From NCBI GenBank assembly GCA_963817435.1, contig CAWFNY010000003.1, positions 133,065 through 197,064 on the forward strand: 64,000 bases of DNA, given 5' to 3'. A program made the position numbers and the translations under genes. Of this stretch, positions 1 to 64,000 are shown piece by piece (the stretch's first letter is position 1; every line of letters begins with the position of its first letter). This stretch comes from an uncultured Gemmatimonadales bacterium (lineage in GTDB: Bacteria; Gemmatimonadota; Gemmatimonadetes; Gemmatimonadales; GWC2-71-9). The notes under the pieces are model-generated. The model did not search any database and was not told the DNA's origin. It worked only from the letters and a program-made list of their open reading frames with translations.

Positions 1-294
1 CCGCTCGAAATCGCGGCGGGCGTGCCCCACCGCCTGCGCTTCGTCAACATCGGGGTCGCCTACCGCGTGCCCGTCGAACTCCGCCGGGACTCCGCCCTCG
101 CGAACTGGCGGGTGGTCGCGGTGGACGGCGCCGACCTCCCGGCCGGCCAGCAGCAGGATGTCCCGGCACAACGGGTGTTCGACGTAGGGATGACCTTCGA
201 TGCGCTCTTCACGCCCGCACCGGGCGACTACATGCTGCGAATGGCCTTCAACGACACGACCGTTGTCTATCGCCGGAGGATCATCGCGCGGTAG
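1..294 (+). CDS. 3' end of a cupredoxin-fold / multicopper-oxidase-like gene (5' part outside window)
   Basis: Frame 1 is open from base 1 to TAG 292-294. The beta-rich sequence RLRFVNIG...PGDYMLRMA resembles the RLRxIN...PGxW pattern of cupredoxin domains. No copper-ligand motif is visible, so the family call is weak. Confidence 0.35.
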   Translation, partial: PLEIAAGVPHRLRFVNIGVAYRVPVELRRDSALANWRVVAVDGADLPAGQQQDVPAQRVFDVGMTFDALFTPAPGDYMLRMAFNDTTVVYRRRIIAR

Positions 295-366
295 CGAAGC
301 CCCGCTGGCCTTTCGCGCCGGGGCGTGGTAGCGTCCCTGCCATTCCCCAGACGCGGTGCCCCGCCG

Positions 367-2799
367 ATGCGCGTGCAGATCCTCCTGCTGTCCCTGGTCG
401 TCCTGGCCACGCCGGTCCGTGCCCAGGATTCGATTCCGACCATCGAAGCCAAGACCCGGAACTTCAGGAAGCTGGAAGGCTTCCTGCCGCTCTACTGGGA
501 CGAAGGCGCAGGGCGCCTCTGGCTGGAGGTGCCGCTCGTCGGCGAAGAGCTGATCCTCGTCCCCTCGCTCAGCACCGGGGTGGGCTCGAACGATATCGGG
601 CTCGATCGGAGCAGGATCGGCGGATCGAAGATCGTCCGCTTCGAGCGGGTGGGGCCGAAGCTCCTGCTGGTGCAGCCTAACTACAACTTCAGGGCGGTGG
701 GCGGCAGCCCCCAGGAGCGGCGGGCGGTCGAGGAGTCCTTCGCGCAGTCGGTGCTGTGGGGCTTCACCGTCGGCGCGGCGACCGGCGGTCGCGTGCTGGT
801 AGACGCGACGGAGTTCTTCCTTTCCGATCAGAACGACGCTTCGGGGACGCTTCGGCAGACCAAGCAGGGCGACTACCACATTGACGCCTCGCGGAGCGTG
901 GTCTACCTGCCGAGAACCCGTGCCTTTCCTCAGAACACGGAGGTGGAGGTGACGCTCACCTTCACCGGAACGCCGGCGGGGCGCTGGGTGCGTGATGTGA
1001 CCCCGACGCCGGAGGCGATCTCCTTCCGGCAGCACTTCTCCTTCGTCGCGCTCCCCGCGCCCGGCTACCAGCCACGGGTGAACCTGCCCGGCTCCGGCTA
1101 TTTCGACATCGAGTACGCCGACTACGCGACGCCCATCGGGCAGCCGCTGGTCGAGCGGTTCATCGCCCGGCACCGGCTCCAGAAGCGGAACCCGGACGCC
1201 GCGGTCAGCGACCCGGTCAAGCCAATCGTCTACTACCTCGACCCTGGCGTCCCCGAGCCGGTGCGCTCGGCGCTGCTCGACGGCGCCCGCTGGTGGAGGG
1301 CGGCGTTCGAGGCCGCCGGCTACAGCAATGCCTTCTACGTCGAGGTGCTCCCCGACAGCGCCGACCCGATGGACATCCGTTACAACGTGATCCAGTGGGT
1401 GCACCGCGCGACCCGCGGCTGGAGCACCGGATCGGCAGTGGTGGACCCCCGCACCGGCGAGATCATCAAGGGGCTGGTGCAACTGGGCTCGCTGCGCGTG
1501 CGGCAGGACTACCTCATCGCCGAAGGCCTCCTCGATCCCTATCCGACGGGGATGGAGGAACCGGCGGCGCCGCTCGCGATGGCGCTGGCCCGGCTCCGCC
1601 AGCTTGCCGCGCACGAGGTGGGGCATTCGCTCGGCCTCGAGCACAACTACATCGCGAGCACCGAGGGCCGGGCATCGGTCATGGATTACCCGCATCCGCT
1701 GGTCCAGATCGCGGCGGACGGTTCCCTCTCGCTCGACAGCGCGTATGCGACGGGGGTGGGGAGCTGGGACAGTGTCGCGATCGCGTATGGATACTCGGCG
1801 CTCCCGGCGGGGAGCGGCGAACAGCCTGCACTCGAGCGGATTCTGTCGGATGCGCGGGCCCGCGGGATCACCTTCCTCACCGACGGAGATGCGCGCCCCG
1901 AGGGAGGCAGCCATCCGTCGGCACATCTCTGGGACAACGGCACCGACGCCGCGACCGAACTCGACCGGGTGATGGATGTGCGACGTGTGGCGCTGAATCG
2001 CTTCGGGGAGCGCGCCATACGCGCCGGCAGTCCGATGGCCACGCTCGAGGAGGTCTTCGTCCCCGTCTACCTGCATCACCGCTATCAGGCCGAAGCGGCG
2101 GTGAAGATGGTCGGCGGAGAGTGGTACAGCTATGCGGTGCGGGGTGACGGCCAGGTGCCGCTCAAGCCGGTGCCCGCCGCCGATCAGCGCCGTGCACTAA
2201 AGGCCCTGCTCAGGACCCTCGCCCCCGCCGAGCTGACCCTGCCCCGGAGCGTGCTCGCCCAGCTCCCGCCGAGGCCGGAGCCATTCAGCCTCCATCGCGA
2301 ACTCTTCAACCGGACGACGGGCATCACCTTCGATGCCGTGGCGCCGGCCATGGCGGCAGCGGATCTCACGGTGTCGCTCCTCTTCAATCCCGAGCGGGCC
2401 GCGCGCCTGACTCAGCAGCCGGCGCTCGACCCGAAGCAGCTCGGCCTTACCGAGGTGATGCACGCCGTCGTCTCCGCGGCCTTCGGAGCCACACCGAAGG
2501 ATGCGTACCAGGCCGAGGTGGCGCGCGCGGTGCGGTACGTGGTCGCGGATGATCTGATGCGGCTCGCGGTGGAGGCCAAATATCCCCAGGCGCGGGCGCT
2601 CGCGCTCGCGGAGATTGATGCGCTCCGGCGCCAGCTCGACCTGACCCGCGCGCGGACGACGGCGAGTGCCGCGGACCGGGCCCAGGCGGCCGCATTGAGC
2701 GGCGACCTCAAGCGCTTCCTCGAGGAGCCAGGGGAGCGCGAGAACCGGCCGCGGGACCCGATCGCTCCGCCGCCGGGGAGCCCGATCGGCGCGGGCTGA
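367..2799 (+). CDS. secreted zinc metalloprotease (HEXXH zincin, DUF5117/DUF4953-like architecture)
   Basis: ORF 325..2799. ATG 367 gives the signal peptide MRVQILLLSLVVLATPVRAQ; GTG 325 is the longest alternative start. Zincin motif HEVGHSLGLEHN. About 810 aa. Confidence 0.8.
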   Translation: MRVQILLLSLVVLATPVRAQDSIPTIEAKTRNFRKLEGFLPLYWDEGAGRLWLEVPLVGEELILVPSLSTGVGSNDIGLDRSRIGGSKIVRFERVGPKLLLVQPNYNFRAVGGSPQERRAVEESFAQSVLWGFTVGAATGGRVLVDATEFFLSDQNDASGTLRQTKQGDYHIDASRSVVYLPRTRAFPQNTEVEVTLTFTGTPAGRWVRDVTPTPEAISFRQHFSFVALPAPGYQPRVNLPGSGYFDIEYADYATPIGQPLVERFIARHRLQKRNPDAAVSDPVKPIVYYLDPGVPEPVRSALLDGARWWRAAFEAAGYSNAFYVEVLPDSADPMDIRYNVIQWVHRATRGWSTGSAVVDPRTGEIIKGLVQLGSLRVRQDYLIAEGLLDPYPTGMEEPAAPLAMALARLRQLAAHEVGHSLGLEHNYIASTEGRASVMDYPHPLVQIAADGSLSLDSAYATGVGSWDSVAIAYGYSALPAGSGEQPALERILSDARARGITFLTDGDARPEGGSHPSAHLWDNGTDAATELDRVMDVRRVALNRFGERAIRAGSPMATLEEVFVPVYLHHRYQAEAAVKMVGGEWYSYAVRGDGQVPLKPVPAADQRRALKALLRTLAPAELTLPRSVLAQLPPRPEPFSLHRELFNRTTGITFDAVAPAMAAADLTVSLLFNPERAARLTQQPALDPKQLGLTEVMHAVVSAAFGATPKDAYQAEVARAVRYVVADDLMRLAVEAKYPQARALALAEIDALRRQLDLTRARTTASAADRAQAAALSGDLKRFLEEPGERENRPRDPIAPPPGSPIGAG

Positions 2800-2838
2800 T
2801 TCAGCCGACTCCACAACTTTCCCACCACCGAGGAATTC

Positions 2839-4122
2839 ATGCGTCGAGTCAGACCGATGCTGTGCCTCGCGCTGAGCGCGGTACCTCTTGCGTCAGGCCT
2901 CGCCCAGAGCCGGGCGACGGCGTCGCCCGCCGCGCTCGGGTTCGCGCCGGACCGGCTGGCGCGGATCGATCGGGTGGCACAGGCGTTCGTGGACTCCGGC
3001 AAGGTCTCCGGCGTGGTCATGCTGGTGATGCGCCACGGCCAGGTCGCCTATCAGAAGGCGTTCGGCGCCGCGGACATCGAGGCCCATCGCCCGATGAAGA
3101 CCGACGCGCTCTTCCGAATCGCCTCCCAGAGCAAGGCCGTCACCAGCGTCGCGATCATGGCCCTGGTGGAGGAAGGCAGGCTCCGGCTCTCCGACCCGGT
3201 CTCGAAGTTCGTGCCGAGCTTTGCCGCGACCCGCGTGGCCATCAAGAGCGACACCGGCCTGGAACTCGTCCCCGTGAAGCGCGCGATCACCATCCGCGAC
3301 CTGCTGACCCACACCGCGGGCATCTCGTACGGCACCGACTCGCCGGTGCGCGAGCAGTACCGCGCCGCGGGCTTCGGTCCGGCCGCCGGCGAGGGCTGGT
3401 ACTTCGCCGACAAGACGGAGCCCATCTGCACCAGCATCGACCGGCTCGGCTCTCTACCGATCGTGGAACAGCCCGGCATCCACTTCGTATACGGCTACAG
3501 CACCGACATCCTCGGGTGCATCGTCGAACGGGTGTCGGGCCTGCCGCTCGATATCTTCTTCCAACGGCGCATCTTCACGCCGCTCGGGATGAGAGACACC
3601 TGGTTCTATCCTCCACCCCGGGATGCCGGCCGACTCACCGCGGTCTACGCGATCTCGGACAGCGGTCGCCTGGTGCGCGCGCCCGACGGTCCGCTGGGCC
3701 AGGGCGACTATATCACCGGGCCGCGCACCAGCTTTTCCGGCGGTGCGGGGCTCGTGTCCACCGCTCGGGACTACGCCCGGTTCCTGCAGATGCTGGACAA
3801 CGGCGGCAGCCTCGATGGCGCGCGCATCCTCTCGCCGTCGACGGTGCGCCTCATGACGAGCGACCAGATCGAAACCATCTTCGGCATGCGCGGGCTCGGC
3901 TTCGGCCTCGGCTTCGAGATTCTCACCAACCCGGGCGCGGCGGGCGAGTACGGGCGCGCGGGTCGCTTCGGATGGGGCGGCGCCTACGGCTCCAACTACT
4001 GGGTGGATCCGGCGAACGACCTCGTGGCGGTGTTCATGATGCAGCTGATGCCGCGCCGAGGGGTGGATCTGGCCGAGCGGTTCCGGACACTGGTGTACCA
4101 GGCGCTGGTCAGCGAGCAGTGA
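2839..4122 (+). CDS. serine hydrolase, beta-lactamase/PBP (class C-like) family
   Basis: 427 aa. Signal peptide MRRVRPMLCLALSAVPLASGLAQS. Ser-x-x-Lys active site in FRIASQSKAVTS. Confidence 0.8.
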   Translation: MRRVRPMLCLALSAVPLASGLAQSRATASPAALGFAPDRLARIDRVAQAFVDSGKVSGVVMLVMRHGQVAYQKAFGAADIEAHRPMKTDALFRIASQSKAVTSVAIMALVEEGRLRLSDPVSKFVPSFAATRVAIKSDTGLELVPVKRAITIRDLLTHTAGISYGTDSPVREQYRAAGFGPAAGEGWYFADKTEPICTSIDRLGSLPIVEQPGIHFVYGYSTDILGCIVERVSGLPLDIFFQRRIFTPLGMRDTWFYPPPRDAGRLTAVYAISDSGRLVRAPDGPLGQGDYITGPRTSFSGGAGLVSTARDYARFLQMLDNGGSLDGARILSPSTVRLMTSDQIETIFGMRGLGFGLGFEILTNPGAAGEYGRAGRFGWGGAYGSNYWVDPANDLVAVFMMQLMPRRGVDLAERFRTLVYQALVSEQ

Positions 4123-4242
4123 GCGCGGGCCATTGGCGATATGGAACGCAGATCACCGACGCGGTAGACTGAGTAGCTCATGCTGTGATCCCGGCCGTTC
4201 CCCGGGGCGACACCACTCCCAACTCCTTACTTTCGGCCTTTC

Positions 4243-5484
4243 ATGCCTACCAGTCCACTCGGCATCGGCTTCATCGGCAGCGGCTTCAACGCCCGATTTC
4301 ACATGCAGTCCTTCCAGGGCGTGCGCGACGCGGAAATCCGCGGCGTCTGGAGCCCCAACCGGAAGAATGCGGAATCAGCGGCGGCGTACGCGCGGAAGCT
4401 CGATATCGGAGCCTGTCAGCCCTATCGCTCCATTGCCGAAATGGTGGTCGACCCGGAGATCGACGCGATCTGGCTCTGCGGGCCGAATCAGGCCCGGGTG
4501 GAAAACGTGGAGGAGCTGACCGATCCGATCATGCGGGGCCACGGAGACCTCGTGGGCATCGCCTGCGAGAAGCCGCTCGCGCGCAACGTCGCCGAGGCCA
4601 AGCTCGTCACCACCCTGGTGAAGCGGGCCGGCCTCAAGCACGGCTATCTCGAGAATCAGCTCTTTGCCCCGCAGGTGGAGACCGGCCGCAGCCTGATCTG
4701 GGCCCGCGGCGCGGCGCTGACCGGGCGGCCTTATCTGGCCCGCGCGGCGGAAGAGCACAGCGGGCCGCACATGCCCTGGTTCTGGCGCGGGGCGCTGCAG
4801 GGCGGCGGCGTGCTGAACGACATGATGTGTCACTCGGCGCTGGTGGTTCGCCACCTGCTGACCCGGCCCGGCGATTCGCTCGGCACGGTGAAGCCGGTCC
4901 GGATCACGGCCCATATCGCCAGCCTCAAGTGGAGCCGCCCCGAGTACAGCAAGCGCCTCAAGGCCACGATGGGCAAGGAGGTCGACTACGCCAAACAGCC
5001 GTCCGAAGACTTCGCCAGCCTCATGATCGAGTTCGAAACCGCCGATGGCCACCGCGTGCTCGGCGAGGCGACGACCAGCTGGAGCTTCGTCGGCGCCGGC
5101 CTCCGCTTGTCCGCGGAGCTCCTCGGCCCCGAATACTCGATGTCATGGAATACGCTCGACACCGGGCTCAAGCTCTTCTTCAGCCGGGAGGTGAAGGGCA
5201 AGACGGGCGAGGATCTGGTCGAGAAGCAGAATGCCGAGACGGGACTGATGCCGGTCGTCGCCAACGAGGCAGCCGCCTATGGCTACGAGGGGGAGAACCG
5301 GCATTTCGTGCGGGTCTTCCTCGGAAAGGAGGAACCGCTGCTGACCTGGGATGACGGCCTGGACGTGGTCCGGATCCTGATGGCCGCCTATCAGAGCGCC
5401 GAGCAGGGCAAGACCCTCAAGTTCCCTCCGAACGGCGTGGACAGCTTCATCCCGGCCGTCGCGAAGGGAACCTGGAAGCCCTGA
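4243..5484 (+). CDS. Gfo/Idh/MocA family NAD(P)-dependent oxidoreductase
   Basis: 413 aa. N-terminal Rossmann segment GIGFIGSGFNARFH. Length and layout are typical of the family. Confidence 0.75.
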   Translation: MPTSPLGIGFIGSGFNARFHMQSFQGVRDAEIRGVWSPNRKNAESAAAYARKLDIGACQPYRSIAEMVVDPEIDAIWLCGPNQARVENVEELTDPIMRGHGDLVGIACEKPLARNVAEAKLVTTLVKRAGLKHGYLENQLFAPQVETGRSLIWARGAALTGRPYLARAAEEHSGPHMPWFWRGALQGGGVLNDMMCHSALVVRHLLTRPGDSLGTVKPVRITAHIASLKWSRPEYSKRLKATMGKEVDYAKQPSEDFASLMIEFETADGHRVLGEATTSWSFVGAGLRLSAELLGPEYSMSWNTLDTGLKLFFSREVKGKTGEDLVEKQNAETGLMPVVANEAAAYGYEGENRHFVRVFLGKEEPLLTWDDGLDVVRILMAAYQSAEQGKTLKFPPNGVDSFIPAVAKGTWKP

Positions 5485-6321
5485 TCAAGCTCCCGCTGAG
5501 GAGGGGTGCGGGCCGGCGAGAAGGCGAGGGTCGAACTTGGGGTGCGTGACGGGCTTGCCGTCACGCGACCACATGCGAAGGCCGGTGATCTTTCCGTCCT
5601 TGACGGTACCATCGACTTCCATCTGGCCGTTGTCATACCAGCGCGTCATGGGACCCACTGGCTGCCCGGCTTTCCAACTGATCCGGCTCTTCTCCTTGCC
5701 TGACGGATAATACTCGCTCACCACGCCGTCCGGCGTTCCCTGGGAGAAGACTCCCTCGTACTTCTTCTTGCCATCGGGATACCAGAACACCAATCCGCCC
5801 TGAAGCAGCCCGCCGCTGTAATGACCCTCGCTCCGTGGCTTGCCGTCATCGTACCAGGTCTTGGCCACGCCCTCTCCCTTCCCTGCATGCATAGGCCGCT
5901 CGCTGATCACCTTCCCCTGCGCGTTGAAGTCCTTCATCGCCCCTTCCAGCTGCCCGTTCACGAAGGTTTGGGTCCGTGACAGCTGGCCGAGGGAATCCCA
6001 TTCCTCACGGACTCCCTCGCGTCGACCGGCTTTCCAGGTCTCCGCAAATGCGCGTTTGCCGTTCCGGTGCAGCCCTTCGGCGCTGCCGTCCCGGACCCCC
6101 CTGCGGTACGGCATGTTGACGCGAATACCGGTGGCGCTGTCCTGCGGCACCAGCAGCACCCCGCTGAAGGGTTCCTTGCTGCCGATGACATACCGGAGTC
6201 CGTCGCGGTCTTCGGTCTTGGCGAGGGGCACCTGCTTCGGGCTGCAGGCGGCGAGGACGAGGAGCGCGAGGAGCGGCAGGCGCAGCAGGTGGAAGCGCGA
6301 TGGGGTGGACGACTGGGGCAC
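5485..6321 (-). CDS. MORN-variant repeat lipoprotein (YwqK-like)
   Basis: 278 aa with a GTG start. Lipobox LLVLAAC. Repeated G-x-x-x-G-x-x-x-x-(W/Y)Y-x-(D/N)G units, e.g. KTWYDDGKPRSEGHYSGG, VFWYPDGKKKYEGVF, TRWYDNGQMEVDG. Confidence 0.6.
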   Translation of the reverse strand: MPQSSTPSRFHLLRLPLLALLVLAACSPKQVPLAKTEDRDGLRYVIGSKEPFSGVLLVPQDSATGIRVNMPYRRGVRDGSAEGLHRNGKRAFAETWKAGRREGVREEWDSLGQLSRTQTFVNGQLEGAMKDFNAQGKVISERPMHAGKGEGVAKTWYDDGKPRSEGHYSGGLLQGGLVFWYPDGKKKYEGVFSQGTPDGVVSEYYPSGKEKSRISWKAGQPVGPMTRWYDNGQMEVDGTVKDGKITGLRMWSRDGKPVTHPKFDPRLLAGPHPSSAGA

Positions 6322-6610
6322 GAGACCCTCTCCAATCAGTGACTATGGGACAAACGATGGCGGAATTGCTGATGCATCATCCATAGAACCCTCGGAAAAT
6401 CGCCGCAAGCGGGCGTGAGGCGTTCTTCAGGCACCCGGAACCGGGCTCGGCGGCCTGGCCGGGATCCGGGCGCCCCGGGTGGCTGTCCGGCATCACGTTT
6501 GCCCATGATACCAGCGAAGGCCCCTGAGAGAGATCGGTACCCCCGTTTCAAGCCGCAAAATGCGGCTGGTTGGGGGTTTCCGCCGTCCGGCGGAGCCCTA
6601 AGGTACTGGG

Positions 6611-9361
6611 GTGGAAGAGTTTCGAGGCCGGGATCGGCCGGGATCAGGCATGACGAATCAGCCGCGGACAGAACGCAACCGGGTGGGAGGGGTCACGCTG
6701 GTGACCGCTCTCTACGGCTTGACGTATCTGGTCTGGGAGCGAGCGGGCTGGGGGAGCCCTGAGCTGCGGTCGCTGCTCGGCAATCTCGCGTTCATGCCAC
6801 TCAACCTGACCCTGGCGGTCCTCTGCTTCCTTGCCGCCAGCAAGTCCGTCCTGGACGAGGGGGTCCGCCGCGCGCTGCGCTTCCTGGGTGCCGGCTGCCT
6901 GATGGTCCTCGTGGGGAATGGCGTCTCGGTCTACTACCTCCTCGGGCTCGGTGAGGCCCCGGCGGTCTCCTGGGCGGACGTCTTCTATCTGGCCGACAGC
7001 TTCCTGATGCTCGCGGCGCTGCTGTCCTTCCCGATGGCACGCCGGGTCAGAGTGGAGAAGCTCAAGTACGCGCTCGACGCCGCGATCGTTCTGATCGGCG
7101 GAGCGGTCGCCATCTGGTATTTCACCGTGCTGCCCACCCAGAACGCGGGTGAGGACGCGCTCGCGACCGCCGTACTCGCCTTTGCGTACCCGCTCGCCAG
7201 CCTGCTGGTGCTGTACGGCGCGACCACCGTCGTGCTCCGGGGCCCGCTCGACAGCAACCGGGTCGCTTTCCGGCTGCTGATGACCGGCATCCTGGTCAGC
7301 ATCGTGGCCGACCTCGCCTTCGACCTCGTGCTGCTCGATTCGGGCACCCGGAGCGCGGCCTGGACCGACGCCGTCTACCTCCTCTTTTATCTCCTGCTGA
7401 CCGCCAGCACCGAGCTGTACTGGCGCCGGCCCGTGGCGCGCCTGGAACGCCGGGCGGAACCGCGCCCCAACGTGCAGCCGATGTCGCCGTTGCCCTATCT
7501 GGCGATCGCGACGACCTATGGCCTGCTGCTGGGCGCCGCCATCCGGCCGTGGTCGGATCCCATCAGCGGCATCGCCGTGGGTGCGGTGCTGATGACAGCC
7601 CTCGTCGTCATCCGTCAGCTCATCGCGGTCCGGCAGAACGTCCGGCTGCTCGCCGATTCCGCGGCGGAGGCCCGGTTCCGTTCACTGGTCCAGAACTCGT
7701 CCGACCTGATCCTGGTCGTGCGGGCGGACGGCACCATCCGCTTCGCGAGTCCCTCCGTGACCCGGGTGCTCCGCCAGGACCCGGCCGCGCTGCTCGGCCG
7801 GACCCTCACCGACCTCATCGACACCGAGGACCGGGAACGGGCCCGCGAGTTCTTGCGTCAGGCAGCATCCACCATCGCGATGAGCCCGCCGGTCGAATGG
7901 CGATTCCGCCAGCCCGATGGTTCGTTGCTGCATGCGGAACTGCTGGCAACCAATCTGCTGAGTGATCCCACCGTGCGCGGCGTGGTGCTCAACGGCCGCG
8001 ACGTGAGCGAGCGCAAGCGGCTGGAGCGCGAGCTGACGCACCAGGCCTTCCACGACCCGCTCACCGGTCTCGCCAACCGGGCGCTCTTCCTGGATCGCGT
8101 GAGCCATGCGCTGACGCTCGCGCGGCGGCAGAGCCGACCCGTGAGCGTCCTGTACCTGGACCTCGACGACTTCAAAAAGGTCAACGACAGCCTGGGCCAC
8201 GCCGAGGGCGACCATCTGCTGTCGAGCACCGCCGAACGACTGGAGTCCTCCGCGCGCGCCAGCGACACCGTGGCTCGGCTCGGCGGGGACGAATTCGCCG
8301 TGCTGATCGAGGATGGCGTCTCGCCGGACGATCTGAACATGCTGGTCGAGCGGTTCCAGGCCGCCCTCGCCCGGCCCTTCATCCTCAGCGGCAACGAAGT
8401 CCCCATGAGCGTCAGCATCGGCGTCGCCACGGCGGCACCCGAGGATGCGGCGGACGAACTGGTGCGCAACGCGGACATGGCGATGTACAACGCCAAGCGC
8501 CGTGGCAAGGGACGCGCGGAAACCTTCCAGTCCCAGATGTACGCGGCGGTGAAGCACCGGCTCGAACTCGAAGCGGCGCTGCGCCATGCCATCGAGACCG
8601 ATGGTCTCACCCTGGTGTATCAGCCGATCTTTTCGCTCCGGACCGGCCTGCTCGAAGGGGTCGAGGCGCTGGTGCGCTGGGAACATCCGCGGTTCGGCGC
8701 CCTGCTCCCGCAGCACTTCATTCCGCTGGCGGAGGAGACGGGGCTCATCGTGCAGCTCGGCCACTGGGTGCTCCGCGAATCGTGCCGCCAGGTGAAGCGC
8801 TGGAGGCAGGCGTTCCCCGACACCAGGATGACGATGGCGGTGAACATCTCCGGCCGGCAACTGCACGAACTGGACATCGTGCGGGAGACCCGGGAGGCAC
8901 TCGCCGAGTCGGGGGTGGAGCCGTCCGCGGTGATCCTCGAGATCACCGAGAGCGTGCTCATGCAGCAGGAGGGCTCGGTGCTCGAGCGACTGATCGAGCT
9001 CAAGACACTCGGCATCCAGCTCGCCATCGACGACTTCGGCACGGGCTATTCGTCGCTGAGCTACCTGCAGCGCTTCCCGATCGACATGATCAAGATCGCG
9101 CGACCCTTCGTCGAGGACATCGGCGGCGGGCTCGAGAAATCGGCGCTGGCCCGGGCCATCATCGGCCTCGGCGACACCCTCAAGCTGCGCACCGTCGCGG
9201 AAGGCGTCGAGCGCACCGACCAGTGCCTCGCCCTGATGAGCCTCGGCTGCGAACTCGGGCAGGGCTACTACTTCGCCCCGCCGCTCTCCGCGCAGGAAAT
9301 CCGCGCCCTGCTCGAGGAGCCGCGGTCGATGCTGCCGACCCCGGTCGCCATCGCGCTGTAG
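6611..9361 (+). CDS. membrane sensor PAS-GGDEF-EAL protein (c-di-GMP turnover)
   Basis: 916 aa; alternative ATG start at 6650. About 300 aa of N-terminal hydrophobic helices. PAS-like RFRSLVQNSSDLILVVRADGTIRF. Intact RLGGDEFAVL, intact EALVRWEHP and DDFGTGYSSLSYL. Confidence 0.9.
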   Translation: MEEFRGRDRPGSGMTNQPRTERNRVGGVTLVTALYGLTYLVWERAGWGSPELRSLLGNLAFMPLNLTLAVLCFLAASKSVLDEGVRRALRFLGAGCLMVLVGNGVSVYYLLGLGEAPAVSWADVFYLADSFLMLAALLSFPMARRVRVEKLKYALDAAIVLIGGAVAIWYFTVLPTQNAGEDALATAVLAFAYPLASLLVLYGATTVVLRGPLDSNRVAFRLLMTGILVSIVADLAFDLVLLDSGTRSAAWTDAVYLLFYLLLTASTELYWRRPVARLERRAEPRPNVQPMSPLPYLAIATTYGLLLGAAIRPWSDPISGIAVGAVLMTALVVIRQLIAVRQNVRLLADSAAEARFRSLVQNSSDLILVVRADGTIRFASPSVTRVLRQDPAALLGRTLTDLIDTEDRERAREFLRQAASTIAMSPPVEWRFRQPDGSLLHAELLATNLLSDPTVRGVVLNGRDVSERKRLERELTHQAFHDPLTGLANRALFLDRVSHALTLARRQSRPVSVLYLDLDDFKKVNDSLGHAEGDHLLSSTAERLESSARASDTVARLGGDEFAVLIEDGVSPDDLNMLVERFQAALARPFILSGNEVPMSVSIGVATAAPEDAADELVRNADMAMYNAKRRGKGRAETFQSQMYAAVKHRLELEAALRHAIETDGLTLVYQPIFSLRTGLLEGVEALVRWEHPRFGALLPQHFIPLAEETGLIVQLGHWVLRESCRQVKRWRQAFPDTRMTMAVNISGRQLHELDIVRETREALAESGVEPSAVILEITESVLMQQEGSVLERLIELKTLGIQLAIDDFGTGYSSLSYLQRFPIDMIKIARPFVEDIGGGLEKSALARAIIGLGDTLKLRTVAEGVERTDQCLALMSLGCELGQGYYFAPPLSAQEIRALLEEPRSMLPTPVAIAL

Positions 9362-9427
9362 CCCCCCGACGCTGGCGCGTCGGCGGAGAGACGGCGATAA
9401 TCCGGCTCCTCTCCGCAAGGACGCTGC

Positions 9428-11860
9428 ATGTTCCGCCGTCTGTCCCTCGCCTGCTCCCTCCTCTGCTCCATCGTCGCCATCGGTTCCGCCCGGGCCCAGA
9501 CCGCGCCGCGGTCCGGCACGGTCGGCGAATACACACCGCCGCGGGTCTGGCCGGAGCATCCCAGAAGCTTCGATCTGCTGCATCAGCGGATCGCCATCCG
9601 CTATGACCTCGACCAGCGAAGCGTCGCCGGCGAGGTCGAGACCCGGCTGATCGTCACCGCCGCGCCGACCGACACCATCCGGCTCGACGCCTCGCAGCTC
9701 ACCATCGACGGGGCCTCCGACGCCCGCGGAAAGAAGTTGCGCTTCACCTCCGACACCGGCCGGGTCACCGTCCGGCTCGGCCGCAGGGCGCAGGTGGGAG
9801 ACACCGTGGTGTTCACGCTCCGGTATCATGGGCGCCCGGAGCGGGGGATGTACTTCGTGCCGCGGCGGCGGGTGATGTGGACCCAGGGCGAAGCCACCGA
9901 GACCCACAGCTGGGTGCCGACCTACGACGCACCGAACGACAAGACCACCTGGGAGATCCTCGTCACCGCCGATACCGGCGTCAGCGTCCTCTCCAACGGC
10001 CGGCTGGTCGAGGTGACCCCGGCCGCCCGCGGACAGCAGGTCTGGCACTGGTCCCAGGACCTGCCGGCCTCGACCTATCTCTATTCGATCGTCGCCGGGC
10101 GCTTCGCCATTCTGCGCGACAACTGGCGCGGCATTCCGGTGGAATACTGGGTGGCGCCTGACACGGTGAATGCCGGCTGGCGCACCTTCGGCGAGACGCC
10201 CTCGATGATCGAGACGTACAGCCGGGTCCTGGGCGTCAACTTCCCCTGGGCCAAGTACAGCCAGTCGGTGATTCCCGACTTCACCTACGGCGGCATGGAG
10301 AACGTCTCGGCCACCACCCAGACCGACCTTGCGCTGCACGGCGCGGGCGGGGAGCCGGAATTCAGCGGGCGCGGCCTCGACGCCCACGAGCTGGCCCACC
10401 AGTGGTTCGGCGACCTCACCACGACGGCGACCTGGGCCCATGCCTGGCTCAACGAGGGACTGACGACCTACATGGAGTCGGTCCACAACGAGAAGAGCCG
10501 CGGCTGGAGCGCCGGACAGTGGAGCTGGATCAATCAGCAGTTCTCCGCGGAGAACGCGGACCGCAACATCGACCGGCCGCTGGTGCTCGGGGAACAGCCG
10601 GGCACCGACCCGATCCAGCTCTTCTTCAGCGGGCACATCTATCCGAAGGGGGCACAGGTCGCCCACCAGCTGCGGCGCCTGCTGGGGGACTCGGTCTTCT
10701 GGGCCGGTATGCAGCGGTTCCTCACCGACAACGCCTACAAGCCGGTGGAGACCGCCGACTTCGCCGTCGCCATGGAAAAGGCCTCGGGGCGGGACCTCGA
10801 CTGGTTCTTCGATCAGTGGGCGTACGGCATCGGCTATCCGAAGGTGAAGGTGGCGCGGAAGTGGGATGCGGCGGCGAAGACGCTGACGGTCACGGTGTCC
10901 CAGTCGCAGACCATCGACTCCACGCACCCCTTCTTCCGGTTCCCGGCCACGGTCCGCATCGTGACCCGCGACTCGGTGGTCCGGCGGGAAATCATGGTGA
11001 CGGAACAGGACCAGCGCTTCACCCTCCCGCTGCCTGGCGAGCCGATCACCTTCCGGTTCGACGAAGGTGGCTGGCTCCTCGGCACCGTGCAGACCGACCA
11101 GACACCGGAGGAGCTCGCCGAGCTCGCGAAGCACGACCTCGACTTCTCGGCACGCTTCTGGGCGCTCTCGGCGCTGGACAGCTCCACGACCGATGCGGCG
11201 CGCGACGCGCGACGGTTCATCGTGCTCAACGAGCCCGATGCCAACCTCCGCTCCGAGGCAATGCGGCAGATCGGCGAGCATGACGGCGCGGTGAGCAGGG
11301 ACCTGATCGTCTCCGGCCTCGGCGACCCCTCCGGCGCGGTCCGGAGCCGTGCGATCGTCGCGCTCGCGCGGGTGGACACGGCGGCGGCCCAGGCCGAGGC
11401 GGTCCGGCTGATCACCACCGACCCGAGCTTCTATGTGCAGATGCGGGCGCTGAGCGTCTACGATCCGACGCGTTCGCCCCAAGGCACGGCGCTGCTGATT
11501 GACCGGATCCGTCACGGTGGCGCGACCAGCGTGCGGACCGCGGCGGCGGAGCGTCTCGGCCGCTATGCCGATGCCGCCGGCGTGGAGGCGATCGAGTCGA
11601 TGACCGTGATGGAGGAACCGCGCGATGTCCGCGGCGAGGCGCTCTCCCTGCTGGCGAACCTCCCTGACAAGAGCCGCGGGATCGCGGTCGCGACCCGCTA
11701 CCTGTCCGACGGGGATCCGCTTTTCGCAAGCCAGGCCGTCCGCACGCTGGCCCGGATCGGCGGCGACGCGGGCAGGGCCACGCTGACGGCGGCGCTCGCG
11801 AGGGAAACGCGGGTGACCGTCCGGGCCGCGATCACGCAATCACTCGCGCCCAGGCACTGA
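9428..11860 (+). CDS. M1 family aminopeptidase with C-terminal HEAT-like repeats
   Basis: 810 aa. Signal peptide MFRRLSLACSLLCSIVAIGSARAQ. Exopeptidase motif YGGMENVSA. Zinc site HELAHQWFGD plus the distal Glu in WLNEGLTTY. Helical repeat tail. Confidence 0.85.
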   Translation: MFRRLSLACSLLCSIVAIGSARAQTAPRSGTVGEYTPPRVWPEHPRSFDLLHQRIAIRYDLDQRSVAGEVETRLIVTAAPTDTIRLDASQLTIDGASDARGKKLRFTSDTGRVTVRLGRRAQVGDTVVFTLRYHGRPERGMYFVPRRRVMWTQGEATETHSWVPTYDAPNDKTTWEILVTADTGVSVLSNGRLVEVTPAARGQQVWHWSQDLPASTYLYSIVAGRFAILRDNWRGIPVEYWVAPDTVNAGWRTFGETPSMIETYSRVLGVNFPWAKYSQSVIPDFTYGGMENVSATTQTDLALHGAGGEPEFSGRGLDAHELAHQWFGDLTTTATWAHAWLNEGLTTYMESVHNEKSRGWSAGQWSWINQQFSAENADRNIDRPLVLGEQPGTDPIQLFFSGHIYPKGAQVAHQLRRLLGDSVFWAGMQRFLTDNAYKPVETADFAVAMEKASGRDLDWFFDQWAYGIGYPKVKVARKWDAAAKTLTVTVSQSQTIDSTHPFFRFPATVRIVTRDSVVRREIMVTEQDQRFTLPLPGEPITFRFDEGGWLLGTVQTDQTPEELAELAKHDLDFSARFWALSALDSSTTDAARDARRFIVLNEPDANLRSEAMRQIGEHDGAVSRDLIVSGLGDPSGAVRSRAIVALARVDTAAAQAEAVRLITTDPSFYVQMRALSVYDPTRSPQGTALLIDRIRHGGATSVRTAAAERLGRYADAAGVEAIESMTVMEEPRDVRGEALSLLANLPDKSRGIAVATRYLSDGDPLFASQAVRTLARIGGDAGRATLTAALARETRVTVRAAITQSLAPRH

Positions 11861-11942
11861 AACCCAAGGCGGGTGCGGCCGTAGGGCGACCGACCGGCCG
11901 CCTCACGGCCGGGGCGTATCTCCCACTTCCGGAGTCGGTCTC

Positions 11943-13346
11943 ATGTCCGTCGCGCTTCGGCGGCCGATCGCGGCCGCCGCGCTGGTGCTGGCGCTGGTCC
12001 TTCCATCGCGGACCGCCATCGCACAGGCACCCGCCGGGGTGCAGGTTCCCTTCGAGTACTACACGCTCGCGAACGGGCTCCGCGTCGTCCTGTCGCGGGA
12101 CACAACGGCGCCGACCGTGGCGATCGGTGTGTATTACCACATCGGCTTCCGCAACGAGCCGAAGGACCGCACCGGATTCGCGCACCTCTTCGAGCACCTG
12201 ATGTTCCAGGGCTCCGGCAATCTCGGCAAGCTCGAGTTCATCAAGCTGGTGGAATCGAACGGCGGCCTGCTGAACGGCTCGACCCGCTTCGACTTCACCA
12301 ACTACTACGAAGTGGTGCCGGCGCACACGCTCGAGACCATGCTCTGGGCCGAGGCGGACCGGATGAAGGGACTGGCCATCGACACCGCCAGCCTCCGGAA
12401 CCAGCAGGACGTCGTGAAGAGCGAAGTCCGGGTGAACGTGCTGAACCAGCCCTATGGGTCGTTCCCGTGGATCGACCTGCCGATGGCGGCCAACGAGAAC
12501 TGGTACAACGCCCACAACTTCTACGGCGACCTCCACGACCTCGACGCCGCCACGCTGTCGGACGCCTCCGCCTTCTTCCGCCGCTACTACGCACCGAACA
12601 ACGCCGTGCTCGGCGTGGTCGGAGACTTCAATTCCGCGCAGGCCCGGGCCTGGATCGAGAAGTACTTCGGCCAGATCACCCCGTCGGAGCTGCCGCCTCC
12701 GCCGGACCTCACCGAGCCGCGACAGACGGCGGAGAAGCGCACCGGCCGGGTGGACTCGCTCGCGAACCGGCCGGCCTTGGGACTCGCCTGGCACATGCCG
12801 GAGCGCTGGACGCCGGAGTGGTTTGCGATGGGGATGATCGACCAGATCCTCGGACAGGGGCGCGACTCGCGTCTCTACCAGGCACTCGTCACGGAGAAGG
12901 GCTACACCGGCGATGTCAGCGCCGGGATCAACTGGGGCCTCGGCCACCAGTTCAACTATCAGGGGCCGATGCTCTGGATGGTGTCCGTCTATCACGACTC
13001 TACCGTCGCGCCGGACTCGCTCCTCGCAAGCGTCGACGCCACGATAGCCGACCTCCAGGACCGGCCGATCGATGCCGCAACCCTGGCACGGGCGCGGACC
13101 AAGATGCGCTCGGCGCTCTACGACATGATGGAGCAGTTCTCCGGCTTCGGACGGCTCGATATGCTGGCCTCGTTCGCGCTCTTCGACAACGATCCGGGCC
13201 GCATCAACCGCCTCGAGGCCGAATTCGCGAAGGTGACCCCCGAACTCATCCAGCGGACCGCGCGCGAGTACCTGCGCCGCGACAACCGCACGGTCTACAC
13301 CATCGTCCCCGGGGCCAGGCCGGCCGCCGCGGCCGGCAGCCAGTGA
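11943..13346 (+). CDS. M16 (pitrilysin) family peptidase, catalytic-type subunit
   Basis: 467 aa with a signal peptide. Inverted zincin motif HLFEHLMFQG (HxxEH). Confidence 0.85.
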   Translation: MSVALRRPIAAAALVLALVLPSRTAIAQAPAGVQVPFEYYTLANGLRVVLSRDTTAPTVAIGVYYHIGFRNEPKDRTGFAHLFEHLMFQGSGNLGKLEFIKLVESNGGLLNGSTRFDFTNYYEVVPAHTLETMLWAEADRMKGLAIDTASLRNQQDVVKSEVRVNVLNQPYGSFPWIDLPMAANENWYNAHNFYGDLHDLDAATLSDASAFFRRYYAPNNAVLGVVGDFNSAQARAWIEKYFGQITPSELPPPPDLTEPRQTAEKRTGRVDSLANRPALGLAWHMPERWTPEWFAMGMIDQILGQGRDSRLYQALVTEKGYTGDVSAGINWGLGHQFNYQGPMLWMVSVYHDSTVAPDSLLASVDATIADLQDRPIDAATLARARTKMRSALYDMMEQFSGFGRLDMLASFALFDNDPGRINRLEAEFAKVTPELIQRTAREYLRRDNRTVYTIVPGARPAAAAGSQ

Positions 13347-13357
13347 GGCGGACATCC

Positions 13358-14734
13358 ATGCGAGTCATCACGATGCTGACGGGCCTGGCACTCGTCGCGA
13401 CGCCGGCGCTGGCCCAGAAGGAACTCCCCCCTGTCCCCGGCACACCGAAGGATTTTCGGCTTCCGCCGCGGAAGGACTTCACGCTGGCCAACGGGCTCAA
13501 GGTCACGCTGGTCCGGTATGGTCTGGTCCCCAAGGCGGCGATCAGCCTGCAGATCGGGACCGGCGGGATCGATGAGGCGGCCGACGAGGTCCAGCTTTCC
13601 GGCCTGACGGCCGACCTGCTGCTGGAAGGCACCACCACACGGGCAGGCAGTGACATCTCCCGTGAAGCGGCCGATATGGGTGGCGGTGTTGCCGCCGGCT
13701 CGTCGGATGATGGGGTGAGCGTCGGCGGCGAGGTCCTCAGCGAGAACACCGAGCGGTATATCGCGCTGCTCGCCGATGTCGTGCTGCGGCCCAGGTTCGC
13801 GCCGGCCGACGTGGAGCGCGTGCGGGCCAACCGCGCGCGGGACAACGCCATCGCGATGAGCCAGCCGGGCCAGATCGCCCGGGTGAAGTTCCGTGAAATG
13901 ATGTTCCCCGATCATCCCTACGGGCGGGTCATTCCCTCCGAGGCGATGCTCATGAGTTACACCGCCGACAAGGTGCGCGGCTTCTACACGAAGAACTACG
14001 GGGCGCGACGCAGCCATCTCTACGTCAGCGGCGTCTTCGATGCGGCCCGGGCCGAGCGGGCCATCCGCGCGGCGTTCAGCGGCTGGGCGCCAGGAGCGCC
14101 CGCAACGGTCAACCCGCCGGCGACGGTCAATCACCGGCAGGTCGAGCTCATCGACCGGCCGGACGCGGTGCAGAGTTCGCTGCGGGTCGGCCTCCCGGTG
14201 GCCGATCCCTCGAGCCCCGACTGGATCCGGCTCAGCGTCACCGACGCCCTGCTCGGCGGCTCGTTCGGTTCCCGGATCACCAGCAACATCCGCGAGGACA
14301 AGGGCTACACCTATTCCCCCGGCTCCTTCGTGGCGCACTGGCCCAAAGTGGGGTTGTGGATGGAGCTGGCCGACGTGACGACCAACGTCACCGGTGCCTC
14401 ACTCAAGGAGATCTTCTACGAGACCGACCGGCTGCGGAATGAAGCGCCGCCGGAGAAGGAGCTGAACGGAATCAAGAACAACATGGTGGGGATCTTCACC
14501 ATCCAGAACAGCTCGCGGTACGGCGTGATCGGCCAGCTCCAGTTCGTGGATCAGTACGGTCTCGGCGACGCCTACCTGTCAGGCTATGTGAAGAACGTGC
14601 TGGCGGTGACCCCCGAGCAGGTGAAGGCGACCGCGTCGAAGTATCTCGACCCGAGCCGGATGACCATCACGGTGGTCGGGGACAAGAAGACCGTGGAGGA
14701 ACAGCTCGCACCGTACCAGGCGGGGACGCCGTAG
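13358..14734 (+). CDS. M16 family peptidase, non-catalytic-type partner (no HxxEH)
   Basis: The track ORF 12467..14734 is over-extended. In-frame ATG 13358 gives the signal peptide MRVITMLTGLALVATPALAQ, 11 nt after the upstream M16 stop. M16 fold-like sequence without HxxEH, the usual paired arrangement. Confidence 0.8.
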   Translation: MRVITMLTGLALVATPALAQKELPPVPGTPKDFRLPPRKDFTLANGLKVTLVRYGLVPKAAISLQIGTGGIDEAADEVQLSGLTADLLLEGTTTRAGSDISREAADMGGGVAAGSSDDGVSVGGEVLSENTERYIALLADVVLRPRFAPADVERVRANRARDNAIAMSQPGQIARVKFREMMFPDHPYGRVIPSEAMLMSYTADKVRGFYTKNYGARRSHLYVSGVFDAARAERAIRAAFSGWAPGAPATVNPPATVNHRQVELIDRPDAVQSSLRVGLPVADPSSPDWIRLSVTDALLGGSFGSRITSNIREDKGYTYSPGSFVAHWPKVGLWMELADVTTNVTGASLKEIFYETDRLRNEAPPEKELNGIKNNMVGIFTIQNSSRYGVIGQLQFVDQYGLGDAYLSGYVKNVLAVTPEQVKATASKYLDPSRMTITVVGDKKTVEEQLAPYQAGTP

Positions 14735-14791
14735 GGGCGCGCGCGGAGGCGCGCCCCTGCGGCGGTGGGAGCGGCCGTCCCCGGCCGCTCC
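14733..14791. terminator. two tandem GC-rich hairpins between convergent genes (candidate bidirectional terminator)
   Basis: Hairpin 1: AGGGGCGCGC (14733-14742), 6-nt loop, GCGCGCCCCT (14749-14758). Hairpin 2: GGAGCGGCCG (14768-14777), 4-nt loop, CGGCCGCTCC (14782-14791). They sit between stop 14732-14734 (+) and stop 14798-14800 (-). No U-tract. Confidence 0.45.
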
Positions 14792-14797
14792 GCATCG

Positions 14798-15748
14798 TCA
14801 TTCCAGCGGAATCCTGCTCGCGTTGGCCGAGAGCCACTGCGCAAAGTTCTGCAGCGCCGGATTCAGGCTCCGGGAAAACTCGATGCTCCTCGCGGCGCAG
14901 AAGTCGGCGTTGAAGTCGCGCTTGAACTGGAACATGTTGCCCATATCGTCGGCGCCGGGGAAGCCGAAGCTGCGGTAGACCTCGGGGGGAATGTCGTTAT
15001 AGGCGACAGGTCTGCCGATGGCCTTGCTCAGCCCCGCCGCCATCTCCGCTCCCGTCAGGTGCTCGCCGGCGATACCGATAGACTTCCCGATGAATTCCCC
15101 GCCGCGCTTGAACACCGCATATGCACATTTGCCGATATCTTCCGCGGCGATACCGGGCAGCTTCTTGTCGCCCATCGGCATGGTGAGAAGAAGCTTGCCA
15201 TCCGGACCTGGCTTCGGCCCAGCGCCGAAGTAGATGAAATTGTCCCAGTAGAACGAGGTGTTGAGCATCGTCGTCGGGACGCCGGCGTCGGTGAAGAAGT
15301 GATTCGACTCACCCTTGGCGTCGAAGTGCGGCACCTTGTACTTCCCCATCAGCGTCGGCATCCGGTTGTCGCTGAGCGGCACCCACTTGCGGGTGTCTTC
15401 CAGCGTGGACCAGATGAAGTGGGCCACCCCGGTCTCCCTGGCCACCTTCGCCATCCGGGCAGCGTCGGCGATTTCTCGCTCCGGGGACATATGCGCCCAG
15501 AAGAAGGTCACGCCGAAGACGCCGAAGGCGCCGCTGAAGGCACGCCGGAGGCTCGCTTCGTCGTCCACATCACCCGCCACGACTTCCGCGCCGAGCGCGG
15601 CGAGGGCCTTGGCAGCATCGGATTGGGGGTTCCGGGTCACGGCCCGCGCGCGGAACGGAGATGCAGGGTCACCCTGGATCGCGCGGACCAGCCCGCCGCC
15701 CTGAGCGCCGGTGGCGCCGAGCACTGTAATGATCTTCTTGTCAGCCAT
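14798..15748 (-). CDS. NmrA family NAD(P)-binding protein
   Basis: The track ORF 14798..17098 is over-extended. In-frame ATG 15748 gives MADKKIITVLGATGAQGGGLVRAI (Rossmann GxxGxxG). 316 aa, typical NmrA/isoflavone-reductase-like length. Confidence 0.8.
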   Translation of the reverse strand: MADKKIITVLGATGAQGGGLVRAIQGDPASPFRARAVTRNPQSDAAKALAALGAEVVAGDVDDEASLRRAFSGAFGVFGVTFFWAHMSPEREIADAARMAKVARETGVAHFIWSTLEDTRKWVPLSDNRMPTLMGKYKVPHFDAKGESNHFFTDAGVPTTMLNTSFYWDNFIYFGAGPKPGPDGKLLLTMPMGDKKLPGIAAEDIGKCAYAVFKRGGEFIGKSIGIAGEHLTGAEMAAGLSKAIGRPVAYNDIPPEVYRSFGFPGADDMGNMFQFKRDFNADFCAARSIEFSRSLNPALQNFAQWLSANASRIPLE

Positions 15749-15913
15749 AGAATCGCCGCTTGTTGCAGGAGTTGAGGGGAGATCTTCGTCCAGCACCATC
15801 AAGTTGCCACGCATGAACGTGGCTGGCAATCGCCCGCTGCCGGCGTCGATCTGCATACGGAATCGCAACGTTCGACAGCCGGGGGCTATCCGGCCCGATC
15901 GGGACGCGACAGT

Positions 15914-17317
15914 TTGGTAGGCGTGACCCGGTCCATTGCCTGCCGGCCGAATGCTCTCTCTCGCGAAATGGTACTTCCCCTGACGCCCCAGCCCGTCGTA
16001 CATCCCGCCGGTCAGTCCACGATCCGCTGGCGAATCCTCGCTCTGCTCACCGGCGCGAGTGTCATCGCCTACGTCCTGCGGACCAACATGTCCATCGCCG
16101 GCGAGCACATGATGGGTGACCTGGGACTCACCCAGGTACAGCTCGGCGTCGTGCTCGCCGCGTTCGCATGGGGTTACGGCATCTTCCAGTTTCCGGGAGG
16201 CGTCATCGGCGAGCGGATCGGCAGCCGGAAGACGATGACGCTCATCGCGACGCTGTGGGGTGTCCTCAACCTCATGATCGGCCTCATCCCCGATCGCGGT
16301 CTCGGCGCCCCGCTCGCCACTCTCGCCGCGCTGGTGACGCTCCGGGCGCTCATGGGGGCGGCCCAGGCCCCATTCTACCCGGTCACCGGCGGAGCGATGA
16401 CCTGCGCCTGGTTTCCGGTGGCGGGATGGGCATTCCCTAACGGCATGTCGAACGTCGGGCTGACTCTCGGGGCGGCCGCCGCCGGTCCGCTGATCGCCTG
16501 GCTCATGCAGAGCTATGGCTGGCGCGAGTCGTTCATATTCACCGCGCCGCTCGGCTTCCTGCTCGCGGCGATCTGGTGGTGGTACGCGCGGGACACACCC
16601 GCGGAGCATCCCCGCGTGGGCCAGAAGGAACTGGAGCTGATCGACGCGGGGCGACCGCCAACCGTGACCGCGGTGGCCAGGGGCGACTGGAAACTGGTGC
16701 TCAGGGACCCGCAGGTGCTGCTGCTGACGGCGAGCTACTTCTGCAGCAATTACGTCTTCTACTTCTTCTTCAACTGGCTGTTCATCTATCTGGTGGACAA
16801 CCGCGGCTTCAAGGTCCTCGAGAGCGGAGTCTACGCGGCGGCGCCGTGGCTGACGGGCGCTGTGGGCGCGCTGATCGGCGGGATCCTGTGCGACCGGCTG
16901 AGCAAGCGTCGCGGGATGACCTTCGGCTGCCGCGTGACGGTCGTGCCGGGTCTGATCCTGTCGGGCGCGCTGCTCCTCGCGGGGGCGACCGCACACAATC
17001 CTGTCCTCGCGGTGGTCTTCCTGTCGCTCTGCCTTGCCTGCCAGCAGCTGTGCGAAGGCGCCTTCTGGGCGGCGACGATCTCCGTGTCGGGCAAGCACTC
17101 CTCCAGCGCCTGCGGCGTGCTGAACACCGGCGGCAATGTGGTCGGTGGCATCGGCGCGCTGCTGGTGCCGATCACCGTCAAGTCTCTTCGGATGGCCGGC
17201 CGCCCTCGCGACGGGAACGGCGTTCGCGCTCGTCGGTGCGCTGCTCTGGTTCTGGATCCGTGCCGACCGGGAGTTCCCCGCGACGGCCTGACAAGCGTCA
17301 CGATCTCATCCTGCTGA
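15914..17317 (+). CDS. MFS transporter (anion:cation symporter-like), 3' end apparently frameshifted
   Basis: Multi-helix MFS sequence with GYGIFQFPGGVIGERIGSRK; alternative ATG start at 15968. After ...ITVKS (about 17185) the annotated frame becomes Arg-rich junk. The next frame (codon starts 17187, 17190, ...) reads a clean last TM helix FGWPAALATGTAFALVGALLWFWIRADREFPATA, ending at TGA 17289-17291. Confidence 0.7.
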   Translation: MVGVTRSIACRPNALSREMVLPLTPQPVVHPAGQSTIRWRILALLTGASVIAYVLRTNMSIAGEHMMGDLGLTQVQLGVVLAAFAWGYGIFQFPGGVIGERIGSRKTMTLIATLWGVLNLMIGLIPDRGLGAPLATLAALVTLRALMGAAQAPFYPVTGGAMTCAWFPVAGWAFPNGMSNVGLTLGAAAAGPLIAWLMQSYGWRESFIFTAPLGFLLAAIWWWYARDTPAEHPRVGQKELELIDAGRPPTVTAVARGDWKLVLRDPQVLLLTASYFCSNYVFYFFFNWLFIYLVDNRGFKVLESGVYAAAPWLTGAVGALIGGILCDRLSKRRGMTFGCRVTVVPGLILSGALLLAGATAHNPVLAVVFLSLCLACQQLCEGAFWAATISVSGKHSSSACGVLNTGGNVVGGIGALLVPITVKSLRMAGRPRDGNGVRARRCAALVLDPCRPGVPRDGLTSVTISSC

Positions 17318-17334
17318 CTGGAGACCGTTCCCCC

Positions 17335-18714
17335 ATGGACGACCCGCTCGGGACTCTCGACCGCCGCGAGTTTCTCGCCCTCTCCGCCGCGCTGCTCGGC
17401 GCAACGCGCGGCGGCCGGGCATCGGCCAGGATCGAACGACCGCGCCCGACCGCGGCACAACTCGCGTGGCAGCGCGACGAACGCGCGCTGTTCGTCCACT
17501 TCGGCGTGAACACATTCACCAATCGCGAATGGGGTGACGGCAGCGAGAGCCCCGCGATCTTCAACCCCACGCGTCTCGATCCCCGGCAGTGGGCCCGCGT
17601 CGCGAGGGCGGCGGGCTTCCGCGCGCTGGTGCTCACCGCGAAGCACCATGACGGCTTCTGCCTGTGGCCCAGCGCGCTGACCGGTCACACCGTCGCCTCG
17701 AGCCCGTGGCGCGACGGTCGCGGTGACGTGGTCCGTGAATTCGTGGATGCCTGTCGCGCAGAAGGTCTCGGTGCGGGCCTCTACCTCTCCCCCTGGGACC
17801 GGCACGAGCCGCGCTACGGCGATTCGCCGGCGTACAACGACTACTACGTCGCGCAGCTCACCGAGCTGCTCACCCGGTACGGCGCGCTGAGCGAGGTCTG
17901 GTTCGATGGCGCCAACGGCGAAGGACCGAATGGCCGGCGGCAGGTCTACGACTGGCCACGGATCTTCGCGACGGTGCGGCGGCTGCAGCCGGGCGCGGTG
18001 ATCTTCTCCGACGCGGGACCGGACGTACGCTGGATCGGCAATGAGCGGGGGAGCGCGGGGGAGCCTAACTGGTCGACGGTCGATCCCTCGGCGGTCCCGG
18101 CGCCCGGGGCCGATGGTCCGGGCATCATCGAGGCGCTGCAGCACGGGGATCCCGCAGGCACCGTCTGGCGGCCAGGGGAGGCCGATGTGTCGATCCGTCC
18201 CGGCTGGTTCTGGCATCCGGAGGAGGACTCGCGCGTACGAAGCGTCGAGGATCTGGTCGAACTCTTCTTCGCTTCGGTGGGGCGCAACGCGAAGCTGCTG
18301 CTCAACGTCCCGCCGACGACGGAGGGACTGCTGCACGAGACCGACGTCGCTCGGCTCACCGGGTTCGGCGATCGGCTGAAGGAAATGTTCGCGGTGGATC
18401 TCGCCGCGGGCGCGCGCCGGCACTGGCGGGCGGGACCGGGATTCACCGGAAGCTGGGAGATCGGCCTCGGCCGGGAAGTCATTGCCGGGCTGGTGAGTCT
18501 GCAGGAGGAGATCGCAACCGGCCAGAGCATCGCGCGGTACCGGCTTGAAGGCTGGGCCGGCGGCGTGTGGCTGCCGCTCTCGCGCGGGACCACGATCGGC
18601 TACCGCAGGCTGGACCGGTTCGCTCCGACCGCCATCAGCCGTGTCCGGCTTACGGTGGAGGAAGCTCTGGCGCCACCGCGTCTCGCCCGCCTGACACTAC
18701 ATGCGGGGATGTGA
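17335..18714 (+). CDS. alpha-L-fucosidase (GH29) with C-terminal discoidin-like domain
   Basis: The track ORF 16576..18714 is over-extended. ATG 17335 gives a Tat-like leader MDDPLGTLDRREFLALSAALLGATRGGRASA. GH29-like core FGVNTF...TAKHHDGFCLWPS...SPWD...EVWFDGANGEG. Confidence 0.8.
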   Translation: MDDPLGTLDRREFLALSAALLGATRGGRASARIERPRPTAAQLAWQRDERALFVHFGVNTFTNREWGDGSESPAIFNPTRLDPRQWARVARAAGFRALVLTAKHHDGFCLWPSALTGHTVASSPWRDGRGDVVREFVDACRAEGLGAGLYLSPWDRHEPRYGDSPAYNDYYVAQLTELLTRYGALSEVWFDGANGEGPNGRRQVYDWPRIFATVRRLQPGAVIFSDAGPDVRWIGNERGSAGEPNWSTVDPSAVPAPGADGPGIIEALQHGDPAGTVWRPGEADVSIRPGWFWHPEEDSRVRSVEDLVELFFASVGRNAKLLLNVPPTTEGLLHETDVARLTGFGDRLKEMFAVDLAAGARRHWRAGPGFTGSWEIGLGREVIAGLVSLQEEIATGQSIARYRLEGWAGGVWLPLSRGTTIGYRRLDRFAPTAISRVRLTVEEALAPPRLARLTLHAGM

Positions 18715-18719
18715 GCCGG

Positions 18720-19603
18720 CTAGCGCCGCTCGCCGACGCCCTCAAGCTTGTCCGCCCGGCCGCGCAGTTCGAACCCGGTCACCCTCCCCGCTGTCCGCGA
18801 GAATTCGAACACCTCATCCTCGAACACGTCGTAGATCGTGCCGTTCCGCAGTATCCCCATGATGAACCAGTCGTCCTTGAGGCGGATCAGCACAAAGCTG
18901 GCCAGTTCAGGATCAGGGGCCGGGGCCCAGTGGGCGATCAGCATGCCATTGTCATGGGTGAGCGTGATCGTCGACGGCGGCGTGGTGTCGCCCGCCTCCC
19001 TGGTGCTGTACGCATACGAGCCGAGGAAGGGCGCCGCGTCTTCGGCGGCGATGGGCGCCGGATGCGACGGCTGCACCTTCACATCAAGACTCACCCGCGT
19101 CGTGCCCCACTGCATCGCCAGCGTCGCGCCATCGACCCGCACGGCGGGGAACCACCAGGTAAGGACCTCCGTGAACGGTCGCGGTCGAGGTGTGCGTCGT
19201 GTAGCGGATCTGATCCGGCGCCGGCCCCGGATGCTTCATGTGGAAGAGGTGGGCCCGCGGATCGAGGACCACCGTCCACTGCTCCGGCTCGACCACCATC
19301 CACACCGAGTATTTCCCCTTGGGCACCGCGTGTCCGTCGAGTTCGATGTCCCGGTTCACCTCGAGCGTCGTCGCCCAGTTGGCGCCTGGAGTCCAGACCT
19401 CGTTCCACTTCACCTCTCCACCGAACAGCGAATCCCGGCCCCGCGCCTGGGGCCGGGAATACTCAACCGTGATCACCGTGCCGTCGACGGTCTGCGACAC
19501 CGACGCCTTCTCGCTGGCGCGGATCTGCGCCGCTCAGCGTCGCGGGAGACACGAGGCAGAGCGTGAAGGAGGCGCGGAGCAGGTGCCGGGTCAGCGGGGC
19601 CAT
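18720..19603 (-). pseudogene. DUF2911-type exported protein, split over three reading frames (two apparent frameshifts)
   Basis: A signal peptide MAPLTRHLLRASFTLCLVSPATLSG starts at ATG 19603 in one frame. The DUF2911-like core AAQIRASEKASVSQTVDGTVITVEYSRPQARGRDSLFGGEVKWNEVWTPGANWATTLEV is in a second frame, which carries TGA at 19534-19536 just upstream. The continuation FTEVLTWWFPAVRVDGATLAMQWGTTRVSLDVKV... is in a third frame running to 18720. Confidence 0.5.
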
Positions 19604-19663
19604 CGAACTATCCGGAGATCAGAGGAGAGGGAGGGGCGGACCACTGATCCACCCCGGCACGAG

Positions 19664-21763
19664 CTACCGCGGGAACGCCTCGGGGAGTCCGCCATCCACC
19701 GTCAGGAAATTTCCGGTCGTGTACTGGAACTTCCGGCTGGCGAGCAGCACCGCCAGGTCCGCCACCGCCTCGGTGGGGATCAGCGAGGCGCCCATCAGGT
19801 TGCGCTTGCGATAGACCTCGAGCTGCTCCTCGACCGTCACGCCCCGGCTCGCCGCCCGCTCCCTGACGAACTGCAGGAAGAGCGGCGTCTCCACCTGGTC
19901 GGCGTTGATGGAGTTGACCCGGATGTGGTCGGGGCCGAGTTCCACCGCCGCGACCCGGAGCGCCTGCAGCAGCGCCGCCTTGCTGCCGCCGTAGGCAACC
20001 GCCTCCTTGCCAGGCACCACCGCGGCCTTGGAGACCGAGGCCACGATCGAGCCGCCCAGTCCCTGTCGCCGCATGATCACCGCGGCGCGACCGACCGCCG
20101 CGACGGCGCCGAGATAGTGCACGTCGAGCTGGCGCTGCAGATCCTCTCGGCGGATCTCGGTGATCGGCGCGAAGCGTGGCGGCATTCCCGCAGTGTAGAA
20201 GAGGCAGTCGAGCCCGCCGAATTCGAGCACGGTACGCTGGAAGAGCGCGTCGAGACTGGCGTCGTCGCGCACGTCCACCGGACCGCCGATCGCGCGGCCC
20301 GGAAACTTGCCGGCGATCTCGCATGCGACCTTGCCGGCGACCGCGCCGTCGAGGTCCGCCACCACCACGTGCGCTCCCTCCTCGGCGAAACGCATCGCGG
20401 CCGTCTTCCCGATGCCGCTGCCGCCGCCGATCACCACCACCACATGCCGAGGCAGCAGCTTGCTGGCGCGCTCCCGGGCGAGCGTCTCCTCGATCTTCCG
20501 CCGCTCCAGGGGCCAGTGCTCGAACTCGAAGACGTCCGGCTCCGGGATGAACTGGAACCGGTCGATGCCTTCGGCGTTCTCGATCGATTCGAGGGTCGCG
20601 CGGTAGCAGAGATTGGCGGTGACCGCGTTCTTCTTGTCGCTGAAGGCGGTGATCACGCCGAGCCCGGGGGCGAGGATCACCTTGGCCCAGTCGTCGAGCG
20701 GTGCCTCGCCGGCCGCGGCATAGCGGCGATGATAGGCCTCGTACTCGGCGTGCTGCACCGCGATCTGGCTCTTCACCTGGGTGACCAGCGCGTCGGGGCC
20801 GGCCGCCAGGTCGAGATCGAGCCAGAGCGGAAGCCTGCCGGCGCGGAGCAGATGTTCCGGGGTCGCCATTCCGCGATGGACCAGTTCGGGCACCCGCTCA
20901 TGCCCGATGGTGTCGAGCAGCCGTTCGTCGTCGTCGAAGTGGAGTATCACCCGCTCGCCGGCACCGAGCGCACCGCGCACCGCGGGCAGCACCGCCTCCG
21001 CAAGGCGGCGTCGCTCCTCGGGAGCGGCCGCGGCCTTTGTGGCCTGCCCCAGCACCTTCCGGCCGCGGCGCGCAGTCGCAAGGTACTCGTCGATCCTGCT
21101 CACCACCCGCACCATGCGGGAGTAGCACTGCCGCACATCGTCGCCGAAGATCACCAGGCCGTGATGGGCGAGCGTCATGCCGATGGCGTTCGAGGGAATC
21201 GTGTGCACCATGCCGCCCACCGCGCGTGCCAGCGGAAAGCCGGGCCGGGTGTACGGCACGTAGACGATCTCACCCTCGAACAGCTCCGCGATCAGCCGCT
21301 CGGCGACGCCCTCACTCACGTTGGTGAGGCTCATCGTCGCCACGTCGTGGGTATGCGCGATCACCCGGTGCGGCAGCAGCGAGTGCAGTGGCGTCTCCAC
21401 GCTCGGCGCCGGGCCGTCGCCCAGCATGCATCCCGCCATGAAGCGCATCATCTCGGCGTCGGTCATCGCGTCGACCGTGCCGAGCGGCGCGAGCCGCGGC
21501 AGCGACAGCCGCGTGAAGCCGGCGCGGCCGATGGAGCGGAGGTCGGTACCGCTTCCCTTCACCAGCAGCGCGTCCACCTCGCCGCCATCGGGGGCGGGGA
21601 GCTTCATCTTGATGGAGGTGTTGCCCCCACCCGGCTGGACCAGCCGAGTCTCCAGGCCGAGGAGGTTGGAGAGATGGATCAGGCCATCGAGCGGATCGGA
21701 ACCGGGCGGGGCGCCGGCACCCCATCGGTCGGTGATGCTGGGAGTGGTGTTCGGGGTCGTCAT
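19664..21763 (-). CDS. bifunctional class II aldolase / short-chain dehydrogenase (RhaEW-like rhamnulose/fuculose-1-P aldolase-SDR fusion)
   Basis: The track ORF extends to 21985. In-frame ATG 21763 (MTTPNTTPSITDRWG) gives 699 aa. The N-terminal half is aldolase_II-like (GGGNTSIK...HTHD). The C-terminal half is SDR (VVVIGGGSGIGKTAA, YGGSKAAL = YxxxK). Confidence 0.8.
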   Translation of the reverse strand: MTTPNTTPSITDRWGAGAPPGSDPLDGLIHLSNLLGLETRLVQPGGGNTSIKMKLPAPDGGEVDALLVKGSGTDLRSIGRAGFTRLSLPRLAPLGTVDAMTDAEMMRFMAGCMLGDGPAPSVETPLHSLLPHRVIAHTHDVATMSLTNVSEGVAERLIAELFEGEIVYVPYTRPGFPLARAVGGMVHTIPSNAIGMTLAHHGLVIFGDDVRQCYSRMVRVVSRIDEYLATARRGRKVLGQATKAAAAPEERRRLAEAVLPAVRGALGAGERVILHFDDDERLLDTIGHERVPELVHRGMATPEHLLRAGRLPLWLDLDLAAGPDALVTQVKSQIAVQHAEYEAYHRRYAAAGEAPLDDWAKVILAPGLGVITAFSDKKNAVTANLCYRATLESIENAEGIDRFQFIPEPDVFEFEHWPLERRKIEETLARERASKLLPRHVVVVIGGGSGIGKTAAMRFAEEGAHVVVADLDGAVAGKVACEIAGKFPGRAIGGPVDVRDDASLDALFQRTVLEFGGLDCLFYTAGMPPRFAPITEIRREDLQRQLDVHYLGAVAAVGRAAVIMRRQGLGGSIVASVSKAAVVPGKEAVAYGGSKAALLQALRVAAVELGPDHIRVNSINADQVETPLFLQFVRERAASRGVTVEEQLEVYRKRNLMGASLIPTEAVADLAVLLASRKFQYTTGNFLTVDGGLPEAFPR

Positions 21764-21832
21764 GGCGGGGAATAATGGGGTGTTCGGTTCTCGGGCGCGA
21801 GCGCCATGGCGGGCTGGCGACCGCGGCGACCG

Positions 21833-21844
21833 GCCTGCATCTTC
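21833..21844 (+). promoter_or_regulatory. copy 1 of the 12-mer GCCTGCATCTTC in the divergent intergenic region
   Basis: Exact 12-mer, also at 23508 and 27214. Lies 226 nt upstream of the BNR-propeller ATG (22070). Function unknown. Confidence 0.25.
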
Positions 21845-22069
21845 ATATTCGCGGGGGCGCCTGACGGCATCCCCGGAAGCCGCCCTGCCCGTCGCGCCCC
21901 CGCGACGACTCGGCTTCAGCCGCGGAAATGGTCGCGAGCACCCGTCGCTGTACGCTCTCGCCTTCCTCACGGTCGCCTTCGCCATCCCTCCTCACATCCC
22001 GCGAGGGCGAAGCCGCGTGGCCACGGTCCATCCGACGACAGACCCAACACAGAGGGGCAAGGAGCGACC

Positions 22070-23185
22070 ATGAGCCGGATTCGCCTGCTGGTCGGAACCC
22101 GGAAGGGTGCCTTCATTCTCACCTCGGATGGCGCCCGCAAACAGTGGAGCGTGGCCGGTCCGCACTTCGGAGGATGGGAGATCTACCACCTCAAAGGCTC
22201 GCCGGTGCACCCGGACCGGCTCTATGCCTCACAGACCAGTGGCTGGTTCGGGCAGCTCATCCAGCGCTCTGACGACGGCGGCAAGAGCTGGGAGCCGATG
22301 GACAACAAGTTCGCCTACGACGGCACGCCCGGCACGCACCAGTGGTACGACGGCACCCAGCATCCCTGGGAGTTCAAGCGGGTGTGGCACCTGGAACCGT
22401 CGCTCTCCGATCCCGACACCGTGTATGCGGGGGTGGAGGACGCGGCGATGTTCCGTACCACCGACGGGGGCAGGAGCTGGGCGGAACTCCCCGGACTCCG
22501 GAGCGCCAAGGGGCATCTCTGGCAGCCAGGCGCCGGCGGGATGGGGCTGCATACGATCGTGCAGGACCCGACCAATCCGAAGCGGCTGTTCATCGCGATC
22601 TCGGCGGCGGGGGCCTTCCGGACCGATGACGGCGGCCAGAGCTGGGTGCCGATCAACAAGGGCCTCGAGTCCAAGTATCCGCTCCCTGACCCTGCCGCCG
22701 AAGTGGGGCACTGCGTGCACCGGATCGCGATGAATCCGAAGCGACCGGGCGTGCTCTTCATGCAGAAGCACTGGGATGTGCTGCGGAGCGACGATGCCGG
22801 AGCCTCCTGGCGGGAAATCAGCGGCGACCTGCCCACCGACTTCGGCTTCCCGATCGCGGTGAACGCCAACGAACCGGAGACCGTCTACGTCATCCCGATC
22901 AAGAGCGACTCGGAACACTATCCGCCGGACGCGAAGCTCCGGGTGTACCGGAGCAAGACGGGTGGCAACGAGTGGGAGCCGCTCACGAAGGGGCTGCCGC
23001 AGCAGGACTGCTACGTCAACGTGCTTCGCGGGGCGATGAGCGTGGATTCGCTGGACAAGTGCGGCATCTACTTCGGGACGACGGGCGGGCAGGTCTACGG
23101 CTCCGCCGATGGCGGCGACAGCTGGACGGCGATTGTACGGGACCTGCCGGCGGTGCTCTCGGTGGAGGCGCAGACCCTGGCATGA
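22070..23185 (+). CDS. BNR/Asp-box repeat beta-propeller protein (sialidase-fold / Ycf48-like)
   Basis: The track ORF starts at 21806. ATG 22070 follows the SD AAGGAG (22059-22064). 371 aa. Asp-boxes: [40 protein letters not shown]. Confidence 0.7.
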
Positions 23186-23478
23186 TCCGGGTGATCCTGC
23201 CGGAGCATCTCCGGCGGCTGGCCGGCGTGACGGATGAAGTGATGCTGGATGTCGGCGCACCGGTCTCGCAGCAGAGCGTACTCGACGCGCTGGAGGCGCG
23301 GTATCCGATGCTCCGCGGCACCGTCCGCGACCATGTGACGCACAAGCGCCGGGCGTTCATCCGGTTCTTCGCCGGCGGAGTGGACCTCTCCCACGAGCCA
23401 GGTGATGCCCCGCTGCCGGCAGCGGTGCTCGCGGGCGAGGAGCCGTTCATGGTCGTGGGGGCCATCGCAGGAGGATAG
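23182..23478 (+). CDS. MoaD/ThiS-family ubiquitin-fold protein ending in Gly-Gly
   Basis: ATG 23182 overlaps the upstream TGA (ATGA). 98 aa, [15 protein letters not shown]...[10 protein letters not shown]-stop. Beta-grasp sulfur-carrier-like size and C-terminal GG. Confidence 0.65.
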
Positions 23479-23505
23479 GGCGAGGCGGCTCGCGCAATCC
23501 TCCGG

Positions 23506-26178
23506 ATGCCTGCATCTTCTCTCCGTGTGACCCCTCCCCCCGACCGCCTCGCCGCCGCCCTCGCCGACCGCTACCGCATCGAGCGCGAAGTCGGCCACGG
23601 CGGCATGGCCACCGTCTATCTGGCGCAGGATCTCCGGCACGACCGCAAGGTCGCGCTCAAGGTGCTGCGCCCCGAGCTCGCCGCCGTCATCGGCGCCGAA
23701 CGATTCCTCGCGGAGATCAAGACCACGGCGAACCTGCAGCACCCGCACATCCTGGCGCTGTTCGACTCGGGGCAGGTGGACGGCACCGTTTTCTACGTGA
23801 TGCCGTACGTGGAGGGCGAGTCACTCCGCGACCGCCTGACACGGGAGAAGCAGCTCCCCATCGAGGATGCCGTCCGCACGGCGCGGGAAGTCGCCGACGC
23901 GCTCGAGTACGCCCACGAGCATGGGGTCATCCACCGCGACATCAAGCCGGAGAACATCCTCCTCCACGGCGGCCACGCCCTGGTGGCCGACTTCGGGATC
24001 GCGCTCGCCGCGGCCACCACCGCCGGCACCCGCATGACCGAGACCGGCATGTCGCTCGGCACGCCGACCTACATGAGCCCCGAACAGGCCATGGGGGAGC
24101 GGAATCTCGACGCCCGCACCGACATCTACGCGCTCGGCTGCGTCGCGTACGAGATGCTCACCGGTGAACCGCCCTTCAGCGGGCCCACCGCCCAGGCGAT
24201 CGTCGCCAAGGTGATGACGGCCTCACCCGAACCGGTCACGACCCTCCGAAAGACGGTGCCGCCGCACGTTGCGCGCGCCGTGCATCGGGCCATCGAGAAG
24301 CTCCCCGCCGATCGCTTCCCCACCGCGGCGGCCTTCAGTGTCGCCCTCGTTACCGAGGGCGGCGCGGCCACCTGGCAGGGCCAGTCGCCCCCCCTGCCGT
24401 CGCGGGTGGCCGGCGTGTGGCCGCTGGGGCTCGTCGCGGTGCTCGCCACTGTGGCGGCGTTCGCGCTCGGACGGCGCACCGGCCACGCCGGGGCAGGGCC
24501 GGCCGTCTTCGACGCCGCGCTGCCTGACAGTACCCCGATGACCTTCACGGCGACCAACTCGATCCAGACCTATGGAACCTCGTTCAGGAACATGTCCGTT
24601 TCCGCGCGGGGGGACTTCGCGGTCTACGTCGCGCGGCAGGGGGACTCCACACTCCTGTGGTACCGGAGCCTTCGCGACGCCACCGTGCGTCCGATCCTCG
24701 GCAGCCGGGGCGGGACCTCGCCGCGCATCTCGCCGGATGGCTCGCGGGTGGCCTACCTGGTCGGGGACCGAACCCTCGTGCTGCCGATTGGCGGCGGCGA
24801 GCCCCGCCGGCTGCTCGAAGGCAAGAACAGTAGCTCGATGGACTGGTTCTCGAACCAGCAAGTCTTCGTCGCCGACCTCGACGGCAACCGGCTGAACTGG
24901 CTCGATCCTGAAGGCGGGACGGTCCGCACCAAGGAGATTCCCCGCTGCGTATCCGGGCAATGGATCCCGGAGCTCAAGCAGTTGATCTGCTCCTTCAACC
25001 GGCTCGGCACGCTGGTCGAACCGGAGACCGGCCGGCGCTGGAACGTCCTGACCACCCAGGCCGGCGGCGCCCCGGGCCCGGCGCTGGTGGGCTCCGCCTT
25101 CCGTATCATCGAGAAGCGTTACCTGGTCTACCTGGGCGTGGATGGCAGCCTGATGGCGGCCGCCTACGACCCGGCACGCCACCAGGTGCTCCGGTCTGTA
25201 TCCCTGGTCTCCGGCATCCGGCGGGAGGCAATCGGCGACGCGCAATACGACCTGTCCGCCGACGGAACCCTGGTCTACGCGCCGGGGGTGGACGCCACGG
25301 TCGGACACATGGTGAGCCTGAATCGCGGCGGAACTCCGCAGCTCTTGCCGGTGGAATCGGCGGATTTCCAGCGCTATGATCTGAGCCCCGATCGGCGCTG
25401 GCTGGCCGCCGTGGTGCAGGCAAACAACGGCATGGAGCTCAGGATCTACGATCTTCGCAACGGGCAGCGGTACGTCTGGCTGACGCGGGAATCGCTCCGT
25501 CACCCGCTCTGGAGCAGCGATGGCCTTCGACTGCTCATCGGCACGCGGGACACCGCCCAGTGGAAGATCGAACTCGGCGCCCCGAGTTCCGGCGTGCTGC
25601 CGCAGACCCTGGCGGCCTTTGGCACCGACCCCGCCGATGCGCTGCCCACCAATCCCGATCCCGTGGACTGGCACGACGAGCATAGCGCCCTGGCCATGGA
25701 CTGGAACGCATCACTCGTTCTGCGCTTCGACCCTTCCGCCGCCAAGCGTGTCTTCGACACGGTGGCCACCGGCGCACGGTTCCCCTCGCTCTCGCCGAAT
25801 GGCAAGCTGCTTCTCTGGCAGACCACCGATGGCAGCCGCATCGTGGTCTCCGCCTTTCCAGTCCCCGGGCGCCAGTGGCAGATCTCCTCCGATGGCGTCG
25901 AGCCGCTCTGGCTCTCGCCGACCGAGGTGCTGTACCGCGCCGGAGTCTCCTGGTTCGTGGCGCACGTCAATCCGGAGACCGGCGAGCCGGCCGGCGCCCC
26001 GACCTTCTGGGCGCGCGATCCCCGCTTCTCCGACACGTCAGGCTGGTCCAACCGTCCTTCGCACGATGGCGGCATCATCTATGTCGAGGGGCCGGCGCAG
26101 ACGAGCACCGGCTATCTCCGGGTGATTCCGGGATGGGTGGCGCGGCTGAAAGCCGCGGTGGACTCGGCGAATCGGTGA
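23506..26178 (+). CDS. receptor Ser/Thr protein kinase K1 (kinase-TM-TolB/PD40-like propeller), head subfamily A
   Basis: 890 aa; alternative GTG start at 23527. VGHGGMATVY, VALKVL, HRDIKPEN, DFG, YMSPEQ. TM helix VWPLGLVAVLATVAAFALG. SPDG-type blade motifs. Tail VIPGWVARLKAAV. Confidence 0.9.
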   Translation: MPASSLRVTPPPDRLAAALADRYRIEREVGHGGMATVYLAQDLRHDRKVALKVLRPELAAVIGAERFLAEIKTTANLQHPHILALFDSGQVDGTVFYVMPYVEGESLRDRLTREKQLPIEDAVRTAREVADALEYAHEHGVIHRDIKPENILLHGGHALVADFGIALAAATTAGTRMTETGMSLGTPTYMSPEQAMGERNLDARTDIYALGCVAYEMLTGEPPFSGPTAQAIVAKVMTASPEPVTTLRKTVPPHVARAVHRAIEKLPADRFPTAAAFSVALVTEGGAATWQGQSPPLPSRVAGVWPLGLVAVLATVAAFALGRRTGHAGAGPAVFDAALPDSTPMTFTATNSIQTYGTSFRNMSVSARGDFAVYVARQGDSTLLWYRSLRDATVRPILGSRGGTSPRISPDGSRVAYLVGDRTLVLPIGGGEPRRLLEGKNSSSMDWFSNQQVFVADLDGNRLNWLDPEGGTVRTKEIPRCVSGQWIPELKQLICSFNRLGTLVEPETGRRWNVLTTQAGGAPGPALVGSAFRIIEKRYLVYLGVDGSLMAAAYDPARHQVLRSVSLVSGIRREAIGDAQYDLSADGTLVYAPGVDATVGHMVSLNRGGTPQLLPVESADFQRYDLSPDRRWLAAVVQANNGMELRIYDLRNGQRYVWLTRESLRHPLWSSDGLRLLIGTRDTAQWKIELGAPSSGVLPQTLAAFGTDPADALPTNPDPVDWHDEHSALAMDWNASLVLRFDPSAAKRVFDTVATGARFPSLSPNGKLLLWQTTDGSRIVVSAFPVPGRQWQISSDGVEPLWLSPTEVLYRAGVSWFVAHVNPETGEPAGAPTFWARDPRFSDTSGWSNRPSHDGGIIYVEGPAQTSTGYLRVIPGWVARLKAAVDSANR
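23508..23519 (+). promoter_or_regulatory. copy 2 of the 12-mer GCCTGCATCTTC, 7 nt before GTG 23527 of kinase K1
   Basis: Exact 12-mer. Spacing to the GTGACC start context (7 nt) is identical to copy 3. Confidence 0.3.
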
Positions 26179-26230
26179 GCGTACCTTCGGAACGGCTCGC
26201 CGCGCATCTCACGACCCGGCATTTCACTCT

Positions 26231-27025
26231 TCAGCTCTTGTCCTCGCGGGGGAGGACAACGAAGCTCACCGGCAGCCGGGTCAGCTGCCGCACCGCGTGT
26301 TCGCCGTAGCGGGCTGGACTGAAGCGGGCTTCGACAATGCCCTCTCGGACGGCGGTGACGAAAGCCTCATGCGTGGTCGACAAGACCTCGATCGAGGTCT
26401 CCTCCACCAGACCGAGGGTATCGACGATGAACTGGATCGTCACCCGCCCCCCGATGCCGGCGGCCAGCAGCGCTCGGGGATGGATGAAGCGGGGCCGAAC
26501 CACGAGATCCGCTGGCACGAACCGGGCGTCCTCCAGCTCCATCGAATAGAGCGCATTGCCCAGGCTGCCCTCGGGTATCGGCTGGTCCGCAGACCCTGTG
26601 CCCCCTACCACGCCCCAACCCACCCCGCCTTCCACTCCGTGTCCGGTGAAATCCCGCGGGTCGAGGAATCGCTGATTCGGATCCACCGAAGGGATGCCCG
26701 TCGGAACGGTCGACACCGCATCGATCACCTGGAACCCGCGCGGGGGTGGATTGGCGGAGAGCACCATTCCGCTGCCCTCCCCGCCACCGCCCGCGCCACC
26801 GGGACGGCCGGCCTGACGCGGCGCGGACTGGGCCACCGCCGGCGGACCGAGCCGGGGAAGGAAGATGAGCGTGGTATCGTCGACCGCCCGCTGTTCGATC
26901 TTGACGGGGCTGCGCGTGCCTATCACGCAGAGTGTGAGGGCGGCAATATGGAGTAGTGAGGCACCGACGAAGGAAGCAGGCTTGGCCTGCGCTCCAGGGC
27001 GGGAGGCAACCAGGACTTCCAGCAT
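26231..27025 (-). CDS. TonB-family energy transducer (TonB_C domain)
   Basis: The track ORF extends to 27346 and would overlap K2. ATG 27025 gives MLEVLVASRPG..., TM helix ASLLHIAALTLCVIG, a Pro/Gly-rich linker and a C-terminal GGRVTIQFIVDTLGLVEE...ARFSPA. 264 aa. Confidence 0.7.
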   Translation of the reverse strand: MLEVLVASRPGAQAKPASFVGASLLHIAALTLCVIGTRSPVKIEQRAVDDTTLIFLPRLGPPAVAQSAPRQAGRPGGAGGGGEGSGMVLSANPPPRGFQVIDAVSTVPTGIPSVDPNQRFLDPRDFTGHGVEGGVGWGVVGGTGSADQPIPEGSLGNALYSMELEDARFVPADLVVRPRFIHPRALLAAGIGGRVTIQFIVDTLGLVEETSIEVLSTTHEAFVTAVREGIVEARFSPARYGEHAVRQLTRLPVSFVVLPREDKS

Positions 27026-27213
27026 AGGGCCTCCAGGCAGCTGGCGATACCATGGTAGCACCGCGCCGCAGAGGAGGTGATGACGGGAGCCTGAATTCTG
27101 CTTCAGCAGGATCCCGCAGAATCCCTCAGGGATCGCTCGATCGGCTCTTCCGGTGCCTGGCTGCAGCGGTACCACGCCACCGACCAGCCCCCGACTCGCG
27201 ACGACGGGCCAAA

Positions 27214-27225
27214 GCCTGCATCTTC
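27214..27225 (+). promoter_or_regulatory. copy 3 of the 12-mer GCCTGCATCTTC, 7 nt before GTG 27233 of kinase K2
   Basis: Exact 12-mer in the 207-nt divergent region between the TonB-like gene and K2. Confidence 0.3.
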
Positions 27226-27232
27226 TGTCGCT

Positions 27233-30154
27233 GTGACCAACCTCCCCGACCGCCTCGCCGCCGCCCTCGCCGACCGCTACCGCATCGAGCGGCAGCTCGG
27301 GCAGGGCGGCATGGCCACCGTCTACCTCGCGCACGACATCAGGCACGACCGCAAGGTGGCCCTCAAGGTCCTCAGGCCGGAGCTCGCGGCCATGCTAGGC
27401 GTCGAGCGGTTCCTGCAGGAGATCAAGACCACCGCGAGCCTGCAGCATCCGAACATCCTGCCGCTCTTCGACTCCGGCTCGGCCGACGGCTTCCTCTATT
27501 ACGTCATGCCGTACGTGGAGGGAGAAACGCTCCGCGACCGGATGGATCGGGAGCGGCAGATCCCGATCGCGGAGAGTCTCGACATCACCGCGCAGGTGGC
27601 CGCCGCGCTCGCCTACGCGCACGAGCGCGGCGTGGTGCACCGGGACATCAAGCCTGACAACATCATGTTCTCGAGCGGGCAGGCGGTGGTCGCCGACTTC
27701 GGCATCGCGCGCGCCATCGGCGTGGCCGGCGGCGAGCAGCTCACAGTCACCGGCATGGCCATCGGAACTCCCGCGTACATGAGCCCGGAACAGTCGGCGG
27801 GTGAGTCGAGCGTGGACGGCCGTTCCGATCTCTACTCCCTCGCCAGCCTGCTCTACGAGATGCTCGCCGGGGAGCCCCCGTTCACGGGACAGACCGCCGC
27901 CGCCATCATCGCCAAGCGGCTCGGCTCCCCGACGCCCAGGGTCCGGGTAGTGCGGGACGCGGTGCCCGAAGCGGTCGATCGCGCGCTGCAGAAGGCACTG
28001 CAGCGGACGCCGGCGGATCGATTCGCGACCGTCACGCAATTTGTCGAGGCACTCCGCTCAGATCCCGCTCCCAGGCGGACGCAGACCTCGCGGCGCGCAG
28101 CGCTCGCGGTGCTCGGCGTACTGGCACTGGTGACGGCGGGGTGGTGGGCCCTGCGCGGCGACCGCGTCAGGGGAGACCTCGATCCGGACGTCATCGCCGT
28201 GATGCCGTTCCGCGTCGGCGGCGACCCCGCCATCGCGTACCTGCGGGAGTCGATGCTCGACCTCCTGAACGCCCGCCTCCCCGGCGGAACCGGCCCGCGA
28301 ATCGTCGAGCCCCGCACCGCCCTGAGTGCCTGGCGGCGCGCCGTCGGCAACGAACGGGAGGACCTGTCCGAGGAGGATTCCCGCCGCCTTGCCGCCCGGC
28401 TCGGCGCCGGACGGGTGCTCCTCGGCAGCGCCATCGCGACGCCGACCGAGCTCACCCTCACGGGCTCGCTGTTCCGGGTGTCCGACGGGAACGAGCTGGC
28501 GAACGGATCGGTCTCGGGGATGCCCGACAGCGTAGCGGTGCTGGTCAACCGGCTGGTGGCCCGGCTCCTCAGCCAGGAGGCCGGGGAGTCGCGCGAGCGG
28601 CTCGACGGCCTCGCGTCCACCTCCCTCGAGGCGCTGCAGGATTATCTCGCGGCGCGGAAGGCCTATCGCCGCGGTGACTATTTTGCCGCGCTGGATCTGT
28701 ACGGACGCGCCTTTGCCCTCGATTCCAACTTCGCGCAGGCCGCCTTCGGCCTGGTCATCACCAACCCGCTGGTCGGCACGGTGTTCAACACCTCCGGCTT
28801 CAGGGCGATCCCGGCGCTCTGGCGGCTCCGGGACCGCCTGAGCCCGCGCGACCTCGCGCTACTCCGCGGCATGACCTTCGTCGGCCCCAACTATCCCCAC
28901 CCGTCCACCTACGCGGAGGTGCTCGCGCAGGCGGAGCGCGCGGCGGGCGACGCCCCGGACAGTCCGGAGCAGTGGTTCGTGCTCGGCAGCGGGCTCGACA
29001 ACTATGGCGCCGCCGCCAGCGTCCCGGACTGGCCCGCCAGGGCAGCCGATGCGCTGGACCGCGCCATTGCGCTCGACTCATCGTTCACACCGGCATTGCG
29101 GCAACGGCTCTACCTGGCGGTCGTCGTCCGGGACCGTGATGCGATCCGGAGAATGGCGGGCCTGCTCGAGACCAGCGCCGGCCCCGGGGACTATTCCGTG
29201 CTCTGGGCGGCCGCGGTCGCGACGGGGGACAGTGCCGAGGCGCTCCGCTGGCGGAACCGAATCGAAGCGTCGGCGCACGCGGACTTCATGCAGCGGCTGG
29301 TGGTCATTCCCCTGGTCAGCGTGCAGGACGCACTGCCCCTGGCCGACGCCCGCTGGGCCAACGCGACGCTGCGGCGGGAAGGCGCCACGGCGCAGGAGCG
29401 GAGCTCGGCACAACTCGGTGAGTATGCCGTCGGCATGGCGGAAGGCCGGCTGCTCGATTTTAGACAGGGATTCATGGGCGGCAGCGATTGGGACTTTGCC
29501 GGCGTGGTGCGGCAGGCGGTCGTCGAGGCCCCCTACCGCGCTCAGGCGCTGAAGATGATCCCGCCATTGGACCATGCCGGGTGGCTGCCGCTTCAGGACT
29601 GCTTCGCCGAGCTGTTGCGGGTCACCGCGGGCGACACCAGCGGGACCCGTCAGGCCATCCGGCGGCTGCGCGCATTCGCCGCGCTCGATCCGCCGCCGAT
29701 TCCGCAGGAGGAATGGGACCCGCTCGACTTTCGCGTCTGCCCGCTTCTGCTCGAGACCCTGCTGGAGGGAGGGCGCGATCGCAGCGCCACCTCCCGGCTG
29801 AACGCCCTCGACTCTCTCATGCGCGGGGGACCCCGCTGGCTCACGCTGGGGCCGCCCGCCGCCCCGGTCGTCGAAGCCAACTGGACCATCGCCCGGTTGC
29901 GCGAGGCGCAGGGGAATATTCCGGCCGCCCTCGCGGCCATCCGGCGCCGGGAGAGCAACTGGTATCCCGCCTATCTCTGGACGCTGCCGGCGTTCCTGCG
30001 GCAGGAGGGACGCCTCGCGGCGCTGGCAGGCGACACCGCGGGGGCGCAGTGGGCCTATCAGCGGTACCTGACGTTGCGCACCGATCCCGATCCGGCATTT
30101 GTTCCACAGCGCGATTCCGTGATCGCCGCACTCTCGGCGCTCGGGTCGCGCTGA
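27233..30154 (+). CDS. receptor Ser/Thr protein kinase K2 (kinase-TM-periplasmic module-TPR-like helical repeats), head subfamily F
   Basis: 973 aa with a GTG start. LGQGGMATVY, VALKVL, HRDIKPDN, DFG, YMSPEQ. TM helix AALAVLGVLALVTAGWWAL. Then VIAVMPFRVGGDP... and a long helical Ala/Leu/Arg-rich region with no SPDG blades. Confidence 0.85.
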   Translation: MTNLPDRLAAALADRYRIERQLGQGGMATVYLAHDIRHDRKVALKVLRPELAAMLGVERFLQEIKTTASLQHPNILPLFDSGSADGFLYYVMPYVEGETLRDRMDRERQIPIAESLDITAQVAAALAYAHERGVVHRDIKPDNIMFSSGQAVVADFGIARAIGVAGGEQLTVTGMAIGTPAYMSPEQSAGESSVDGRSDLYSLASLLYEMLAGEPPFTGQTAAAIIAKRLGSPTPRVRVVRDAVPEAVDRALQKALQRTPADRFATVTQFVEALRSDPAPRRTQTSRRAALAVLGVLALVTAGWWALRGDRVRGDLDPDVIAVMPFRVGGDPAIAYLRESMLDLLNARLPGGTGPRIVEPRTALSAWRRAVGNEREDLSEEDSRRLAARLGAGRVLLGSAIATPTELTLTGSLFRVSDGNELANGSVSGMPDSVAVLVNRLVARLLSQEAGESRERLDGLASTSLEALQDYLAARKAYRRGDYFAALDLYGRAFALDSNFAQAAFGLVITNPLVGTVFNTSGFRAIPALWRLRDRLSPRDLALLRGMTFVGPNYPHPSTYAEVLAQAERAAGDAPDSPEQWFVLGSGLDNYGAAASVPDWPARAADALDRAIALDSSFTPALRQRLYLAVVVRDRDAIRRMAGLLETSAGPGDYSVLWAAAVATGDSAEALRWRNRIEASAHADFMQRLVVIPLVSVQDALPLADARWANATLRREGATAQERSSAQLGEYAVGMAEGRLLDFRQGFMGGSDWDFAGVVRQAVVEAPYRAQALKMIPPLDHAGWLPLQDCFAELLRVTAGDTSGTRQAIRRLRAFAALDPPPIPQEEWDPLDFRVCPLLLETLLEGGRDRSATSRLNALDSLMRGGPRWLTLGPPAAPVVEANWTIARLREAQGNIPAALAAIRRRESNWYPAYLWTLPAFLRQEGRLAALAGDTAGAQWAYQRYLTLRTDPDPAFVPQRDSVIAALSALGSR

Positions 30155-30266
30155 TGGCTTCATCGAGTCCGAGCCGGGAAGGCTCGCGATGGCTGAGGTG
30201 ATCGAACGCCTCGCGCTTCCCGATCACACCGTATTCAATGGTCGCTCGCGCGACGGAGTACATCAG

Positions 30267-32435
30267 ATGAGAATGGCGCTGCTGATCGTCCTGCTGGGAA
30301 CGTTCGCCTGCAGCGGCGGGGGGAGTGGCGGGGCGGACGCCGCCAGGCTCCGCGAGCGCGCCCACGCCGTCACCATCACCCGCGACGACTGGGGCATCGC
30401 GCACGTCCACGGGAAGACCGACGCGGATGCGGTCTTCGGTATGGTCTACGCCCAGGCCGAGGACGACTTCAACCGCGTCGAGACCAACTACCTGAACTCC
30501 CTCGGCCGCCTCGCCGAAGCGGAGGGCGAATCGGCAGTGGTGCAGGATCTGCGGCAGAAGCTGTTTATGAATCCGGACACCCTGAAGGCGCAGTACGCTA
30601 CGAGTCCCGACTGGCTCAAACGGCTGCTGGACGCCTGGGCCGACGGGCTCAACTACTACCTGCTCACTCACCCCGGGGTGCATCCCCGCGCCATCACCCA
30701 TTTCGAGCCGTGGATGCCACTCTCGTACAGCGAGGGCAGCATCGGCGGAGACATCGAGAGCATCTCCATCGATCAGTTAGGCGCCTTCTACGGCCATGGA
30801 CCCAAGACCGTCGCGGTGCGGGCGCCCGCGCTGCCTGCGGAGCCTGGAGGGTCGAACGGCTTCGCCATCGCGCCGGCCAACACGTCGGCACATCACGCGC
30901 TGCTGCTCATCAATCCGCATACCTCGTTCTTCTTCCGCTCCGAGCTGCAGATGTCGAGCGACGAGGGACTCGACGCCTACGGCGCAGTCACCTGGGGGCA
31001 GTTCTTCATCTACCAGGGATTCAACCCCCGGGTAGGGTGGATGCACACCTCGAGCGGCGTCGACGCCATCGATGAGTGGGCCGAGACCATCGTGCGGAAG
31101 GGCGACAGCCTCTTCTACAAGGAAGGCGGCGCAGCGAAGCCGGTGACCGTCGAGAAGATCACCGTCCCGTTCCGGAGCGACAGCGGACCGCGACAGACGG
31201 TGTTCACCATCTACCGCACCGGACACGGGCCGGTCGTGCGTGAGGCCGACGGCAAGTGGATCACCATCCGGCTCATGCAGGAGCCGGTGAAGGCGCTCAC
31301 CGAGTCGTACACCCGCACCAAGGCGAACAACTACCAGGAGTTCCGGAGGACGGTCGAGCTGCAGTCCAACTCCTCCAACAACACCATCTACGCCGACGCC
31401 GACGGCAACATCGCCTACTTCCACGCCAGCTTCATCCCCAGGCGCGACCCGCGCTTCGACTGGAGTCACCCGGTGGACGGCAGTGATCCGGCGACGGAAT
31501 GGCAGGGGCTCACCCCCGTGGACCAGACACCCACGCTGTTCAACCCCGCCAACGGCTGGATCCAGAACACCAACAACTCGCCCTGGACCGCGGCCGGCCC
31601 CTACAGCCCGAAGCAGCGGGACTACCCGCGATATGTCGATGTCTACGAGGACAACCCGCGCGGCGTGCACGCGGTCCGGGTGCTGAGCGCCAGGAAGGAT
31701 TTCACGCTGCAGTCATTGATCGACGCGGCGTTCGACAGCTATCAGCCCGCCTTTGCGCTGCTGCTCCCGCCGCTCCTCCGGGACTACGACCGCCTCCCCG
31801 CACACGATCCGCTCAAGGCGAAGCTGGCCGGCCCCATCGAGGCGCTCCGGGGCTGGGACTATCGCTGGTCCGCGGCCTCGGTACCGACCTCCGTCGCGGT
31901 GTACTGGGGCGACATGCTCTGGCGCGATGTCGCGCAGAGCGCGGACGACGAGGATCTCTCCGTGTACGACTACATGACCCGCCGCGCCACGCCGGCACAG
32001 CGGCTGACTGCGCTCGCGGAAGCCACCGACAAGCTCACGACGGACTTCGGCACCTGGCAGACGGCCTGGGGCGAGATCAACCGCTTCCAGCGGCTCACCG
32101 ATGACATCGTCCATCCCTTCACCGATTCGGGACCCAGCATCCCGGTGCCGTTCACCTCGGCACGGTGGGGTTCGCTCGCCTCGTTCGGCGCCCGGTCGTA
32201 CAACGGCAGCAAGAAGATCTACGGCACCTACGGCAACAGCTTTGTGGCGGTGGTGGAGTTCGGCGACTCGGTACGCGCCCGCGCGGTGACCGCCGGTGGC
32301 GAGAGCGGCGACCCGAAGTCGCCGCACTTCAACGACCAGGCGGCCCGCTACGCCTCGGGGAATCTGCGGGAGGTCTACTTCTATCCCGGTCAGCTCGCGG
32401 CCCACACGGAACGGGCATACCATCCCGGGGAGTAG
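30267..32435 (+). CDS. penicillin/AHL acylase family Ntn-hydrolase (S45-like), lipoprotein
   Basis: The track ORF starts at 30189. ATG 30267 gives the lipobox MRMALLIVLLGTFAC. ITRDDWGIAHVHG... alpha-chain start. PGGSNGFAIAP carries the Ser-Asn autoprocessing/nucleophile site. About 720 aa. Confidence 0.8.
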   Translation: MRMALLIVLLGTFACSGGGSGGADAARLRERAHAVTITRDDWGIAHVHGKTDADAVFGMVYAQAEDDFNRVETNYLNSLGRLAEAEGESAVVQDLRQKLFMNPDTLKAQYATSPDWLKRLLDAWADGLNYYLLTHPGVHPRAITHFEPWMPLSYSEGSIGGDIESISIDQLGAFYGHGPKTVAVRAPALPAEPGGSNGFAIAPANTSAHHALLLINPHTSFFFRSELQMSSDEGLDAYGAVTWGQFFIYQGFNPRVGWMHTSSGVDAIDEWAETIVRKGDSLFYKEGGAAKPVTVEKITVPFRSDSGPRQTVFTIYRTGHGPVVREADGKWITIRLMQEPVKALTESYTRTKANNYQEFRRTVELQSNSSNNTIYADADGNIAYFHASFIPRRDPRFDWSHPVDGSDPATEWQGLTPVDQTPTLFNPANGWIQNTNNSPWTAAGPYSPKQRDYPRYVDVYEDNPRGVHAVRVLSARKDFTLQSLIDAAFDSYQPAFALLLPPLLRDYDRLPAHDPLKAKLAGPIEALRGWDYRWSAASVPTSVAVYWGDMLWRDVAQSADDEDLSVYDYMTRRATPAQRLTALAEATDKLTTDFGTWQTAWGEINRFQRLTDDIVHPFTDSGPSIPVPFTSARWGSLASFGARSYNGSKKIYGTYGNSFVAVVEFGDSVRARAVTAGGESGDPKSPHFNDQAARYASGNLREVYFYPGQLAAHTERAYHPGE

Positions 32436-32516
32436 GCGTCGCGCCGTCTGGCCGAGGATCGGGGCGGACGGTATGTTCGGGCAGCCTGCCAGTGCTCCCT
32501 GGTACCCAAGGCCCGT

Positions 32517-35198
32517 GTGACGGACGCCATCGATCGCCTGACGTCCGCCCTCGCCGACCGTTACCGCCTCGAGCGGGAACTCGGCCAGGGCGGCATGGCG
32601 ACAGTCTACCTTGCGCAGGACCACAAGCACGACCGCCAGGTCGCGATCAAGGTGCTGCGCCCCGAACTCGCAGCCGTCATTGGCGCCGAGCGGTTCCTGC
32701 GCGAGATCAAGACCATCGCCAACCTGCAGCATCCCCACATCCTGGGCCTCATCGATTCCGGCGAGGTGCAGGGGACGGCGTATTACGTGATGCCGTTCGT
32801 CGAGGGGGAATCGCTCAGGGATCGCCTCACACGGGAAAAGCAGCTCCCTGTCACCGACGCGGTCCGGATCGCGACCGAAGTCGCCGGCGCGCTCGACTAC
32901 GCCCACCGCCACGGCGTGATCCATCGCGACATCAAGCCCGAGAACGTGCTGCTGCACGACGGCAGCGCGCTGGTCGCCGATTTCGGGATCGCGCTTGCGG
33001 TGAGCTCCGCCGGCGGGACGCGGATGACCGAGACCGGCATGAGCCTCGGCACGCCGCACTACATGTCGCCCGAACAGGCGATGGGCGAGCGGGAGATCAC
33101 CGCGCGGAGCGACATCTACGCCCTCGGCGCGATGACCTACGAGATGCTGGTGGGAGAGCCGCCGTTCACGGGGCCGACGGCCCAGGCCATTGTGGCCAAG
33201 GTGATGACCGAAAAGCCGGCCTCCATCAGGCGGGCCCGTGAGCGGGTGCCGGAACAGCTGGAGGATGCCGTATTCACGGCGCTGGAGAAGTTACCGGCCG
33301 ACCGGTTTCCCACCGCAGCCGCCTTTGCCGACGCCATGGCGGGCAATGCGACCGCGATTTCAGTCGGCCGGCGAGAGCGCACGGCGAGGCGCAGCCGCTC
33401 GCTTTCCTACCTCACGGCCTGGGGGGGCTGGGTAGTGGCGGCGCTCGGCATCGCGGCCGGGGTGTGGGGCTGGCTCCGGCAGGTTCCGCAGACTGCGGCG
33501 CAGTTCGCCATTGCATTCCCGCATGACCAGATGCTGGGACTGTCGATGCTGGGTACCCACGTGGCCGTCTCGCGGGACGGTTCGATGCTGGTGTACACCG
33601 GAGGCGACTCGGCCTACGGCCGCCTCTGGCTCAAGGCGCGCGACGCGCTGACGCCCATCCCCATTCCCGGCACCGAGGGCGCCTACGACCCGTTCATCTC
33701 TCCCGATGGCCGGCAAGTCGGCTTCATCACCGACCGGGACGGCCGCACCATGAAGGTGGTCACGCTCGCCGGCGGCCCGCCGCGGACCGTCGTCGGCGCT
33801 CCACTGGGCACCAGCGGGGCCTTCTGGGCCACGGATGGGTACATCTATTTCGATGCCGATATCGGCGGCCTGCAACGCGTCAAGCCGGACGGCAGTGCGC
33901 GCGAGACGGTGATGGCGCTCGATACGGCACAGCATGACGCCGGAATCGCGTGGCCTCAGGTATTGCCCGGCAACCAGGTGGCGATATTCCGGCTCCGGCG
34001 GGTCAACGACGCCCCTGGCGACTTCTCGATCGCGGCGTTGCGGATCGCCACGGGTGAGCGGAGCGTCGTGACTCGGGCCGTCAGCGCCGTGTATGCCTCG
34101 GGCCAGCTGCTCTTCGTGACCGTCGACGGCTCTCTGCAGGCCGCCCCATTCGATGAGCGGCGGCTGGCTCTCACCGGTCCGCCCGTGGCCGCGGCGAACG
34201 GCGTGCGCATCGCTGGTACCTACGCCGGTGTGGATTTCGCCGTCAGCAATGACGGGGCACTCTATTACGTCGCCGGTACCGCGGGCGCCGCGTCGAAGCT
34301 GGAGTGGGTGGAACGCGACGGCACCGCCCGGGCGGTGGACCCCGCCTGGCAGGAAGGCGGCGAAATCCGCGGCCTGGCGCTCTCGCCAGATGGGCGCCAG
34401 GCGGCGGTCGAGCTGTCGCGCGCCGGCTCGACCGGCACCGATATCTGGATCAAGCAGCTCCCCTCCGGCCCGCTCTCGCGGCTCACTCTCGACCCCGCAG
34501 CGGACGTCCGCCCAAGCTGGTCGGCGGACGGCCGCTCCGTTCTGTTCATTTCGGAGCGCGTGAGGCCGCAGGCAGTGTTCCGCCGGCAGGCCGACGGAGC
34601 TGGCGCAGACACCCTGGTTGTCCACGCCGAGCGAAACATCACGGAAGTCGGGGAGTCGCGGGACGGTCGCTGGCTGGTCGCCCGGACCTCGGGGGCGGAG
34701 ACCGGTGCCGGCGATATCCTGGCCATGCAGATGGGACGCGACACCGCCCTGCAGCCGCTGATCAGCACCCCGTCGTCCGAATCGAACCCGGTCCTTTCCC
34801 CGGATGGCCATTGGCTCGCCTACGTATCCGTCGCCTCCGGCCGGCGGGAGGTCTACGTGCGATCGTTCCCCGACGTGAACCGCGGTGTGTGGCAAGTCTC
34901 CACGGATGGGGGCGTGGAACCCCAGTGGGCGCACTCCGGGAAGGAGCTCTTCTTCCGCGGCATCAGCACGCTGGACATGATGGCCGTGGATGTGCAGACG
35001 ACTCCGGTGTTCCGTCCCGGAATGCCACGCGCGCTCTTCCACACCGACGCCGCGACCGGGCTGGACTATGTGCGTTATGCCGTCAGCCCGGACGACCGTC
35101 GCTTTCTCATGGTGGGGCGTGGCGGCGCCGATGCCCAGCCGCAACTTGTCCGGGTCGAGAACTTCATCCAGCACCTCGAGCGCCGGTCCGCACCGTGA
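32517..35198 (+). CDS. receptor Ser/Thr protein kinase K3 (kinase-TM-propeller), head subfamily B
   Basis: 893 aa with a GTG start. LGQGGMATVY, VAIKVL, HRDIKPEN, DFG, YMSPEQ. TM helix WGGWVVAALGIAAGVWGWL. SPDGRQVGF / SPDGHWLAY blades. Tail LVRVENFIQHLERR. Confidence 0.9.
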   Translation: MTDAIDRLTSALADRYRLERELGQGGMATVYLAQDHKHDRQVAIKVLRPELAAVIGAERFLREIKTIANLQHPHILGLIDSGEVQGTAYYVMPFVEGESLRDRLTREKQLPVTDAVRIATEVAGALDYAHRHGVIHRDIKPENVLLHDGSALVADFGIALAVSSAGGTRMTETGMSLGTPHYMSPEQAMGEREITARSDIYALGAMTYEMLVGEPPFTGPTAQAIVAKVMTEKPASIRRARERVPEQLEDAVFTALEKLPADRFPTAAAFADAMAGNATAISVGRRERTARRSRSLSYLTAWGGWVVAALGIAAGVWGWLRQVPQTAAQFAIAFPHDQMLGLSMLGTHVAVSRDGSMLVYTGGDSAYGRLWLKARDALTPIPIPGTEGAYDPFISPDGRQVGFITDRDGRTMKVVTLAGGPPRTVVGAPLGTSGAFWATDGYIYFDADIGGLQRVKPDGSARETVMALDTAQHDAGIAWPQVLPGNQVAIFRLRRVNDAPGDFSIAALRIATGERSVVTRAVSAVYASGQLLFVTVDGSLQAAPFDERRLALTGPPVAAANGVRIAGTYAGVDFAVSNDGALYYVAGTAGAASKLEWVERDGTARAVDPAWQEGGEIRGLALSPDGRQAAVELSRAGSTGTDIWIKQLPSGPLSRLTLDPAADVRPSWSADGRSVLFISERVRPQAVFRRQADGAGADTLVVHAERNITEVGESRDGRWLVARTSGAETGAGDILAMQMGRDTALQPLISTPSSESNPVLSPDGHWLAYVSVASGRREVYVRSFPDVNRGVWQVSTDGGVEPQWAHSGKELFFRGISTLDMMAVDVQTTPVFRPGMPRALFHTDAATGLDYVRYAVSPDDRRFLMVGRGGADAQPQLVRVENFIQHLERRSAP

Positions 35199-35208
35199 GG
35201 GCATCAGG

Positions 35209-37908
35209 ATGACCGACATGGCCCGCCTAGCGTCCGCTCTCGCCGACCGGTACCGCCTCGAGCGGGAGCTCGGTCAGGGCGGCATGGCGACAGTCTACCT
35301 CGCCCAGGACCTCAAGCACGACCGCAAGGTCGCGATCAAGGTGCTGCGGCCCGAACTCGCGGCGGTCATCGGCGCCGAGCGGTTCGTGGTCGAGATCAAG
35401 ACGACGGCCGCGCTGCAGCACCCCCACATCCTCCCCCTCTTCGACTCCGGCACCGCCGACGGCTTCCTCTACTATGTCATGCCGTTCATCGACGGCGAGA
35501 CCCTGCGCGCCAAGCTGGACCGCGAGACCCAGCTCGGCATCGAAGAGGCGGTCCGGATCACGGTTGCGGTGGCCGACGCCCTCGACTACGCGCACCGCCA
35601 CGGGGTGATCCACCGCGACATCAAGCCGGAGAACATCCTGCTGCACGACGGCCGGCCAGTCGTGGCGGACTTCGGGATCGCCCTGGCGCTCTCTGCCGCG
35701 GCGGGCGGGCGGATGACCGAGACGGGGATGAGTCTCGGCACCCCGCACTACATGAGCCCGGAGCAGGCGACGGCGGAGAAGGAGCTGACCGGCCGGAGCG
35801 ACATCTATTCCCTGGGCAGCGTGCTCTATGAGATGCTGACCGGCCAGCCACCGCACCTGGGGGGCTCGGCCCAGCAGATCATCATGAAGATCATCGCCGA
35901 GCCGGTGCAGCCGGTGACGGCCCTGCGGAAGGCGGTGACGCCGAACGTGGCGGCGGCGGTGGCCAAGGCGGTCGAGAAACTCCCCGCCGATCGGTTCGAG
36001 AGCGCGAAGGCCTTCGCCGAGGCATTGAGAGATCCCGGATTCACGATCGCGGGGACGGCCGGCGGCGCGCTGGCCCGCCCGGACGGCCGTTCGGCCCGCC
36101 TCGTCCCCGTCTTGAGCCTGCTGACGCTCGGCGCCCTGGCCCTCGCGGCTTGGGCGCTGTTCCGCCCCGCGCCCCCGAAGCAGGTCATCCGGTACAGCAT
36201 GGGGTTCCAGCCCGGCCAGGGAATGCGCCAGGGGGTCGCCGGGATCAACATCGCGATCTCCCCCGACGGCCGCTGGATCGTCTACCCGGGAGCCGGCACC
36301 ACCGCGAGCCAGCTCTACCTGCGCGCCCGCGACCGCCTCGACGCTACCCCGATCCCGGGGACCGAAGGCGCGACCAATCCCTTCTTCTCTCCCGACGGGA
36401 CCAAGATTGCCTTCTTCTCGGGGGCCAACTTCTCCCTCACTGTGGTGCCGGTCGCTGGCGGGCCGCCGATCCAGCTCGACAAGGGGGCGCCAGGGTCCGG
36501 GGGCGCCGGGGCCTGGGGCCCCGACGGCTGGATCTACTTCGACACGCCTAACGGGACGGCGCGGATCCGGGCCGAGGGCGGGACCGGGGAGCTATTGATC
36601 CCGTACGACAGCGCCACCCACGAGATCGGCTTCGCGTGGACCGACGCCCTGCCGAATGGGAAAGGCCTGGTCTTCCGGGCTCGCCGGAACCTCGATCCGA
36701 ACGATTTCGACATCGACGCGTACGACCTGCGAAAGCACACCCGGCACTTCCTCATGAAGGGGGTCATCGCGCGATACGCCGACCCGGGCTACCTGGTCAT
36801 CGTGCGCGCGGACGGCGCCGTGCTGGCGGCCCCCTTCGACCAGGACAAGCTCCGGCTCACCGGCCCTGCGGTCCCCCTCCTCTCGGGGGTGATGGTCAAG
36901 CCGCTCGGCTCCGCCGACTTCGCGATCTCCCGCAGCGGCACCCTGATGTACGTTCCGGGAACCGGGACCTCGTCCTCCGGCTACGCCGAGGTCGTCGAGG
37001 TGGACCGTCATGGACGGATCGCGCCCTTCACCCCGCCCTTCACCTTCAACCCCAGCTCGAATCACTCGCTCAGCCTCTCCCCGGACGGCCGGCGCGTGGC
37101 GCTCGATCAGCTCGGTACCGCCTCCCCCGACATCTGGGTCAAGACCCTCCCGCAGGGCGCCCTCTCCCGCCTCACCTTCGATTCCCTGGGGGCCGTCCGG
37201 CCGCAGTGGACCGCGGACGGGCGCGACATTCTCTACCTCGGCACGGGATCGGTCCAGGGGAGGAACGCCGTCTGGAGGCGCCGAGCCGACGGGAGCGCGC
37301 CCCCCGCGCGGGTCTGGGCCGATCCCCGCTGGAACATCCTCGCCTATTCGCTTTCGCGCGACGGGCAATGGCTCGTGTATCGCGTGACGTCCGCGAACAA
37401 CAACCGGGACATCTGGGCGATCCACCTCGGCCACGACACCGTCCCGGTGCCGCTCCTGACGTCGCCGAGCTTCGAGGATGCCCCGACGCTCTCGCCGGAC
37501 GGGCGGTGGCTCGCGTACGTCTCCGATGAGTCCTCGCGCAACGAGGTCTACGTCCGCCCCTTCCCCAATATCAACGACGGCCGGTGGCAGGTCTCCGTCG
37601 CGGGGGGCGAGGCCCCGCGCTGGTCGCGGGACGGCCGGTCGCTCTACTATCAGGACCTGAACGTCTCGATGTTCGAGGTCCGGGTGACCACCTCGCCCAC
37701 CTTCGTGAGCGGCACTCCCGTGAAACTGCTCGACAGTTCGATCGGGCTTGCGGCCTCGGTGGTCGTCCCGTATTACGACGAGTTGCCGGGGGGCCAGGGG
37801 TTCGTGGCGGCCCGCACCGCAAGCACGGGACCGGCGGCGGGCACGACCCAGCTGATCGTCGTGGACAATTGGGCGACCGAGCTCTTCGCCAGGATGAAGG
37901 GGCAGTAG
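35209..37908 (+). CDS. receptor Ser/Thr protein kinase K4 (kinase-TM-propeller), head subfamily C
   Basis: The track ORF 34990.. is over-extended. ATG 35209 gives MTDMARLASALADRYRLEREL. 899 aa with all kinase motifs. Tail LIVVDNWATELFARMKGQ. Confidence 0.9.
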   Translation: MTDMARLASALADRYRLERELGQGGMATVYLAQDLKHDRKVAIKVLRPELAAVIGAERFVVEIKTTAALQHPHILPLFDSGTADGFLYYVMPFIDGETLRAKLDRETQLGIEEAVRITVAVADALDYAHRHGVIHRDIKPENILLHDGRPVVADFGIALALSAAAGGRMTETGMSLGTPHYMSPEQATAEKELTGRSDIYSLGSVLYEMLTGQPPHLGGSAQQIIMKIIAEPVQPVTALRKAVTPNVAAAVAKAVEKLPADRFESAKAFAEALRDPGFTIAGTAGGALARPDGRSARLVPVLSLLTLGALALAAWALFRPAPPKQVIRYSMGFQPGQGMRQGVAGINIAISPDGRWIVYPGAGTTASQLYLRARDRLDATPIPGTEGATNPFFSPDGTKIAFFSGANFSLTVVPVAGGPPIQLDKGAPGSGGAGAWGPDGWIYFDTPNGTARIRAEGGTGELLIPYDSATHEIGFAWTDALPNGKGLVFRARRNLDPNDFDIDAYDLRKHTRHFLMKGVIARYADPGYLVIVRADGAVLAAPFDQDKLRLTGPAVPLLSGVMVKPLGSADFAISRSGTLMYVPGTGTSSSGYAEVVEVDRHGRIAPFTPPFTFNPSSNHSLSLSPDGRRVALDQLGTASPDIWVKTLPQGALSRLTFDSLGAVRPQWTADGRDILYLGTGSVQGRNAVWRRRADGSAPPARVWADPRWNILAYSLSRDGQWLVYRVTSANNNRDIWAIHLGHDTVPVPLLTSPSFEDAPTLSPDGRWLAYVSDESSRNEVYVRPFPNINDGRWQVSVAGGEAPRWSRDGRSLYYQDLNVSMFEVRVTTSPTFVSGTPVKLLDSSIGLAASVVVPYYDELPGGQGFVAARTASTGPAAGTTQLIVVDNWATELFARMKGQ

Positions 37909-40593
37909 ATGATGGACGACCGCCTCGCCGCCGCCCTCGCCGACCATTACCGCCTCGAGCGGGAGCTCGGCCAGGGCGGTATGGCGACAGTCTACCTCGC
38001 GCAGGACCTCAAGCACGACCGCCAGGTCGCGATCAAGGTGCTGCGCCCCGAGCTCGCGGCCGTCATCGGCGCCGAGCGGTTCCTGCGCGAGATCAAGACC
38101 ATCGCCACGCTGCAGCATCCTCACATCCTCGGTCTGATCGACAGCGGCGAGGTCAACGGCACCGCCTACTACGTCATGCCCTTCGTCGAGGGGGAATCGC
38201 TCAGAGATCGCCTCACACGGGAGAAGCAGCTCCCTGTCACCGACGCGGTCCGGATCGCGACCGAAGTCGCCGCCGCCCTCGACTACGCCCACCGCCACGG
38301 CGTGATTCATCGCGACATCAAGCCCGAGAACGTGCTGCTGCACGACGGCAGCGCGCTGGTCGCCGATTTCGGGATCGCGCTTGCAGTGAGCTCCGCCGGC
38401 GGGACGCGGATGACCGAGACCGGCATGAGCCTCGGTACGCCGCACTACATGTCGCCCGAACAGGCAATGGGCGAGCGGGAGATCACCGCGCGGAGCGACG
38501 TCTACGCCCTTGGCGCGATGACGTATGAGACACTCATCGGCGAGCCGCCATTCACGGGCCCCACGGCGCAGGCGATCATCGCCAAGGTGATGACCGGAGA
38601 GCCGGCACCACTCACGGCGCAGCGGAAGAGTGTCCCGGAAGCGGTCGAGAGCGCGGTGCTCACCGCGCTCGCCAAGCTGCCGGCCGACCGGTTCGGGAGC
38701 GCCGTGGAGTTCGCGGCGGCACTCCGGGGCGAGGGCACGCGCGCGACGACCGCGCGGCGGCCTGCCGCACCGGCCGCGAGCCCGATGGCGCTTCGCGTGG
38801 TCAGCGGCATCGCGGTGCTCGCCACGCTGGCCGCGCTGGCGCTCGCGGTCAAGCTGGCGCACCCGCCGGCCGGCCCGGTCACCCGGCTCACCCTCGACCT
38901 GCCCGATCTTCGGGTGAACCACAGCGGCTACTACGGAACCGCATTCGCCATCGCGCCGGACGGCTCCCGCATCGCGTTCATCAGCCGAACGGGTGGCGGC
39001 GGCGATGGACTGGGCGGGATCACCCATCTCATGGTGCGCGACCGCGGGGATGTGCAGCCGCGCCTTCTGGATGGGACCGATGGCGCCGATGGGCCGTTCT
39101 TCTCGCCCGATGGGCAGTGGATCGCCTACCTCGCCAACGGCAAGGTGTTCAAGATCGCGGCCGCGGGCGGCGGGCCGCCAGCACAGGTGGCGGAGGGCGC
39201 CAACCCCATCCTCGCCGGCGGGACATGGCTCGACGATGGACGGATCGTCTTCAGCAGTCCCAGCTTCAATCTGCTCGCGGTGCCGTCGTCCGGAGGACCA
39301 GTCACGACGATCGTGCCGGCACCGGAGAACGGCGGGATGATCTTTCCGACCGCACTGCCACGAAAGGATGTCCTGCTGGTCACTCGCTGCGGCAACAACT
39401 GCGCGCAGCAGGTCCTCATGGCGGTCAACCTGAAGACGCAGGCGCTGGACACCATTCTCCGCGGCGCATCGCGCGGGTTCTACCTGCCGACGGGCGATCT
39501 GATCGCGGTCCTGCAGGACGGCAGTGTGGTGGGCGCGCCGTTCGACGTCGGCGCCCTGCGATTCAAGCGCCCCCCAGCCGTGCTGCTCAGCGGGGTGCAG
39601 AGCGAACTCACGATCATCCCCGAATTCGCCGTCGCGGACGATGGCACGATGGTCTATCTCCCCTCCAGCCTCACCGCGGGGCGGGCCACACCGGCCGAGG
39701 TGGACCGGAACGGGAAGAGCCGGATCCTCGATCCCGCCTGGCTGGGCCGGTTCAACAGCATGACGCTCTCACCGGACGGACGCCGCGTGGCGGTGGGCAT
39801 GGGCGAGGGGACTGGGGGCATGCTGTGGGTGAAGCAACTCGACGCCGGTCCGCTTACGCGAATCACCTTCGATGGGACGATCAACTATCGCGGGGCCTGG
39901 ATGGCCGATGGACGCACCCTGAGCTACAGCTCGGACAGGCAAGGCCCCGCCACCTACCTGTACCGGGTCCGCGACGACGGCAGCGACAAGCCGGAACGGC
40001 TCTTCCCCACAGATACCTCGCAGATTGACGAGGCGGTCTGGTCTCAGGACGGCCAGTGGGTGGTGTACCGTACCGGCACCGTCGCCGGGGTGCGCGACCT
40101 CTACGCTCGGCGGCTCCACGGCGACACGGCCCGGGTCACCATCGCCGCCGGGCCAGCCGACGAGTACATGCCCGCGCTCTCGCCGGATGGAAAATGGATC
40201 GCCTATGTGTCGCTCGAGTCGGGGCGGGAAGAGATCTACGTCCGCCCCTTTCCCGACGTCACGCGGGCCAGGTGGCAGGTTTCGCCGGCGGGGGGGACGA
40301 GTCCGGTCTGGGCGCATTCCGGGCGTGAGCTCTTCTACCTCGCGCCGGGAGACAGCCTGGTCTCCGCCAGCGTCACCGGCACCCCGGATTTCCAGGTGTC
40401 GGACCGCCACGCGCTCTTCAAGACGCTGCCCTTCGTCTTCCAGCCGTGGCACCAGGCTTTCGGGGTCCGCCCCGGAGACCGGAGCTTCGTGATGCTGCAG
40501 CGGTCTTCGTCGCAGGGGCCCGAGACCCGCCGGCTGACGGTGGTGCTCAACTGGTTCACCGAGGTGAACGCCAGGCTGGGGGCAGCGGAATGA
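37909..40593 (+). CDS. receptor Ser/Thr protein kinase K5 (kinase-TM-propeller), head subfamily B
   Basis: 894 aa. The ATG directly abuts the K4 TAG. All kinase motifs present. Tail LTVVLNWFTEVNARLG. Confidence 0.9.
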   Translation: MMDDRLAAALADHYRLERELGQGGMATVYLAQDLKHDRQVAIKVLRPELAAVIGAERFLREIKTIATLQHPHILGLIDSGEVNGTAYYVMPFVEGESLRDRLTREKQLPVTDAVRIATEVAAALDYAHRHGVIHRDIKPENVLLHDGSALVADFGIALAVSSAGGTRMTETGMSLGTPHYMSPEQAMGEREITARSDVYALGAMTYETLIGEPPFTGPTAQAIIAKVMTGEPAPLTAQRKSVPEAVESAVLTALAKLPADRFGSAVEFAAALRGEGTRATTARRPAAPAASPMALRVVSGIAVLATLAALALAVKLAHPPAGPVTRLTLDLPDLRVNHSGYYGTAFAIAPDGSRIAFISRTGGGGDGLGGITHLMVRDRGDVQPRLLDGTDGADGPFFSPDGQWIAYLANGKVFKIAAAGGGPPAQVAEGANPILAGGTWLDDGRIVFSSPSFNLLAVPSSGGPVTTIVPAPENGGMIFPTALPRKDVLLVTRCGNNCAQQVLMAVNLKTQALDTILRGASRGFYLPTGDLIAVLQDGSVVGAPFDVGALRFKRPPAVLLSGVQSELTIIPEFAVADDGTMVYLPSSLTAGRATPAEVDRNGKSRILDPAWLGRFNSMTLSPDGRRVAVGMGEGTGGMLWVKQLDAGPLTRITFDGTINYRGAWMADGRTLSYSSDRQGPATYLYRVRDDGSDKPERLFPTDTSQIDEAVWSQDGQWVVYRTGTVAGVRDLYARRLHGDTARVTIAAGPADEYMPALSPDGKWIAYVSLESGREEIYVRPFPDVTRARWQVSPAGGTSPVWAHSGRELFYLAPGDSLVSASVTGTPDFQVSDRHALFKTLPFVFQPWHQAFGVRPGDRSFVMLQRSSSQGPETRRLTVVLNWFTEVNARLGAAE

Positions 40594-41999
40594 ACCCCCG
40601 CCTCACGAGCGCCCTCGCCGACCGGTACCGCCTCGAGCGCGAGTTAGGCGCCGGGGGAATGGCCACCGTGTATCTCGCCGAGGACCTGAAGCACCAGCGC
40701 CGGGTCGCGGTGAAGGTGCTGCGCCCAGAGCTGGCGGCCACGCTCGGACCCGAGCGCTTCGCCCGGGAGATCGCCGTGGCCGCGCGGCTGCAGCACCCCC
40801 ACATCCTCGGCCTGCTCGACTCGGGCGACGCCGACGGCTTCTTCTACTACGTGATGCCCTACGTGGAGGGAGAGACCCTCCGCGAACGCCTGGCGCGGGC
40901 CGGCGAGCTGCCGGTGCCGGAGACGGTGCGGCTGCTGGGCGAGATCGCCGAGGCCCTGGCCGTGGCGCACAAGGCGGGCGTGGTGCACCGCGACATCAAG
41001 CCGGAGAACATCCTCCTCTCCGGGCGCCACGCGCTGGTCATGGACTTCGGCGTGGCCAAGGCGGTCACCGAGGCCTCGGGCCGGCAGCAGCTCACCACCG
41101 CCGGTGTCGCGTTAGGCACCCCGGCCTACATGGCGCCGGAGCAGGCCTCGGCCGACCCGCAGATGGATGGCCGGGTGGATATCTACGCCCTCGGCGTGCT
41201 GGGCTACGAGATGCTCACCGGCCATCCCCCCTTCCACGGCCTCACGCCGCAGCAGACCCTCGCGGCGCACGTGACCCAGACGCCGATCGCCGTGGGGCAG
41301 CAGCGCGCCGGCCTCTCGCTGGCGCTCGAGGCGGTGGTCATGAAGTGCCTGGCCAAGCGTCCGGCCGATCGCTTCCAGTCGGCCGAGGAACTGGCGGTGC
41401 TGCTGGAACCCCTGGGCACGCCGAGCGGCGGGATGACCCCGACGCATACCCAACCGCATTCGGCCGTGGCGGCGGTGGCCGACCGGAAGCGGCCCGCGTG
41501 GTTGATGTGGGGCGGCGTGGCAGCGGTGCTTCTCGTGGTCGGCGGGGCGCTGGGCTGGAAGCTCACCCATGCCGGCGCAGGGAGTGGCAGGATCCAGCGC
41601 ATCGGGGTCCTCCCGATCGAGGACATCTCGGGCAAGGACGCCGAGTTCGTCGTGGCGATGCACGACGCCCTCACCAATGCGCTGGCGCAGCAGGGCGTGG
41701 TGGGCGTGGCGCCGCGCTCCACGATGGTGCGCTACAAGGACAGCCCCAAGACGGTGAAGGAGATCGCGGCGGCGGAGGGCCTCGATGCCGTGGTGGAAAC
41801 GACGGTCTTCCGCGCGGGGGACGTGATGCGAATCAACGTGCAGTTCAGCGACCCCATCACCACGCGGAGCCTCTGGGCCAGCACCTACAGCCCGAACGTG
41901 AACGACGTGCTCAAGGCGCAGAGCGCCGTCGTCGAACAGATCAAGGCCGGCATCGACAGCGTGCTCGGCGGCAAGCGAACCACTGGAGCGCAATCATGA
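40590..41999 (+). CDS. Ser/Thr protein kinase K6 (kinase-TM-short periplasmic module, no propeller), head subfamily E
   Basis: ATG 40590 overlaps the K5 TGA (ATGA). 469 aa. LGAGGMATVY, VAVKVL, HRDIKPEN, MDFGVAKAV, YMAPEQ. TM helix then IGVLPIEDISGKDAEFVVAMHDALTNAL... (about 110 aa). Confidence 0.85.
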   Translation: MNPRLTSALADRYRLERELGAGGMATVYLAEDLKHQRRVAVKVLRPELAATLGPERFAREIAVAARLQHPHILGLLDSGDADGFFYYVMPYVEGETLRERLARAGELPVPETVRLLGEIAEALAVAHKAGVVHRDIKPENILLSGRHALVMDFGVAKAVTEASGRQQLTTAGVALGTPAYMAPEQASADPQMDGRVDIYALGVLGYEMLTGHPPFHGLTPQQTLAAHVTQTPIAVGQQRAGLSLALEAVVMKCLAKRPADRFQSAEELAVLLEPLGTPSGGMTPTHTQPHSAVAAVADRKRPAWLMWGGVAAVLLVVGGALGWKLTHAGAGSGRIQRIGVLPIEDISGKDAEFVVAMHDALTNALAQQGVVGVAPRSTMVRYKDSPKTVKEIAAAEGLDAVVETTVFRAGDVMRINVQFSDPITTRSLWASTYSPNVNDVLKAQSAVVEQIKAGIDSVLGGKRTTGAQS

Positions 42000-43954
42000 A
42001 GCACGCAGTCGTCGTCGCGGGCATCGGCCTCCTTGCCGCCTGCAGCCCAGGCAAGACGGGCAATCCTGCCCTGCCGCCGGTCACCATGGTCTCCCCCGAC
42101 AGCGCCAATGACGTCACGGCCCGCTTCTCCCCCGACGGCACGCGCCTCTTCTGGTGGCAGCCCGCCGGGGGGACGAATCAGCTGTGGACCGCCGGTGCCG
42201 ATCACAGCAACCCGACCAGCGTTCCGGTCACCTCGATCGCCGACAACCCGGTCCTCTGGTCACCGGACCGATCGCAGATCGCGGTGCCCTCGAGCAACGC
42301 AGGGTTGCTGCAGGTGGCGGTCATTTCAGCCGGCGGCGGAGCGCCGAAACAACTGAGTAATGTGGCGGGGGTCGCCATCCCGATCAGCTGGCACCCTGAT
42401 GGCGACCGTGTTGGCTACATCGCCACGAGCGCGGGGGCTGGTGGCGGCACCTTTCGGTCGTTCGTTACCTCGGTGAGCCACGGCGGCAGCTTGCCCCTCA
42501 TTCCCGACGAACAGCGCCCGAACATCGGCGAGTGGTCGCCCGACGGGTCCCGTATCGGCTACTTGGTCATCGGAGGGGGGCGCGTCACGATCTGGGTGGC
42601 CGACAGCACCGGGCACCATCCACGCCAACTGACCACCGATGGCTTCGAGAATTTCGCCGAGTACGAATCGGCCTGGTCGCCGGATGGGAAGGAACTGCTC
42701 TACGAGTCGCGACGCACAGGCACCAGCGACGTCTGGGTGGTCCCGGTGGACAGCGGGGCGCCCCGCCAGCTTACGCGCGACATCCGGAACGACTGGACGC
42801 CGCGCTGGTCCCCCGACGGCAAATGGGTGGCGTTCCTCTCGGACCGGGGGAAGCAGACTGACGTCTGGGTCGTGCCCGCGGCCGGAGGGCGGGAGATCAG
42901 GGTGACGGACGACGTGGACGTGGAAGACCTGATGCAATGGCTCTCCGGCAGCCGACTGGCCTACCTCACCGGTCGGGGGCAGAGCGGCATTTGGGCGCTG
43001 TCGCTCGGCGACAGTTCCGAGCGACGCCTGACGCCGGATTCCCTCCGCGCAGCAAGCCCGCGGCTCTCGCCGGATGGCACGCAGGTCGCCTTCAACGTGG
43101 ATCGGGGCGGTGGGGTGAACGACATCGCGCTCGTGCCCCTGGCGGGCGGTCCCATGCGGACGCTGGTACAGGGCGGCAACAACTCCGAAGTGTCCTGGTC
43201 CCCGGACGGGGCGCGCCTCGTCTTCTCGTCGGATCGGGGCGGCAGCCAGGACATCTGGGTGGTCGATGTCGCCGGCGGTGAGCCACGCCAGCTCACGAAT
43301 TGGCCCGGCGGCGAACGCAGTCCCCGTTGGAATGTCGACGGCTCCGCGGTCTGGTTCGTGTCCGACCGCGACGCACGGGTCAGCGATCTCTGGCTGGTGC
43401 CTGTGGCCGGCGGCGAGCCGGTCCGCGTGACGCACGCGGGGATGGTCAACAACCTCGCCACGGCTCGCGGCCGCCCGGAGCTCTTCGCTTCGGTCCTCGG
43501 CACGACCGGACAATACGAAGTCGTGCAGGTGAAGCCGGACGGAGCGCTGGTACCCATCTGGCAGCGCAGCAACGCCTTTCCAAACGACATATTCCCGGAC
43601 GGAGACTCCCTGGTCATTGCCGAGGGTGGCAAGGGAGGACAATGGCAGTTCCGGATCCTCCCCGTGACCGGCCGAGGGGAGGGACAGATTGTGAACGATC
43701 CCGGCACGGTCTTCACCGGCAACTCGGAGGATTGGAGCCTGGTGGTCTACCAGATTCCGAACGGGGCGGTGCACAACCTCGGGCTGCGCAACCGCAAGGA
43801 CGGGACGACCCGGCGGCTGACGACGTCTTCCTTCGACGAAGGCTGGGTCAATTTCACGCCTGACAACCGAACGATGGTGTTCCAGCGGTCACGGTCGGTC
43901 CGCCGCATCGCCATCGCCGACCTGAGCAAGCTGCTGGCGGGGACGGTGAAGTGA
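41996..43954 (+). CDS. TolB/PD40-like multi-blade beta-propeller lipoprotein (detached sensor module)
   Basis: The track ORF 41345.. is over-extended. ATG 41996 overlaps the K6 TGA. Lipobox MKHAVVVAGIGLLAAC. 652 aa. Many FSPDG/WSPDG blades followed by D(V/I)WVVP strands. Confidence 0.85.
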   Translation: MKHAVVVAGIGLLAACSPGKTGNPALPPVTMVSPDSANDVTARFSPDGTRLFWWQPAGGTNQLWTAGADHSNPTSVPVTSIADNPVLWSPDRSQIAVPSSNAGLLQVAVISAGGGAPKQLSNVAGVAIPISWHPDGDRVGYIATSAGAGGGTFRSFVTSVSHGGSLPLIPDEQRPNIGEWSPDGSRIGYLVIGGGRVTIWVADSTGHHPRQLTTDGFENFAEYESAWSPDGKELLYESRRTGTSDVWVVPVDSGAPRQLTRDIRNDWTPRWSPDGKWVAFLSDRGKQTDVWVVPAAGGREIRVTDDVDVEDLMQWLSGSRLAYLTGRGQSGIWALSLGDSSERRLTPDSLRAASPRLSPDGTQVAFNVDRGGGVNDIALVPLAGGPMRTLVQGGNNSEVSWSPDGARLVFSSDRGGSQDIWVVDVAGGEPRQLTNWPGGERSPRWNVDGSAVWFVSDRDARVSDLWLVPVAGGEPVRVTHAGMVNNLATARGRPELFASVLGTTGQYEVVQVKPDGALVPIWQRSNAFPNDIFPDGDSLVIAEGGKGGQWQFRILPVTGRGEGQIVNDPGTVFTGNSEDWSLVVYQIPNGAVHNLGLRNRKDGTTRRLTTSSFDEGWVNFTPDNRTMVFQRSRSVRRIAIADLSKLLAGTVK

Positions 43955-43976
43955 CGAGCACCGTACCGGCGAGCCG

Positions 43977-46613
43977 ATGACGCAGGCTCTCGACCGCCTC
44001 GCCGCGGCCCTCGCCGACCGCTACCGCCTCGAGCGTGAGTTAGGCGCCGGGGGCATGGCCACGGTGTATCTCGCGCACGACCTCAAACACGACCGCCAGG
44101 TCGCGATCAAGGTGCTGCGTCCTGAACTGGCCGCGGTGATCGGCGCCGACCGGTTCCTCTCCGAGATCAAGACGACCGCAAATCTTCAGCACCCGCACAT
44201 CCTCCCGCTCTTCGATTCCGGTGTCGCGGACTCGTTCCTGTTCTACGTCATGCCCTTCATCGAGGGGGAATCCCTCCGCGACCGGCTGAACCGGGAGAAG
44301 CAGCTCCCCATCGCCGATGGTGTGCGCATCGCAACCGAAGTGGCCGGTGCCCTCGACTACGCCCATCGCCACGGCGTCATCCACCGTGACATCAAGCCGG
44401 AGAACATCCTGCTGCACGATGGCCGCGCCCTGGTCGCGGACTTCGGCATCGCGCTGGCCGCGAGCAAGTCGGGCGGCACCCGGATGACCGAGACCGGCAT
44501 GTCGCTCGGCACCCCGACCTACATGTCGCCGGAGCAGGCCATGGGCGAGCGGGAGATCACGGCCCGCTCCGACGTCTACGCCCTCGGCTGCATCACCTAC
44601 GAGATGCTGGTCGGTGACCCACCCTTCCTCGGCGGGACGGCCCAGGCGATCGTCGCGAAGGTCATGACCGAGAAGCCCGTGCCGCCGTCCCGGATGCGTG
44701 ACACCGTGCCGGTCGCCGTCGAGGACGCGGTGATCACCGCCCTCGCCAAGCTCCCGGCCGATCGCTTCGCGAGCGCAGCGGAGTTTGCCGCGGCGCTGGA
44801 TGGCAAGGTCGAGGGGGCGCGGAGTGCGACGCGGATGCGCCCTGTCCGTGGGCAACCCGCCAGGCCCCGCCGTCCCGCGCTGATCGCGGCCGGCATCACC
44901 CTGGTTGCGTTGTCGCTTGCCGCTGGCTGGCTGATCCGTGGTGGGCTGGCAAGAGCCGCGGCGGACGCGTCGGTGGAATTCGCCTTCAGGATGGGCGATG
45001 GTGGTGTCGACCAGCCCGGTGTGATCATTTCCCCGGACGGGCAACGCATCGTGCAGGCGGTCCAGGATTCGGCCGGCGTGGATGGCCTGCTGGTGCGCGA
45101 GCTCGGCTCGACCGTGATCCGCCCGATCGCGGGGTCGGAGGGGGCCCAATGGCCCGAGTTCTCGCACGATGGCCACTGGATCACTTATCAGCGGAATGGC
45201 AAGCTGTACAAGATCCCGGCGGCCGGAGGCCCCGCGACCGTGCTGGCCGACTCCAACAATTCGGGGTCGGGCTGGACCCTCGATGACGCCACCATCATGT
45301 ATACCAAGGGCAATTCCGGGCTCTGGTCCGTTCCGGCATCAGGAGGTACGGCGAAACAATTGACCAGGCTCGACAGCACCAGACACGAATTTGCGCACTG
45401 GTTCCCTCAGGCCCTCCCCGATGGGCGCACGGCCATCTTCACCAACTATGCGACGCCCTTCTCGAACGCGCGCATCGAGGCTGTGGAACTGGCGACCGGC
45501 AAGCGCACCGTTCTCGTGACAGGCGCCGTCTTCGGCCGCTACGTCGCTGGCGGCTACCTGCTGTATGCGCGCGATGGCGCTGTCTTCGCCGTTCGGTTTG
45601 ATCCGGCGAAGCTCAAGGTGAGCGGCGCCGCGGTGCCGGTCGTCGACGACGTCGCCTGGCAGCCCTACAACGGCTCGGCCGGCTTCGCCATCGCCGACAA
45701 CGGCACCATGGTCTACCTCAAGGCGTCGGAATGGAATGTCGACCGCCGAGTGGTCTGGTCCGATCGCTCCGGACATGAGGAGCCGGCACTACCCGACGGC
45801 GGCTCGTGGGCGGAACCACGCCTGTCGCCGGACGCCAGGTGGATCGCGCTGACCCGGACGGAACCGAAGCGTGACCTCTGGCTCTTCGAACGGAGCCGGA
45901 AGGTGCTGACGCAGCTGACACGAGCCCAGGGTGCCGCCTTCAATCCGCACTGGCTGCCTGACAGTCGCTCCATCATCTACACCTTCGAGGATCCGGTCTA
46001 CGACCTGCACCGGATTCCCATCGATGCCAGCGCCCCCGACGCGGAGGTGCTCGCGACGCCCTACGACAAGCGCGCGGCGTCGATCTCTCCAGATGGCCGG
46101 ACGCTGGCGTATACCGAGACCATGAACCATGATCGCCTCCTGCTCCGGCTGATCGCCGGGGGGCCTTCGACGCCGGTCGACGATCGCGGCGCCACCCAGC
46201 GCAGCGGATCGTTCTCTCCTGACGGGAAGTGGATCGCGTACGAGGAGTTCAACCAGGACGAACAGCCGCAGGTCTATGTTCGTGCCCTCGATGGCCATGG
46301 TGGCCGTATCCAGGTGTCGGCCGACGGCGGGCGGCAGCCGCGCTGGACCAGGGGCGGTCGCGAAATCATCTACCGGAAGGGGGACGCCATCCTGGCGATT
46401 CCCTTTCAGCCGGCAACGGGCGAGGTCGAAACGGCGACCGTGCTCTTCCGGAAGCCGGATGCCGGCCAGCTCGACGGTCGTTCCGTGGGCTACGATGTCG
46501 CGCCGGATGGGTCGCGCTTCCTGCTGGTGACCCCCATCCCGAAGCCGGAAGCGCAGCCGACGCACGTCATCCTCAACTGGACCAGCATCCTCCAGCAGAA
46601 GGTGCCAGAGTGA
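43977..46613 (+). CDS. receptor Ser/Thr protein kinase K7 (kinase-TM-propeller), head subfamily D
   Basis: 878 aa with all kinase motifs. TM helix ALIAAGITLVALSLAAGWL. Tail HVILNWTSILQQKV. Confidence 0.9.
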   Translation: MTQALDRLAAALADRYRLERELGAGGMATVYLAHDLKHDRQVAIKVLRPELAAVIGADRFLSEIKTTANLQHPHILPLFDSGVADSFLFYVMPFIEGESLRDRLNREKQLPIADGVRIATEVAGALDYAHRHGVIHRDIKPENILLHDGRALVADFGIALAASKSGGTRMTETGMSLGTPTYMSPEQAMGEREITARSDVYALGCITYEMLVGDPPFLGGTAQAIVAKVMTEKPVPPSRMRDTVPVAVEDAVITALAKLPADRFASAAEFAAALDGKVEGARSATRMRPVRGQPARPRRPALIAAGITLVALSLAAGWLIRGGLARAAADASVEFAFRMGDGGVDQPGVIISPDGQRIVQAVQDSAGVDGLLVRELGSTVIRPIAGSEGAQWPEFSHDGHWITYQRNGKLYKIPAAGGPATVLADSNNSGSGWTLDDATIMYTKGNSGLWSVPASGGTAKQLTRLDSTRHEFAHWFPQALPDGRTAIFTNYATPFSNARIEAVELATGKRTVLVTGAVFGRYVAGGYLLYARDGAVFAVRFDPAKLKVSGAAVPVVDDVAWQPYNGSAGFAIADNGTMVYLKASEWNVDRRVVWSDRSGHEEPALPDGGSWAEPRLSPDARWIALTRTEPKRDLWLFERSRKVLTQLTRAQGAAFNPHWLPDSRSIIYTFEDPVYDLHRIPIDASAPDAEVLATPYDKRAASISPDGRTLAYTETMNHDRLLLRLIAGGPSTPVDDRGATQRSGSFSPDGKWIAYEEFNQDEQPQVYVRALDGHGGRIQVSADGGRQPRWTRGGREIIYRKGDAILAIPFQPATGEVETATVLFRKPDAGQLDGRSVGYDVAPDGSRFLLVTPIPKPEAQPTHVILNWTSILQQKVPE

Positions 46614-49270
46614 GCATCGATCGCCTCACCGCCGCCCTCGCCGACCGCTACCGCCTCGAGCGGCAGCTCGGCCAGGGCGGCATGGCGACCGTCTATCTCG
46701 CGCAGGACCTCAAGCACGACCGCCAGGTCGCGATCAAGGTGCTCAAGCCCGAGCTCGCCGCCGTCATCGGCGCCGAGCGCTTCGTGGTCGAGATCAAGAC
46801 CACCGCGGCGCTGCAGCATCCCCACATCCTGCCGCTGTTCGATTCCGGCAGCGCCGACGGGTTTCTCTATTACGTCATGCCGTTCATCGACGGCGAGACG
46901 CTCCGGGCCAAACTCGACCGCGAGACTCAGCTCGGCATCGAGGAGGCCGTCAGGATCACCGTCGCCGTGGCCGACGCGCTGGACTACGCCCATCGCCACG
47001 GGGTGATCCACCGGGACATCAAGCCGGAGAACATTCTGCTGCACGATGGCCGGCCGATGGTGGCCGACTTCGGCATCGCCCTCGCGCTGAGCGCGGCCGC
47101 CGGCGGCCGGATGACCGAGACGGGAATGTCGTTAGGCACGCCCCACTACATGAGTCCCGAGCAGGCAACGGCGGAGAAGGAGATCACCGCCCGGTCCGAC
47201 GTGTACTCGCTCGGCAGCGTGCTCTACGAGATGCTCACCGGCAATCCACCGCATGTGGGCGCCTCGGCCCAGCAGATCATCATGAAGATCGTGACCGAGG
47301 AGGCGGCGCCCGTCACCCGGCTCCGCAAGTCGGTGCCGCCGAATGTGGCGGCGGCGGTCGCCACCTCGCTGGAGAAGCTGCCCGCGGATCGGTTCGCCAC
47401 CGCGGCCGAGTTCGGCGCCGCGCTGATCGACAAGGGGTTCACCACGGCGACGCCGGCTTTGGCCGGTGCGGCCACCGCCATCACCGGCTCGCGTCGGCGG
47501 CTCATGATGGCGGGCTGGGCATTGGCCGCGGTGGCGATCGCGTTCGCGGCATGGGGCTGGTTGCGGCCAGCACCGGCTGCGCCGGTGCTGCGGTATGCCA
47601 TGGCGTTCCCCGACGACCAGAAGCTGGGCAGCATCCGCGGATCCCGGATCGCCCTCTCGCCTGATGGCTCCCGACTCGCCTATGTCGGTGCCGGTGATTT
47701 GCACCTGATGCTGCGCCGTCGCGACCAGCTCCAGGCGACGCCGATTGCGGGGACGGAGAACAGCAGCAACCCTGTCTTCTCCCCCGACGGCCAGCGGGTG
47801 GCCTTCGCCGTCAATCTCGGCAACGACGGGATCCGGGTGGCCGGCCTGGCTGGCGCACCGCCGATCACGATCATCGGTTCGCGGATCGGATCCGATGGCC
47901 TCACCTGGGCCAGCGACGGCAACCTCTACTACGACGGCCTCACCCAGGGTGGTACCGTCGGCCTCATGCGGATCCGCCCCGAAGGCGGGACGCCGACCCA
48001 GGTCACCACGGTCGACACGGCGGCCGGCGAGGGTGACCACTACTGGCCCCAGGCGATCCCCGACGGTCGCGGGGTGCTCTTCACCATCGAGTCGCGTAAT
48101 CTCCGGGAGCCGAGACGGGTGGCCGTCCTCGACTTCGCCACCGGCAAGTATCGCGTCCTGCTCCAGGCGGTGACGGCGCGCTATGCGGCGAGTGGTCACC
48201 TGGTCTACGTCACGGAAAGCGGCGACCTGCTCGCCGTTCCCTTTGATCCCAAGCGGCTGGCCCTCACGGGCGAGCCGTTCGCGATCACCAACCGCGTCGC
48301 CACCCGCGGATTCGGTGCGGTGGACCTCGCGCTCTCCGAGAGCGGAACCCTCATCTACACCATCGGCGGACAGGCCGTCGGCACCTCGGACCTGGCCTAC
48401 GTGACCCGGGAGGGCAAGGTCGAGCCGGTCGATACGGCCTGGACGGCCGATTTCCAGAGTTTCGCGCTCTCGCCCGATGGCCGACGACTCGCCTTCGGCG
48501 CGACCGGTGAGGGCGGACAGAATGTGTGGGTCAGGACCCTCCCGGCGGGGCCGTTGACCAAGCTCTCCTTCGAGGGCTCGCTGAACGGCCGGGCCGTCTG
48601 GACACCCGACGGCCGGACCATCGGCTACATCACCAATCGGAATGGCTCGAGGGAGTTCTGGGCCGGCCCGGCCGATGGCAGCACTCCGGCGGTGCCTCTG
48701 ATCCGGCGGAGCGGGAGGAGCGTCAATGAAGCAGTCTGGTCCCCGGACGGGAAATGGCTGCTGTCCGTGTTCGATGGCGACTCCGGCGTGGTGTACGCCC
48801 GGCGGACGACCGGCGATACCGCCACCCTGGCGCTGGTCGTCGGCCCGAAGCCGGTCAGCAGTATTTCGCTCTCCCCCGATGGCCGGTACCTGGCGTATGG
48901 CTCCAATGAATCGGGCGTGATGGAGAGTTACGTCCGGCCCTTTCCCGCGGTGGAGACCGGCCGCTGGACCGTCTCCATCGCTGGAGGCTGGGAGCCGCAC
49001 TGGAGCCACTCGGGACGCGAACTCCTCTTCTATTCGAGCGCCGGTGGCCTGCAGTCGGTCGAGGTCCTCCCCGGACCGAGCTTCACCACCGGGAGGCGCA
49101 AGCAGATCTACGATGGCACCGCGTACACCGGGGGTGTGAACACCTGGGCCATCACCCCCGATGACCAGCGCTTTCTCGTGATCCGGCCCGGGGCCGCGCA
49201 GGCCGGGTCCCCCAACCTGGTCGTGGTCGAGAACTTCGTGCAGGAACTGCGCGCCCGGCGGGCCCCGTGA
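46610..49270 (+). CDS. receptor Ser/Thr protein kinase K8 (kinase-TM-propeller), head subfamily C
   Basis: The track ORF 46229.. is over-extended. GTG 46610 overlaps the K7 TGA (GTGA) and gives VSIDRLTAALADRYRLERQL. 886 aa. Tail LVVVENFVQELRARR. Confidence 0.9.
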   Translation: MSIDRLTAALADRYRLERQLGQGGMATVYLAQDLKHDRQVAIKVLKPELAAVIGAERFVVEIKTTAALQHPHILPLFDSGSADGFLYYVMPFIDGETLRAKLDRETQLGIEEAVRITVAVADALDYAHRHGVIHRDIKPENILLHDGRPMVADFGIALALSAAAGGRMTETGMSLGTPHYMSPEQATAEKEITARSDVYSLGSVLYEMLTGNPPHVGASAQQIIMKIVTEEAAPVTRLRKSVPPNVAAAVATSLEKLPADRFATAAEFGAALIDKGFTTATPALAGAATAITGSRRRLMMAGWALAAVAIAFAAWGWLRPAPAAPVLRYAMAFPDDQKLGSIRGSRIALSPDGSRLAYVGAGDLHLMLRRRDQLQATPIAGTENSSNPVFSPDGQRVAFAVNLGNDGIRVAGLAGAPPITIIGSRIGSDGLTWASDGNLYYDGLTQGGTVGLMRIRPEGGTPTQVTTVDTAAGEGDHYWPQAIPDGRGVLFTIESRNLREPRRVAVLDFATGKYRVLLQAVTARYAASGHLVYVTESGDLLAVPFDPKRLALTGEPFAITNRVATRGFGAVDLALSESGTLIYTIGGQAVGTSDLAYVTREGKVEPVDTAWTADFQSFALSPDGRRLAFGATGEGGQNVWVRTLPAGPLTKLSFEGSLNGRAVWTPDGRTIGYITNRNGSREFWAGPADGSTPAVPLIRRSGRSVNEAVWSPDGKWLLSVFDGDSGVVYARRTTGDTATLALVVGPKPVSSISLSPDGRYLAYGSNESGVMESYVRPFPAVETGRWTVSIAGGWEPHWSHSGRELLFYSSAGGLQSVEVLPGPSFTTGRRKQIYDGTAYTGGVNTWAITPDDQRFLVIRPGAAQAGSPNLVVVENFVQELRARRAP

Positions 49271-49724
49271 CCATCGACCGGCTCAAGGATGCCCTCGCCG
49301 CCGTCATCGGCACTGACCGGTTCCTCTCCGAGATCAAGACCACCGCGATTCTCCAGCACCCGCATAGTCTGCCGCTGGTTGCTGGCAGGCGGACAGGCGG
49401 ACAGACGGACAGACGACTTCCTGTTCTACGTCATGCCGCCCATCGAGGGAGAATCGCTCCGCGACAAGCTGAAGCGCGAGCAGCAGCTCAGCATCGCCGA
49501 GGCGCTGGCCACCGTACACGGCGTTCATCGTGCGACGGGGAACGGGCGGGCCGTTCCCGGAACGGGCACAGTGGAGTCACGATGCCCGGACGATTTACTT
49601 CAAGGCGCACGACGCCGAGCAGCGGTCCGCCCGCCCCTTCTCTGCCACGGATGCCAAGCGCTCTTATTTCCCGATCGAGGATCGGGAGAGCGATATCTTC
49701 GTGGCCGAGGACACGACTCGGTGA
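49267..49724 (+). pseudogene. decayed kinase-propeller paralogue (relic spread over three frames)
   Basis: GTG 49267 keeps the GTGA overlap with the K8 stop. It reads VTIDRLKDALA|AVIGTDRFLSEIKTTAILQHPHSLPL, with 39 codons missing (G-loop and VAIK Lys). It then shifts frame to DFLFYVMPPIEGESLRDKLKREQQLSIAEAL..HGVHR. A third frame (49530-49724) reads WSHDARTIYFKAHD...KRSYFPIEDRESDIFVAE, resembling a propeller C-terminus. Confidence 0.7.
49387..49417 (+). repeat. imperfect 8-bp tandem repeat (AGGCGGAC x2, AGACGGAC, AGACGAC) inside the relic
   Basis: In the relic the segment between CCGCTG and TTCCTGTTCTAC is 40 nt. In intact paralogues such as K9 it is 24 nt. The 16-nt excess equals two 8-mer units and accounts for the +1 frame change. 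Confidence 0.7.
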
Positions 49725-49746
49725 GCCGCCAGCCATCGACCATCGC

Positions 49747-49753
49747 AAGGAGG
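49747..49753 (+). promoter_or_regulatory. Shine-Dalgarno AAGGAGG, 6 nt before ATG 49760
   Basis: The strongest SD-like element I saw in the kinase array. Confidence 0.5.
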
Positions 49754-49759
49754 CCATCC

Positions 49760-49996
49760 ATGGGCTACCGTCGCTTCACCGATCCGGAGGGTCACGAGTG
49801 GGAGGTGCGCGATCTCACCCGCTCGGCGTGGGAGCTCGTGCCCGTGCGGGACAATCCGGGCAAGGTGATCCGCATCGACCCGCCGGGGTACGAGGCGGAC
49901 CCGTTTGAATTGAGCGAGGAAGAGTTGCAGCGGCTGCTGGGCAAGCCGGCCGGACCAGGACGCGCGCGACCGTCCAAGTCGCCCTTCAAGGATTGA
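49760..49996 (+). CDS. small hypothetical protein (78 aa)
   Basis: MGYRRFTDPEGHEWEVRDLTRSAWELVPV...ELSEEELQRLLGKP.... A strong SD precedes it, third-position GC is high, and its TGA overlaps the TTG start proposed for K9. No recognisable family. Confidence 0.45.
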   Translation: MGYRRFTDPEGHEWEVRDLTRSAWELVPVRDNPGKVIRIDPPGYEADPFELSEEELQRLLGKPAGPGRARPSKSPFKD

Positions 49997-52647
49997 CCTC
50001 TCTGACCACGATACCCGGGAAACTTGCCGCCGCCCTCGCCGACCGCTATCGCCTCGAGCGTGAGTTAGGCGCCGGCGGCATGGCCACCGTCTACCTCGCC
50101 CAGGACCTGAAACACGACCGCCAGGTCGCGATCAAGGTGCTGCGTCCCGAGCTGGCCGCGGTGATCGGGGCCGAGCGGTTCCTCTCCGAGATCAAGACCA
50201 CGGCCAACCTGCAGCACCCGCACATCCTGCCGCTGTTCGACTCGGGCGCGGCCGACGGGTTCCTGTTCTACGTGATGCCCTTCATCGAGGGGGAGAGTCT
50301 TCGCGACCGGCTGAACCGGGAAAAGCAGCTCCCCATCGCCGACGCCGTGCGGATCGCCACCGAAGTGGCGGCCGCGCTCGACTACGCCCACCGGCACAAC
50401 ATCATCCACCGGGACATCAAGCCGGAGAACATCCTGCTGCACGACGGGCGTGCGCTGGTCGCCGACTTCGGCATCGCGCTGGCCGCCAGCAAGGCCGGTG
50501 GTACCCGGATGACCGAGACCGGGATGTCGTTAGGCACGCCGACGTACATGAGTCCCGAGCAGGCGATGGGGGAGCGGGAGATCACGGCGCGTTCCGATGT
50601 CTACGCCCTCGGCGCCATGACCTACGAGATGCTGGTGGGGGACCCGCCGTTCCTCGGCGGCACCGCGCAGGCGATCGTCGCCAAGGTGATGACCGAGAAG
50701 CCCGCGCCGCCGTCGAAATTTCGCGACACCGTGCCTGAGGCGGTCGAGGAGGCGGTGCTCACCGCGCTGGAAAAGCTGCCGGCCGACCGGTGGGGGAGCG
50801 CGCGGGAGTTCGCCGAGGCGCTGGGGGGTGCGGTGGGCCGGACGCGGAGCGGGACGCGTCGCGGCACCCCCGCCGTCCCGGCCACCGGTCGGCTGGCACG
50901 GATGGCGCCCTGGGTGCTCGCGCTGCTCGGTGGCGCTGCCGCGCTCTTCGCCTGGACGCGGCGACCGGCGGCGGACCCGCGGGTGGTGCGGTTCACCATC
51001 CCCGCCGTGGCCAACGACCGCATCAGCTCGCTCGGCTACAACCCCCTCACGGTTTCGCCCGACGGGCAGACGCTGGTCTACGTGGGCGCCGGCCCGGGCG
51101 GGCGCCTGCAGCTGGTGGCGCGCCGCCTCGACGAGGTGACCCCGCGGCCCCTGCCCGGTACCGAGGACGGCACCAATCCGTTCTTTTCGCCTGACGGAAG
51201 GTGGGTGGGCTTCATCCGCAGCAACCAGCTGTTCAAGATCGCGCTGGACGGCAGCGTGCCCCAGCTGGTCGCGCCGGCACCGGGCACATTCAACGGCGCC
51301 AACTGGGCACTCGACGGCCGGATCATCGTGTCGGGCAACCGGGCACTGTATTCCATCCCGCAGAATGGCGGAACCGCCAGCCTGCTGCCGGGGCCGGAGC
51401 GGATTCTGGGGGAGCAGTATCGAACGGCTCCGCTCCCGCTCGCGGATGGACGCCACCTGGTGTACTCCAGCTGGGGCGCGGCCTCCACCGCCGACGTGCG
51501 CATGGCGATCCTCACCCTCGCGACCGGCGAGACGAAACGACTCGACCTCCAGGGCATGCACGCGCTCGGTGTGGTGGACGGTGCGCTGGTGTATGCCACC
51601 GCCAGCGGGTTGCTGATGGCAGTCCGGGTGGATTTCGAGACGGGGAAGGTCCTCGGCACGCCGGTGCAGCTCATCGACAACGTCACGAGCAACAGCAGCA
51701 CCGGGCTGGCGCGCGCGGCGGTATCGCCGATGGGCACCCTCGTCTACCAGGGTGGGTCGACGCTGTCGCGGGTGGTGATCGCCGGCCCGGATGGCATTAC
51801 GCGGCTGGGGCTCGAGGACTCCCGCGACTACACCTTCCCTCGGCTCTCGCCCGACGGGCGGCGCCTGGCGATCGGGATTGGGGCCGCGGGCTCGCGCGAC
51901 GTCTGGGTCTATTCGCTCGGGGCGCGGACCCTCACGCGGCTCACCAGCGGCACCCTCAACGAGCGCCCGGAGTGGAGTCCCGACGGGACGCGGGTGCTGT
52001 ACCGCACCGACCAGTCCGGACGTGCGGCCATCTGGTGGCGGCCGGTGGACCTCAGCGCCGAGGCGACGCCGATCGTCGCGGGGCCGAATCTCGATGTCTT
52101 CGAGGCGATGCTCACCCCTGACGCGCAGCGGGCGGTCTTCCAGCTCGACACCGCCGGGGCGGACATCTATTACCGCGGTCTCACCGGGGACACCACGCTG
52201 CATCCGGTGGCCAGCAACGCCACCGCCATCGAGAACATGCCGCGGGTCTCGCCGGATGGACGGTGGATCGCGTTCGTAACCAACGAATCGGGGCGGGACG
52301 AGGTGGTAGTGCAGCCCTTCCCAGGCCCGGGCGGGCGGGTGCAGGTGTCGAGCGACGGCGGCACCGAGCCGCTCTGGTCACGGGACGGGAGGCGGCTCTT
52401 CTACCGGGGGAGCGGGCATATCATGGCGGCGACCGTCGCGACCGGGCCCGGTTTCGCGATTGCGGCGCGGGACAGCGTGCTGGTGGACCGGTTCCTCTAT
52501 GCCGCGAACCCGCACCCCAACTGGGACGTGATGCCGGACGGGAAACACTTCGTCTTCCTGCAGGCCACCGACGCGGGCGAGCTGACCATCACCGCCAACT
52601 GGCTTCCCGTCCTGCGGGCCCGCCTGGCGGGAGCGGCTCCGCGGTGA
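49993..52647 (+). CDS. receptor Ser/Thr protein kinase K9 (kinase-TM-propeller), head subfamily D
   Basis: 884 aa; TTG start per the track, no upstream in-frame ATG. LGAGGMATVY, VAIKVL, HRDIKPEN, DFG, YMSPEQ. Tail LTITANWLPVLRARL. Confidence 0.85.
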   Translation: MTSLTTIPGKLAAALADRYRLERELGAGGMATVYLAQDLKHDRQVAIKVLRPELAAVIGAERFLSEIKTTANLQHPHILPLFDSGAADGFLFYVMPFIEGESLRDRLNREKQLPIADAVRIATEVAAALDYAHRHNIIHRDIKPENILLHDGRALVADFGIALAASKAGGTRMTETGMSLGTPTYMSPEQAMGEREITARSDVYALGAMTYEMLVGDPPFLGGTAQAIVAKVMTEKPAPPSKFRDTVPEAVEEAVLTALEKLPADRWGSAREFAEALGGAVGRTRSGTRRGTPAVPATGRLARMAPWVLALLGGAAALFAWTRRPAADPRVVRFTIPAVANDRISSLGYNPLTVSPDGQTLVYVGAGPGGRLQLVARRLDEVTPRPLPGTEDGTNPFFSPDGRWVGFIRSNQLFKIALDGSVPQLVAPAPGTFNGANWALDGRIIVSGNRALYSIPQNGGTASLLPGPERILGEQYRTAPLPLADGRHLVYSSWGAASTADVRMAILTLATGETKRLDLQGMHALGVVDGALVYATASGLLMAVRVDFETGKVLGTPVQLIDNVTSNSSTGLARAAVSPMGTLVYQGGSTLSRVVIAGPDGITRLGLEDSRDYTFPRLSPDGRRLAIGIGAAGSRDVWVYSLGARTLTRLTSGTLNERPEWSPDGTRVLYRTDQSGRAAIWWRPVDLSAEATPIVAGPNLDVFEAMLTPDAQRAVFQLDTAGADIYYRGLTGDTTLHPVASNATAIENMPRVSPDGRWIAFVTNESGRDEVVVQPFPGPGGRVQVSSDGGTEPLWSRDGRRLFYRGSGHIMAATVATGPGFAIAARDSVLVDRFLYAANPHPNWDVMPDGKHFVFLQATDAGELTITANWLPVLRARLAGAAPR

Positions 52648-55187
52648 GCCCCGACCGCCTCGCCGCCGCCCTCGCCGACCGCTATCTGCTCGAGCGGGAA
52701 CTCGGCCAGGGCGGCATGGCCACCGTCTACCTCGCCCAGGACCTGAAGCACGACCGCAAGGTCGCGATCAAGGTGCTGCGGCCGGAGCTGGCGGCGGTGA
52801 TCGGCGCCGAGCGGTTTCTCTCCGAGATCAAGACCACCGCCAACCTGCAGCATCCCCACATCCTGCCGCTGTTCGACTCCGGCGTGGCCGACGGGTTCCT
52901 GTTCTACGTCATGCCCTTCATCGAGGGGGAGTCGCTGCGCGACCGGCTCAACCGGGAGAGGCAGCTCCCCATCGCCGACGCGGTGCGCATCGCCACCGAG
53001 GTGGCGTCCGCGCTCGATTACGCGCATCGGCACAACGTCATCCACCGCGACATCAAGCCGGAGAACATCCTGCTGCACGACGGCCGCGCCCTGGTGGCCG
53101 ACTTCGGCATCGCCCTCGCCGCGAGCAAGGCGGGCGGCAGCCGGATGACCGAGACCGGCATGTCGTTAGGCACGCCGACGTACATGAGTCCCGAGCAGGC
53201 GATGGGGGAGCGGGAGATCACGGCGCGTTCCGATGTGTATGCCCTCGGCTGCGTGACCTACGAGATGCTGATCGGCGAGCCTCCGTTCACCGGACCGTCA
53301 GCCCAGGCCATCATCGCCAAGGTCATGACCAGAGAGCCGGCCTCGCCCACCAGCCAGCGCAGGAGCGTGCCGCAGGCAGTCGAGGATGCGGTGCTGACGG
53401 CGCTGGAGAAGCTGCCGGCCGATCGCTGGGGCAGCGCCGCGGAGTTCGCCTCGGCGCTGGCCGGACAGGCGACCGGCACGCAGCGGAGCCGGGGCAGTCG
53501 TGCGCCCGGTCTTCCTGGCGGGCGTCCGGGCGTGCGCGCGAGTGCCGCGGGCGCCCTGCTGCTCGTCCTCGGGCTCGCGGCGGGCCGATGGCTGACGGGG
53601 CGCGAGAGCAGCCCGGCGATCGCCTACACCCAGAAGACCTTTCGCGAAGAGTCGATCTTCACCGCCCGGTACGCATCGGATGGACGGACCATCGTGTTCA
53701 GTTCGACCGGTGAGAGCGGCAGCCCCGCGCTCTTCGTCATCCGTCCCGACTTTCCGCCGCCGACCGATCTCGGTCTCGTCAACACCCACCTGCTGTCGGT
53801 GTCATCGAAGGACGAGGCCGCGGTGCTGGTACGCCCGAAGTTCGTCCGTCACCGGCTGTTCGAGGGGACCCTGGCGCGGGTCCCGGTCGGCGGGGGCGCC
53901 CCGCGGGAAATCCTTGACAGCGTACGAGAGGCCGACTGGTCGCCGGACGGTAACCAGCTTGCCATCGTCCACACCGTGGGCGGACGGGATCACCTCGAGT
54001 TTCCCATCGGCACCACACTCTACGAGGCATCCGGCTACCTCAGCGACCCGCGGGTCTCGCCCGACGGAAAGCACGTCGCCTTTGCGGAACATCCCTCGCG
54101 CTATGATGACCGGGGCACGATCAAGATCGTGGACCTGGGCGGAAAGCAGATTGCCGTCACACCCGACTTCATCTCCATCGAGGGGCTGGCCTGGCGGCCC
54201 GGAGGCCGGGAGGCCCTGTTCTCGGCGACCAACCCGAACAATGCGATGGTCGTGAACGCCATCAGCACCGGTGGCCGGTTTCGTGTCGTCCTCTCGGGCG
54301 CGGGAAACCTCACGACGCAGGATGTATCACCCACCGGCCAGCTCCTCCTGACGCGGGATGACGCACCGTACCGGCTGATGCTCCGCGGCCCGGGCGCGGC
54401 GCGCGAGCTCGACGTCTCATGGCTCGATGTCTCGTTCCAGCCGTGGATCACGCGCGATGGATCGCTGCTGGCCTACGCCAATGGCGGGGCCGACGCGGGT
54501 CCGAACTACGCCGTCATGCTGCAGCATACCGATGGCGGCCGGGTGGCCCGCCTGGGTGAGGGGGCCCCGGCCGCGTTCTCTCCCGACGGGAAGTGGCTGT
54601 TAACCATCGTACCGTCGGCGCCGCCGCGCGTCGTGCTGTATCCCACGGGGCCGGGAGCGGAGCGCCATGTCGATGTCGGACGATTCGAATCCATCGGGGA
54701 GGCGGACTGGTTCCCCGGCGGGGACTCCATCCTGGTATGCGGCAACCCCGCGGGGGAGGCCTCCCGGTGTTACGTCCAAACGCTGGCGGGAGGCGCAGCG
54801 CGAGCGGTGACGCCCGCGGGGACTGCCGCGGGACTGGTCTCCCGTGACGGCCGGGAAGTCCTGGCGTTCGGCCAGACGCTCGGCTACCGCCGCTACCAGG
54901 TCTCCGGTGGGAGCGCGCGGCCCATCCCCTGGCTCGCGCCCGACGACCGGATCATCCGCTGGAATCCCGACGGCCGCTCGCTGGATGTCGAGCGCATGAA
55001 CTCCCATACCGTGGACAAGGTGGACCTGGCGACCGGACGCCGGACCCCGATCGTGACCCTCGAACTCGCGCACGGAGGCGGCTTCACCAACATCACCTAC
55101 ATCGCGATCGCCGACGATCCCCGGGTCTACGCCTACGTGGCGGCACCGTATCTCTCCTCGCTCTTTACCGTGGACGGCGTGCGATGA
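52644..55187 (+). CDS. receptor Ser/Thr protein kinase K10 (kinase-TM-distinct propeller class), head subfamily D
   Basis: The track ORF 52263.. is over-extended. GTG 52644 overlaps the K9 TGA and gives VSPDRLAAALADRYLLEREL. 847 aa. The ectodomain begins AIAYTQKTFREESIFTARYASDGRTIVFSS and ends YLSSLFTVDGVR, with no NWF tail. Confidence 0.85.
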   Translation: MSPDRLAAALADRYLLERELGQGGMATVYLAQDLKHDRKVAIKVLRPELAAVIGAERFLSEIKTTANLQHPHILPLFDSGVADGFLFYVMPFIEGESLRDRLNRERQLPIADAVRIATEVASALDYAHRHNVIHRDIKPENILLHDGRALVADFGIALAASKAGGSRMTETGMSLGTPTYMSPEQAMGEREITARSDVYALGCVTYEMLIGEPPFTGPSAQAIIAKVMTREPASPTSQRRSVPQAVEDAVLTALEKLPADRWGSAAEFASALAGQATGTQRSRGSRAPGLPGGRPGVRASAAGALLLVLGLAAGRWLTGRESSPAIAYTQKTFREESIFTARYASDGRTIVFSSTGESGSPALFVIRPDFPPPTDLGLVNTHLLSVSSKDEAAVLVRPKFVRHRLFEGTLARVPVGGGAPREILDSVREADWSPDGNQLAIVHTVGGRDHLEFPIGTTLYEASGYLSDPRVSPDGKHVAFAEHPSRYDDRGTIKIVDLGGKQIAVTPDFISIEGLAWRPGGREALFSATNPNNAMVVNAISTGGRFRVVLSGAGNLTTQDVSPTGQLLLTRDDAPYRLMLRGPGAARELDVSWLDVSFQPWITRDGSLLAYANGGADAGPNYAVMLQHTDGGRVARLGEGAPAAFSPDGKWLLTIVPSAPPRVVLYPTGPGAERHVDVGRFESIGEADWFPGGDSILVCGNPAGEASRCYVQTLAGGAARAVTPAGTAAGLVSRDGREVLAFGQTLGYRRYQVSGGSARPIPWLAPDDRIIRWNPDGRSLDVERMNSHTVDKVDLATGRRTPIVTLELAHGGGFTNITYIAIADDPRVYAYVAAPYLSSLFTVDGVR

Positions 55188-57814
55188 GCGAAATCCCCAT
55201 GAGGCTGAGCGCCGCCCTCGCCGACCGCTATCTGCTCGAGCGGGAGCTCGGCCAGGGCGGCATGGCCACCGTCTACCTCGCCGAAGACCTCAAGCATCAC
55301 CGCAAGGTCGCGGTGAAGGTGCTCCGGCCGGATCTCGCCGCAACCATGGGGGCCGAGCGGTTCGAGCGGGAGATCCAGGTCGCCGCCCGGCTGCAGCACC
55401 CCCACATCCTCGGTGTGCTCGACTCCGGGGAGTCCGGCGGCTTCTTCTACTACGTGATGCCCTACGTCGAGGGCGAGACGCTGCGCGACCGGATCACCCG
55501 GAGCGGCGAACTGCCGGTCAGCGACGCGCTCCGGCTGCTGGGCGAGATCACCGAGGCCCTCGCCGTGGCGCACCGGGCCGGGGTGGTGCACCGCGACATC
55601 AAGCCGGAGAACATCCTGCTGTCGGGCCGCCATGCGCTGGTCATGGACTTCGGCGTGGCCAAGGCGGTCACCGAGGCGAGCGGCCGGCAGCAGCTCACCA
55701 CCGCCGGCGTCGCGTTAGGCACGCCGGCCTACATGGCGCCGGAGCAGGCCACCGCCGATCCGCAGCTTGATCACCGAGTGGACATCTACGCGTTAGGCGT
55801 GCTGGCCTACGAGATGCTCACAGGCCATCCGCCCTTCCACGGACTCACGCCGCAGCAGACCCTCGCGGCCCAGGTCACCCAGGCGCCGGTGCCGGTCACC
55901 CAGCGGCGGCCCGGGATCGCGCCGGTGCTCGACGCGCTCATCATGCGCTGCCTGGCCAAACGGCCAGCGGACCGGTTCCAGACTGCGGACGAGCTGGTCG
56001 CGGCCCTAGAGCCGCTGGCCACGCCGAGCGGCGGGATGACGCCGGCGCATACCATGCCGGTCAGTGCGCTGTCCGCGCCGCGCGGCGTGCCCCGATGGGC
56101 GCGCGGCGCCGTTGCGGGAGCCGTGGTGCTCGCGGTCGGCGCGGTGGCGTTCGTGCTCCTCAATCGTCCGCCGGCCACCGCCGCACTGGTGCAGCCGCTG
56201 CAGCTCACCCGGAGCGCAGGGGTGCAGGAGTCGCCCTTCATCACCAGCGATGGCAAAGGCGTCGCCTACCGCATCCTCGGCCCAGGTGATACGGCCAATC
56301 GCGTCGAATTGCGGCGGGGCAGTGATGGCAGCGCGGTCCCGCTCGCCGAGGCTGCCGGGCCACGCGGCTGGTCGCCCGACGGCGACAAGCTGCTCATCGC
56401 GACTCGGCGTGGACTGGAGACCGTCCCCGCGCTCGGCGGATCGAGCACCCTGCTCGTCGCCGGCGCCAGGTTCGGGACCTGGGCACCTGACGGGCAGCGC
56501 CTGGTCTATGTGCGCGGGGACTCGCTCCTGCTTCGCGGTAGCGATGGAACCGACAAGCTGCTCGCGCACACCCTCGACCCGCACTCGCTCGCCTGGTCGC
56601 CCGACGGCAGATGGATCGCCTACGTCTCCGACAACTCCCGGTACCTCAACGACTGGAACATCGCCGTCTCTGCGCTCTGGCTGGTGCCGTCCGCCGGCGG
56701 CGCCGCGGTGCAGCTCACCACCAAGGAAGCGCTGAACCTGAGTCCCGCCTGGGCCCCGGACAGCCGCCGGCTCCTCTTCGTCTCGGGACGGAGCGGGACC
56801 CGCGACATCTACCAGCTCAATCTCGGCTCCGATGGCAAGCCGCGGGGCGATCCGCTGCAGATCACCGTCGGGCTGAATGTCTCGCAGATCACGCTCGCAC
56901 CCGATGGCGAGCACCTGGCCTATTCGGTCGTGACCAATCGCAGCAACATCTGGCGGGTGAAAGAGCAGGCCGCCGGGCCGCTGTCGAGCCGCGGGGCAGA
57001 ACTGGTCACTTCCGACCAGGAGAGCATCGAGAGCTTCTGGATCTCCCGGGACGGGCAGTGGCTGGTGTTCGACTCCGACCGGTCGGGGACGCAGCAGATC
57101 TTTCGCCGCCGCCTGGCGGGCGGTGAGGTGCAGCAGGTCACCCATGGAACTTCTCCAGCCTTCTCGGTGTCGCTCTCGCCCGACGGCAGGCAGGTTGCCT
57201 ACCATTCCATCGTCAATGGCCAGCGGCGGGTCTTCGTCACCTCGAGCGAAGGGGGCGAGCAGCCGGTGCAGGTGTCGCCCGGCACTTTCCAGGATGAGCG
57301 CAACCCGCAGTGGGCTCCCGACGGCAGACGACTCTCGTGGCAGACGATCGCGAACGGGGTGCTGCGGGCCTGGGTGGTCACGCGGAAAGGCACGGGATGG
57401 AGCGCACCGCGGGAAGTGGCTCGCCCGGGCATGACGATCTCCTCCACCTGGGGTGATACCGCGCTCCTGGTGGCGTTCGACACCGTGAACCGTCGCGGCG
57501 TCCTGGTCAGTGTCGACAGCGGGAGCGGCCCGGCGCGGGTTCTGCTCCAGGCCACGGAGGCGACCCCGAAGGGGCAGGCGCAGCCGGTCTCCTCGCCCGA
57601 CTTCCGCACCTTCTTTCTCTCCAATCGCCAGGGGATCTGGGCCCTGCCGATCAAGGGCGGCACGCTCCGGGAGCTGGTGCGGTTCGACGATCCGCTCCAC
57701 CCCCATGCGAGCAATGCCCGCAGCGTCTCGGGGTATGGCGGGTATGTGTACTTCACCCTGCAGAACCCGCAGAGCAACATCTGGGTCGCCCGGGTGACTG
57801 GCCTCAAGCGATGA
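55184..57814 (+). CDS. receptor Ser/Thr protein kinase K11 (kinase-TM-TolB-like propeller), head subfamily E
   Basis: 876 aa. ATG overlaps the K10 TGA. The head is close to K6 (VAVKVL, LLSGRHALVMDFGVAKAV, YMAPEQ). The propeller carries WSPDG.../D(I/V)Y blades like ORF 41996. Tail NIWVARVTGLKR. Confidence 0.9.
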   Translation: MSEIPMRLSAALADRYLLERELGQGGMATVYLAEDLKHHRKVAVKVLRPDLAATMGAERFEREIQVAARLQHPHILGVLDSGESGGFFYYVMPYVEGETLRDRITRSGELPVSDALRLLGEITEALAVAHRAGVVHRDIKPENILLSGRHALVMDFGVAKAVTEASGRQQLTTAGVALGTPAYMAPEQATADPQLDHRVDIYALGVLAYEMLTGHPPFHGLTPQQTLAAQVTQAPVPVTQRRPGIAPVLDALIMRCLAKRPADRFQTADELVAALEPLATPSGGMTPAHTMPVSALSAPRGVPRWARGAVAGAVVLAVGAVAFVLLNRPPATAALVQPLQLTRSAGVQESPFITSDGKGVAYRILGPGDTANRVELRRGSDGSAVPLAEAAGPRGWSPDGDKLLIATRRGLETVPALGGSSTLLVAGARFGTWAPDGQRLVYVRGDSLLLRGSDGTDKLLAHTLDPHSLAWSPDGRWIAYVSDNSRYLNDWNIAVSALWLVPSAGGAAVQLTTKEALNLSPAWAPDSRRLLFVSGRSGTRDIYQLNLGSDGKPRGDPLQITVGLNVSQITLAPDGEHLAYSVVTNRSNIWRVKEQAAGPLSSRGAELVTSDQESIESFWISRDGQWLVFDSDRSGTQQIFRRRLAGGEVQQVTHGTSPAFSVSLSPDGRQVAYHSIVNGQRRVFVTSSEGGEQPVQVSPGTFQDERNPQWAPDGRRLSWQTIANGVLRAWVVTRKGTGWSAPREVARPGMTISSTWGDTALLVAFDTVNRRGVLVSVDSGSGPARVLLQATEATPKGQAQPVSSPDFRTFFLSNRQGIWALPIKGGTLRELVRFDDPLHPHASNARSVSGYGGYVYFTLQNPQSNIWVARVTGLKR

Positions 57815-60474
57815 GCGACGCCGCCGCACGTCTTGCTGCCGCCCTCGCCGACCGCTACCGCCTCGAGCGGGAGCTGGGCCATGGCGGGATGGCGACGGTC
57901 TACCTCGCCGAAGACCTCAAGCATCACCGCAAGGTCGCGATCAAGGTGCTGCGGCCCGAACTCGCCGCCGTCGTCGGGGCCGAACGGTTTCTGAGTGAGA
58001 TCAAGACCACGGCGAACCTGCAGCACCCGCACATTCTCCCGCTCTTCGACTCGGGGGCCGCGGATTCGTTCCTCTTCTATGTCATGCCCTTCGTCGCAGG
58101 GGAATCGCTTCGCGACCGGCTCCGCCGCGAAAAGCAGCTGCCGATCGGCGACGCGATCCGGATCGCCACCGAGATCGCCGGTGCACTGGACTACGCGCAC
58201 CGGCACGGCGTCATCCACCGCGACATCAAGCCCGAGAATATCCTGCTGCATGACGGCCGGGCGCTGGTCGCCGATTTCGGCATTGCGCTGGCCGCGAGCA
58301 CTGCCGACGGGACGCGCCTCACGGAGACCGGCCTCTCGCTCGGGACTCCGGCGTACATGTCCCCCGAACAGGCGATGGGTGAGCGGGAGATCACCGCGCG
58401 CAGCGACATCTACGCCCTCGGCTGCGTGACCTACGAAATGCTCACCGGAGAGCCGCCCTTCAGCGGTCCGACGGCGCAGGCCATCGTCGCCAGGGTCATG
58501 ACGACACCCCCGGCATCACCCAGCGTGAGCCGCGCGCGGGTACCGCCGGCGGTCGATGCGGCAGTGCTGGCCGCCCTGGAGAAACTGCCAGCCGATCGCT
58601 TCGCGAGTGCAGCGGAGTTCGCGGCGGCGCTCTCCGGCGAACGCCCGATCGCAAGCCGGCCGGCCGGCGCGCTGTCCGCGGCGGGCTCGGGCAGCAGGTC
58701 ATGGGCCCGACTCGCAGCCCTGGCGGGTATCGCCCTCACCGGCATGACGGTCGCCTACCTGGGCGGGAGAAGGTACGGCCGCACGGAATCGCCGACGCTG
58801 CCACCGGCGCGTCTCGCGCTCATCGCGCCGGCGCTGGGCGCGCCAAGCACGTCGACCGCGGGCCGGCAGGTCGCGATCACCCCGGCCGGCGACGCCATCC
58901 TATACGTCGGCACCCGTGACGACACCACCGCGCTCTTCCTACAGCGCCTCGACCTGCCCGGACCCGTCGAGATCGCCGGCTCCGCCACGCTCCGGGATCC
59001 CATCATCACGCCAGACGGCCGCTCCGTCATCGGCCTGTCCCCCACGGGCGGAGTGCGGCTCCCGCTCGAGGGCGGTTCGCCCCGCGCCATCCCGCTGCCG
59101 TCGAGCACCTTCATCGGCACCTGGGCCCCGGATGGCTCCTACTGGTTCACGAATGTGGACATCAGTGGACTGATGCGGCTCACCCCAACCGACTCGGTGG
59201 TTCCGATTGGGGCGACTCCGGAGAAGCTGGCGGGGCTCCGCGTTCAACAGGTGCTGGACGACGGGCACACCGCCCTGGTGGTGCACGCGCCATCGACGAC
59301 TGCGAGCGGGCCCGGCCTGGTGCTCGACCTGCGGAGCGGTGAGCTCTCGCCGCTACTGGACGGGCCGGTGCTGGAGATGCGCATCGTGCGCGGTGAACTG
59401 CTCTGTGCTATGCCCGACGGATCGATCACCGCGGCTCCCTTCGACGTCCGATCGCATCGGCTTCTCGGACCGGCCGTGCAGGTCGCCACCGGAGTGGCAC
59501 TCACCGGCAATGGACTCGCTCACTTCGCCGTGGCCAGGAACGGCACCCTGGTCTACGTCCAGGAGGGTCCCCCCTCGCTGGTCCTGGTCGACCGGGCCGG
59601 CTCCGAGACCGTTGCCCTCGCCGATCAGGAGTTTCTGCACTCGCCGCGCTTCTCGCCCGACGGGCGCCGGGTGTCGTTCGACATCACCACGGCCGACGGG
59701 CGCGACGTCTGGATCTACTCGCTGGACCAGCACGCCCGCTCCCGCACGACCTTCGTCAAGGATGGACACGACGCCACCTGGACCCCTGACGGGCGATTCA
59801 TCACCTACACCCACCTGCTGGGCAGCCTCGTCGGCGTCTATCGCACCCGGCCGGGCAGCACGGCACCGGCCGAGTCGCTGTTCGCCGCGCCGCATCTCGA
59901 CTACACGGGAACGTGGCTCGGTGACGGCAGCGCACTGATCACCGACGGGAGCGACCTCCACGGGCACTCGGGCGGCGACATTGCGCGGATCGCCGATTCG
60001 GGACGGGGCCCGCTCGAGCCGCTGGTCGCGAGCCCGTTCCTCGAGCGCTTCGCCGCGCCGTCACCCGACGGGCGCCTGCTGGCGTTCGCCTCCAATCAGA
60101 GCGGGCGGGAGGAGGTCTACGTCCAGCACCTCTCGGGAGAGGGGGAGCCGGTGCAGGTGTCGCAGAATGGGGGGAGCGAGGCGGTCTGGGCACCTGATGG
60201 CCGGGAGCTGTACTATCGTGGCGCTCACAACGGCCAGGTCGTCCTCGAAGCGGCCACACTCAGGTCGGCACCGGACCTGGCCGTCGTCTCCCGTCGCGCG
60301 CTCTTCCCCATCCCCGAGATCGTCGGGACCGGTCCGCATGCGAACTACGACGTCTCACCTGATGGTCGCACCTTCGCGATGGTTCGACGCAGTTGGAGCA
60401 GGCACATCGTGGTGATCCAGGACCTGCCCGGACTCCTGCGCCACCTCCGCGCCTCCGGTGGGGCCGCCCCATGA
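57811..60474 (+). CDS. receptor Ser/Thr protein kinase K12 (kinase-TM-propeller), head subfamily D
   Basis: 887 aa. ATG overlaps the K11 TGA. All kinase motifs present. Tail IVVIQDLPGLLRHLR. Confidence 0.9.
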   Translation: MSDAAARLAAALADRYRLERELGHGGMATVYLAEDLKHHRKVAIKVLRPELAAVVGAERFLSEIKTTANLQHPHILPLFDSGAADSFLFYVMPFVAGESLRDRLRREKQLPIGDAIRIATEIAGALDYAHRHGVIHRDIKPENILLHDGRALVADFGIALAASTADGTRLTETGLSLGTPAYMSPEQAMGEREITARSDIYALGCVTYEMLTGEPPFSGPTAQAIVARVMTTPPASPSVSRARVPPAVDAAVLAALEKLPADRFASAAEFAAALSGERPIASRPAGALSAAGSGSRSWARLAALAGIALTGMTVAYLGGRRYGRTESPTLPPARLALIAPALGAPSTSTAGRQVAITPAGDAILYVGTRDDTTALFLQRLDLPGPVEIAGSATLRDPIITPDGRSVIGLSPTGGVRLPLEGGSPRAIPLPSSTFIGTWAPDGSYWFTNVDISGLMRLTPTDSVVPIGATPEKLAGLRVQQVLDDGHTALVVHAPSTTASGPGLVLDLRSGELSPLLDGPVLEMRIVRGELLCAMPDGSITAAPFDVRSHRLLGPAVQVATGVALTGNGLAHFAVARNGTLVYVQEGPPSLVLVDRAGSETVALADQEFLHSPRFSPDGRRVSFDITTADGRDVWIYSLDQHARSRTTFVKDGHDATWTPDGRFITYTHLLGSLVGVYRTRPGSTAPAESLFAAPHLDYTGTWLGDGSALITDGSDLHGHSGGDIARIADSGRGPLEPLVASPFLERFAAPSPDGRLLAFASNQSGREEVYVQHLSGEGEPVQVSQNGGSEAVWAPDGRELYYRGAHNGQVVLEAATLRSAPDLAVVSRRALFPIPEIVGTGPHANYDVSPDGRTFAMVRRSWSRHIVVIQDLPGLLRHLRASGGAAP

Positions 60475-60480
60475 TCGGCG

Positions 60481-63174
60481 GTGTCCAAGATGGCTGAGAT
60501 GACCACCAGGCTTGCCGACGCCCTCGCCGACCGCTACCGCATCGAGCGGGAGCTGGGCCAGGGCGGCATGGCCACCGTCTACCTCGCGCACGACATGCGG
60601 CACGACCGCAAGGTCGCGCTCAAGGTGCTCCGCCCCGAGCTGAGTGCCATCCTCGGTGCGGAGCGATTCCTGGCGGAGATCAAGACCACTGCGAACCTGC
60701 AGCATCCCCACATTCTCTCGCTGTTCGACTCCGGGGAAGCCGCCGGCCTCGTGTTCTACGTCATGCCGTACGTCGAGGGGGAGAGTCTCCGGGACCGGCT
60801 CAACCGCGAACGGCAGCTGCCGGTGGACGAGGCGGTGCGGATCGCGCGCGAGGTCGCCGACGCGCTCGACTACGCGCACCACCAGGGCGTGATCCACCGC
60901 GACATCAAGCCGGAGAACATCCTCCTCCATGGTGGCCACGCCCAGGTGGCCGACTTCGGGATCGCGCTGGCAGCGTCCCGCTCCGACAGCGGGTCGCGGA
61001 TGACCGAGACCGGCATGTCGCTCGGCACACCGCACTACATGAGCCCCGAGCAGGCGATGGGGGAACGGGAGATCACCGCGAAGAGCGATGTCTACGCACT
61101 CGGCTGCGTGCTGTACGAGATGCTGGCCGGCGAGCCGCCGTTCACCGGGCCGAGCGCCCAGGCCATCATCGCGCGGGTCATGACCGAGGAGCCGAGAAGC
61201 CTGACGCTGCAGCGGAAGACGATTCCGCCCCACGTCGAGGCGGCGGTGGTCACGGCGCTGGCGAAGCTCCCCGCAGACCGGTTTGCCAGCGCGGCGGCGT
61301 TCGGGGAGGCACTGGCTCATCCCACCGCCTCGACCCTCGCCGCCACGAGCGCGAGGCTGCGAGAGGCCGCTGGACGGGCCGCCACTCCCCGTGCACGCCT
61401 GAGCGTGCTGTTGCCGTGGGCCGTCGCGGTCATCGCCATCGCCGTCGCCGTCGCCGGGTGGGGCTGGTTAGGCAGGCCACCCCGGCCGGCGCCGAGCTGG
61501 CAGTACATCACCTTCGGCGACGCCCCGAAGCCCTCCGTGAGCGCGCCCTCCCTGGCGCTGTCGCCCGATGGGGCGAGCCTGGTCATCAAGGATGACATCC
61601 AGAACGGACGGCTCTGGATCAAGCGCCGCGGCGAGCTGACGCCGGTTCCCATTCCGGGCACCGAACGAGGCTTCTATCCGGCCTTCTCTCCCGACGGGCA
61701 GTGGATCTCGTTCATCGCCGACTTTCGCCTCAAGAAGATCCGGCCCGGTGAGGGCGGAGCGATCACGCTGGCCGATTCCGCCGCGTTGCCGTTCGGCGGA
61801 GCGGCCTGGCTGGACGACGGCTCCATCGTCTATGTCGGACCGACGCTCAGCGAGCTGTCCAGAGTGAGCGGGACGGGCGGAGCGCCCACGAGCGTGCTGA
61901 AGAGTCCGCAGCTCGCGGGCCTGGGGCTTGCAATGCCGACCCCGCTCCCCGGCGCCCGCGGTGTGCTGTTCACGGTGTGCACGTCCGGATGTGTGACGGT
62001 GAGCGTGCACGTCCTCGACCTGCACACCGGTCAGGAGCATCTCCTGCTCAACGACGTGCTGACCGCATGGTATCTGCCGACCGGACAGCTCTTCTTCCTG
62101 CGGCGCGACGGTGCGGGGCTCGTGGCCCCATTCGACCTCAAGCGGCTGCAGGTCACCGGGGCGGGGATACCGGTGCTCGAACGGGTCCGGACCTTTGTCG
62201 GCTTGCCGTTCCTGACCTGGTCCCCCTCGGGAACCCTGATCTTCATGCAGGGGGATGCGGGAGCCACCGACGCGGAAATGGTGCGGGTCAACCGGGAAGG
62301 CGCTGTCGCCCCGATCGACACGGCCTGGCACGGTGGGTTCAACTCGGCGGCGGTCTCCCCCGATGGGCGCCGCCTGGCAATCGGCGTGGGACTCGCCAGC
62401 GGCACCCTCGGCATCTGGATCAAGCAGCTCGACCGCGGACCATTCACCCGCCTCACCTTCGGTGGCCAGGATCGGCGGCCGGCGTGGTCGCCGGACGGGA
62501 GGGTCGTGGCGTTCATCCGGGATTCGCTGAACTCGAGCAGCGTCTACGCGCGAGAGGCCGACGGCAGCACTTCGGATCGGCTCCTCGCCCGGCTCGACCG
62601 CCCGGTACAGGAAGTGACCTGGAGCCCCGACGGCCGCTGGCTCGTGCTCAGGACCGACAACGGCGCCGCCGGCCTCGGCGACCTTGTCGGTGTCCGAACC
62701 AGTGGGGACACGACGCCGGTCCCACTGGTGGCGAGCAGCTTCACCGAACTGGAACCCGCCGTCTCTCCCGACAGCCGCTGGCTGGCATATGCCTCGAACG
62801 AGTCCGGGGCGAACGAGATCTACGTCCGCCCATTCCCGGGCACCACGGGCGCACGATGGCAGGTGTCGAACGGCGGGGGGGAGCAGCCGCGCTGGTCCCC
62901 GGACGGACGGGAGCTGTACTTCATCGACCGCACCGCGCATCTCGTCGCCGCCGACGTGCGCACGGCGCCGACGTTCGAGGTCAGCGAACTCAGGACGCTG
63001 TTCGACGCCTCCGCCTACGTGAACCCCGGCTTCCACCAGAGCTACGACGTGCTGCCAGGCGGCAAGGGGTTTCTATTCATGCGGACCAGGCTGGCCACTC
63101 AGGGCCGAGGCGGAGTGCCGATCGTCCAGGTCGACAACTGGTTTGCTGATCTCAAGGCACGGACCTCACACTAG
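60481..63174 (+). CDS. receptor Ser/Thr protein kinase K13 (kinase-TM-propeller), head subfamily A
   Basis: 897 aa from GTG 60481; alternative ATG starts at 60490 and 60499. The head shares RHDRKVALKVL, FLAEIKTT, AREVADAL and LLHGGHA with K1. Tail IVQVDNWFADLKARTSH. Confidence 0.9.
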   Translation: MSKMAEMTTRLADALADRYRIERELGQGGMATVYLAHDMRHDRKVALKVLRPELSAILGAERFLAEIKTTANLQHPHILSLFDSGEAAGLVFYVMPYVEGESLRDRLNRERQLPVDEAVRIAREVADALDYAHHQGVIHRDIKPENILLHGGHAQVADFGIALAASRSDSGSRMTETGMSLGTPHYMSPEQAMGEREITAKSDVYALGCVLYEMLAGEPPFTGPSAQAIIARVMTEEPRSLTLQRKTIPPHVEAAVVTALAKLPADRFASAAAFGEALAHPTASTLAATSARLREAAGRAATPRARLSVLLPWAVAVIAIAVAVAGWGWLGRPPRPAPSWQYITFGDAPKPSVSAPSLALSPDGASLVIKDDIQNGRLWIKRRGELTPVPIPGTERGFYPAFSPDGQWISFIADFRLKKIRPGEGGAITLADSAALPFGGAAWLDDGSIVYVGPTLSELSRVSGTGGAPTSVLKSPQLAGLGLAMPTPLPGARGVLFTVCTSGCVTVSVHVLDLHTGQEHLLLNDVLTAWYLPTGQLFFLRRDGAGLVAPFDLKRLQVTGAGIPVLERVRTFVGLPFLTWSPSGTLIFMQGDAGATDAEMVRVNREGAVAPIDTAWHGGFNSAAVSPDGRRLAIGVGLASGTLGIWIKQLDRGPFTRLTFGGQDRRPAWSPDGRVVAFIRDSLNSSSVYAREADGSTSDRLLARLDRPVQEVTWSPDGRWLVLRTDNGAAGLGDLVGVRTSGDTTPVPLVASSFTELEPAVSPDSRWLAYASNESGANEIYVRPFPGTTGARWQVSNGGGEQPRWSPDGRELYFIDRTAHLVAADVRTAPTFEVSELRTLFDASAYVNPGFHQSYDVLPGGKGFLFMRTRLATQGRGGVPIVQVDNWFADLKARTSH

Positions 63175-63188
63175 CCGAAAGCCCCTCG

Positions 63189-64000
63189 ATGAACGACGCC
63201 ATCAGATTCATGGCGGCAGCAGCACTGCTCGTTGCTCCGGTCTCCCGGCAGCAGACGGTGCGTCCATCGAGTCCCGATGCGGCGGCCGACAGCCTCCCGC
63301 GGGTGCACGCGAACGACAACCGCACACCCGCGGGACAGTTCCATGGCGACACGCTCGAGCTGCATCTCGAAGTGGGCACGGCCATCTGGTACCCCGAGGC
63401 CGACAGCGGTTCGTCGATCAGAGTCTCGGCATTCCGTGAAGCGGGTCACGAACCCCGGATCCCTGGCCCGCTGATCCGGGTCCCGACCGGCACGGTGATC
63501 GTCGCCTCGGTCAGAAACGGGCTGACCGATTCGACCATCGCGGTGCATGGCCTCCAGTCGCATCCCGGCACGACGAGCGACAGCCTGGTGCTGCATCCGG
63601 GCGACTCGACCACCGTCACCTTCACCGCTGGCGAACCGGGGACCTACCTCTACTACGCTCTCCCCGGGAAGCATTCCATCCTGCCGTTCGCGGACCAGGA
63701 GCGGGAAACGACATCGGGAGCCTTCATCGTGGATCCGGTGGGGGGCTCACCGCCCGACCGCATCCTGATGATGAATATCTGGGGCGATCTGGTCGACTCG
63801 ATCACCTACCGGAATGCGCTCACCATCAACGGCCGTTCGTGGCCCTACACCGAGCGGATGGAAGCCACGGTCGGCGACACCGTCCGCTGGCGGGTGATCA
63901 ACGGCTCCACGCGGCCGCACCCGATGCACCTGCACGGGTTCTACTTCCGGCTCGACCGCCGCGGGAACGGACTGACCGATTCGGCCCTCGCTCCCGGTGC
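63189..64000 (+). CDS. multicopper-oxidase-family protein, 5' part (runs off the window end)
   Basis: Not in the ORF track because there is no stop. ATG 63189 gives MNDAIRFMAAAALLVAPVSRQQ (signal-like). Cupredoxin pattern IRVPTGTVIVASVRNGL..., GTYLYYA, and the copper site RPHPMHLHGFYF at about aa 240. Open to base 64000. Confidence 0.6.
   Translation, partial: MNDAIRFMAAAALLVAPVSRQQTVRPSSPDAAADSLPRVHANDNRTPAGQFHGDTLELHLEVGTAIWYPEADSGSSIRVSAFREAGHEPRIPGPLIRVPTGTVIVASVRNGLTDSTIAVHGLQSHPGTTSDSLVLHPGDSTTVTFTAGEPGTYLYYALPGKHSILPFADQERETTSGAFIVDPVGGSPPDRILMMNIWGDLVDSITYRNALTINGRSWPYTERMEATVGDTVRWRVINGSTRPHPMHLHGFYFRLDRRGNGLTDSALAPG

Follow-up and report, generated by a model that had tools for sequence, protein, structure and literature searches.

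Organization of the Locus

The window analyzed is a 64-kb (64,000-nucleotide) stretch of DNA from an uncultured Gemmatimonadales bacterium, in which open reading frame (ORF) calling identified 13 intact receptor Ser/Thr kinase genes (K1–K13). These genes are arranged head-to-tail at positions 23506–63174, all on the + strand, and their start positions agree with those in the initial annotation of this DNA. The kinase genes had also been described as filling about 40 kb. The span is correct, but kinase coding sequences account for 33.6 of the 39.7 kb and other genes are interposed.

K1 (23506–26178; 890 aa) and K2 (27233–30154; 973 aa) are separated by an ORF on the – strand that encodes a TonB_C domain (26231–27346; PF03544, E = 1e-5). 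The longest form of this ORF overlaps the K2 start, such that its true start is probably internal. Between K2 and K3 lies a penicillin amidase (Ntn-hydrolase) gene on the + strand (30189–32435; PF01804, E = 9e-125), 34 nt from the former and 81 nt from the latter. The amidase was considered as a conserved partner of K2 and ruled out, as it is absent after the K2 ortholog in locus L032.

The run from K3 to K13 is compact, with intergenic distances of –4, 0, 6, 10, or 22 nt, in which –4 represents a stop/start overlap. The run begins with K3 (32517–35198; 893 aa) and K4 (35209–37908; 899 aa), the latter with a 0-nt gap to K5 (37909–40593; 894 aa), which was the copy modeled at full length and has orthologs of up to 87% identity. 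The next gene, K6 (40590–41999), encodes a protein of only 469 aa, and its stop codon is overlapped (as ATGA) by the start of a + strand gene for a stand-alone lipoprotein (LP; 41996–43954; MKHAVVVAGIGLLAAC), which is predicted to form a PD40 double propeller (E = 3.5e-43, six stretches). K7 (43977–46613; 878 aa) and K8 (46610–49270; 886 aa) follow, and then a decayed kinase copy and a conserved 78-aa ORF precede K9 (49993–52647; 884 aa), which has a TTG start. The remaining genes are K10 (52644–55187; 847 aa), K11 (55184–57814; 876 aa), K12 (57811–60474; 887 aa), and K13 (60481–63174; 897 aa), which closes the array and is followed by a multicopper oxidase gene.

Scans for promoters and terminators gave no signal beyond chance; judging from gene spacing, K3–K13 probably form an operon with a common transcript and coupled translation. 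The whole window has no match to an RNA family in Rfam, and its 64 kb contain no gene for a ligand, substrate, phosphatase, or FHA partner.

The decayed copy (49267–49534, + strand) was detected by tblastn with K1–K13 (E values down to 3e-20) and would be the 14th kinase of the array. It matches kinase residues ~40–116 in two reading frames and has no Pfam match. It is a remnant of the N-lobe, in which the G-loop and the VAIK lysine were deleted internally, the frame is shifted, and the catalytic loop is absent.

The 78-aa ORF (49760–49996, + strand) has a stop codon that overlaps the K9 start. Although it matches no Pfam family, it has 71 homologous clusters of 76–79 aa with 18 invariant residues, and all named sources of these homologs are Gemmatimonadota. 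In four other loci (L001, L085, L086, and L087), a homolog is located directly upstream of a receptor kinase gene. The 78-aa protein is a candidate kinase partner. This ORF, the decayed copy, LP, and the tight spacing from K3 to K13 had been overlooked in the initial annotation.

Kinase Domains and Membrane Topology

All 13 proteins have a Pkinase domain, with Pfam E values from 4.5e-47 (K2) to 8.9e-52 (2.8e-49 for K1 and 4.4e-49 for K6) and scores of 157–176 bits that exceed the gathering cutoff of 31.7 in every case. All 13 heads contain the motifs GxGGMATV, VA[ILV]K, HRDIKP[ED]N, DFG, and [SA]PE, such that the description of Hanks kinases with every catalytic motif intact is borne out. The heads are of the RD type and have two conserved activation-loop threonines. 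Those of K6 and K11 are 82% identical and represent a subtype with VAVK and APE.

A single hydrophobic helix follows each head, as annotated, at residues ~289–326 (301–319 in K1). The predicted order is an N-terminal cytoplasmic kinase, the transmembrane helix, and a C-terminal extracytoplasmic part. Lys and Arg residues are more numerous before than after the helix in nine of the 13 proteins, equal in K4, and fewer in K1, K9, and K12.

The AlphaFold2 model of full-length K5 has a mean pLDDT of 86.9. Its head aligns with PknB (5u94) with a TM-score of 0.86 (normalized to the target) at 38% sequence identity, and the modeled head fold is PknB-like.

Periplasmic Domains

The tails behind the helix are mostly of one type. 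PD40 repeats exceed the Pfam cutoff in 11 of the 13 tails, in agreement with the blade signatures reported in the initial annotation, and the weakest score is that of K1 (29.1 bits). K3, K4, K5, K7, K8, K9, K11, K12, and K13 have PD40 tails, with double propellers assigned in K3 and K4; K1 has a divergent PD40 double propeller and K10 a very divergent PD40 tail. A fold search with the full-length K5 model returned kinase matches only, and for this reason the tail was modeled separately. The resulting model (pLDDT 89.1, pTM 0.86) consists of two tandem propellers and aligns over its whole length with the tandem double propellers of LRP6, PWP2, Tricorn, Aip1, and 2ymu. Moreover, a profile of the tails matches TolB at E = 1.5e-36 in two stretches. 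On the evidence of these models, the ectodomain of the PD40 copies is a pair of tandem TolB-type propellers. The array thus offers at least 11 candidate ligand-binding ectodomains with comparable orthologs, in addition to a candidate small partner protein.

K2 and K6 have different tails. The ~650-aa tail of K2 is conserved and is not a propeller. It had been reported to carry TPR-like helical repeats. The tail has no Pfam match, but its profile matches consensus TPR proteins through one motif (profile positions 86–120), and it contains at least one TPR motif. This tail has 255 homologs, and full-length K2 orthologs are 50–82% identical.

In K6, the helix is followed only by a short periplasmic module of ~145 aa, as initially annotated. 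The module has no sequence match in Pfam or the PDB (best PDB E = 1.1). It was presumed to resemble the TolB N-terminal-like alpha/beta domain of TPR-type regulators, and this candidate was dropped in view of the PDB result and of a BLASTP comparison with the start of the K2 tail that gave no support.

Related Arrays in Other Genomes

Genes of this layout had been described as normally single or scattered, which is wrong for this lineage. The homologs retrieved all belong to Gemmatimonadales or Gemmatimonadota. Related Gemmatimonadota loci with a length of ≥20 kb numbered 33; at least two such kinases are present in 25 of them and eight in one. All of these loci were selected by similarity to K5 and therefore constitute a biased sample. 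Arrays of five to eight copies are present in related genomes, and tight joins occur in 40 of 98 consecutive kinase pairs outside the genome studied here. The same junction recurs, with a mode of 401 nt for the distance between the stop codon and the HRD motif. These patterns indicate that Gemmatimonadales genomes commonly carry kinase genes in co-directional arrays joined by this same stop/start junction. Conserved gene order was ruled out, as the order within arrays varies among genomes.

Gemmatimonadota are abundant soil bacteria, and their signaling is almost unstudied by experiment. In at least one order of this phylum, sensing appears to be packaged as long operon-like receptor-kinase arrays. 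A literature search found nothing specific on Gemmatimonadota kinase arrays and no paper that gives arrays of this kind a function, consistent with the statement in the initial annotation that none had been assigned.

Molecular Evolution of Heads and Tails

The two halves of these proteins show different patterns of divergence. Within the array, heads are 53–91% identical and tails only 12–40% identical. The tails are mutually unrelated at the DNA level, head nucleotide identity reaches at most 88%, and the longest exact run in common is 77 nt, values that do not fit an assembly repeat. Nine tails have orthologs in other genomes at 54–86% identity, including those of K1 (L005_7318, 65%), K3 (L019_2605, 75%), and K7 (L030_13092, 86%), and tail dN/dS between orthologs is 0.15–0.26. 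By these comparisons, the tails are old and stable orthogroups under purifying selection.

For the heads, several signals point to putative gene conversion. A tract in K3 (32811–33090, + strand) and its partner in K5 (38197–38476) have eight mismatches in 279 aligned nt compared with 34.6 expected (P ~8e-10, for a region chosen post hoc). The head of K10 shares 89% identity with that of its neighbor K9, and the two genes have in common a 76-nt run, with 47 concordant polymorphic sites and a permutation P of 0.0005 (from 2,000 permutations only). In addition, among paralogue pairs with unrelated tails, heads of at least 88% identity were found in 12.9% of adjacent pairs, 5.2% of same-genome pairs, and 0.2% of pairs between genomes. 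Synonymous divergence was also compared between the two parts. K7 and L030_13092 are 86% identical in the tail and only 83% in the head, with a head dS of 0.82 that exceeds the tail dS of 0.57. The same holds for K2 and its tail ortholog (head dS 0.71, tail dS 0.54). Between K3 and K5, head dS is 0.35.

The case for K3 and K5 having evolved strongly in concert within one genome is weakened by the observation that the K3 head is about as similar to K5 orthologs elsewhere (85–90%) as to K5 itself. Evidence for this is confined to the 279-nt tract and, at the population level, the excess of near-identical adjacent heads. Strong purifying selection on the kinase fold accounts for much of the head similarity.

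Given that the tails form old orthogroups and the heads are homogenized locally, similar heads do not imply a recent expansion of whole genes, and trees based on the kinase domain only can misread gene conversion as such an expansion. The initial annotation had proposed a clustered and diversified repertoire of kinases with a transmembrane helix and a propeller. The clustering and the diversity are both apparent, but a recent or rapid diversification is not, because the tails are old and under purifying selection. The overall picture is one of stable and individually conserved sensor modules on an interchangeable kinase module.

Comparison With Known Systems

Expanded sets of bacterial receptor Ser/Thr kinases whose tails consist of propellers or TPRs have previously been described outside Gemmatimonadota. 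In Myxobacteria and Planctomycetota, membrane Ser/Thr kinases with WD40 or TPR repeats on the periplasmic side form expanded families that include tandem duplicates, and the species-specific clades in their Pkinase trees were attributed to "duplication and/or recombination" (PMC11032199). Examples are those of Perez et al. (2008, as cited in PMC11032199), 'Ca. Uabimicrobium amorphum', and Gemmataceae. More generally, PD40 is listed as one of the domains most often tethered to prokaryotic kinases (PMC2877116). The present array has the layout of these families, namely a cytoplasmic Pkinase, one membrane helix, and a periplasmic propeller or TPR tail, with 13 intact copies and a relic in 40 kb. 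The families in Myxobacteria and Planctomycetota comprise dozens to hundreds of paralogues, some of them adjacent, and have no assigned function. The array differs in belonging to Gemmatimonadota, in having PD40/TolB-type double propellers rather than WD40 arrays, in the joining of up to 11 genes by overlapping stop/start codons, and in the combination of old tail orthogroups with locally homogenized heads. The Ser/Thr kinase family of 'Candidatus Solibacter usitatus' is likewise a large and old set of paralogues of a soil bacterium under purifying selection, mostly with <50% full-length identity; operon-like arrays or head/tail discordance are not reported in that paper (PMC3174227).

The kinases were initially described as PknD-like, which is accurate for the layout only. 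As in PknD, a Hanks kinase, one membrane helix, and an extracytoplasmic beta-propeller follow each other in that order, and kinase activation through dimerization is presumed to be a further likeness. However, PknD of M. tuberculosis (Rv0931c) has a single six-bladed NHL propeller and is a lone gene rather than part of an array, whereas the proteins studied here have two tandem PD40 propellers and no Pfam NHL match at E ≤ 0.01 in any of K1–K13. The NCBIfam model for PknD (NF009651) gives 143–163 bits against a cutoff of 839, with matches in the kinase domain only. The nearest solved structures for the head are those of PknB/Stk1 (5u94 and 1o6y; TM-score 0.86 normalized to the target, 38% identity), and on both sides of this comparison the kinase is of the RD type with two threonines in the activation loop. 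PASTA domains have no Pfam match in K1–K13, and the PASTA kinase model (NF033483) scores 300–313 bits in the kinase domain only (cutoff 450).

The PD40 blade signature of the tails is the same as in the propellers of TolB, S9 peptidases, and the N-terminal part of Tricorn. Tricorn (1k32) also has tandem propellers, and precomputed Pfam matches to Tricorn_N and Tricorn_2nd are recorded for orthologs of the array proteins. Unlike these proteins, the array kinases lack the TolB N-terminal and peptidase domains, and a membrane helix joins their propellers to a kinase. The TolB model TIGR02800 comprises an N-terminal alpha/beta domain and a six-bladed PD40 propeller; K5, K11, and LP score 86, 144, and 221 bits against it (cutoff 343), with matches in the propeller part only.

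Plant RLK clusters are tandem sets of receptor kinases in which the ectodomains vary and the kinase domains are conserved, and they evolve by unequal crossing-over and gene conversion. They are not polycistronic, and their ectodomains are often under diversifying selection. The array resembles them in the tandem arrangement of receptor kinases and in the contrast between variable ectodomains and conserved kinase domains. It differs in the opposite orientation of the parts, in the unrelated folds of the ectodomains, and in the purifying selection on the tails.

Possible Functions

We consider it reasonably probable that the array represents an old repertoire of receptor kinases, maintained by recombination, that differ in their inputs and have an output module in common. 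Each tail would bind its own ligand in the periplasm or envelope, and by analogy with the propellers of TolB, S9 peptidases, and Tricorn this ligand is most likely to be a peptide or protein. Binding would alter the oligomeric state, and the heads would then trans-autophosphorylate and phosphorylate a common set of cytoplasmic targets, such that many inputs converge on one common output module. Ligand binding, dimerization-driven activation, and shared substrates are inferred from PknB/PknD biology and from the conservation pattern. K6 would contribute a short sensor module, with the separate propeller lipoprotein LP encoded alongside. Over time, head-coding segments of ~800 nt may be swapped between neighboring copies by gene conversion or unequal crossing-over. 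Such exchange would keep the heads alike while copies are gained, lost, and reshuffled, and the decayed 14th copy may be one product of this turnover.

Alternatively, the propeller tails may be anchors or scaffolds that dock each kinase to an envelope complex, in the manner of TolB with Pal. The kinases would then be localized and largely constitutive, and would monitor or regulate envelope assembly. The proximity of the tail profile to the TolB propeller (E = 1.5e-36, as well as TIGR02800) fits this explanation, as do the stand-alone propeller lipoprotein within the array and the TonB_C gene and many secreted peptidase genes nearby. Nevertheless, we regard anchoring as unlikely: the TolB model scores (86–221) are all under the curated cutoff of 343, no TolB N-terminal domain was found, the Tol-Pal genes are not adjacent, and the presence of at least 13 distinct and individually conserved tail types is better suited to distinct ligands than to one envelope machine.

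Two further explanations were considered. A role in anti-phage defense or conflict, in which kinases of the PD-T4-6 or MADS Mad6 type would detect infection and act on cell or phage targets by phosphorylation, is suggested by strong matches of K2, K5, K6, and K11 to the PADLOC PD-T4-6 and mad6 models (E values down to 1e-94) and by NCBIfam antiphage_MADS6 scores of 171–187 bits. Yet the PADLOC matches extend over the generic kinase domain only (residues ~5–300), the NCBIfam scores are far under the cutoff of 460, the sensors are periplasmic propellers, and other defense genes are not adjacent. Furthermore, the orthologs are stably retained among genomes, with purifying selection, unlike those in typical defense islands. 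Overall, we regard this role as very improbable. It is harder still to credit that the array is an assembly artifact or a set of redundant, decaying duplicates without individual functions. One copy is clearly decayed, and heads that reach 88% nucleotide identity and share identical stretches as long as 77 nt could seed chimeric joins in metagenome assemblies from short reads. However, all 13 frames are intact over ~2.6 kb each with complete catalytic motifs, and the tails share no relationship at the DNA level. Every copy has orthologs in independent assemblies, equivalent arrays are found in other genomes on long contigs, some of them 0.8–5.4 Mb in length, and dN/dS values are 0.09–0.26.

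Within the reading of the array as a receptor-kinase set, a more speculative version, which we consider rather unlikely, is that the array acts as one combinatorial sensor rather than as 13 independent receptors. The kinases, co-translated from a single long mRNA and with heads kept near-identical by gene conversion, would pair and cross-phosphorylate, and mixed dimers or clusters in the membrane would integrate the periplasmic inputs into a single phospho-output. The 78-aa protein could serve as an adaptor common to the copies or as their first substrate. In that case, head homogenization would be selected for rather than a mere by-product of tandem repeats, and some "lineage-specific expansions" in Pkinase-only trees of other phyla may in part be artifacts of concerted evolution.

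Organization of the receptor-kinase array

The array is a real and well-preserved feature of this genome. Translation from the 13 starts proposed in the initial annotation yielded 13 unbroken + strand ORFs (K1-K13; window 23506-63174), which encode proteins of 847-973 aa, apart from the 469-aa K6. These kinase genes cover 33.6 kb of the 39.7-kb array, and a motif scan of the rest of the window found no additional intact kinase gene. G+C content across the window is 65-72%. Repeat collapse during assembly is unlikely to have produced the array, because the heads (the kinase parts) share at most 88% DNA identity, the longest exact run in common is 77 nt, and the tails (the parts after the membrane helix) are unrelated at the DNA level.

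Several other genes are interspersed among the kinases. A TonB_C ORF on the minus strand occupies the K1-K2 interval, and a co-directional penicillin-amidase family (Ntn-hydrolase) gene (30189-32435, +) lies between K2 and K3, separated from them by 34 and 81 nt. The latter family includes acyl-homoserine-lactone acylases; the gene is absent after the K2 orthologue in the related locus L032. K6 is followed by LP (41996-43954, +), a stand-alone PD40 lipoprotein gene, and the K8-K9 interval contains a decayed kinase copy (49267-49534, +) and a 78-aa ORF (49760-49996, +). This relic directly follows K8 with the 4-nt junction seen elsewhere in the array. Its N-terminus is joined to the region past the VAIK lysine through a deletion that removed both the G-loop and this lysine. 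Beyond the deletion there is a frameshift, and the catalytic loop is missing. From K3 to K13, with LP, the relic, and the 78-aa ORF included, the successive spacings are 10, 0, -4, -4, 22, -4, -4, -4, -4, -4, -4, and 6 nt. Based on this tight spacing, K3-K13 are probably transcribed together as one long, translationally coupled unit; scans for consensus promoters and terminators were uninformative.

Kinase heads and sensor tails

All 13 proteins have a Pfam Pkinase domain (157-176 bits; cut-off 31.7). Regular expressions and alignment located GxGGMATV, VA[ILV]K, HRDIKP[ED]N, DFG, and [SA]PE in every copy, consistent with the earlier claim of intact catalytic motifs, and a conserved activation-loop threonine pair was found in the same way. 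In an AlphaFold2 model of K5 built from 93 sequences (mean pLDDT 86.9), the head resembles the kinase domain of Mycobacterium tuberculosis PknB (target-normalised TM-score 0.86; 38% identity). The heads are intact RD-type Hanks kinases. Each protein has the expected single hydrophobic helix (about residues 289-326), and the Lys+Arg count is higher before than after this helix in nine of the 13 copies. The head is predicted to face inward from this count and from likeness to other receptor kinases.

PD40 scored above the Pfam cut-off in K1, K3-K5, and K7-K13, which are the 11 copies to which such tails had been attributed. A tail-only model (pLDDT 89.1, pTM 0.86) is all-beta and aligns over its full length with tandem-propeller proteins (LRP6 E1E2/E3E4, PWP2, Tricorn, Aip1, and 2ymu). 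Moreover, the tail sequence profile matched TolB in two separate stretches (E 1.5e-36), and orthologues have precomputed Pfam matches to Tricorn_N and Tricorn_2nd. Together, these results identify the sensor as a PD40 double propeller. The initial description of these proteins as PknD-like thus holds for the kinase-helix-propeller order but not for the sensor, which in M. tuberculosis PknD is an NHL propeller.

In the first propeller of the K5 periplasmic domain, a CxNNC site (C494 and C498; residues 494-498, window about 39388-39402) is nearly invariant among orthologues. Given its location in the periplasmic domain, it may be a disulfide or metal site. The corresponding stretch of K13 reads CTSGC, and no such motif occurs in K3 or K4. 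Among K1, K3-K5, K7-K9, K12, and K13, the propeller tails mostly close with a similar final strand and amphipathic helix, such as LTVVLNWFTEV in K5 (window 40530-40590) and LVVVENFVQEL in K8. In the K5 model, these elements are the closing strand and C-terminal helix (residues 875-893). The tail ends are alike despite overall tail identity of 40% or less, with K1 and K12 fitting only loosely.

The two remaining tails are different. The K2 tail (about 650 aa) is shared by 255 homologues and has no Pfam family in either our own scan or precomputed annotations. Its profile matched consensus TPR proteins through one motif, which bears out its designation as TPR-like in part. K6, as first described, carries only a short periplasmic module of about 145 aa after the helix, which had no match in Pfam or PDB sequence searches. 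Within the K6-LP pair (40590-43954, +), the LP start overlaps the K6 stop in ATGA. K11 has both the closest head to K6 (82%) and the closest tail to LP (28%). K6 and LP may represent a two-polypeptide version of the receptor. The related locus L002 has a 473-aa kinase followed by a separate 419-aa PD40 protein, possibly the result of a frameshift instead.

Occurrence among relatives and known systems

Database relatives of K5 number more than 8,000 and include full-length orthologues with up to 87% identity; all named relatives are from Gemmatimonadales or Gemmatimonadota. With each species represented by a single genome, a scan found 80 loci, 79 of which are titled Gemmatimonadota. Among the 33 loci that span 20 kb or more, all sampled by similarity to K5 as was the entire comparison set, 25 have at least two kinases, 16 at least three, and nine at least five. 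Examples include five consecutive kinases in GCA_016709265.1, eight within 22.6 kb in L016, and 17 or more along about 90 kb of contig CAWCVB010000002.1. In 40 of 98 cases where two kinases follow one another on the same strand, the second begins within about 40 nt of the preceding stop, and the mode of the stop-to-HRD distance is 401 nt, the same as in the window. Kinase arrays are common in the order, and the one in the window is not unusual there. Conserved gene order was considered and rejected; L005 and L008 have K1-like and K13-like genes adjacent to each other.

The Pkinase-PD40 combination is among the commonest prokaryotic architectures (PMC2877116). In Myxobacteria and Planctomycetota, membrane Ser/Thr kinase families are likewise expanded, with periplasmic WD40 or TPR tails, some copies duplicated in tandem, and species-specific clades in Pkinase trees (PMC11032199); the propeller tails of the array are PD40 double propellers, not WD40 arrays. 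'Ca. Solibacter usitatus' has an old kinase paralogue family under purifying selection (PMC3174227). The array is therefore not a new kind of system. Its novel aspects are the phylum Gemmatimonadota as a source of such families, the PD40 double-propeller sensor, the operon-like runs in which up to 11 receptor kinases are packed, the stable tails together with exchanging heads, and the conserved 78-aa ORF directly upstream of receptor kinase genes. Matches to the NCBIfam equivalogs PknB-PASTA, PknD, TolB, and Mad6 were all below the curated cut-offs, and the literature searched, with partial coverage of journals, included no paper on Gemmatimonadota kinase arrays.

The 78-aa protein (MGYRRF...DPFELSxEELQxLL...PF) has no Pfam family. 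Its 71 homologous clusters have named sources exclusively in Gemmatimonadota. In the window, the ORF directly precedes K9 and overlaps it by 4 nt; a receptor kinase gene likewise comes immediately after it in four further loci, which represent at least three assemblies (L001:9755-9991, L085:6001-6234, L086:6001-6237, and L087:1582-1818). The L003 homologue (12913-13149) is 210 nt downstream of a kinase, and L084 has a 62%-identical copy with no kinase nearby. The protein is a possible partner or substrate of a kinase. In L086 (8760-9656) and L087 (4341-5237), a metallo-beta-lactamase-fold gene comes next after the kinase gene downstream of this ORF and overlaps that kinase gene by 4 nt. It has a precomputed Pfam match to Anti-Pycsar_Apyc1, whose members are cyclic-nucleotide phosphodiesterases.

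Evolution of heads and tails

Sequence identity between copies in the array is 53-91% for heads and 12-40% for tails. Nine copies (K1, K2, K3, K4, K5, K7, K8, K9, and K13) have tail orthologues elsewhere at 54-86% identity, so the paralogues are older than the divergence of the compared genomes. The tails are not fast-evolving, with dN/dS of 0.15-0.26 between orthologues. The histories of heads and tails disagree: for most copies, the kinase with the nearest head in another genome carries a tail of unrelated sequence, and the head attached to the tail orthologue is more distant. The K7 orthologue, for example, is 86% identical in the tail and 83% in the head, with dS higher in the head (0.82) than in the tail (0.57); K2 has the same pattern.

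Much of the head similarity is due to purifying selection. In our reading, recurrent gene conversion or unequal crossing-over between head segments of about 800 nt also homogenises heads locally. K3 and K5, with a head dS of 0.35, have in common a 279-nt tract with 8 mismatches against 34.6 expected, in a region chosen after seeing the data. In a GENECONV-style permutation test, the adjacent pairs K9-K10, K1-K2, and K11-K12 stood out (P = 0.0005). In a set of 181 kinases, the proportion of paralogue pairs with unrelated tails whose heads reach 88% identity or more is 12.9% for adjacent pairs, 5.2% for same-genome pairs, and 0.2% for pairs between genomes. Such exchange would also create, delete, and reshuffle tail units, and we regard the relic as one of its products.

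Proposed function and alternatives

The array combines a distinct conserved sensor in each copy with near-identical heads and coupled gene spacing. In the model that we favor and consider reasonably probable, each tail would bind its own periplasmic ligand, and binding would alter the oligomeric state. The heads would trans-autophosphorylate at the activation-loop threonines and then phosphorylate a common set of targets. This model draws on established PknB/PknD biology and on the binding of peptides or proteins by the propellers of TolB, S9 peptidases, and Tricorn. The window contains no gene for a substrate, an FHA protein, or a PP2C phosphatase.

Alternatively, the propellers may be scaffolds for envelope docking, which we consider improbable. 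An anti-phage kinase system would be a much more doubtful explanation, because the PADLOC matches behind it span only the generic kinase domain. An artefactual array, or one made up of redundant copies in decay, is less likely still.

Upstream gene neighborhood

Upstream of the array, window 325-14734 (+) is rich in apparently secreted hydrolases, namely a Met-zincin (DUF4953/DUF5117), a beta-lactamase-family protein, an M1 aminopeptidase with HEAT repeats, and an M16 peptidase pair. L003 similarly has S8, S9, and beta-lactamase-family genes near its kinases. Another signaling gene, 14 kb upstream of the array (6611-9361, +), encodes a large membrane protein that combines PAS, GGDEF, and EAL domains (cyclic-di-GMP turnover). 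Finally, a 98-aa ORF (23182-23478, +) with no Pfam or NCBIfam match overlaps the stop of a BNR/sortilin-like gene by 4 nt and ends 27 nt upstream of K1. Its C-terminus (...VVGAIAGG) ends in Gly-Gly, which we take as a hint of a ThiS/MoaD-like sulfur-carrier fold.

What the first reader, a model, noticed from the sequence alone, without database searches (positions are those of the whole stretch)
32801..38522. K3 and K5 share a 336-nt near-identical kinase tract while their sensor domains are unrelated by eye (gene-conversion signature)
Seen: my hand alignment of 32801-33136 (K3) against 38187-38522 (K5) gives 10 mismatches in 336 nt. The shared stretch includes identical unusual synonymous choices such as cctgtcacc, gatttcggg and gcgcttgc. 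The roughly 240 nt upstream are about 90 percent identical. In the 85 nt downstream mismatches jump to roughly one in four. Past the TM helix I could not align the two proteins beyond generic SPDG blades. K4 lies between the two copies. Inference: either recent gene conversion homogenised the heads, or a conserved head has been recombined onto different sensor modules.
Basis: partly seen in the sequence, partly recalled or inferred. Interest (0 to 1): 0.75.

Follow-up and report, generated by a model that had tools for sequence, protein, structure and literature searches.

The report
Gene conversion between neighbouring kinase genes
Two neighbouring receptor-kinase genes in an uncultured soil-type bacterium (Gemmatimonadales) have recently copied parts of their kinase-coding DNA from one to the other; this is a clear but ordinary case of gene conversion within a 13-gene kinase array.

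Summary
32801-33136 vs 38187-38522 has 10 mismatches in 336 nt. The 240 nt upstream are 89.6% identical and the 85 nt downstream 77.6%.

One point is wrong: the sensor tails are not unrelated. They align at 35% identity over 567 aa (E=1e-82).

K3 and K5 are two of 13 tandem Hanks-type Ser/Thr kinase genes with beta-propeller sensor tails.

Synonymous sites in the K3/K5 kinase domain form a mosaic:
- Tract 1, 32545-32720: 95.5% identity, dS about 0.21.
- Patch, 32721-32795: saturated, although the protein is nearly identical.
- Tract 2, 32796-33136: 97% identity, dS 0.09.
- Downstream: saturated again (dS 0.9-1.8).

A GENECONV-type test on third positions gives p<=1e-6 (8e-5 after correction for 78 pairs).

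A K5 ortholog in a related MAG (L006) flips the tree. K3 and K5 group together inside the tracts. K5 and its ortholog group together everywhere else (Fisher p=1.6e-13).

So this is recent, homology-limited gene conversion, probably K5 to K3. Similar tracts occur between other heads in this window and in independent MAG assemblies.

It is a known mechanism seen in a new gene family. Interest is moderate to low.

The parts
32517..35198 (+). K3: Hanks-type Ser/Thr kinase (aa 16-264), hydrophobic segment near aa 297-318, beta-propeller tail. Probable recipient of the conversion.
   Evidence: ORF list. Pfam Pkinase E=1.6e-50 and PD40 E=1.4e-20. Nearest solved relative is M. tuberculosis PknB, E=4e-54.
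35209..37908 (+). K4: a paralogous kinase with a propeller tail lying between the two copies. Its head is of another class (K4/K8) and takes no part in the long tracts.
   Evidence: start ATG at 35209. Head is 72-73% nt identical to K3 and K5.
37909..40593 (+). K5: paralogous kinase with a propeller tail. Probable donor.
   Evidence: Pfam. Orthologs in L006, L045 and L043 have tails 95/85/83% and heads 97/94/93% aa identical to K5.
32545..32720 (+). Tract 1 in K3 (partner in K5: 37931-38106). 168/176 identical. Encodes the Gly-rich loop, the VAIK lysine and helix C.
   Evidence: Segment A (codons 0-66) has dS 0.21. Site patterns for that segment: 20 K3=K5 against 7 K5=ortholog.
32721..32795 (+). 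Unconverted or later overwritten patch (partner 38107-38181). 57/75 identical. Codons 67-87 have 14 synonymous differences in 21 codons, although the protein is nearly identical.
   Evidence: NG86 dS is undefined because the sites are saturated. Site patterns 2|6|9.
32796..33136 (+). 331/341 identical. Encodes the hinge, catalytic loop HRDIKPEN, DFG, activation loop, P+1/SPE and subdomain IX.
   Evidence: dS 0.09. 93 of 100 polymorphic third positions match, permutation p<=1e-6. The 3' breakpoint lies between 33119 and 33137.
38182..38522 (+). Tract 2 in K5, the partner of 32796-33136.
33137..33330 (+). The rest of the K3 kinase domain, not converted (partner 38523-38716). 68.6% identical, dS 0.9-1.8. 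Here each gene resembles its own orthologs.
   Evidence: K3 orthologs such as P0012 share the motif TEKPAS..R.RERVP.
33387..35195 (+). K3 sensor tail (linker, hydrophobic segment, PD40/Tricorn-like beta-propellers). An old homolog of the K5 tail at 38779-40590.
   Evidence: BLASTP 35% identity over 567 aa, E=1e-82. dN 0.75, dS 1.18. Longest exact in-register nt match between any two tails is 18 nt or less.
38779..40590 (+). K5 sensor tail.
   Evidence: 95% aa identical to the L006 ortholog.

Best explanation
K3 and K5 are old sister paralogs in a 13-gene tandem array. Each gene encodes a receptor-type Ser/Thr kinase: a cytoplasmic Hanks kinase head, one membrane segment and an extracytoplasmic beta-propeller sensor. 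Their kinase heads have stayed almost identical in protein sequence under purifying selection, while synonymous sites saturated.

Recently, non-reciprocal homologous recombination (ectopic gene conversion) copied about 0.6 kb of kinase-coding DNA from one gene into the other. This happened after the lineage split from the one represented by MAG locus L006. The direction was most probably K5 to K3.

The result is two near-identical tracts, 32545-32720 and 32796-33136. The 75-nt patch between them either escaped conversion through patchy heteroduplex repair or was overwritten later.

The tracts end where sequence identity runs out. Only the heads hold exact matches long enough to start recombination, so the sensors are never homogenised.

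Shown here: the mosaic, its statistical significance, the tree flip against an ortholog, and the recurrence of the pattern elsewhere.
Inferred: the enzymology (RecA-type strand exchange), the direction, and whether there was one event or two.

Consequence: two different sensors now drive an almost identical catalytic core (2 aa differences in 109 residues).
For: 1. Synonymous mosaic. The fraction of identical codons among identical amino acids is 0.90-0.97 in the tracts. It is 0.54-0.59 in the patch and downstream, although the protein is 90-100% identical there.
2. NG86 dS is 0.21, saturated, 0.09, 0.89 and 1.77 for segments A to E, and 1.18 for the tail.
3. Clustering of synonymous differences within the pair: permutation p=6e-4.
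4. GENECONV-type test on polymorphic third positions: 0 of 1e6 permutations reach the observed fragment, 8e-5 after correction for 78 pairs. The fragment spans alignment codon columns 89-198.
5. Three-taxon site patterns with the K5 ortholog of L006, written as K3=K5 | K5=ortholog | K3=ortholog:
- tract 1 (segment A): 20|7|6
- tract 2 (segment C): 22|3|4
- segment D: 0|14|4
- segment E: 2|33|3
- tail: 45|827|41
Fisher p=1.6e-13 for segment C against D+E.
6. Direction. Over segment C (codons 88-196) K3-K5o is 91.7% and K5-K5o is 91.4%, close to the ortholog level of D+E (93%). A K3-to-K5 transfer would leave K5-K5o at paralog level, about 80%. The K5-type head is stably linked to K5 tails in other genomes.
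7. The differences inside the tracts look young: 15 transitions to 3 transversions. Outside the tracts the ratio is 14 to 26, mostly G/C swaps at third positions (Fisher p=0.0014).
8. Substrate. Every pair of heads shares an exact in-register match of 14-77 nt. Tails share 18 nt or less.
9. Generality. K6-K11 is significant in this window (corrected p=0.009) and K10-K11 borderline. Orthologous K5, K7 and K9 heads are mosaics against L006 while the tails are 95-97% identical. Independent assemblies show similar intragenomic tracts in L023, L045 and L033. The L033 tract is 210 nt with 2 mismatches and carries a shared 9-aa insertion.
Against: - No K3 ortholog closer than 75% (tail) exists in the databases searched. 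The direction therefore rests on one ortholog, on one side.
- The patch between the tracts has no identifiable donor in the window. One event cannot be told from two.
- The window comes from an assembly whose reads I cannot see. An artefact from collapsing or polishing repeats cannot be formally excluded.
- Tract 1 lies in the part of the head that is most conserved among all paralogs (K4 and K8 are 88-90% identical there). Taken alone it is weaker evidence than tract 2.
Confidence: 0.85

Rival explanations
1. A simple old duplication. The kinase head is kept similar only by purifying selection and by strong codon bias in a 69% GC genome. No recombination took place.
For: All 13 heads are very conserved (64-88% nt). 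Codon bias alone gives about 60% identical codons among identical residues.
Against: Selection on the protein cannot produce a tenfold or greater change in dS within one domain. The patch and the downstream flank encode nearly identical protein yet are saturated. The third-position permutation test gives p<=1e-6. K3 and K5 are closer to each other than K5 is to its ortholog, and only inside the tracts.
Confidence: 0.02
2. Module shuffling. A single crossover or unequal exchange joined a ready-made K5-type head to the K3 sensor (or the reverse), creating a chimeric gene. No internal conversion tract is involved.
For: Across genomes, orthologous tails carry different head classes. K4-type tails carry K8-, K13- or K10-type heads. 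Of the K3-type tails examined, 7 carry K4/K8-type heads. So whole-head replacement does happen in this family.
Against: Similarity begins only inside the gene. The 5' flanks are 20% identical and the first codons differ. Similarity ends inside the kinase domain at 33119-33137, about 65 codons before the domain border. Beyond that point each gene resembles its own orthologs. An unconverted patch interrupts the similarity. A single crossover between direct repeats 5.4 kb apart would also have deleted K4, which is present.
Confidence: 0.06
3. Assembly or polishing artefact. Reads from one paralog were mapped onto the other, homogenising the consensus within a repeat.
For: The source is apparently a metagenome-type contig of 747 kb. 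All relatives found are MAGs. Repeats of 0.8 kb at 75-90% identity are places where polishing can go wrong. I could not see reads.
Against: The tracts still differ at 18 sites, with a transition-rich spectrum typical of young real divergence. Both genes keep intact frames. Tract 2 sits at an ortholog-like distance from L006 K5. Similar mosaics appear in several independent assemblies from other projects.
Confidence: 0.05
4. Both K3 and K5 were converted by a third paralog located elsewhere in the genome and not seen here.
For: The genome probably holds many more such kinases. K5 vs its ortholog is unexpectedly diverged in the first ~90 codons (81-86% nt), so K5 or its ortholog has also received foreign head sequence.
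Against: Over segment C (codons 88-196) K5 is 91.4% identical to its ortholog, close to the ortholog baseline. K5 therefore looks native there. No paralog in the window exceeds 82% in tract 2. Two parallel events are less parsimonious than one.
Confidence: 0.05

Closest known systems
Ectopic (interlocus) gene conversion and concerted evolution of bacterial paralogs. Examples: rRNA operons, tuf genes, and mycobacterial PE/PPE and ESX-related families.
   Same: Non-reciprocal copying between dispersed or tandem paralogs. Paralogs are more alike than orthologs within the tracts. Tracts run to a few hundred bp, bounded by loss of homology. Prokaryote-wide surveys and Mycobacterium tuberculosis studies describe this (PMC6053082, PMC13061034, PMC12046097, PMC8022953; found, and only the abstract of PMC6053082 was read).
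   Different: Here only part of one domain is homogenised, while the rest of the gene diverges freely. The family is a receptor Ser/Thr kinase array in uncultured Gemmatimonadales. My two literature searches found no description of that.
Receptor-type Hanks kinases of bacteria. M. tuberculosis PknB is the closest solved kinase domain. PknD is the classic kinase + TM + beta-propeller architecture (PknD is recalled from my own knowledge and was not tested).
   Same: Pkinase domain with VAIK, HRD and DFG motifs. PknB is the best PDB match (E=4e-54). Architecture is an N-terminal kinase, a hydrophobic segment near residue 300, and a C-terminal beta-propeller.
   Different: The sensors here are PD40 / Tricorn_N / Tricorn_2nd type double propellers of about 570 aa, not NHL or PASTA. 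The genes sit in a 13-member, partly translationally coupled array.
Eukaryotic receptor-gene clusters in which conversion and unequal exchange act domain by domain, such as plant NLR and RLK clusters (from my own knowledge).
   Same: A tandem array of receptors with a conserved signalling module and fast-diverging recognition modules. Sequence exchange is limited to the conserved part.
   Different: Those clusters are usually discussed as generating diversity in the recognition domain. Here the exchange homogenises the output domain. No adaptive role is shown.

Membership tests
Ectopic gene conversion / concerted evolution | Within a tract, paralogs of one genome are more similar to each other than either is to its ortholog in a related genome | tested here: met
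   Segment C (tract 2, codons 88-196): K3-K5 318/327, K5-K5o 299/327. Site patterns 22|3|4 in segment C against 2|47 in segments D+E, Fisher p=1.6e-13.
Ectopic gene conversion / concerted evolution | A significant fragment of shared polymorphic, silent sites (GENECONV-type test), with non-uniform dS | tested here: met
   Third positions only: 93/100 match, p<=1e-6, 8e-5 after correction for 78 pairs. dS 0.09 against 0.9-1.8. This was my own implementation, not the GENECONV or RDP programs.
Ectopic gene conversion / concerted evolution | Non-reciprocal: donor and recipient are both kept, with no deletion or duplication of the interval | tested here: met
   K3, K4 and K5 are all intact ORFs in their original order. 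The flanks on both sides of the tracts are gene-specific.
Ectopic gene conversion / concerted evolution | Dependence on the homologous-recombination machinery (RecA and a minimal exact-match length) | not testable with these tools
   Indirect only. Heads share exact matches of 14-77 nt and tails 18 nt or less.
Ectopic gene conversion / concerted evolution | The tracts are present in the real DNA molecules and are not an assembly artefact | not testable with these tools
   No reads are available. Indirect support comes from the mutation spectrum and from recurrence in other assemblies.
Hanks-type (eukaryotic-like) Ser/Thr protein kinase, Pfam PF00069 | Pkinase profile match above the curated cut-off | tested here: met
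   K3 172 bits, K4 157 bits, K5 166 bits, against a cut-off of 31.7.
Hanks-type (eukaryotic-like) Ser/Thr protein kinase, Pfam PF00069 | Catalytic motifs: Gly-rich loop, VAIK lysine, HRD...N and DFG | tested here: met
   GQGGMATV, VAIKVL, HRDIKPEN and DFG are read directly in the K3 and K5 translations.
Receptor-type bacterial STK with an extracytoplasmic beta-propeller sensor (PknD-like architecture) | A single transmembrane segment between the kinase and the sensor | tested here: inconclusive
   A Kyte-Doolittle 19-residue window exceeds 1.6 at aa 296-320 in K4 and peaks at aa 297-315 in K5. The K3 segment (LTAWGGWVVAALGIAAGVWGWL) is Gly/Trp-rich and stays below 1.6. No dedicated TM predictor was run.
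Receptor-type bacterial STK with an extracytoplasmic beta-propeller sensor (PknD-like architecture) | C-terminal beta-propeller repeats | tested here: met
   PD40 repeats with E=1e-20 to 1e-26. Precomputed Tricorn_N and Tricorn_2nd hits. No structure was predicted.

The most novel reading that the evidence does not exclude
The conserved kinase heads may serve as recombination handles for the whole array. On this reading, exchange through the heads does more than homogenise output domains. It also lets sensor cassettes be swapped, replaced or reassorted within and between strains, so the locus behaves as a fast-evolving receptor repertoire comparable to plant resistance-gene clusters.

Hints in favour:
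- Orthologous tails carry different head classes in different genomes.
- Against L006, the K5, K7 and K9 genes are 87-91% nt identical while the genes interleaved with them are replaced by non-orthologous kinases.
- Ortholog heads diverge faster at silent sites than their tails.
Probability: 0.2. Interest if true: 0.6.

Novelty: new member of a known kind. Interest (0 to 1): 0.35.

Why it matters
Gene conversion between bacterial paralogs is well known, so the mechanism is not new.

What this case adds:
- It is a clean, statistically solid example in a large receptor-kinase array of an uncultured phylum.
- It shows exchange confined to part of one domain.

Practical consequences:
- Trees built from the kinase domains of these families will mislead about orthology. 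Heads and tails have different histories.
- Two different sensors (K3 and K5, 35% identical) now feed an almost identical catalytic core, which predicts shared substrates.
- Assemblies and annotation pipelines should treat these arrays with care.

If the wider reading holds (heads as handles for swapping sensors), it would describe how bacteria diversify a sensory repertoire.

Tried and rejected
- Exact-protein look-up of K5 found nothing on record. The window's own contig is not retrievable.
- The single genome-contig scan used the K4 tail as query. It gave 42 Gemmatimonadota loci, but only L006 is close. L006 holds no K3 ortholog within the 21.8 kb fetched.
- A protein search with the K3 tail found nothing closer than 75%. 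A two-sided test of direction, with orthologs of both genes, was therefore impossible.
- An exact 29-mer from tract 2 has no match in metagenome contigs. No sister strain was found.
- My first attempt to list intragenomic tracts, BLASTN with a 93% identity filter, returned nothing because the HSPs extend into diverged flanks. I replaced it with a maximal-segment scan.
- A first comparison with the L006 ortholog was three codons out of register and was redone.
- I looked for a donor of the 75-nt patch among the 13 heads. None is better than 77%.
- K4-K8 heads look similar (84% nt), but the fragment test is not significant (p=0.74). That pair fits plain old paralogy.
- I considered selection on an RNA structure or on an antisense ORF as a cause of silent-site conservation. 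I did not pursue it, because the ortholog comparison already shows that the tract sequence is not conserved between genomes (91% against 97%).
- Two literature searches failed on syntax and were repeated.
Full report
CONTEXT

The window is 65-72% GC. Between 23.5 and 63.2 kb it carries 13 plus-strand genes for Hanks-type Ser/Thr kinases, which I call K1 to K13. Most have the same layout:
- a Pkinase head of about 265 aa;
- a variable linker with a hydrophobic segment near residue 300;
- a tail of about 570 aa with PD40 repeats, also hit by the Tricorn_N and Tricorn_2nd profiles.

K2 has a tail without a propeller. K6 has a short tail.

The closest solved kinase domain is M. tuberculosis PknB (E=4e-54). 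All relatives found are MAGs of Gemmatimonadales/Gemmatimonadota. The window's own contig could not be retrieved by an exact-protein look-up; in the protein collection K3 and K5 are listed on a 747,282-bp contig.

THE OBSERVATION

It is correct to the base.
- 32801-33136 vs 38187-38522 has 10 mismatches in 336 nt, in the same reading frame.
- The preceding 240 nt are 89.6% identical. The following 85 nt are 77.6% identical.
CCT is 4% of Pro codons and CTT 3% of Leu codons. At those columns only K3 and K5 use them.
- In the same columns no other paralog exceeds 82% identity to K3 or K5.

One statement fails. The sensors are not unrelated. They align end to end at 35% identity (E=1e-82). That is about the same as K3 vs K4, K8 or K13 (37-40%).

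ANATOMY OF THE SIMILARITY

A codon-by-codon map and a sliding window show a mosaic, not a plateau. I count codons from 32532.

| Codons | Differences |
|---|---|
| 0-66 | 8 synonymous, 5 replacement |
| 67-87 | 14 synonymous in 21 codons, protein almost identical |
| 88-196 | 7 synonymous, 2 replacement in 109 codons |
| 197 onward | dense again, protein still 83-90% identical for 30 more codons |

NG86 dS for the five head segments is 0.21, saturated, 0.09, 0.89 and 1.77. For the tails it is 1.18. Head dS among the other paralogs is about 0.4-1.0.

In window coordinates:
- tract 1 is 32545-32720 (95.5% identical);
- the patch is 32721-32795 (76%);
- tract 2 is 32796-33136 (97.1%).

The 5' flanks of the two genes are unrelated (20% identity).

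STATISTICS

- Within the pair, synonymous differences are clustered (maximal-segment permutation p=6e-4).
- I ran a GENECONV-style test on all 13 heads. It uses polymorphic third positions only and permutes the order of sites.
  - K3-K5: 0 of 1e6 permutations reach the observed fragment (93 of 100 sites match; alignment codon columns 89-198). That is 8e-5 after multiplying by 78 pairs.
  - K6-K11: p=1.1e-4 (0.009 corrected).
  - K10-K11: 1e-3.
  - K9-K10: 3e-3.
  - K4-K8: not significant.
- This is my own implementation, not the published program.

ORTHOLOG TEST

Locus L006 comes from MAG MFD05942.bin.1.100. It carries orthologs of K5, K7 and K9, with tails 95, 91 and 97% aa identical.

I counted three-taxon site patterns for K3, K5 and the L006 K5 ortholog (K5o). 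Counts are K3=K5 | K5=K5o | K3=K5o.

| Region | Counts |
|---|---|
| Tract 1 (segment A) | 20 / 7 / 6 |
| Patch (segment B) | 2 / 6 / 9 |
| Tract 2 (segment C) | 22 / 3 / 4 |
| Next 32 codons (segment D) | 0 / 14 / 4 |
| Following 34 codons (segment E) | 2 / 33 / 3 |
| Linker plus tail | 45 / 827 / 41 |

The tree flips twice. Segment C against the downstream flank gives Fisher p=1.6e-13, and the best 3' breakpoint lies between 33119 and 33137. This is the classical signature of concerted evolution. It dates the event to after the split from the L006 lineage. K3-K5 divergence in segment C is about one third of K5-K5o divergence (9 against 28 differences in 327 nt).

DIRECTION

Over segment C (codons 88-196) K3 is as far from K5o (91.7%) as K5 is (91.4%). 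Both values are close to the ortholog baseline just downstream (93%). This is what a K5-to-K3 transfer predicts. A K3-to-K5 transfer would leave K5 at paralog distance, about 80%, from its ortholog.

K5-type heads are stably attached to K5-type tails in L006, L045, L043 and many database proteins. I rate K5 to K3 at about 0.6, because no close K3 ortholog exists (best tail identity 75%).

THE PATCH

Both genes carry private changes here, and K5 has 9 of them in 63 nt. No head in the window is a good donor (77% at most). The patch may have escaped conversion through patchy mismatch repair of the heteroduplex. Tracts 1 and 2 may be separate events (dS 0.21 against 0.09). Or K5 was later overwritten from a paralog outside the window. 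This stays open.

AGE SIGNAL IN THE DIFFERENCES

Inside the tracts the differences are 15 transitions to 3 transversions, and several create rare A/T-ending codons. Outside the tracts the ratio is 14 to 26, mostly G/C swaps between preferred codons (Fisher p=0.0014). That fits young mutations in the tracts and saturated sites elsewhere. It also argues against a consensus artefact.

WHY ONLY THE HEAD

Every pair of heads shares an exact in-register match of 14-77 nt (77 nt for K3-K5). No pair of tails shares more than 18 nt. From general knowledge, RecA-dependent exchange needs roughly 20-30 nt of perfect identity. So only the heads offer a substrate. This step is inference.

GENERALITY

- Ortholog pairs between the window and L006 have tails 95-97% nt identical. 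The first 100-200 codons of their heads are only 75-89% identical, with nearly unchanged protein. So heads are repeatedly rewritten from paralogs.
- Intragenomic head tracts of the same kind occur in independent assemblies:
  - L023: 772 nt at 93%.
  - L045: 558 nt at 93%.
  - L033: 210 nt with 2 mismatches.
- In L033 the tract links a propeller-tailed kinase to the ortholog of K2, whose tail is unrelated. It carries a 9-aa insertion that window K2 lacks.
- Orthologs of one tail type carry different head classes in different genomes:
  - K4-type tails carry K8-, K13- or K10-type heads.
  - K3-type tails carry K3/K5-type, 'PLHDSGEVNGTVFY'-type or K4/K8-type heads.
  - Some K5-type tails carry K10-type heads.
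It is not what happened between K3 and K5.

RIVALS

- Pure selection plus codon bias is excluded by the silent-site mosaic and by the ortholog test.
- A single-crossover chimera is unlikely. Both ends of the similarity lie inside the kinase domain, a patch interrupts it, and K4 is still present.
- An assembly or polishing artefact cannot be excluded without reads. It is made unlikely by the 18 remaining differences with a natural spectrum, by the ortholog-level distance of tract 2 to L006, and by recurrence in other assemblies.
- A hidden third donor for both genes is possible but less parsimonious.

COMPARISON WITH WHAT IS KNOWN

Gene conversion among bacterial paralogs is established. It has been described for rRNA operons, for a set of long-lasting concertedly evolving genes, and for mycobacterial antigen families (papers found; abstract of PMC6053082 read). 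My searches found nothing on kinase arrays of Gemmatimonadota.

I therefore file this as a new member of a known kind. The mechanism is textbook. The family, and the restriction of exchange to part of a domain, are the new details.

VERDICT

- The gene-conversion interpretation is supported (confidence 0.85).
- Interest is moderate to low (0.35).
- The most novel reading still open is that the heads act as recombination handles that reshuffle a sensor repertoire (probability about 0.2).

Noticed in passing
window 23506-63174: There are 13 tandem plus-strand Ser/Thr kinase genes in 40 kb. Several junctions suggest translational coupling. K4/K5 abut (TAGATG at 37906-37911). K5/K6, K6/lipoprotein, K10/K11 and K11/K12 overlap by ATGA.
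   Followed up: partly
window 40590-43954: K6 has a kinase head, a membrane segment and only a short tail. It is followed by a separate gene, coupled by an ATGA overlap (start 41996). That gene encodes a PD40 beta-propeller protein with a lipoprotein-like signal (MKHAVVVAGIGLLAAC). It looks like a split version of the kinase-plus-sensor architecture.
   Followed up: partly
window 52664-52736 vs 55210-55282: K10 and K11 belong to different head classes (66% nt overall). Yet they share 73 nt with one mismatch at the 5' end, including the unusual DRYLLERE motif. This is probably another short conversion tract (third-position test p=1e-3, not significant after correction).
   Followed up: partly
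window 40596-41996 vs 55199-57811; 50017-52644 vs 52653-55184: K6-K11 (fragment over alignment codon columns 111-223, corrected p=0.009) and K9-K10 (533 nt with 41 mismatches) also show extended head similarity. K4-K8 (84% nt) does not pass the fragment test.
   Followed up: partly
L006 3800-21780 vs window 35000-55200: Array turnover between related genomes. K5, K7 and K9 have 87-91% nt collinear counterparts in L006. The genes interleaved with them (K4, K6 plus lipoprotein, K8, K10) are replaced there by non-orthologous kinases. The K4-like gene of L006 sits after K5, not before it.
   Followed up: partly
L033 9035-11707 and 14352-17285: A 210-nt tract with 2 mismatches links a propeller-tailed kinase to the K2 ortholog, whose tail has no propeller. 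The tract carries a 9-aa insertion (GRSDGQEGS / GRSDSQEGS) in the N-lobe that window K2 lacks. This is a very clean conversion between genes with unrelated tails.
   Followed up: yes
window 43992-46610 vs L006 12037-14656: In the K7 ortholog pair the juxtamembrane linker (codons ~263-303) is only 58-63% nt identical, while both flanks are 95-99% identical. The first 120 codons of the head are 75-86% identical. The linker is either hypervariable or has been replaced.
   Followed up: no
window 30189-32435: A penicillin amidase family gene (Pfam E=9e-125) interrupts the kinase array between K2 and K3.
   Followed up: no
window 33360-35219 (-), 36592-39027 (-) and others: Long antisense ORFs of 600-800 aa overlap the kinase genes. 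In a genome of about 69% GC these are expected by chance, and I did not treat them as genes.
   Followed up: no
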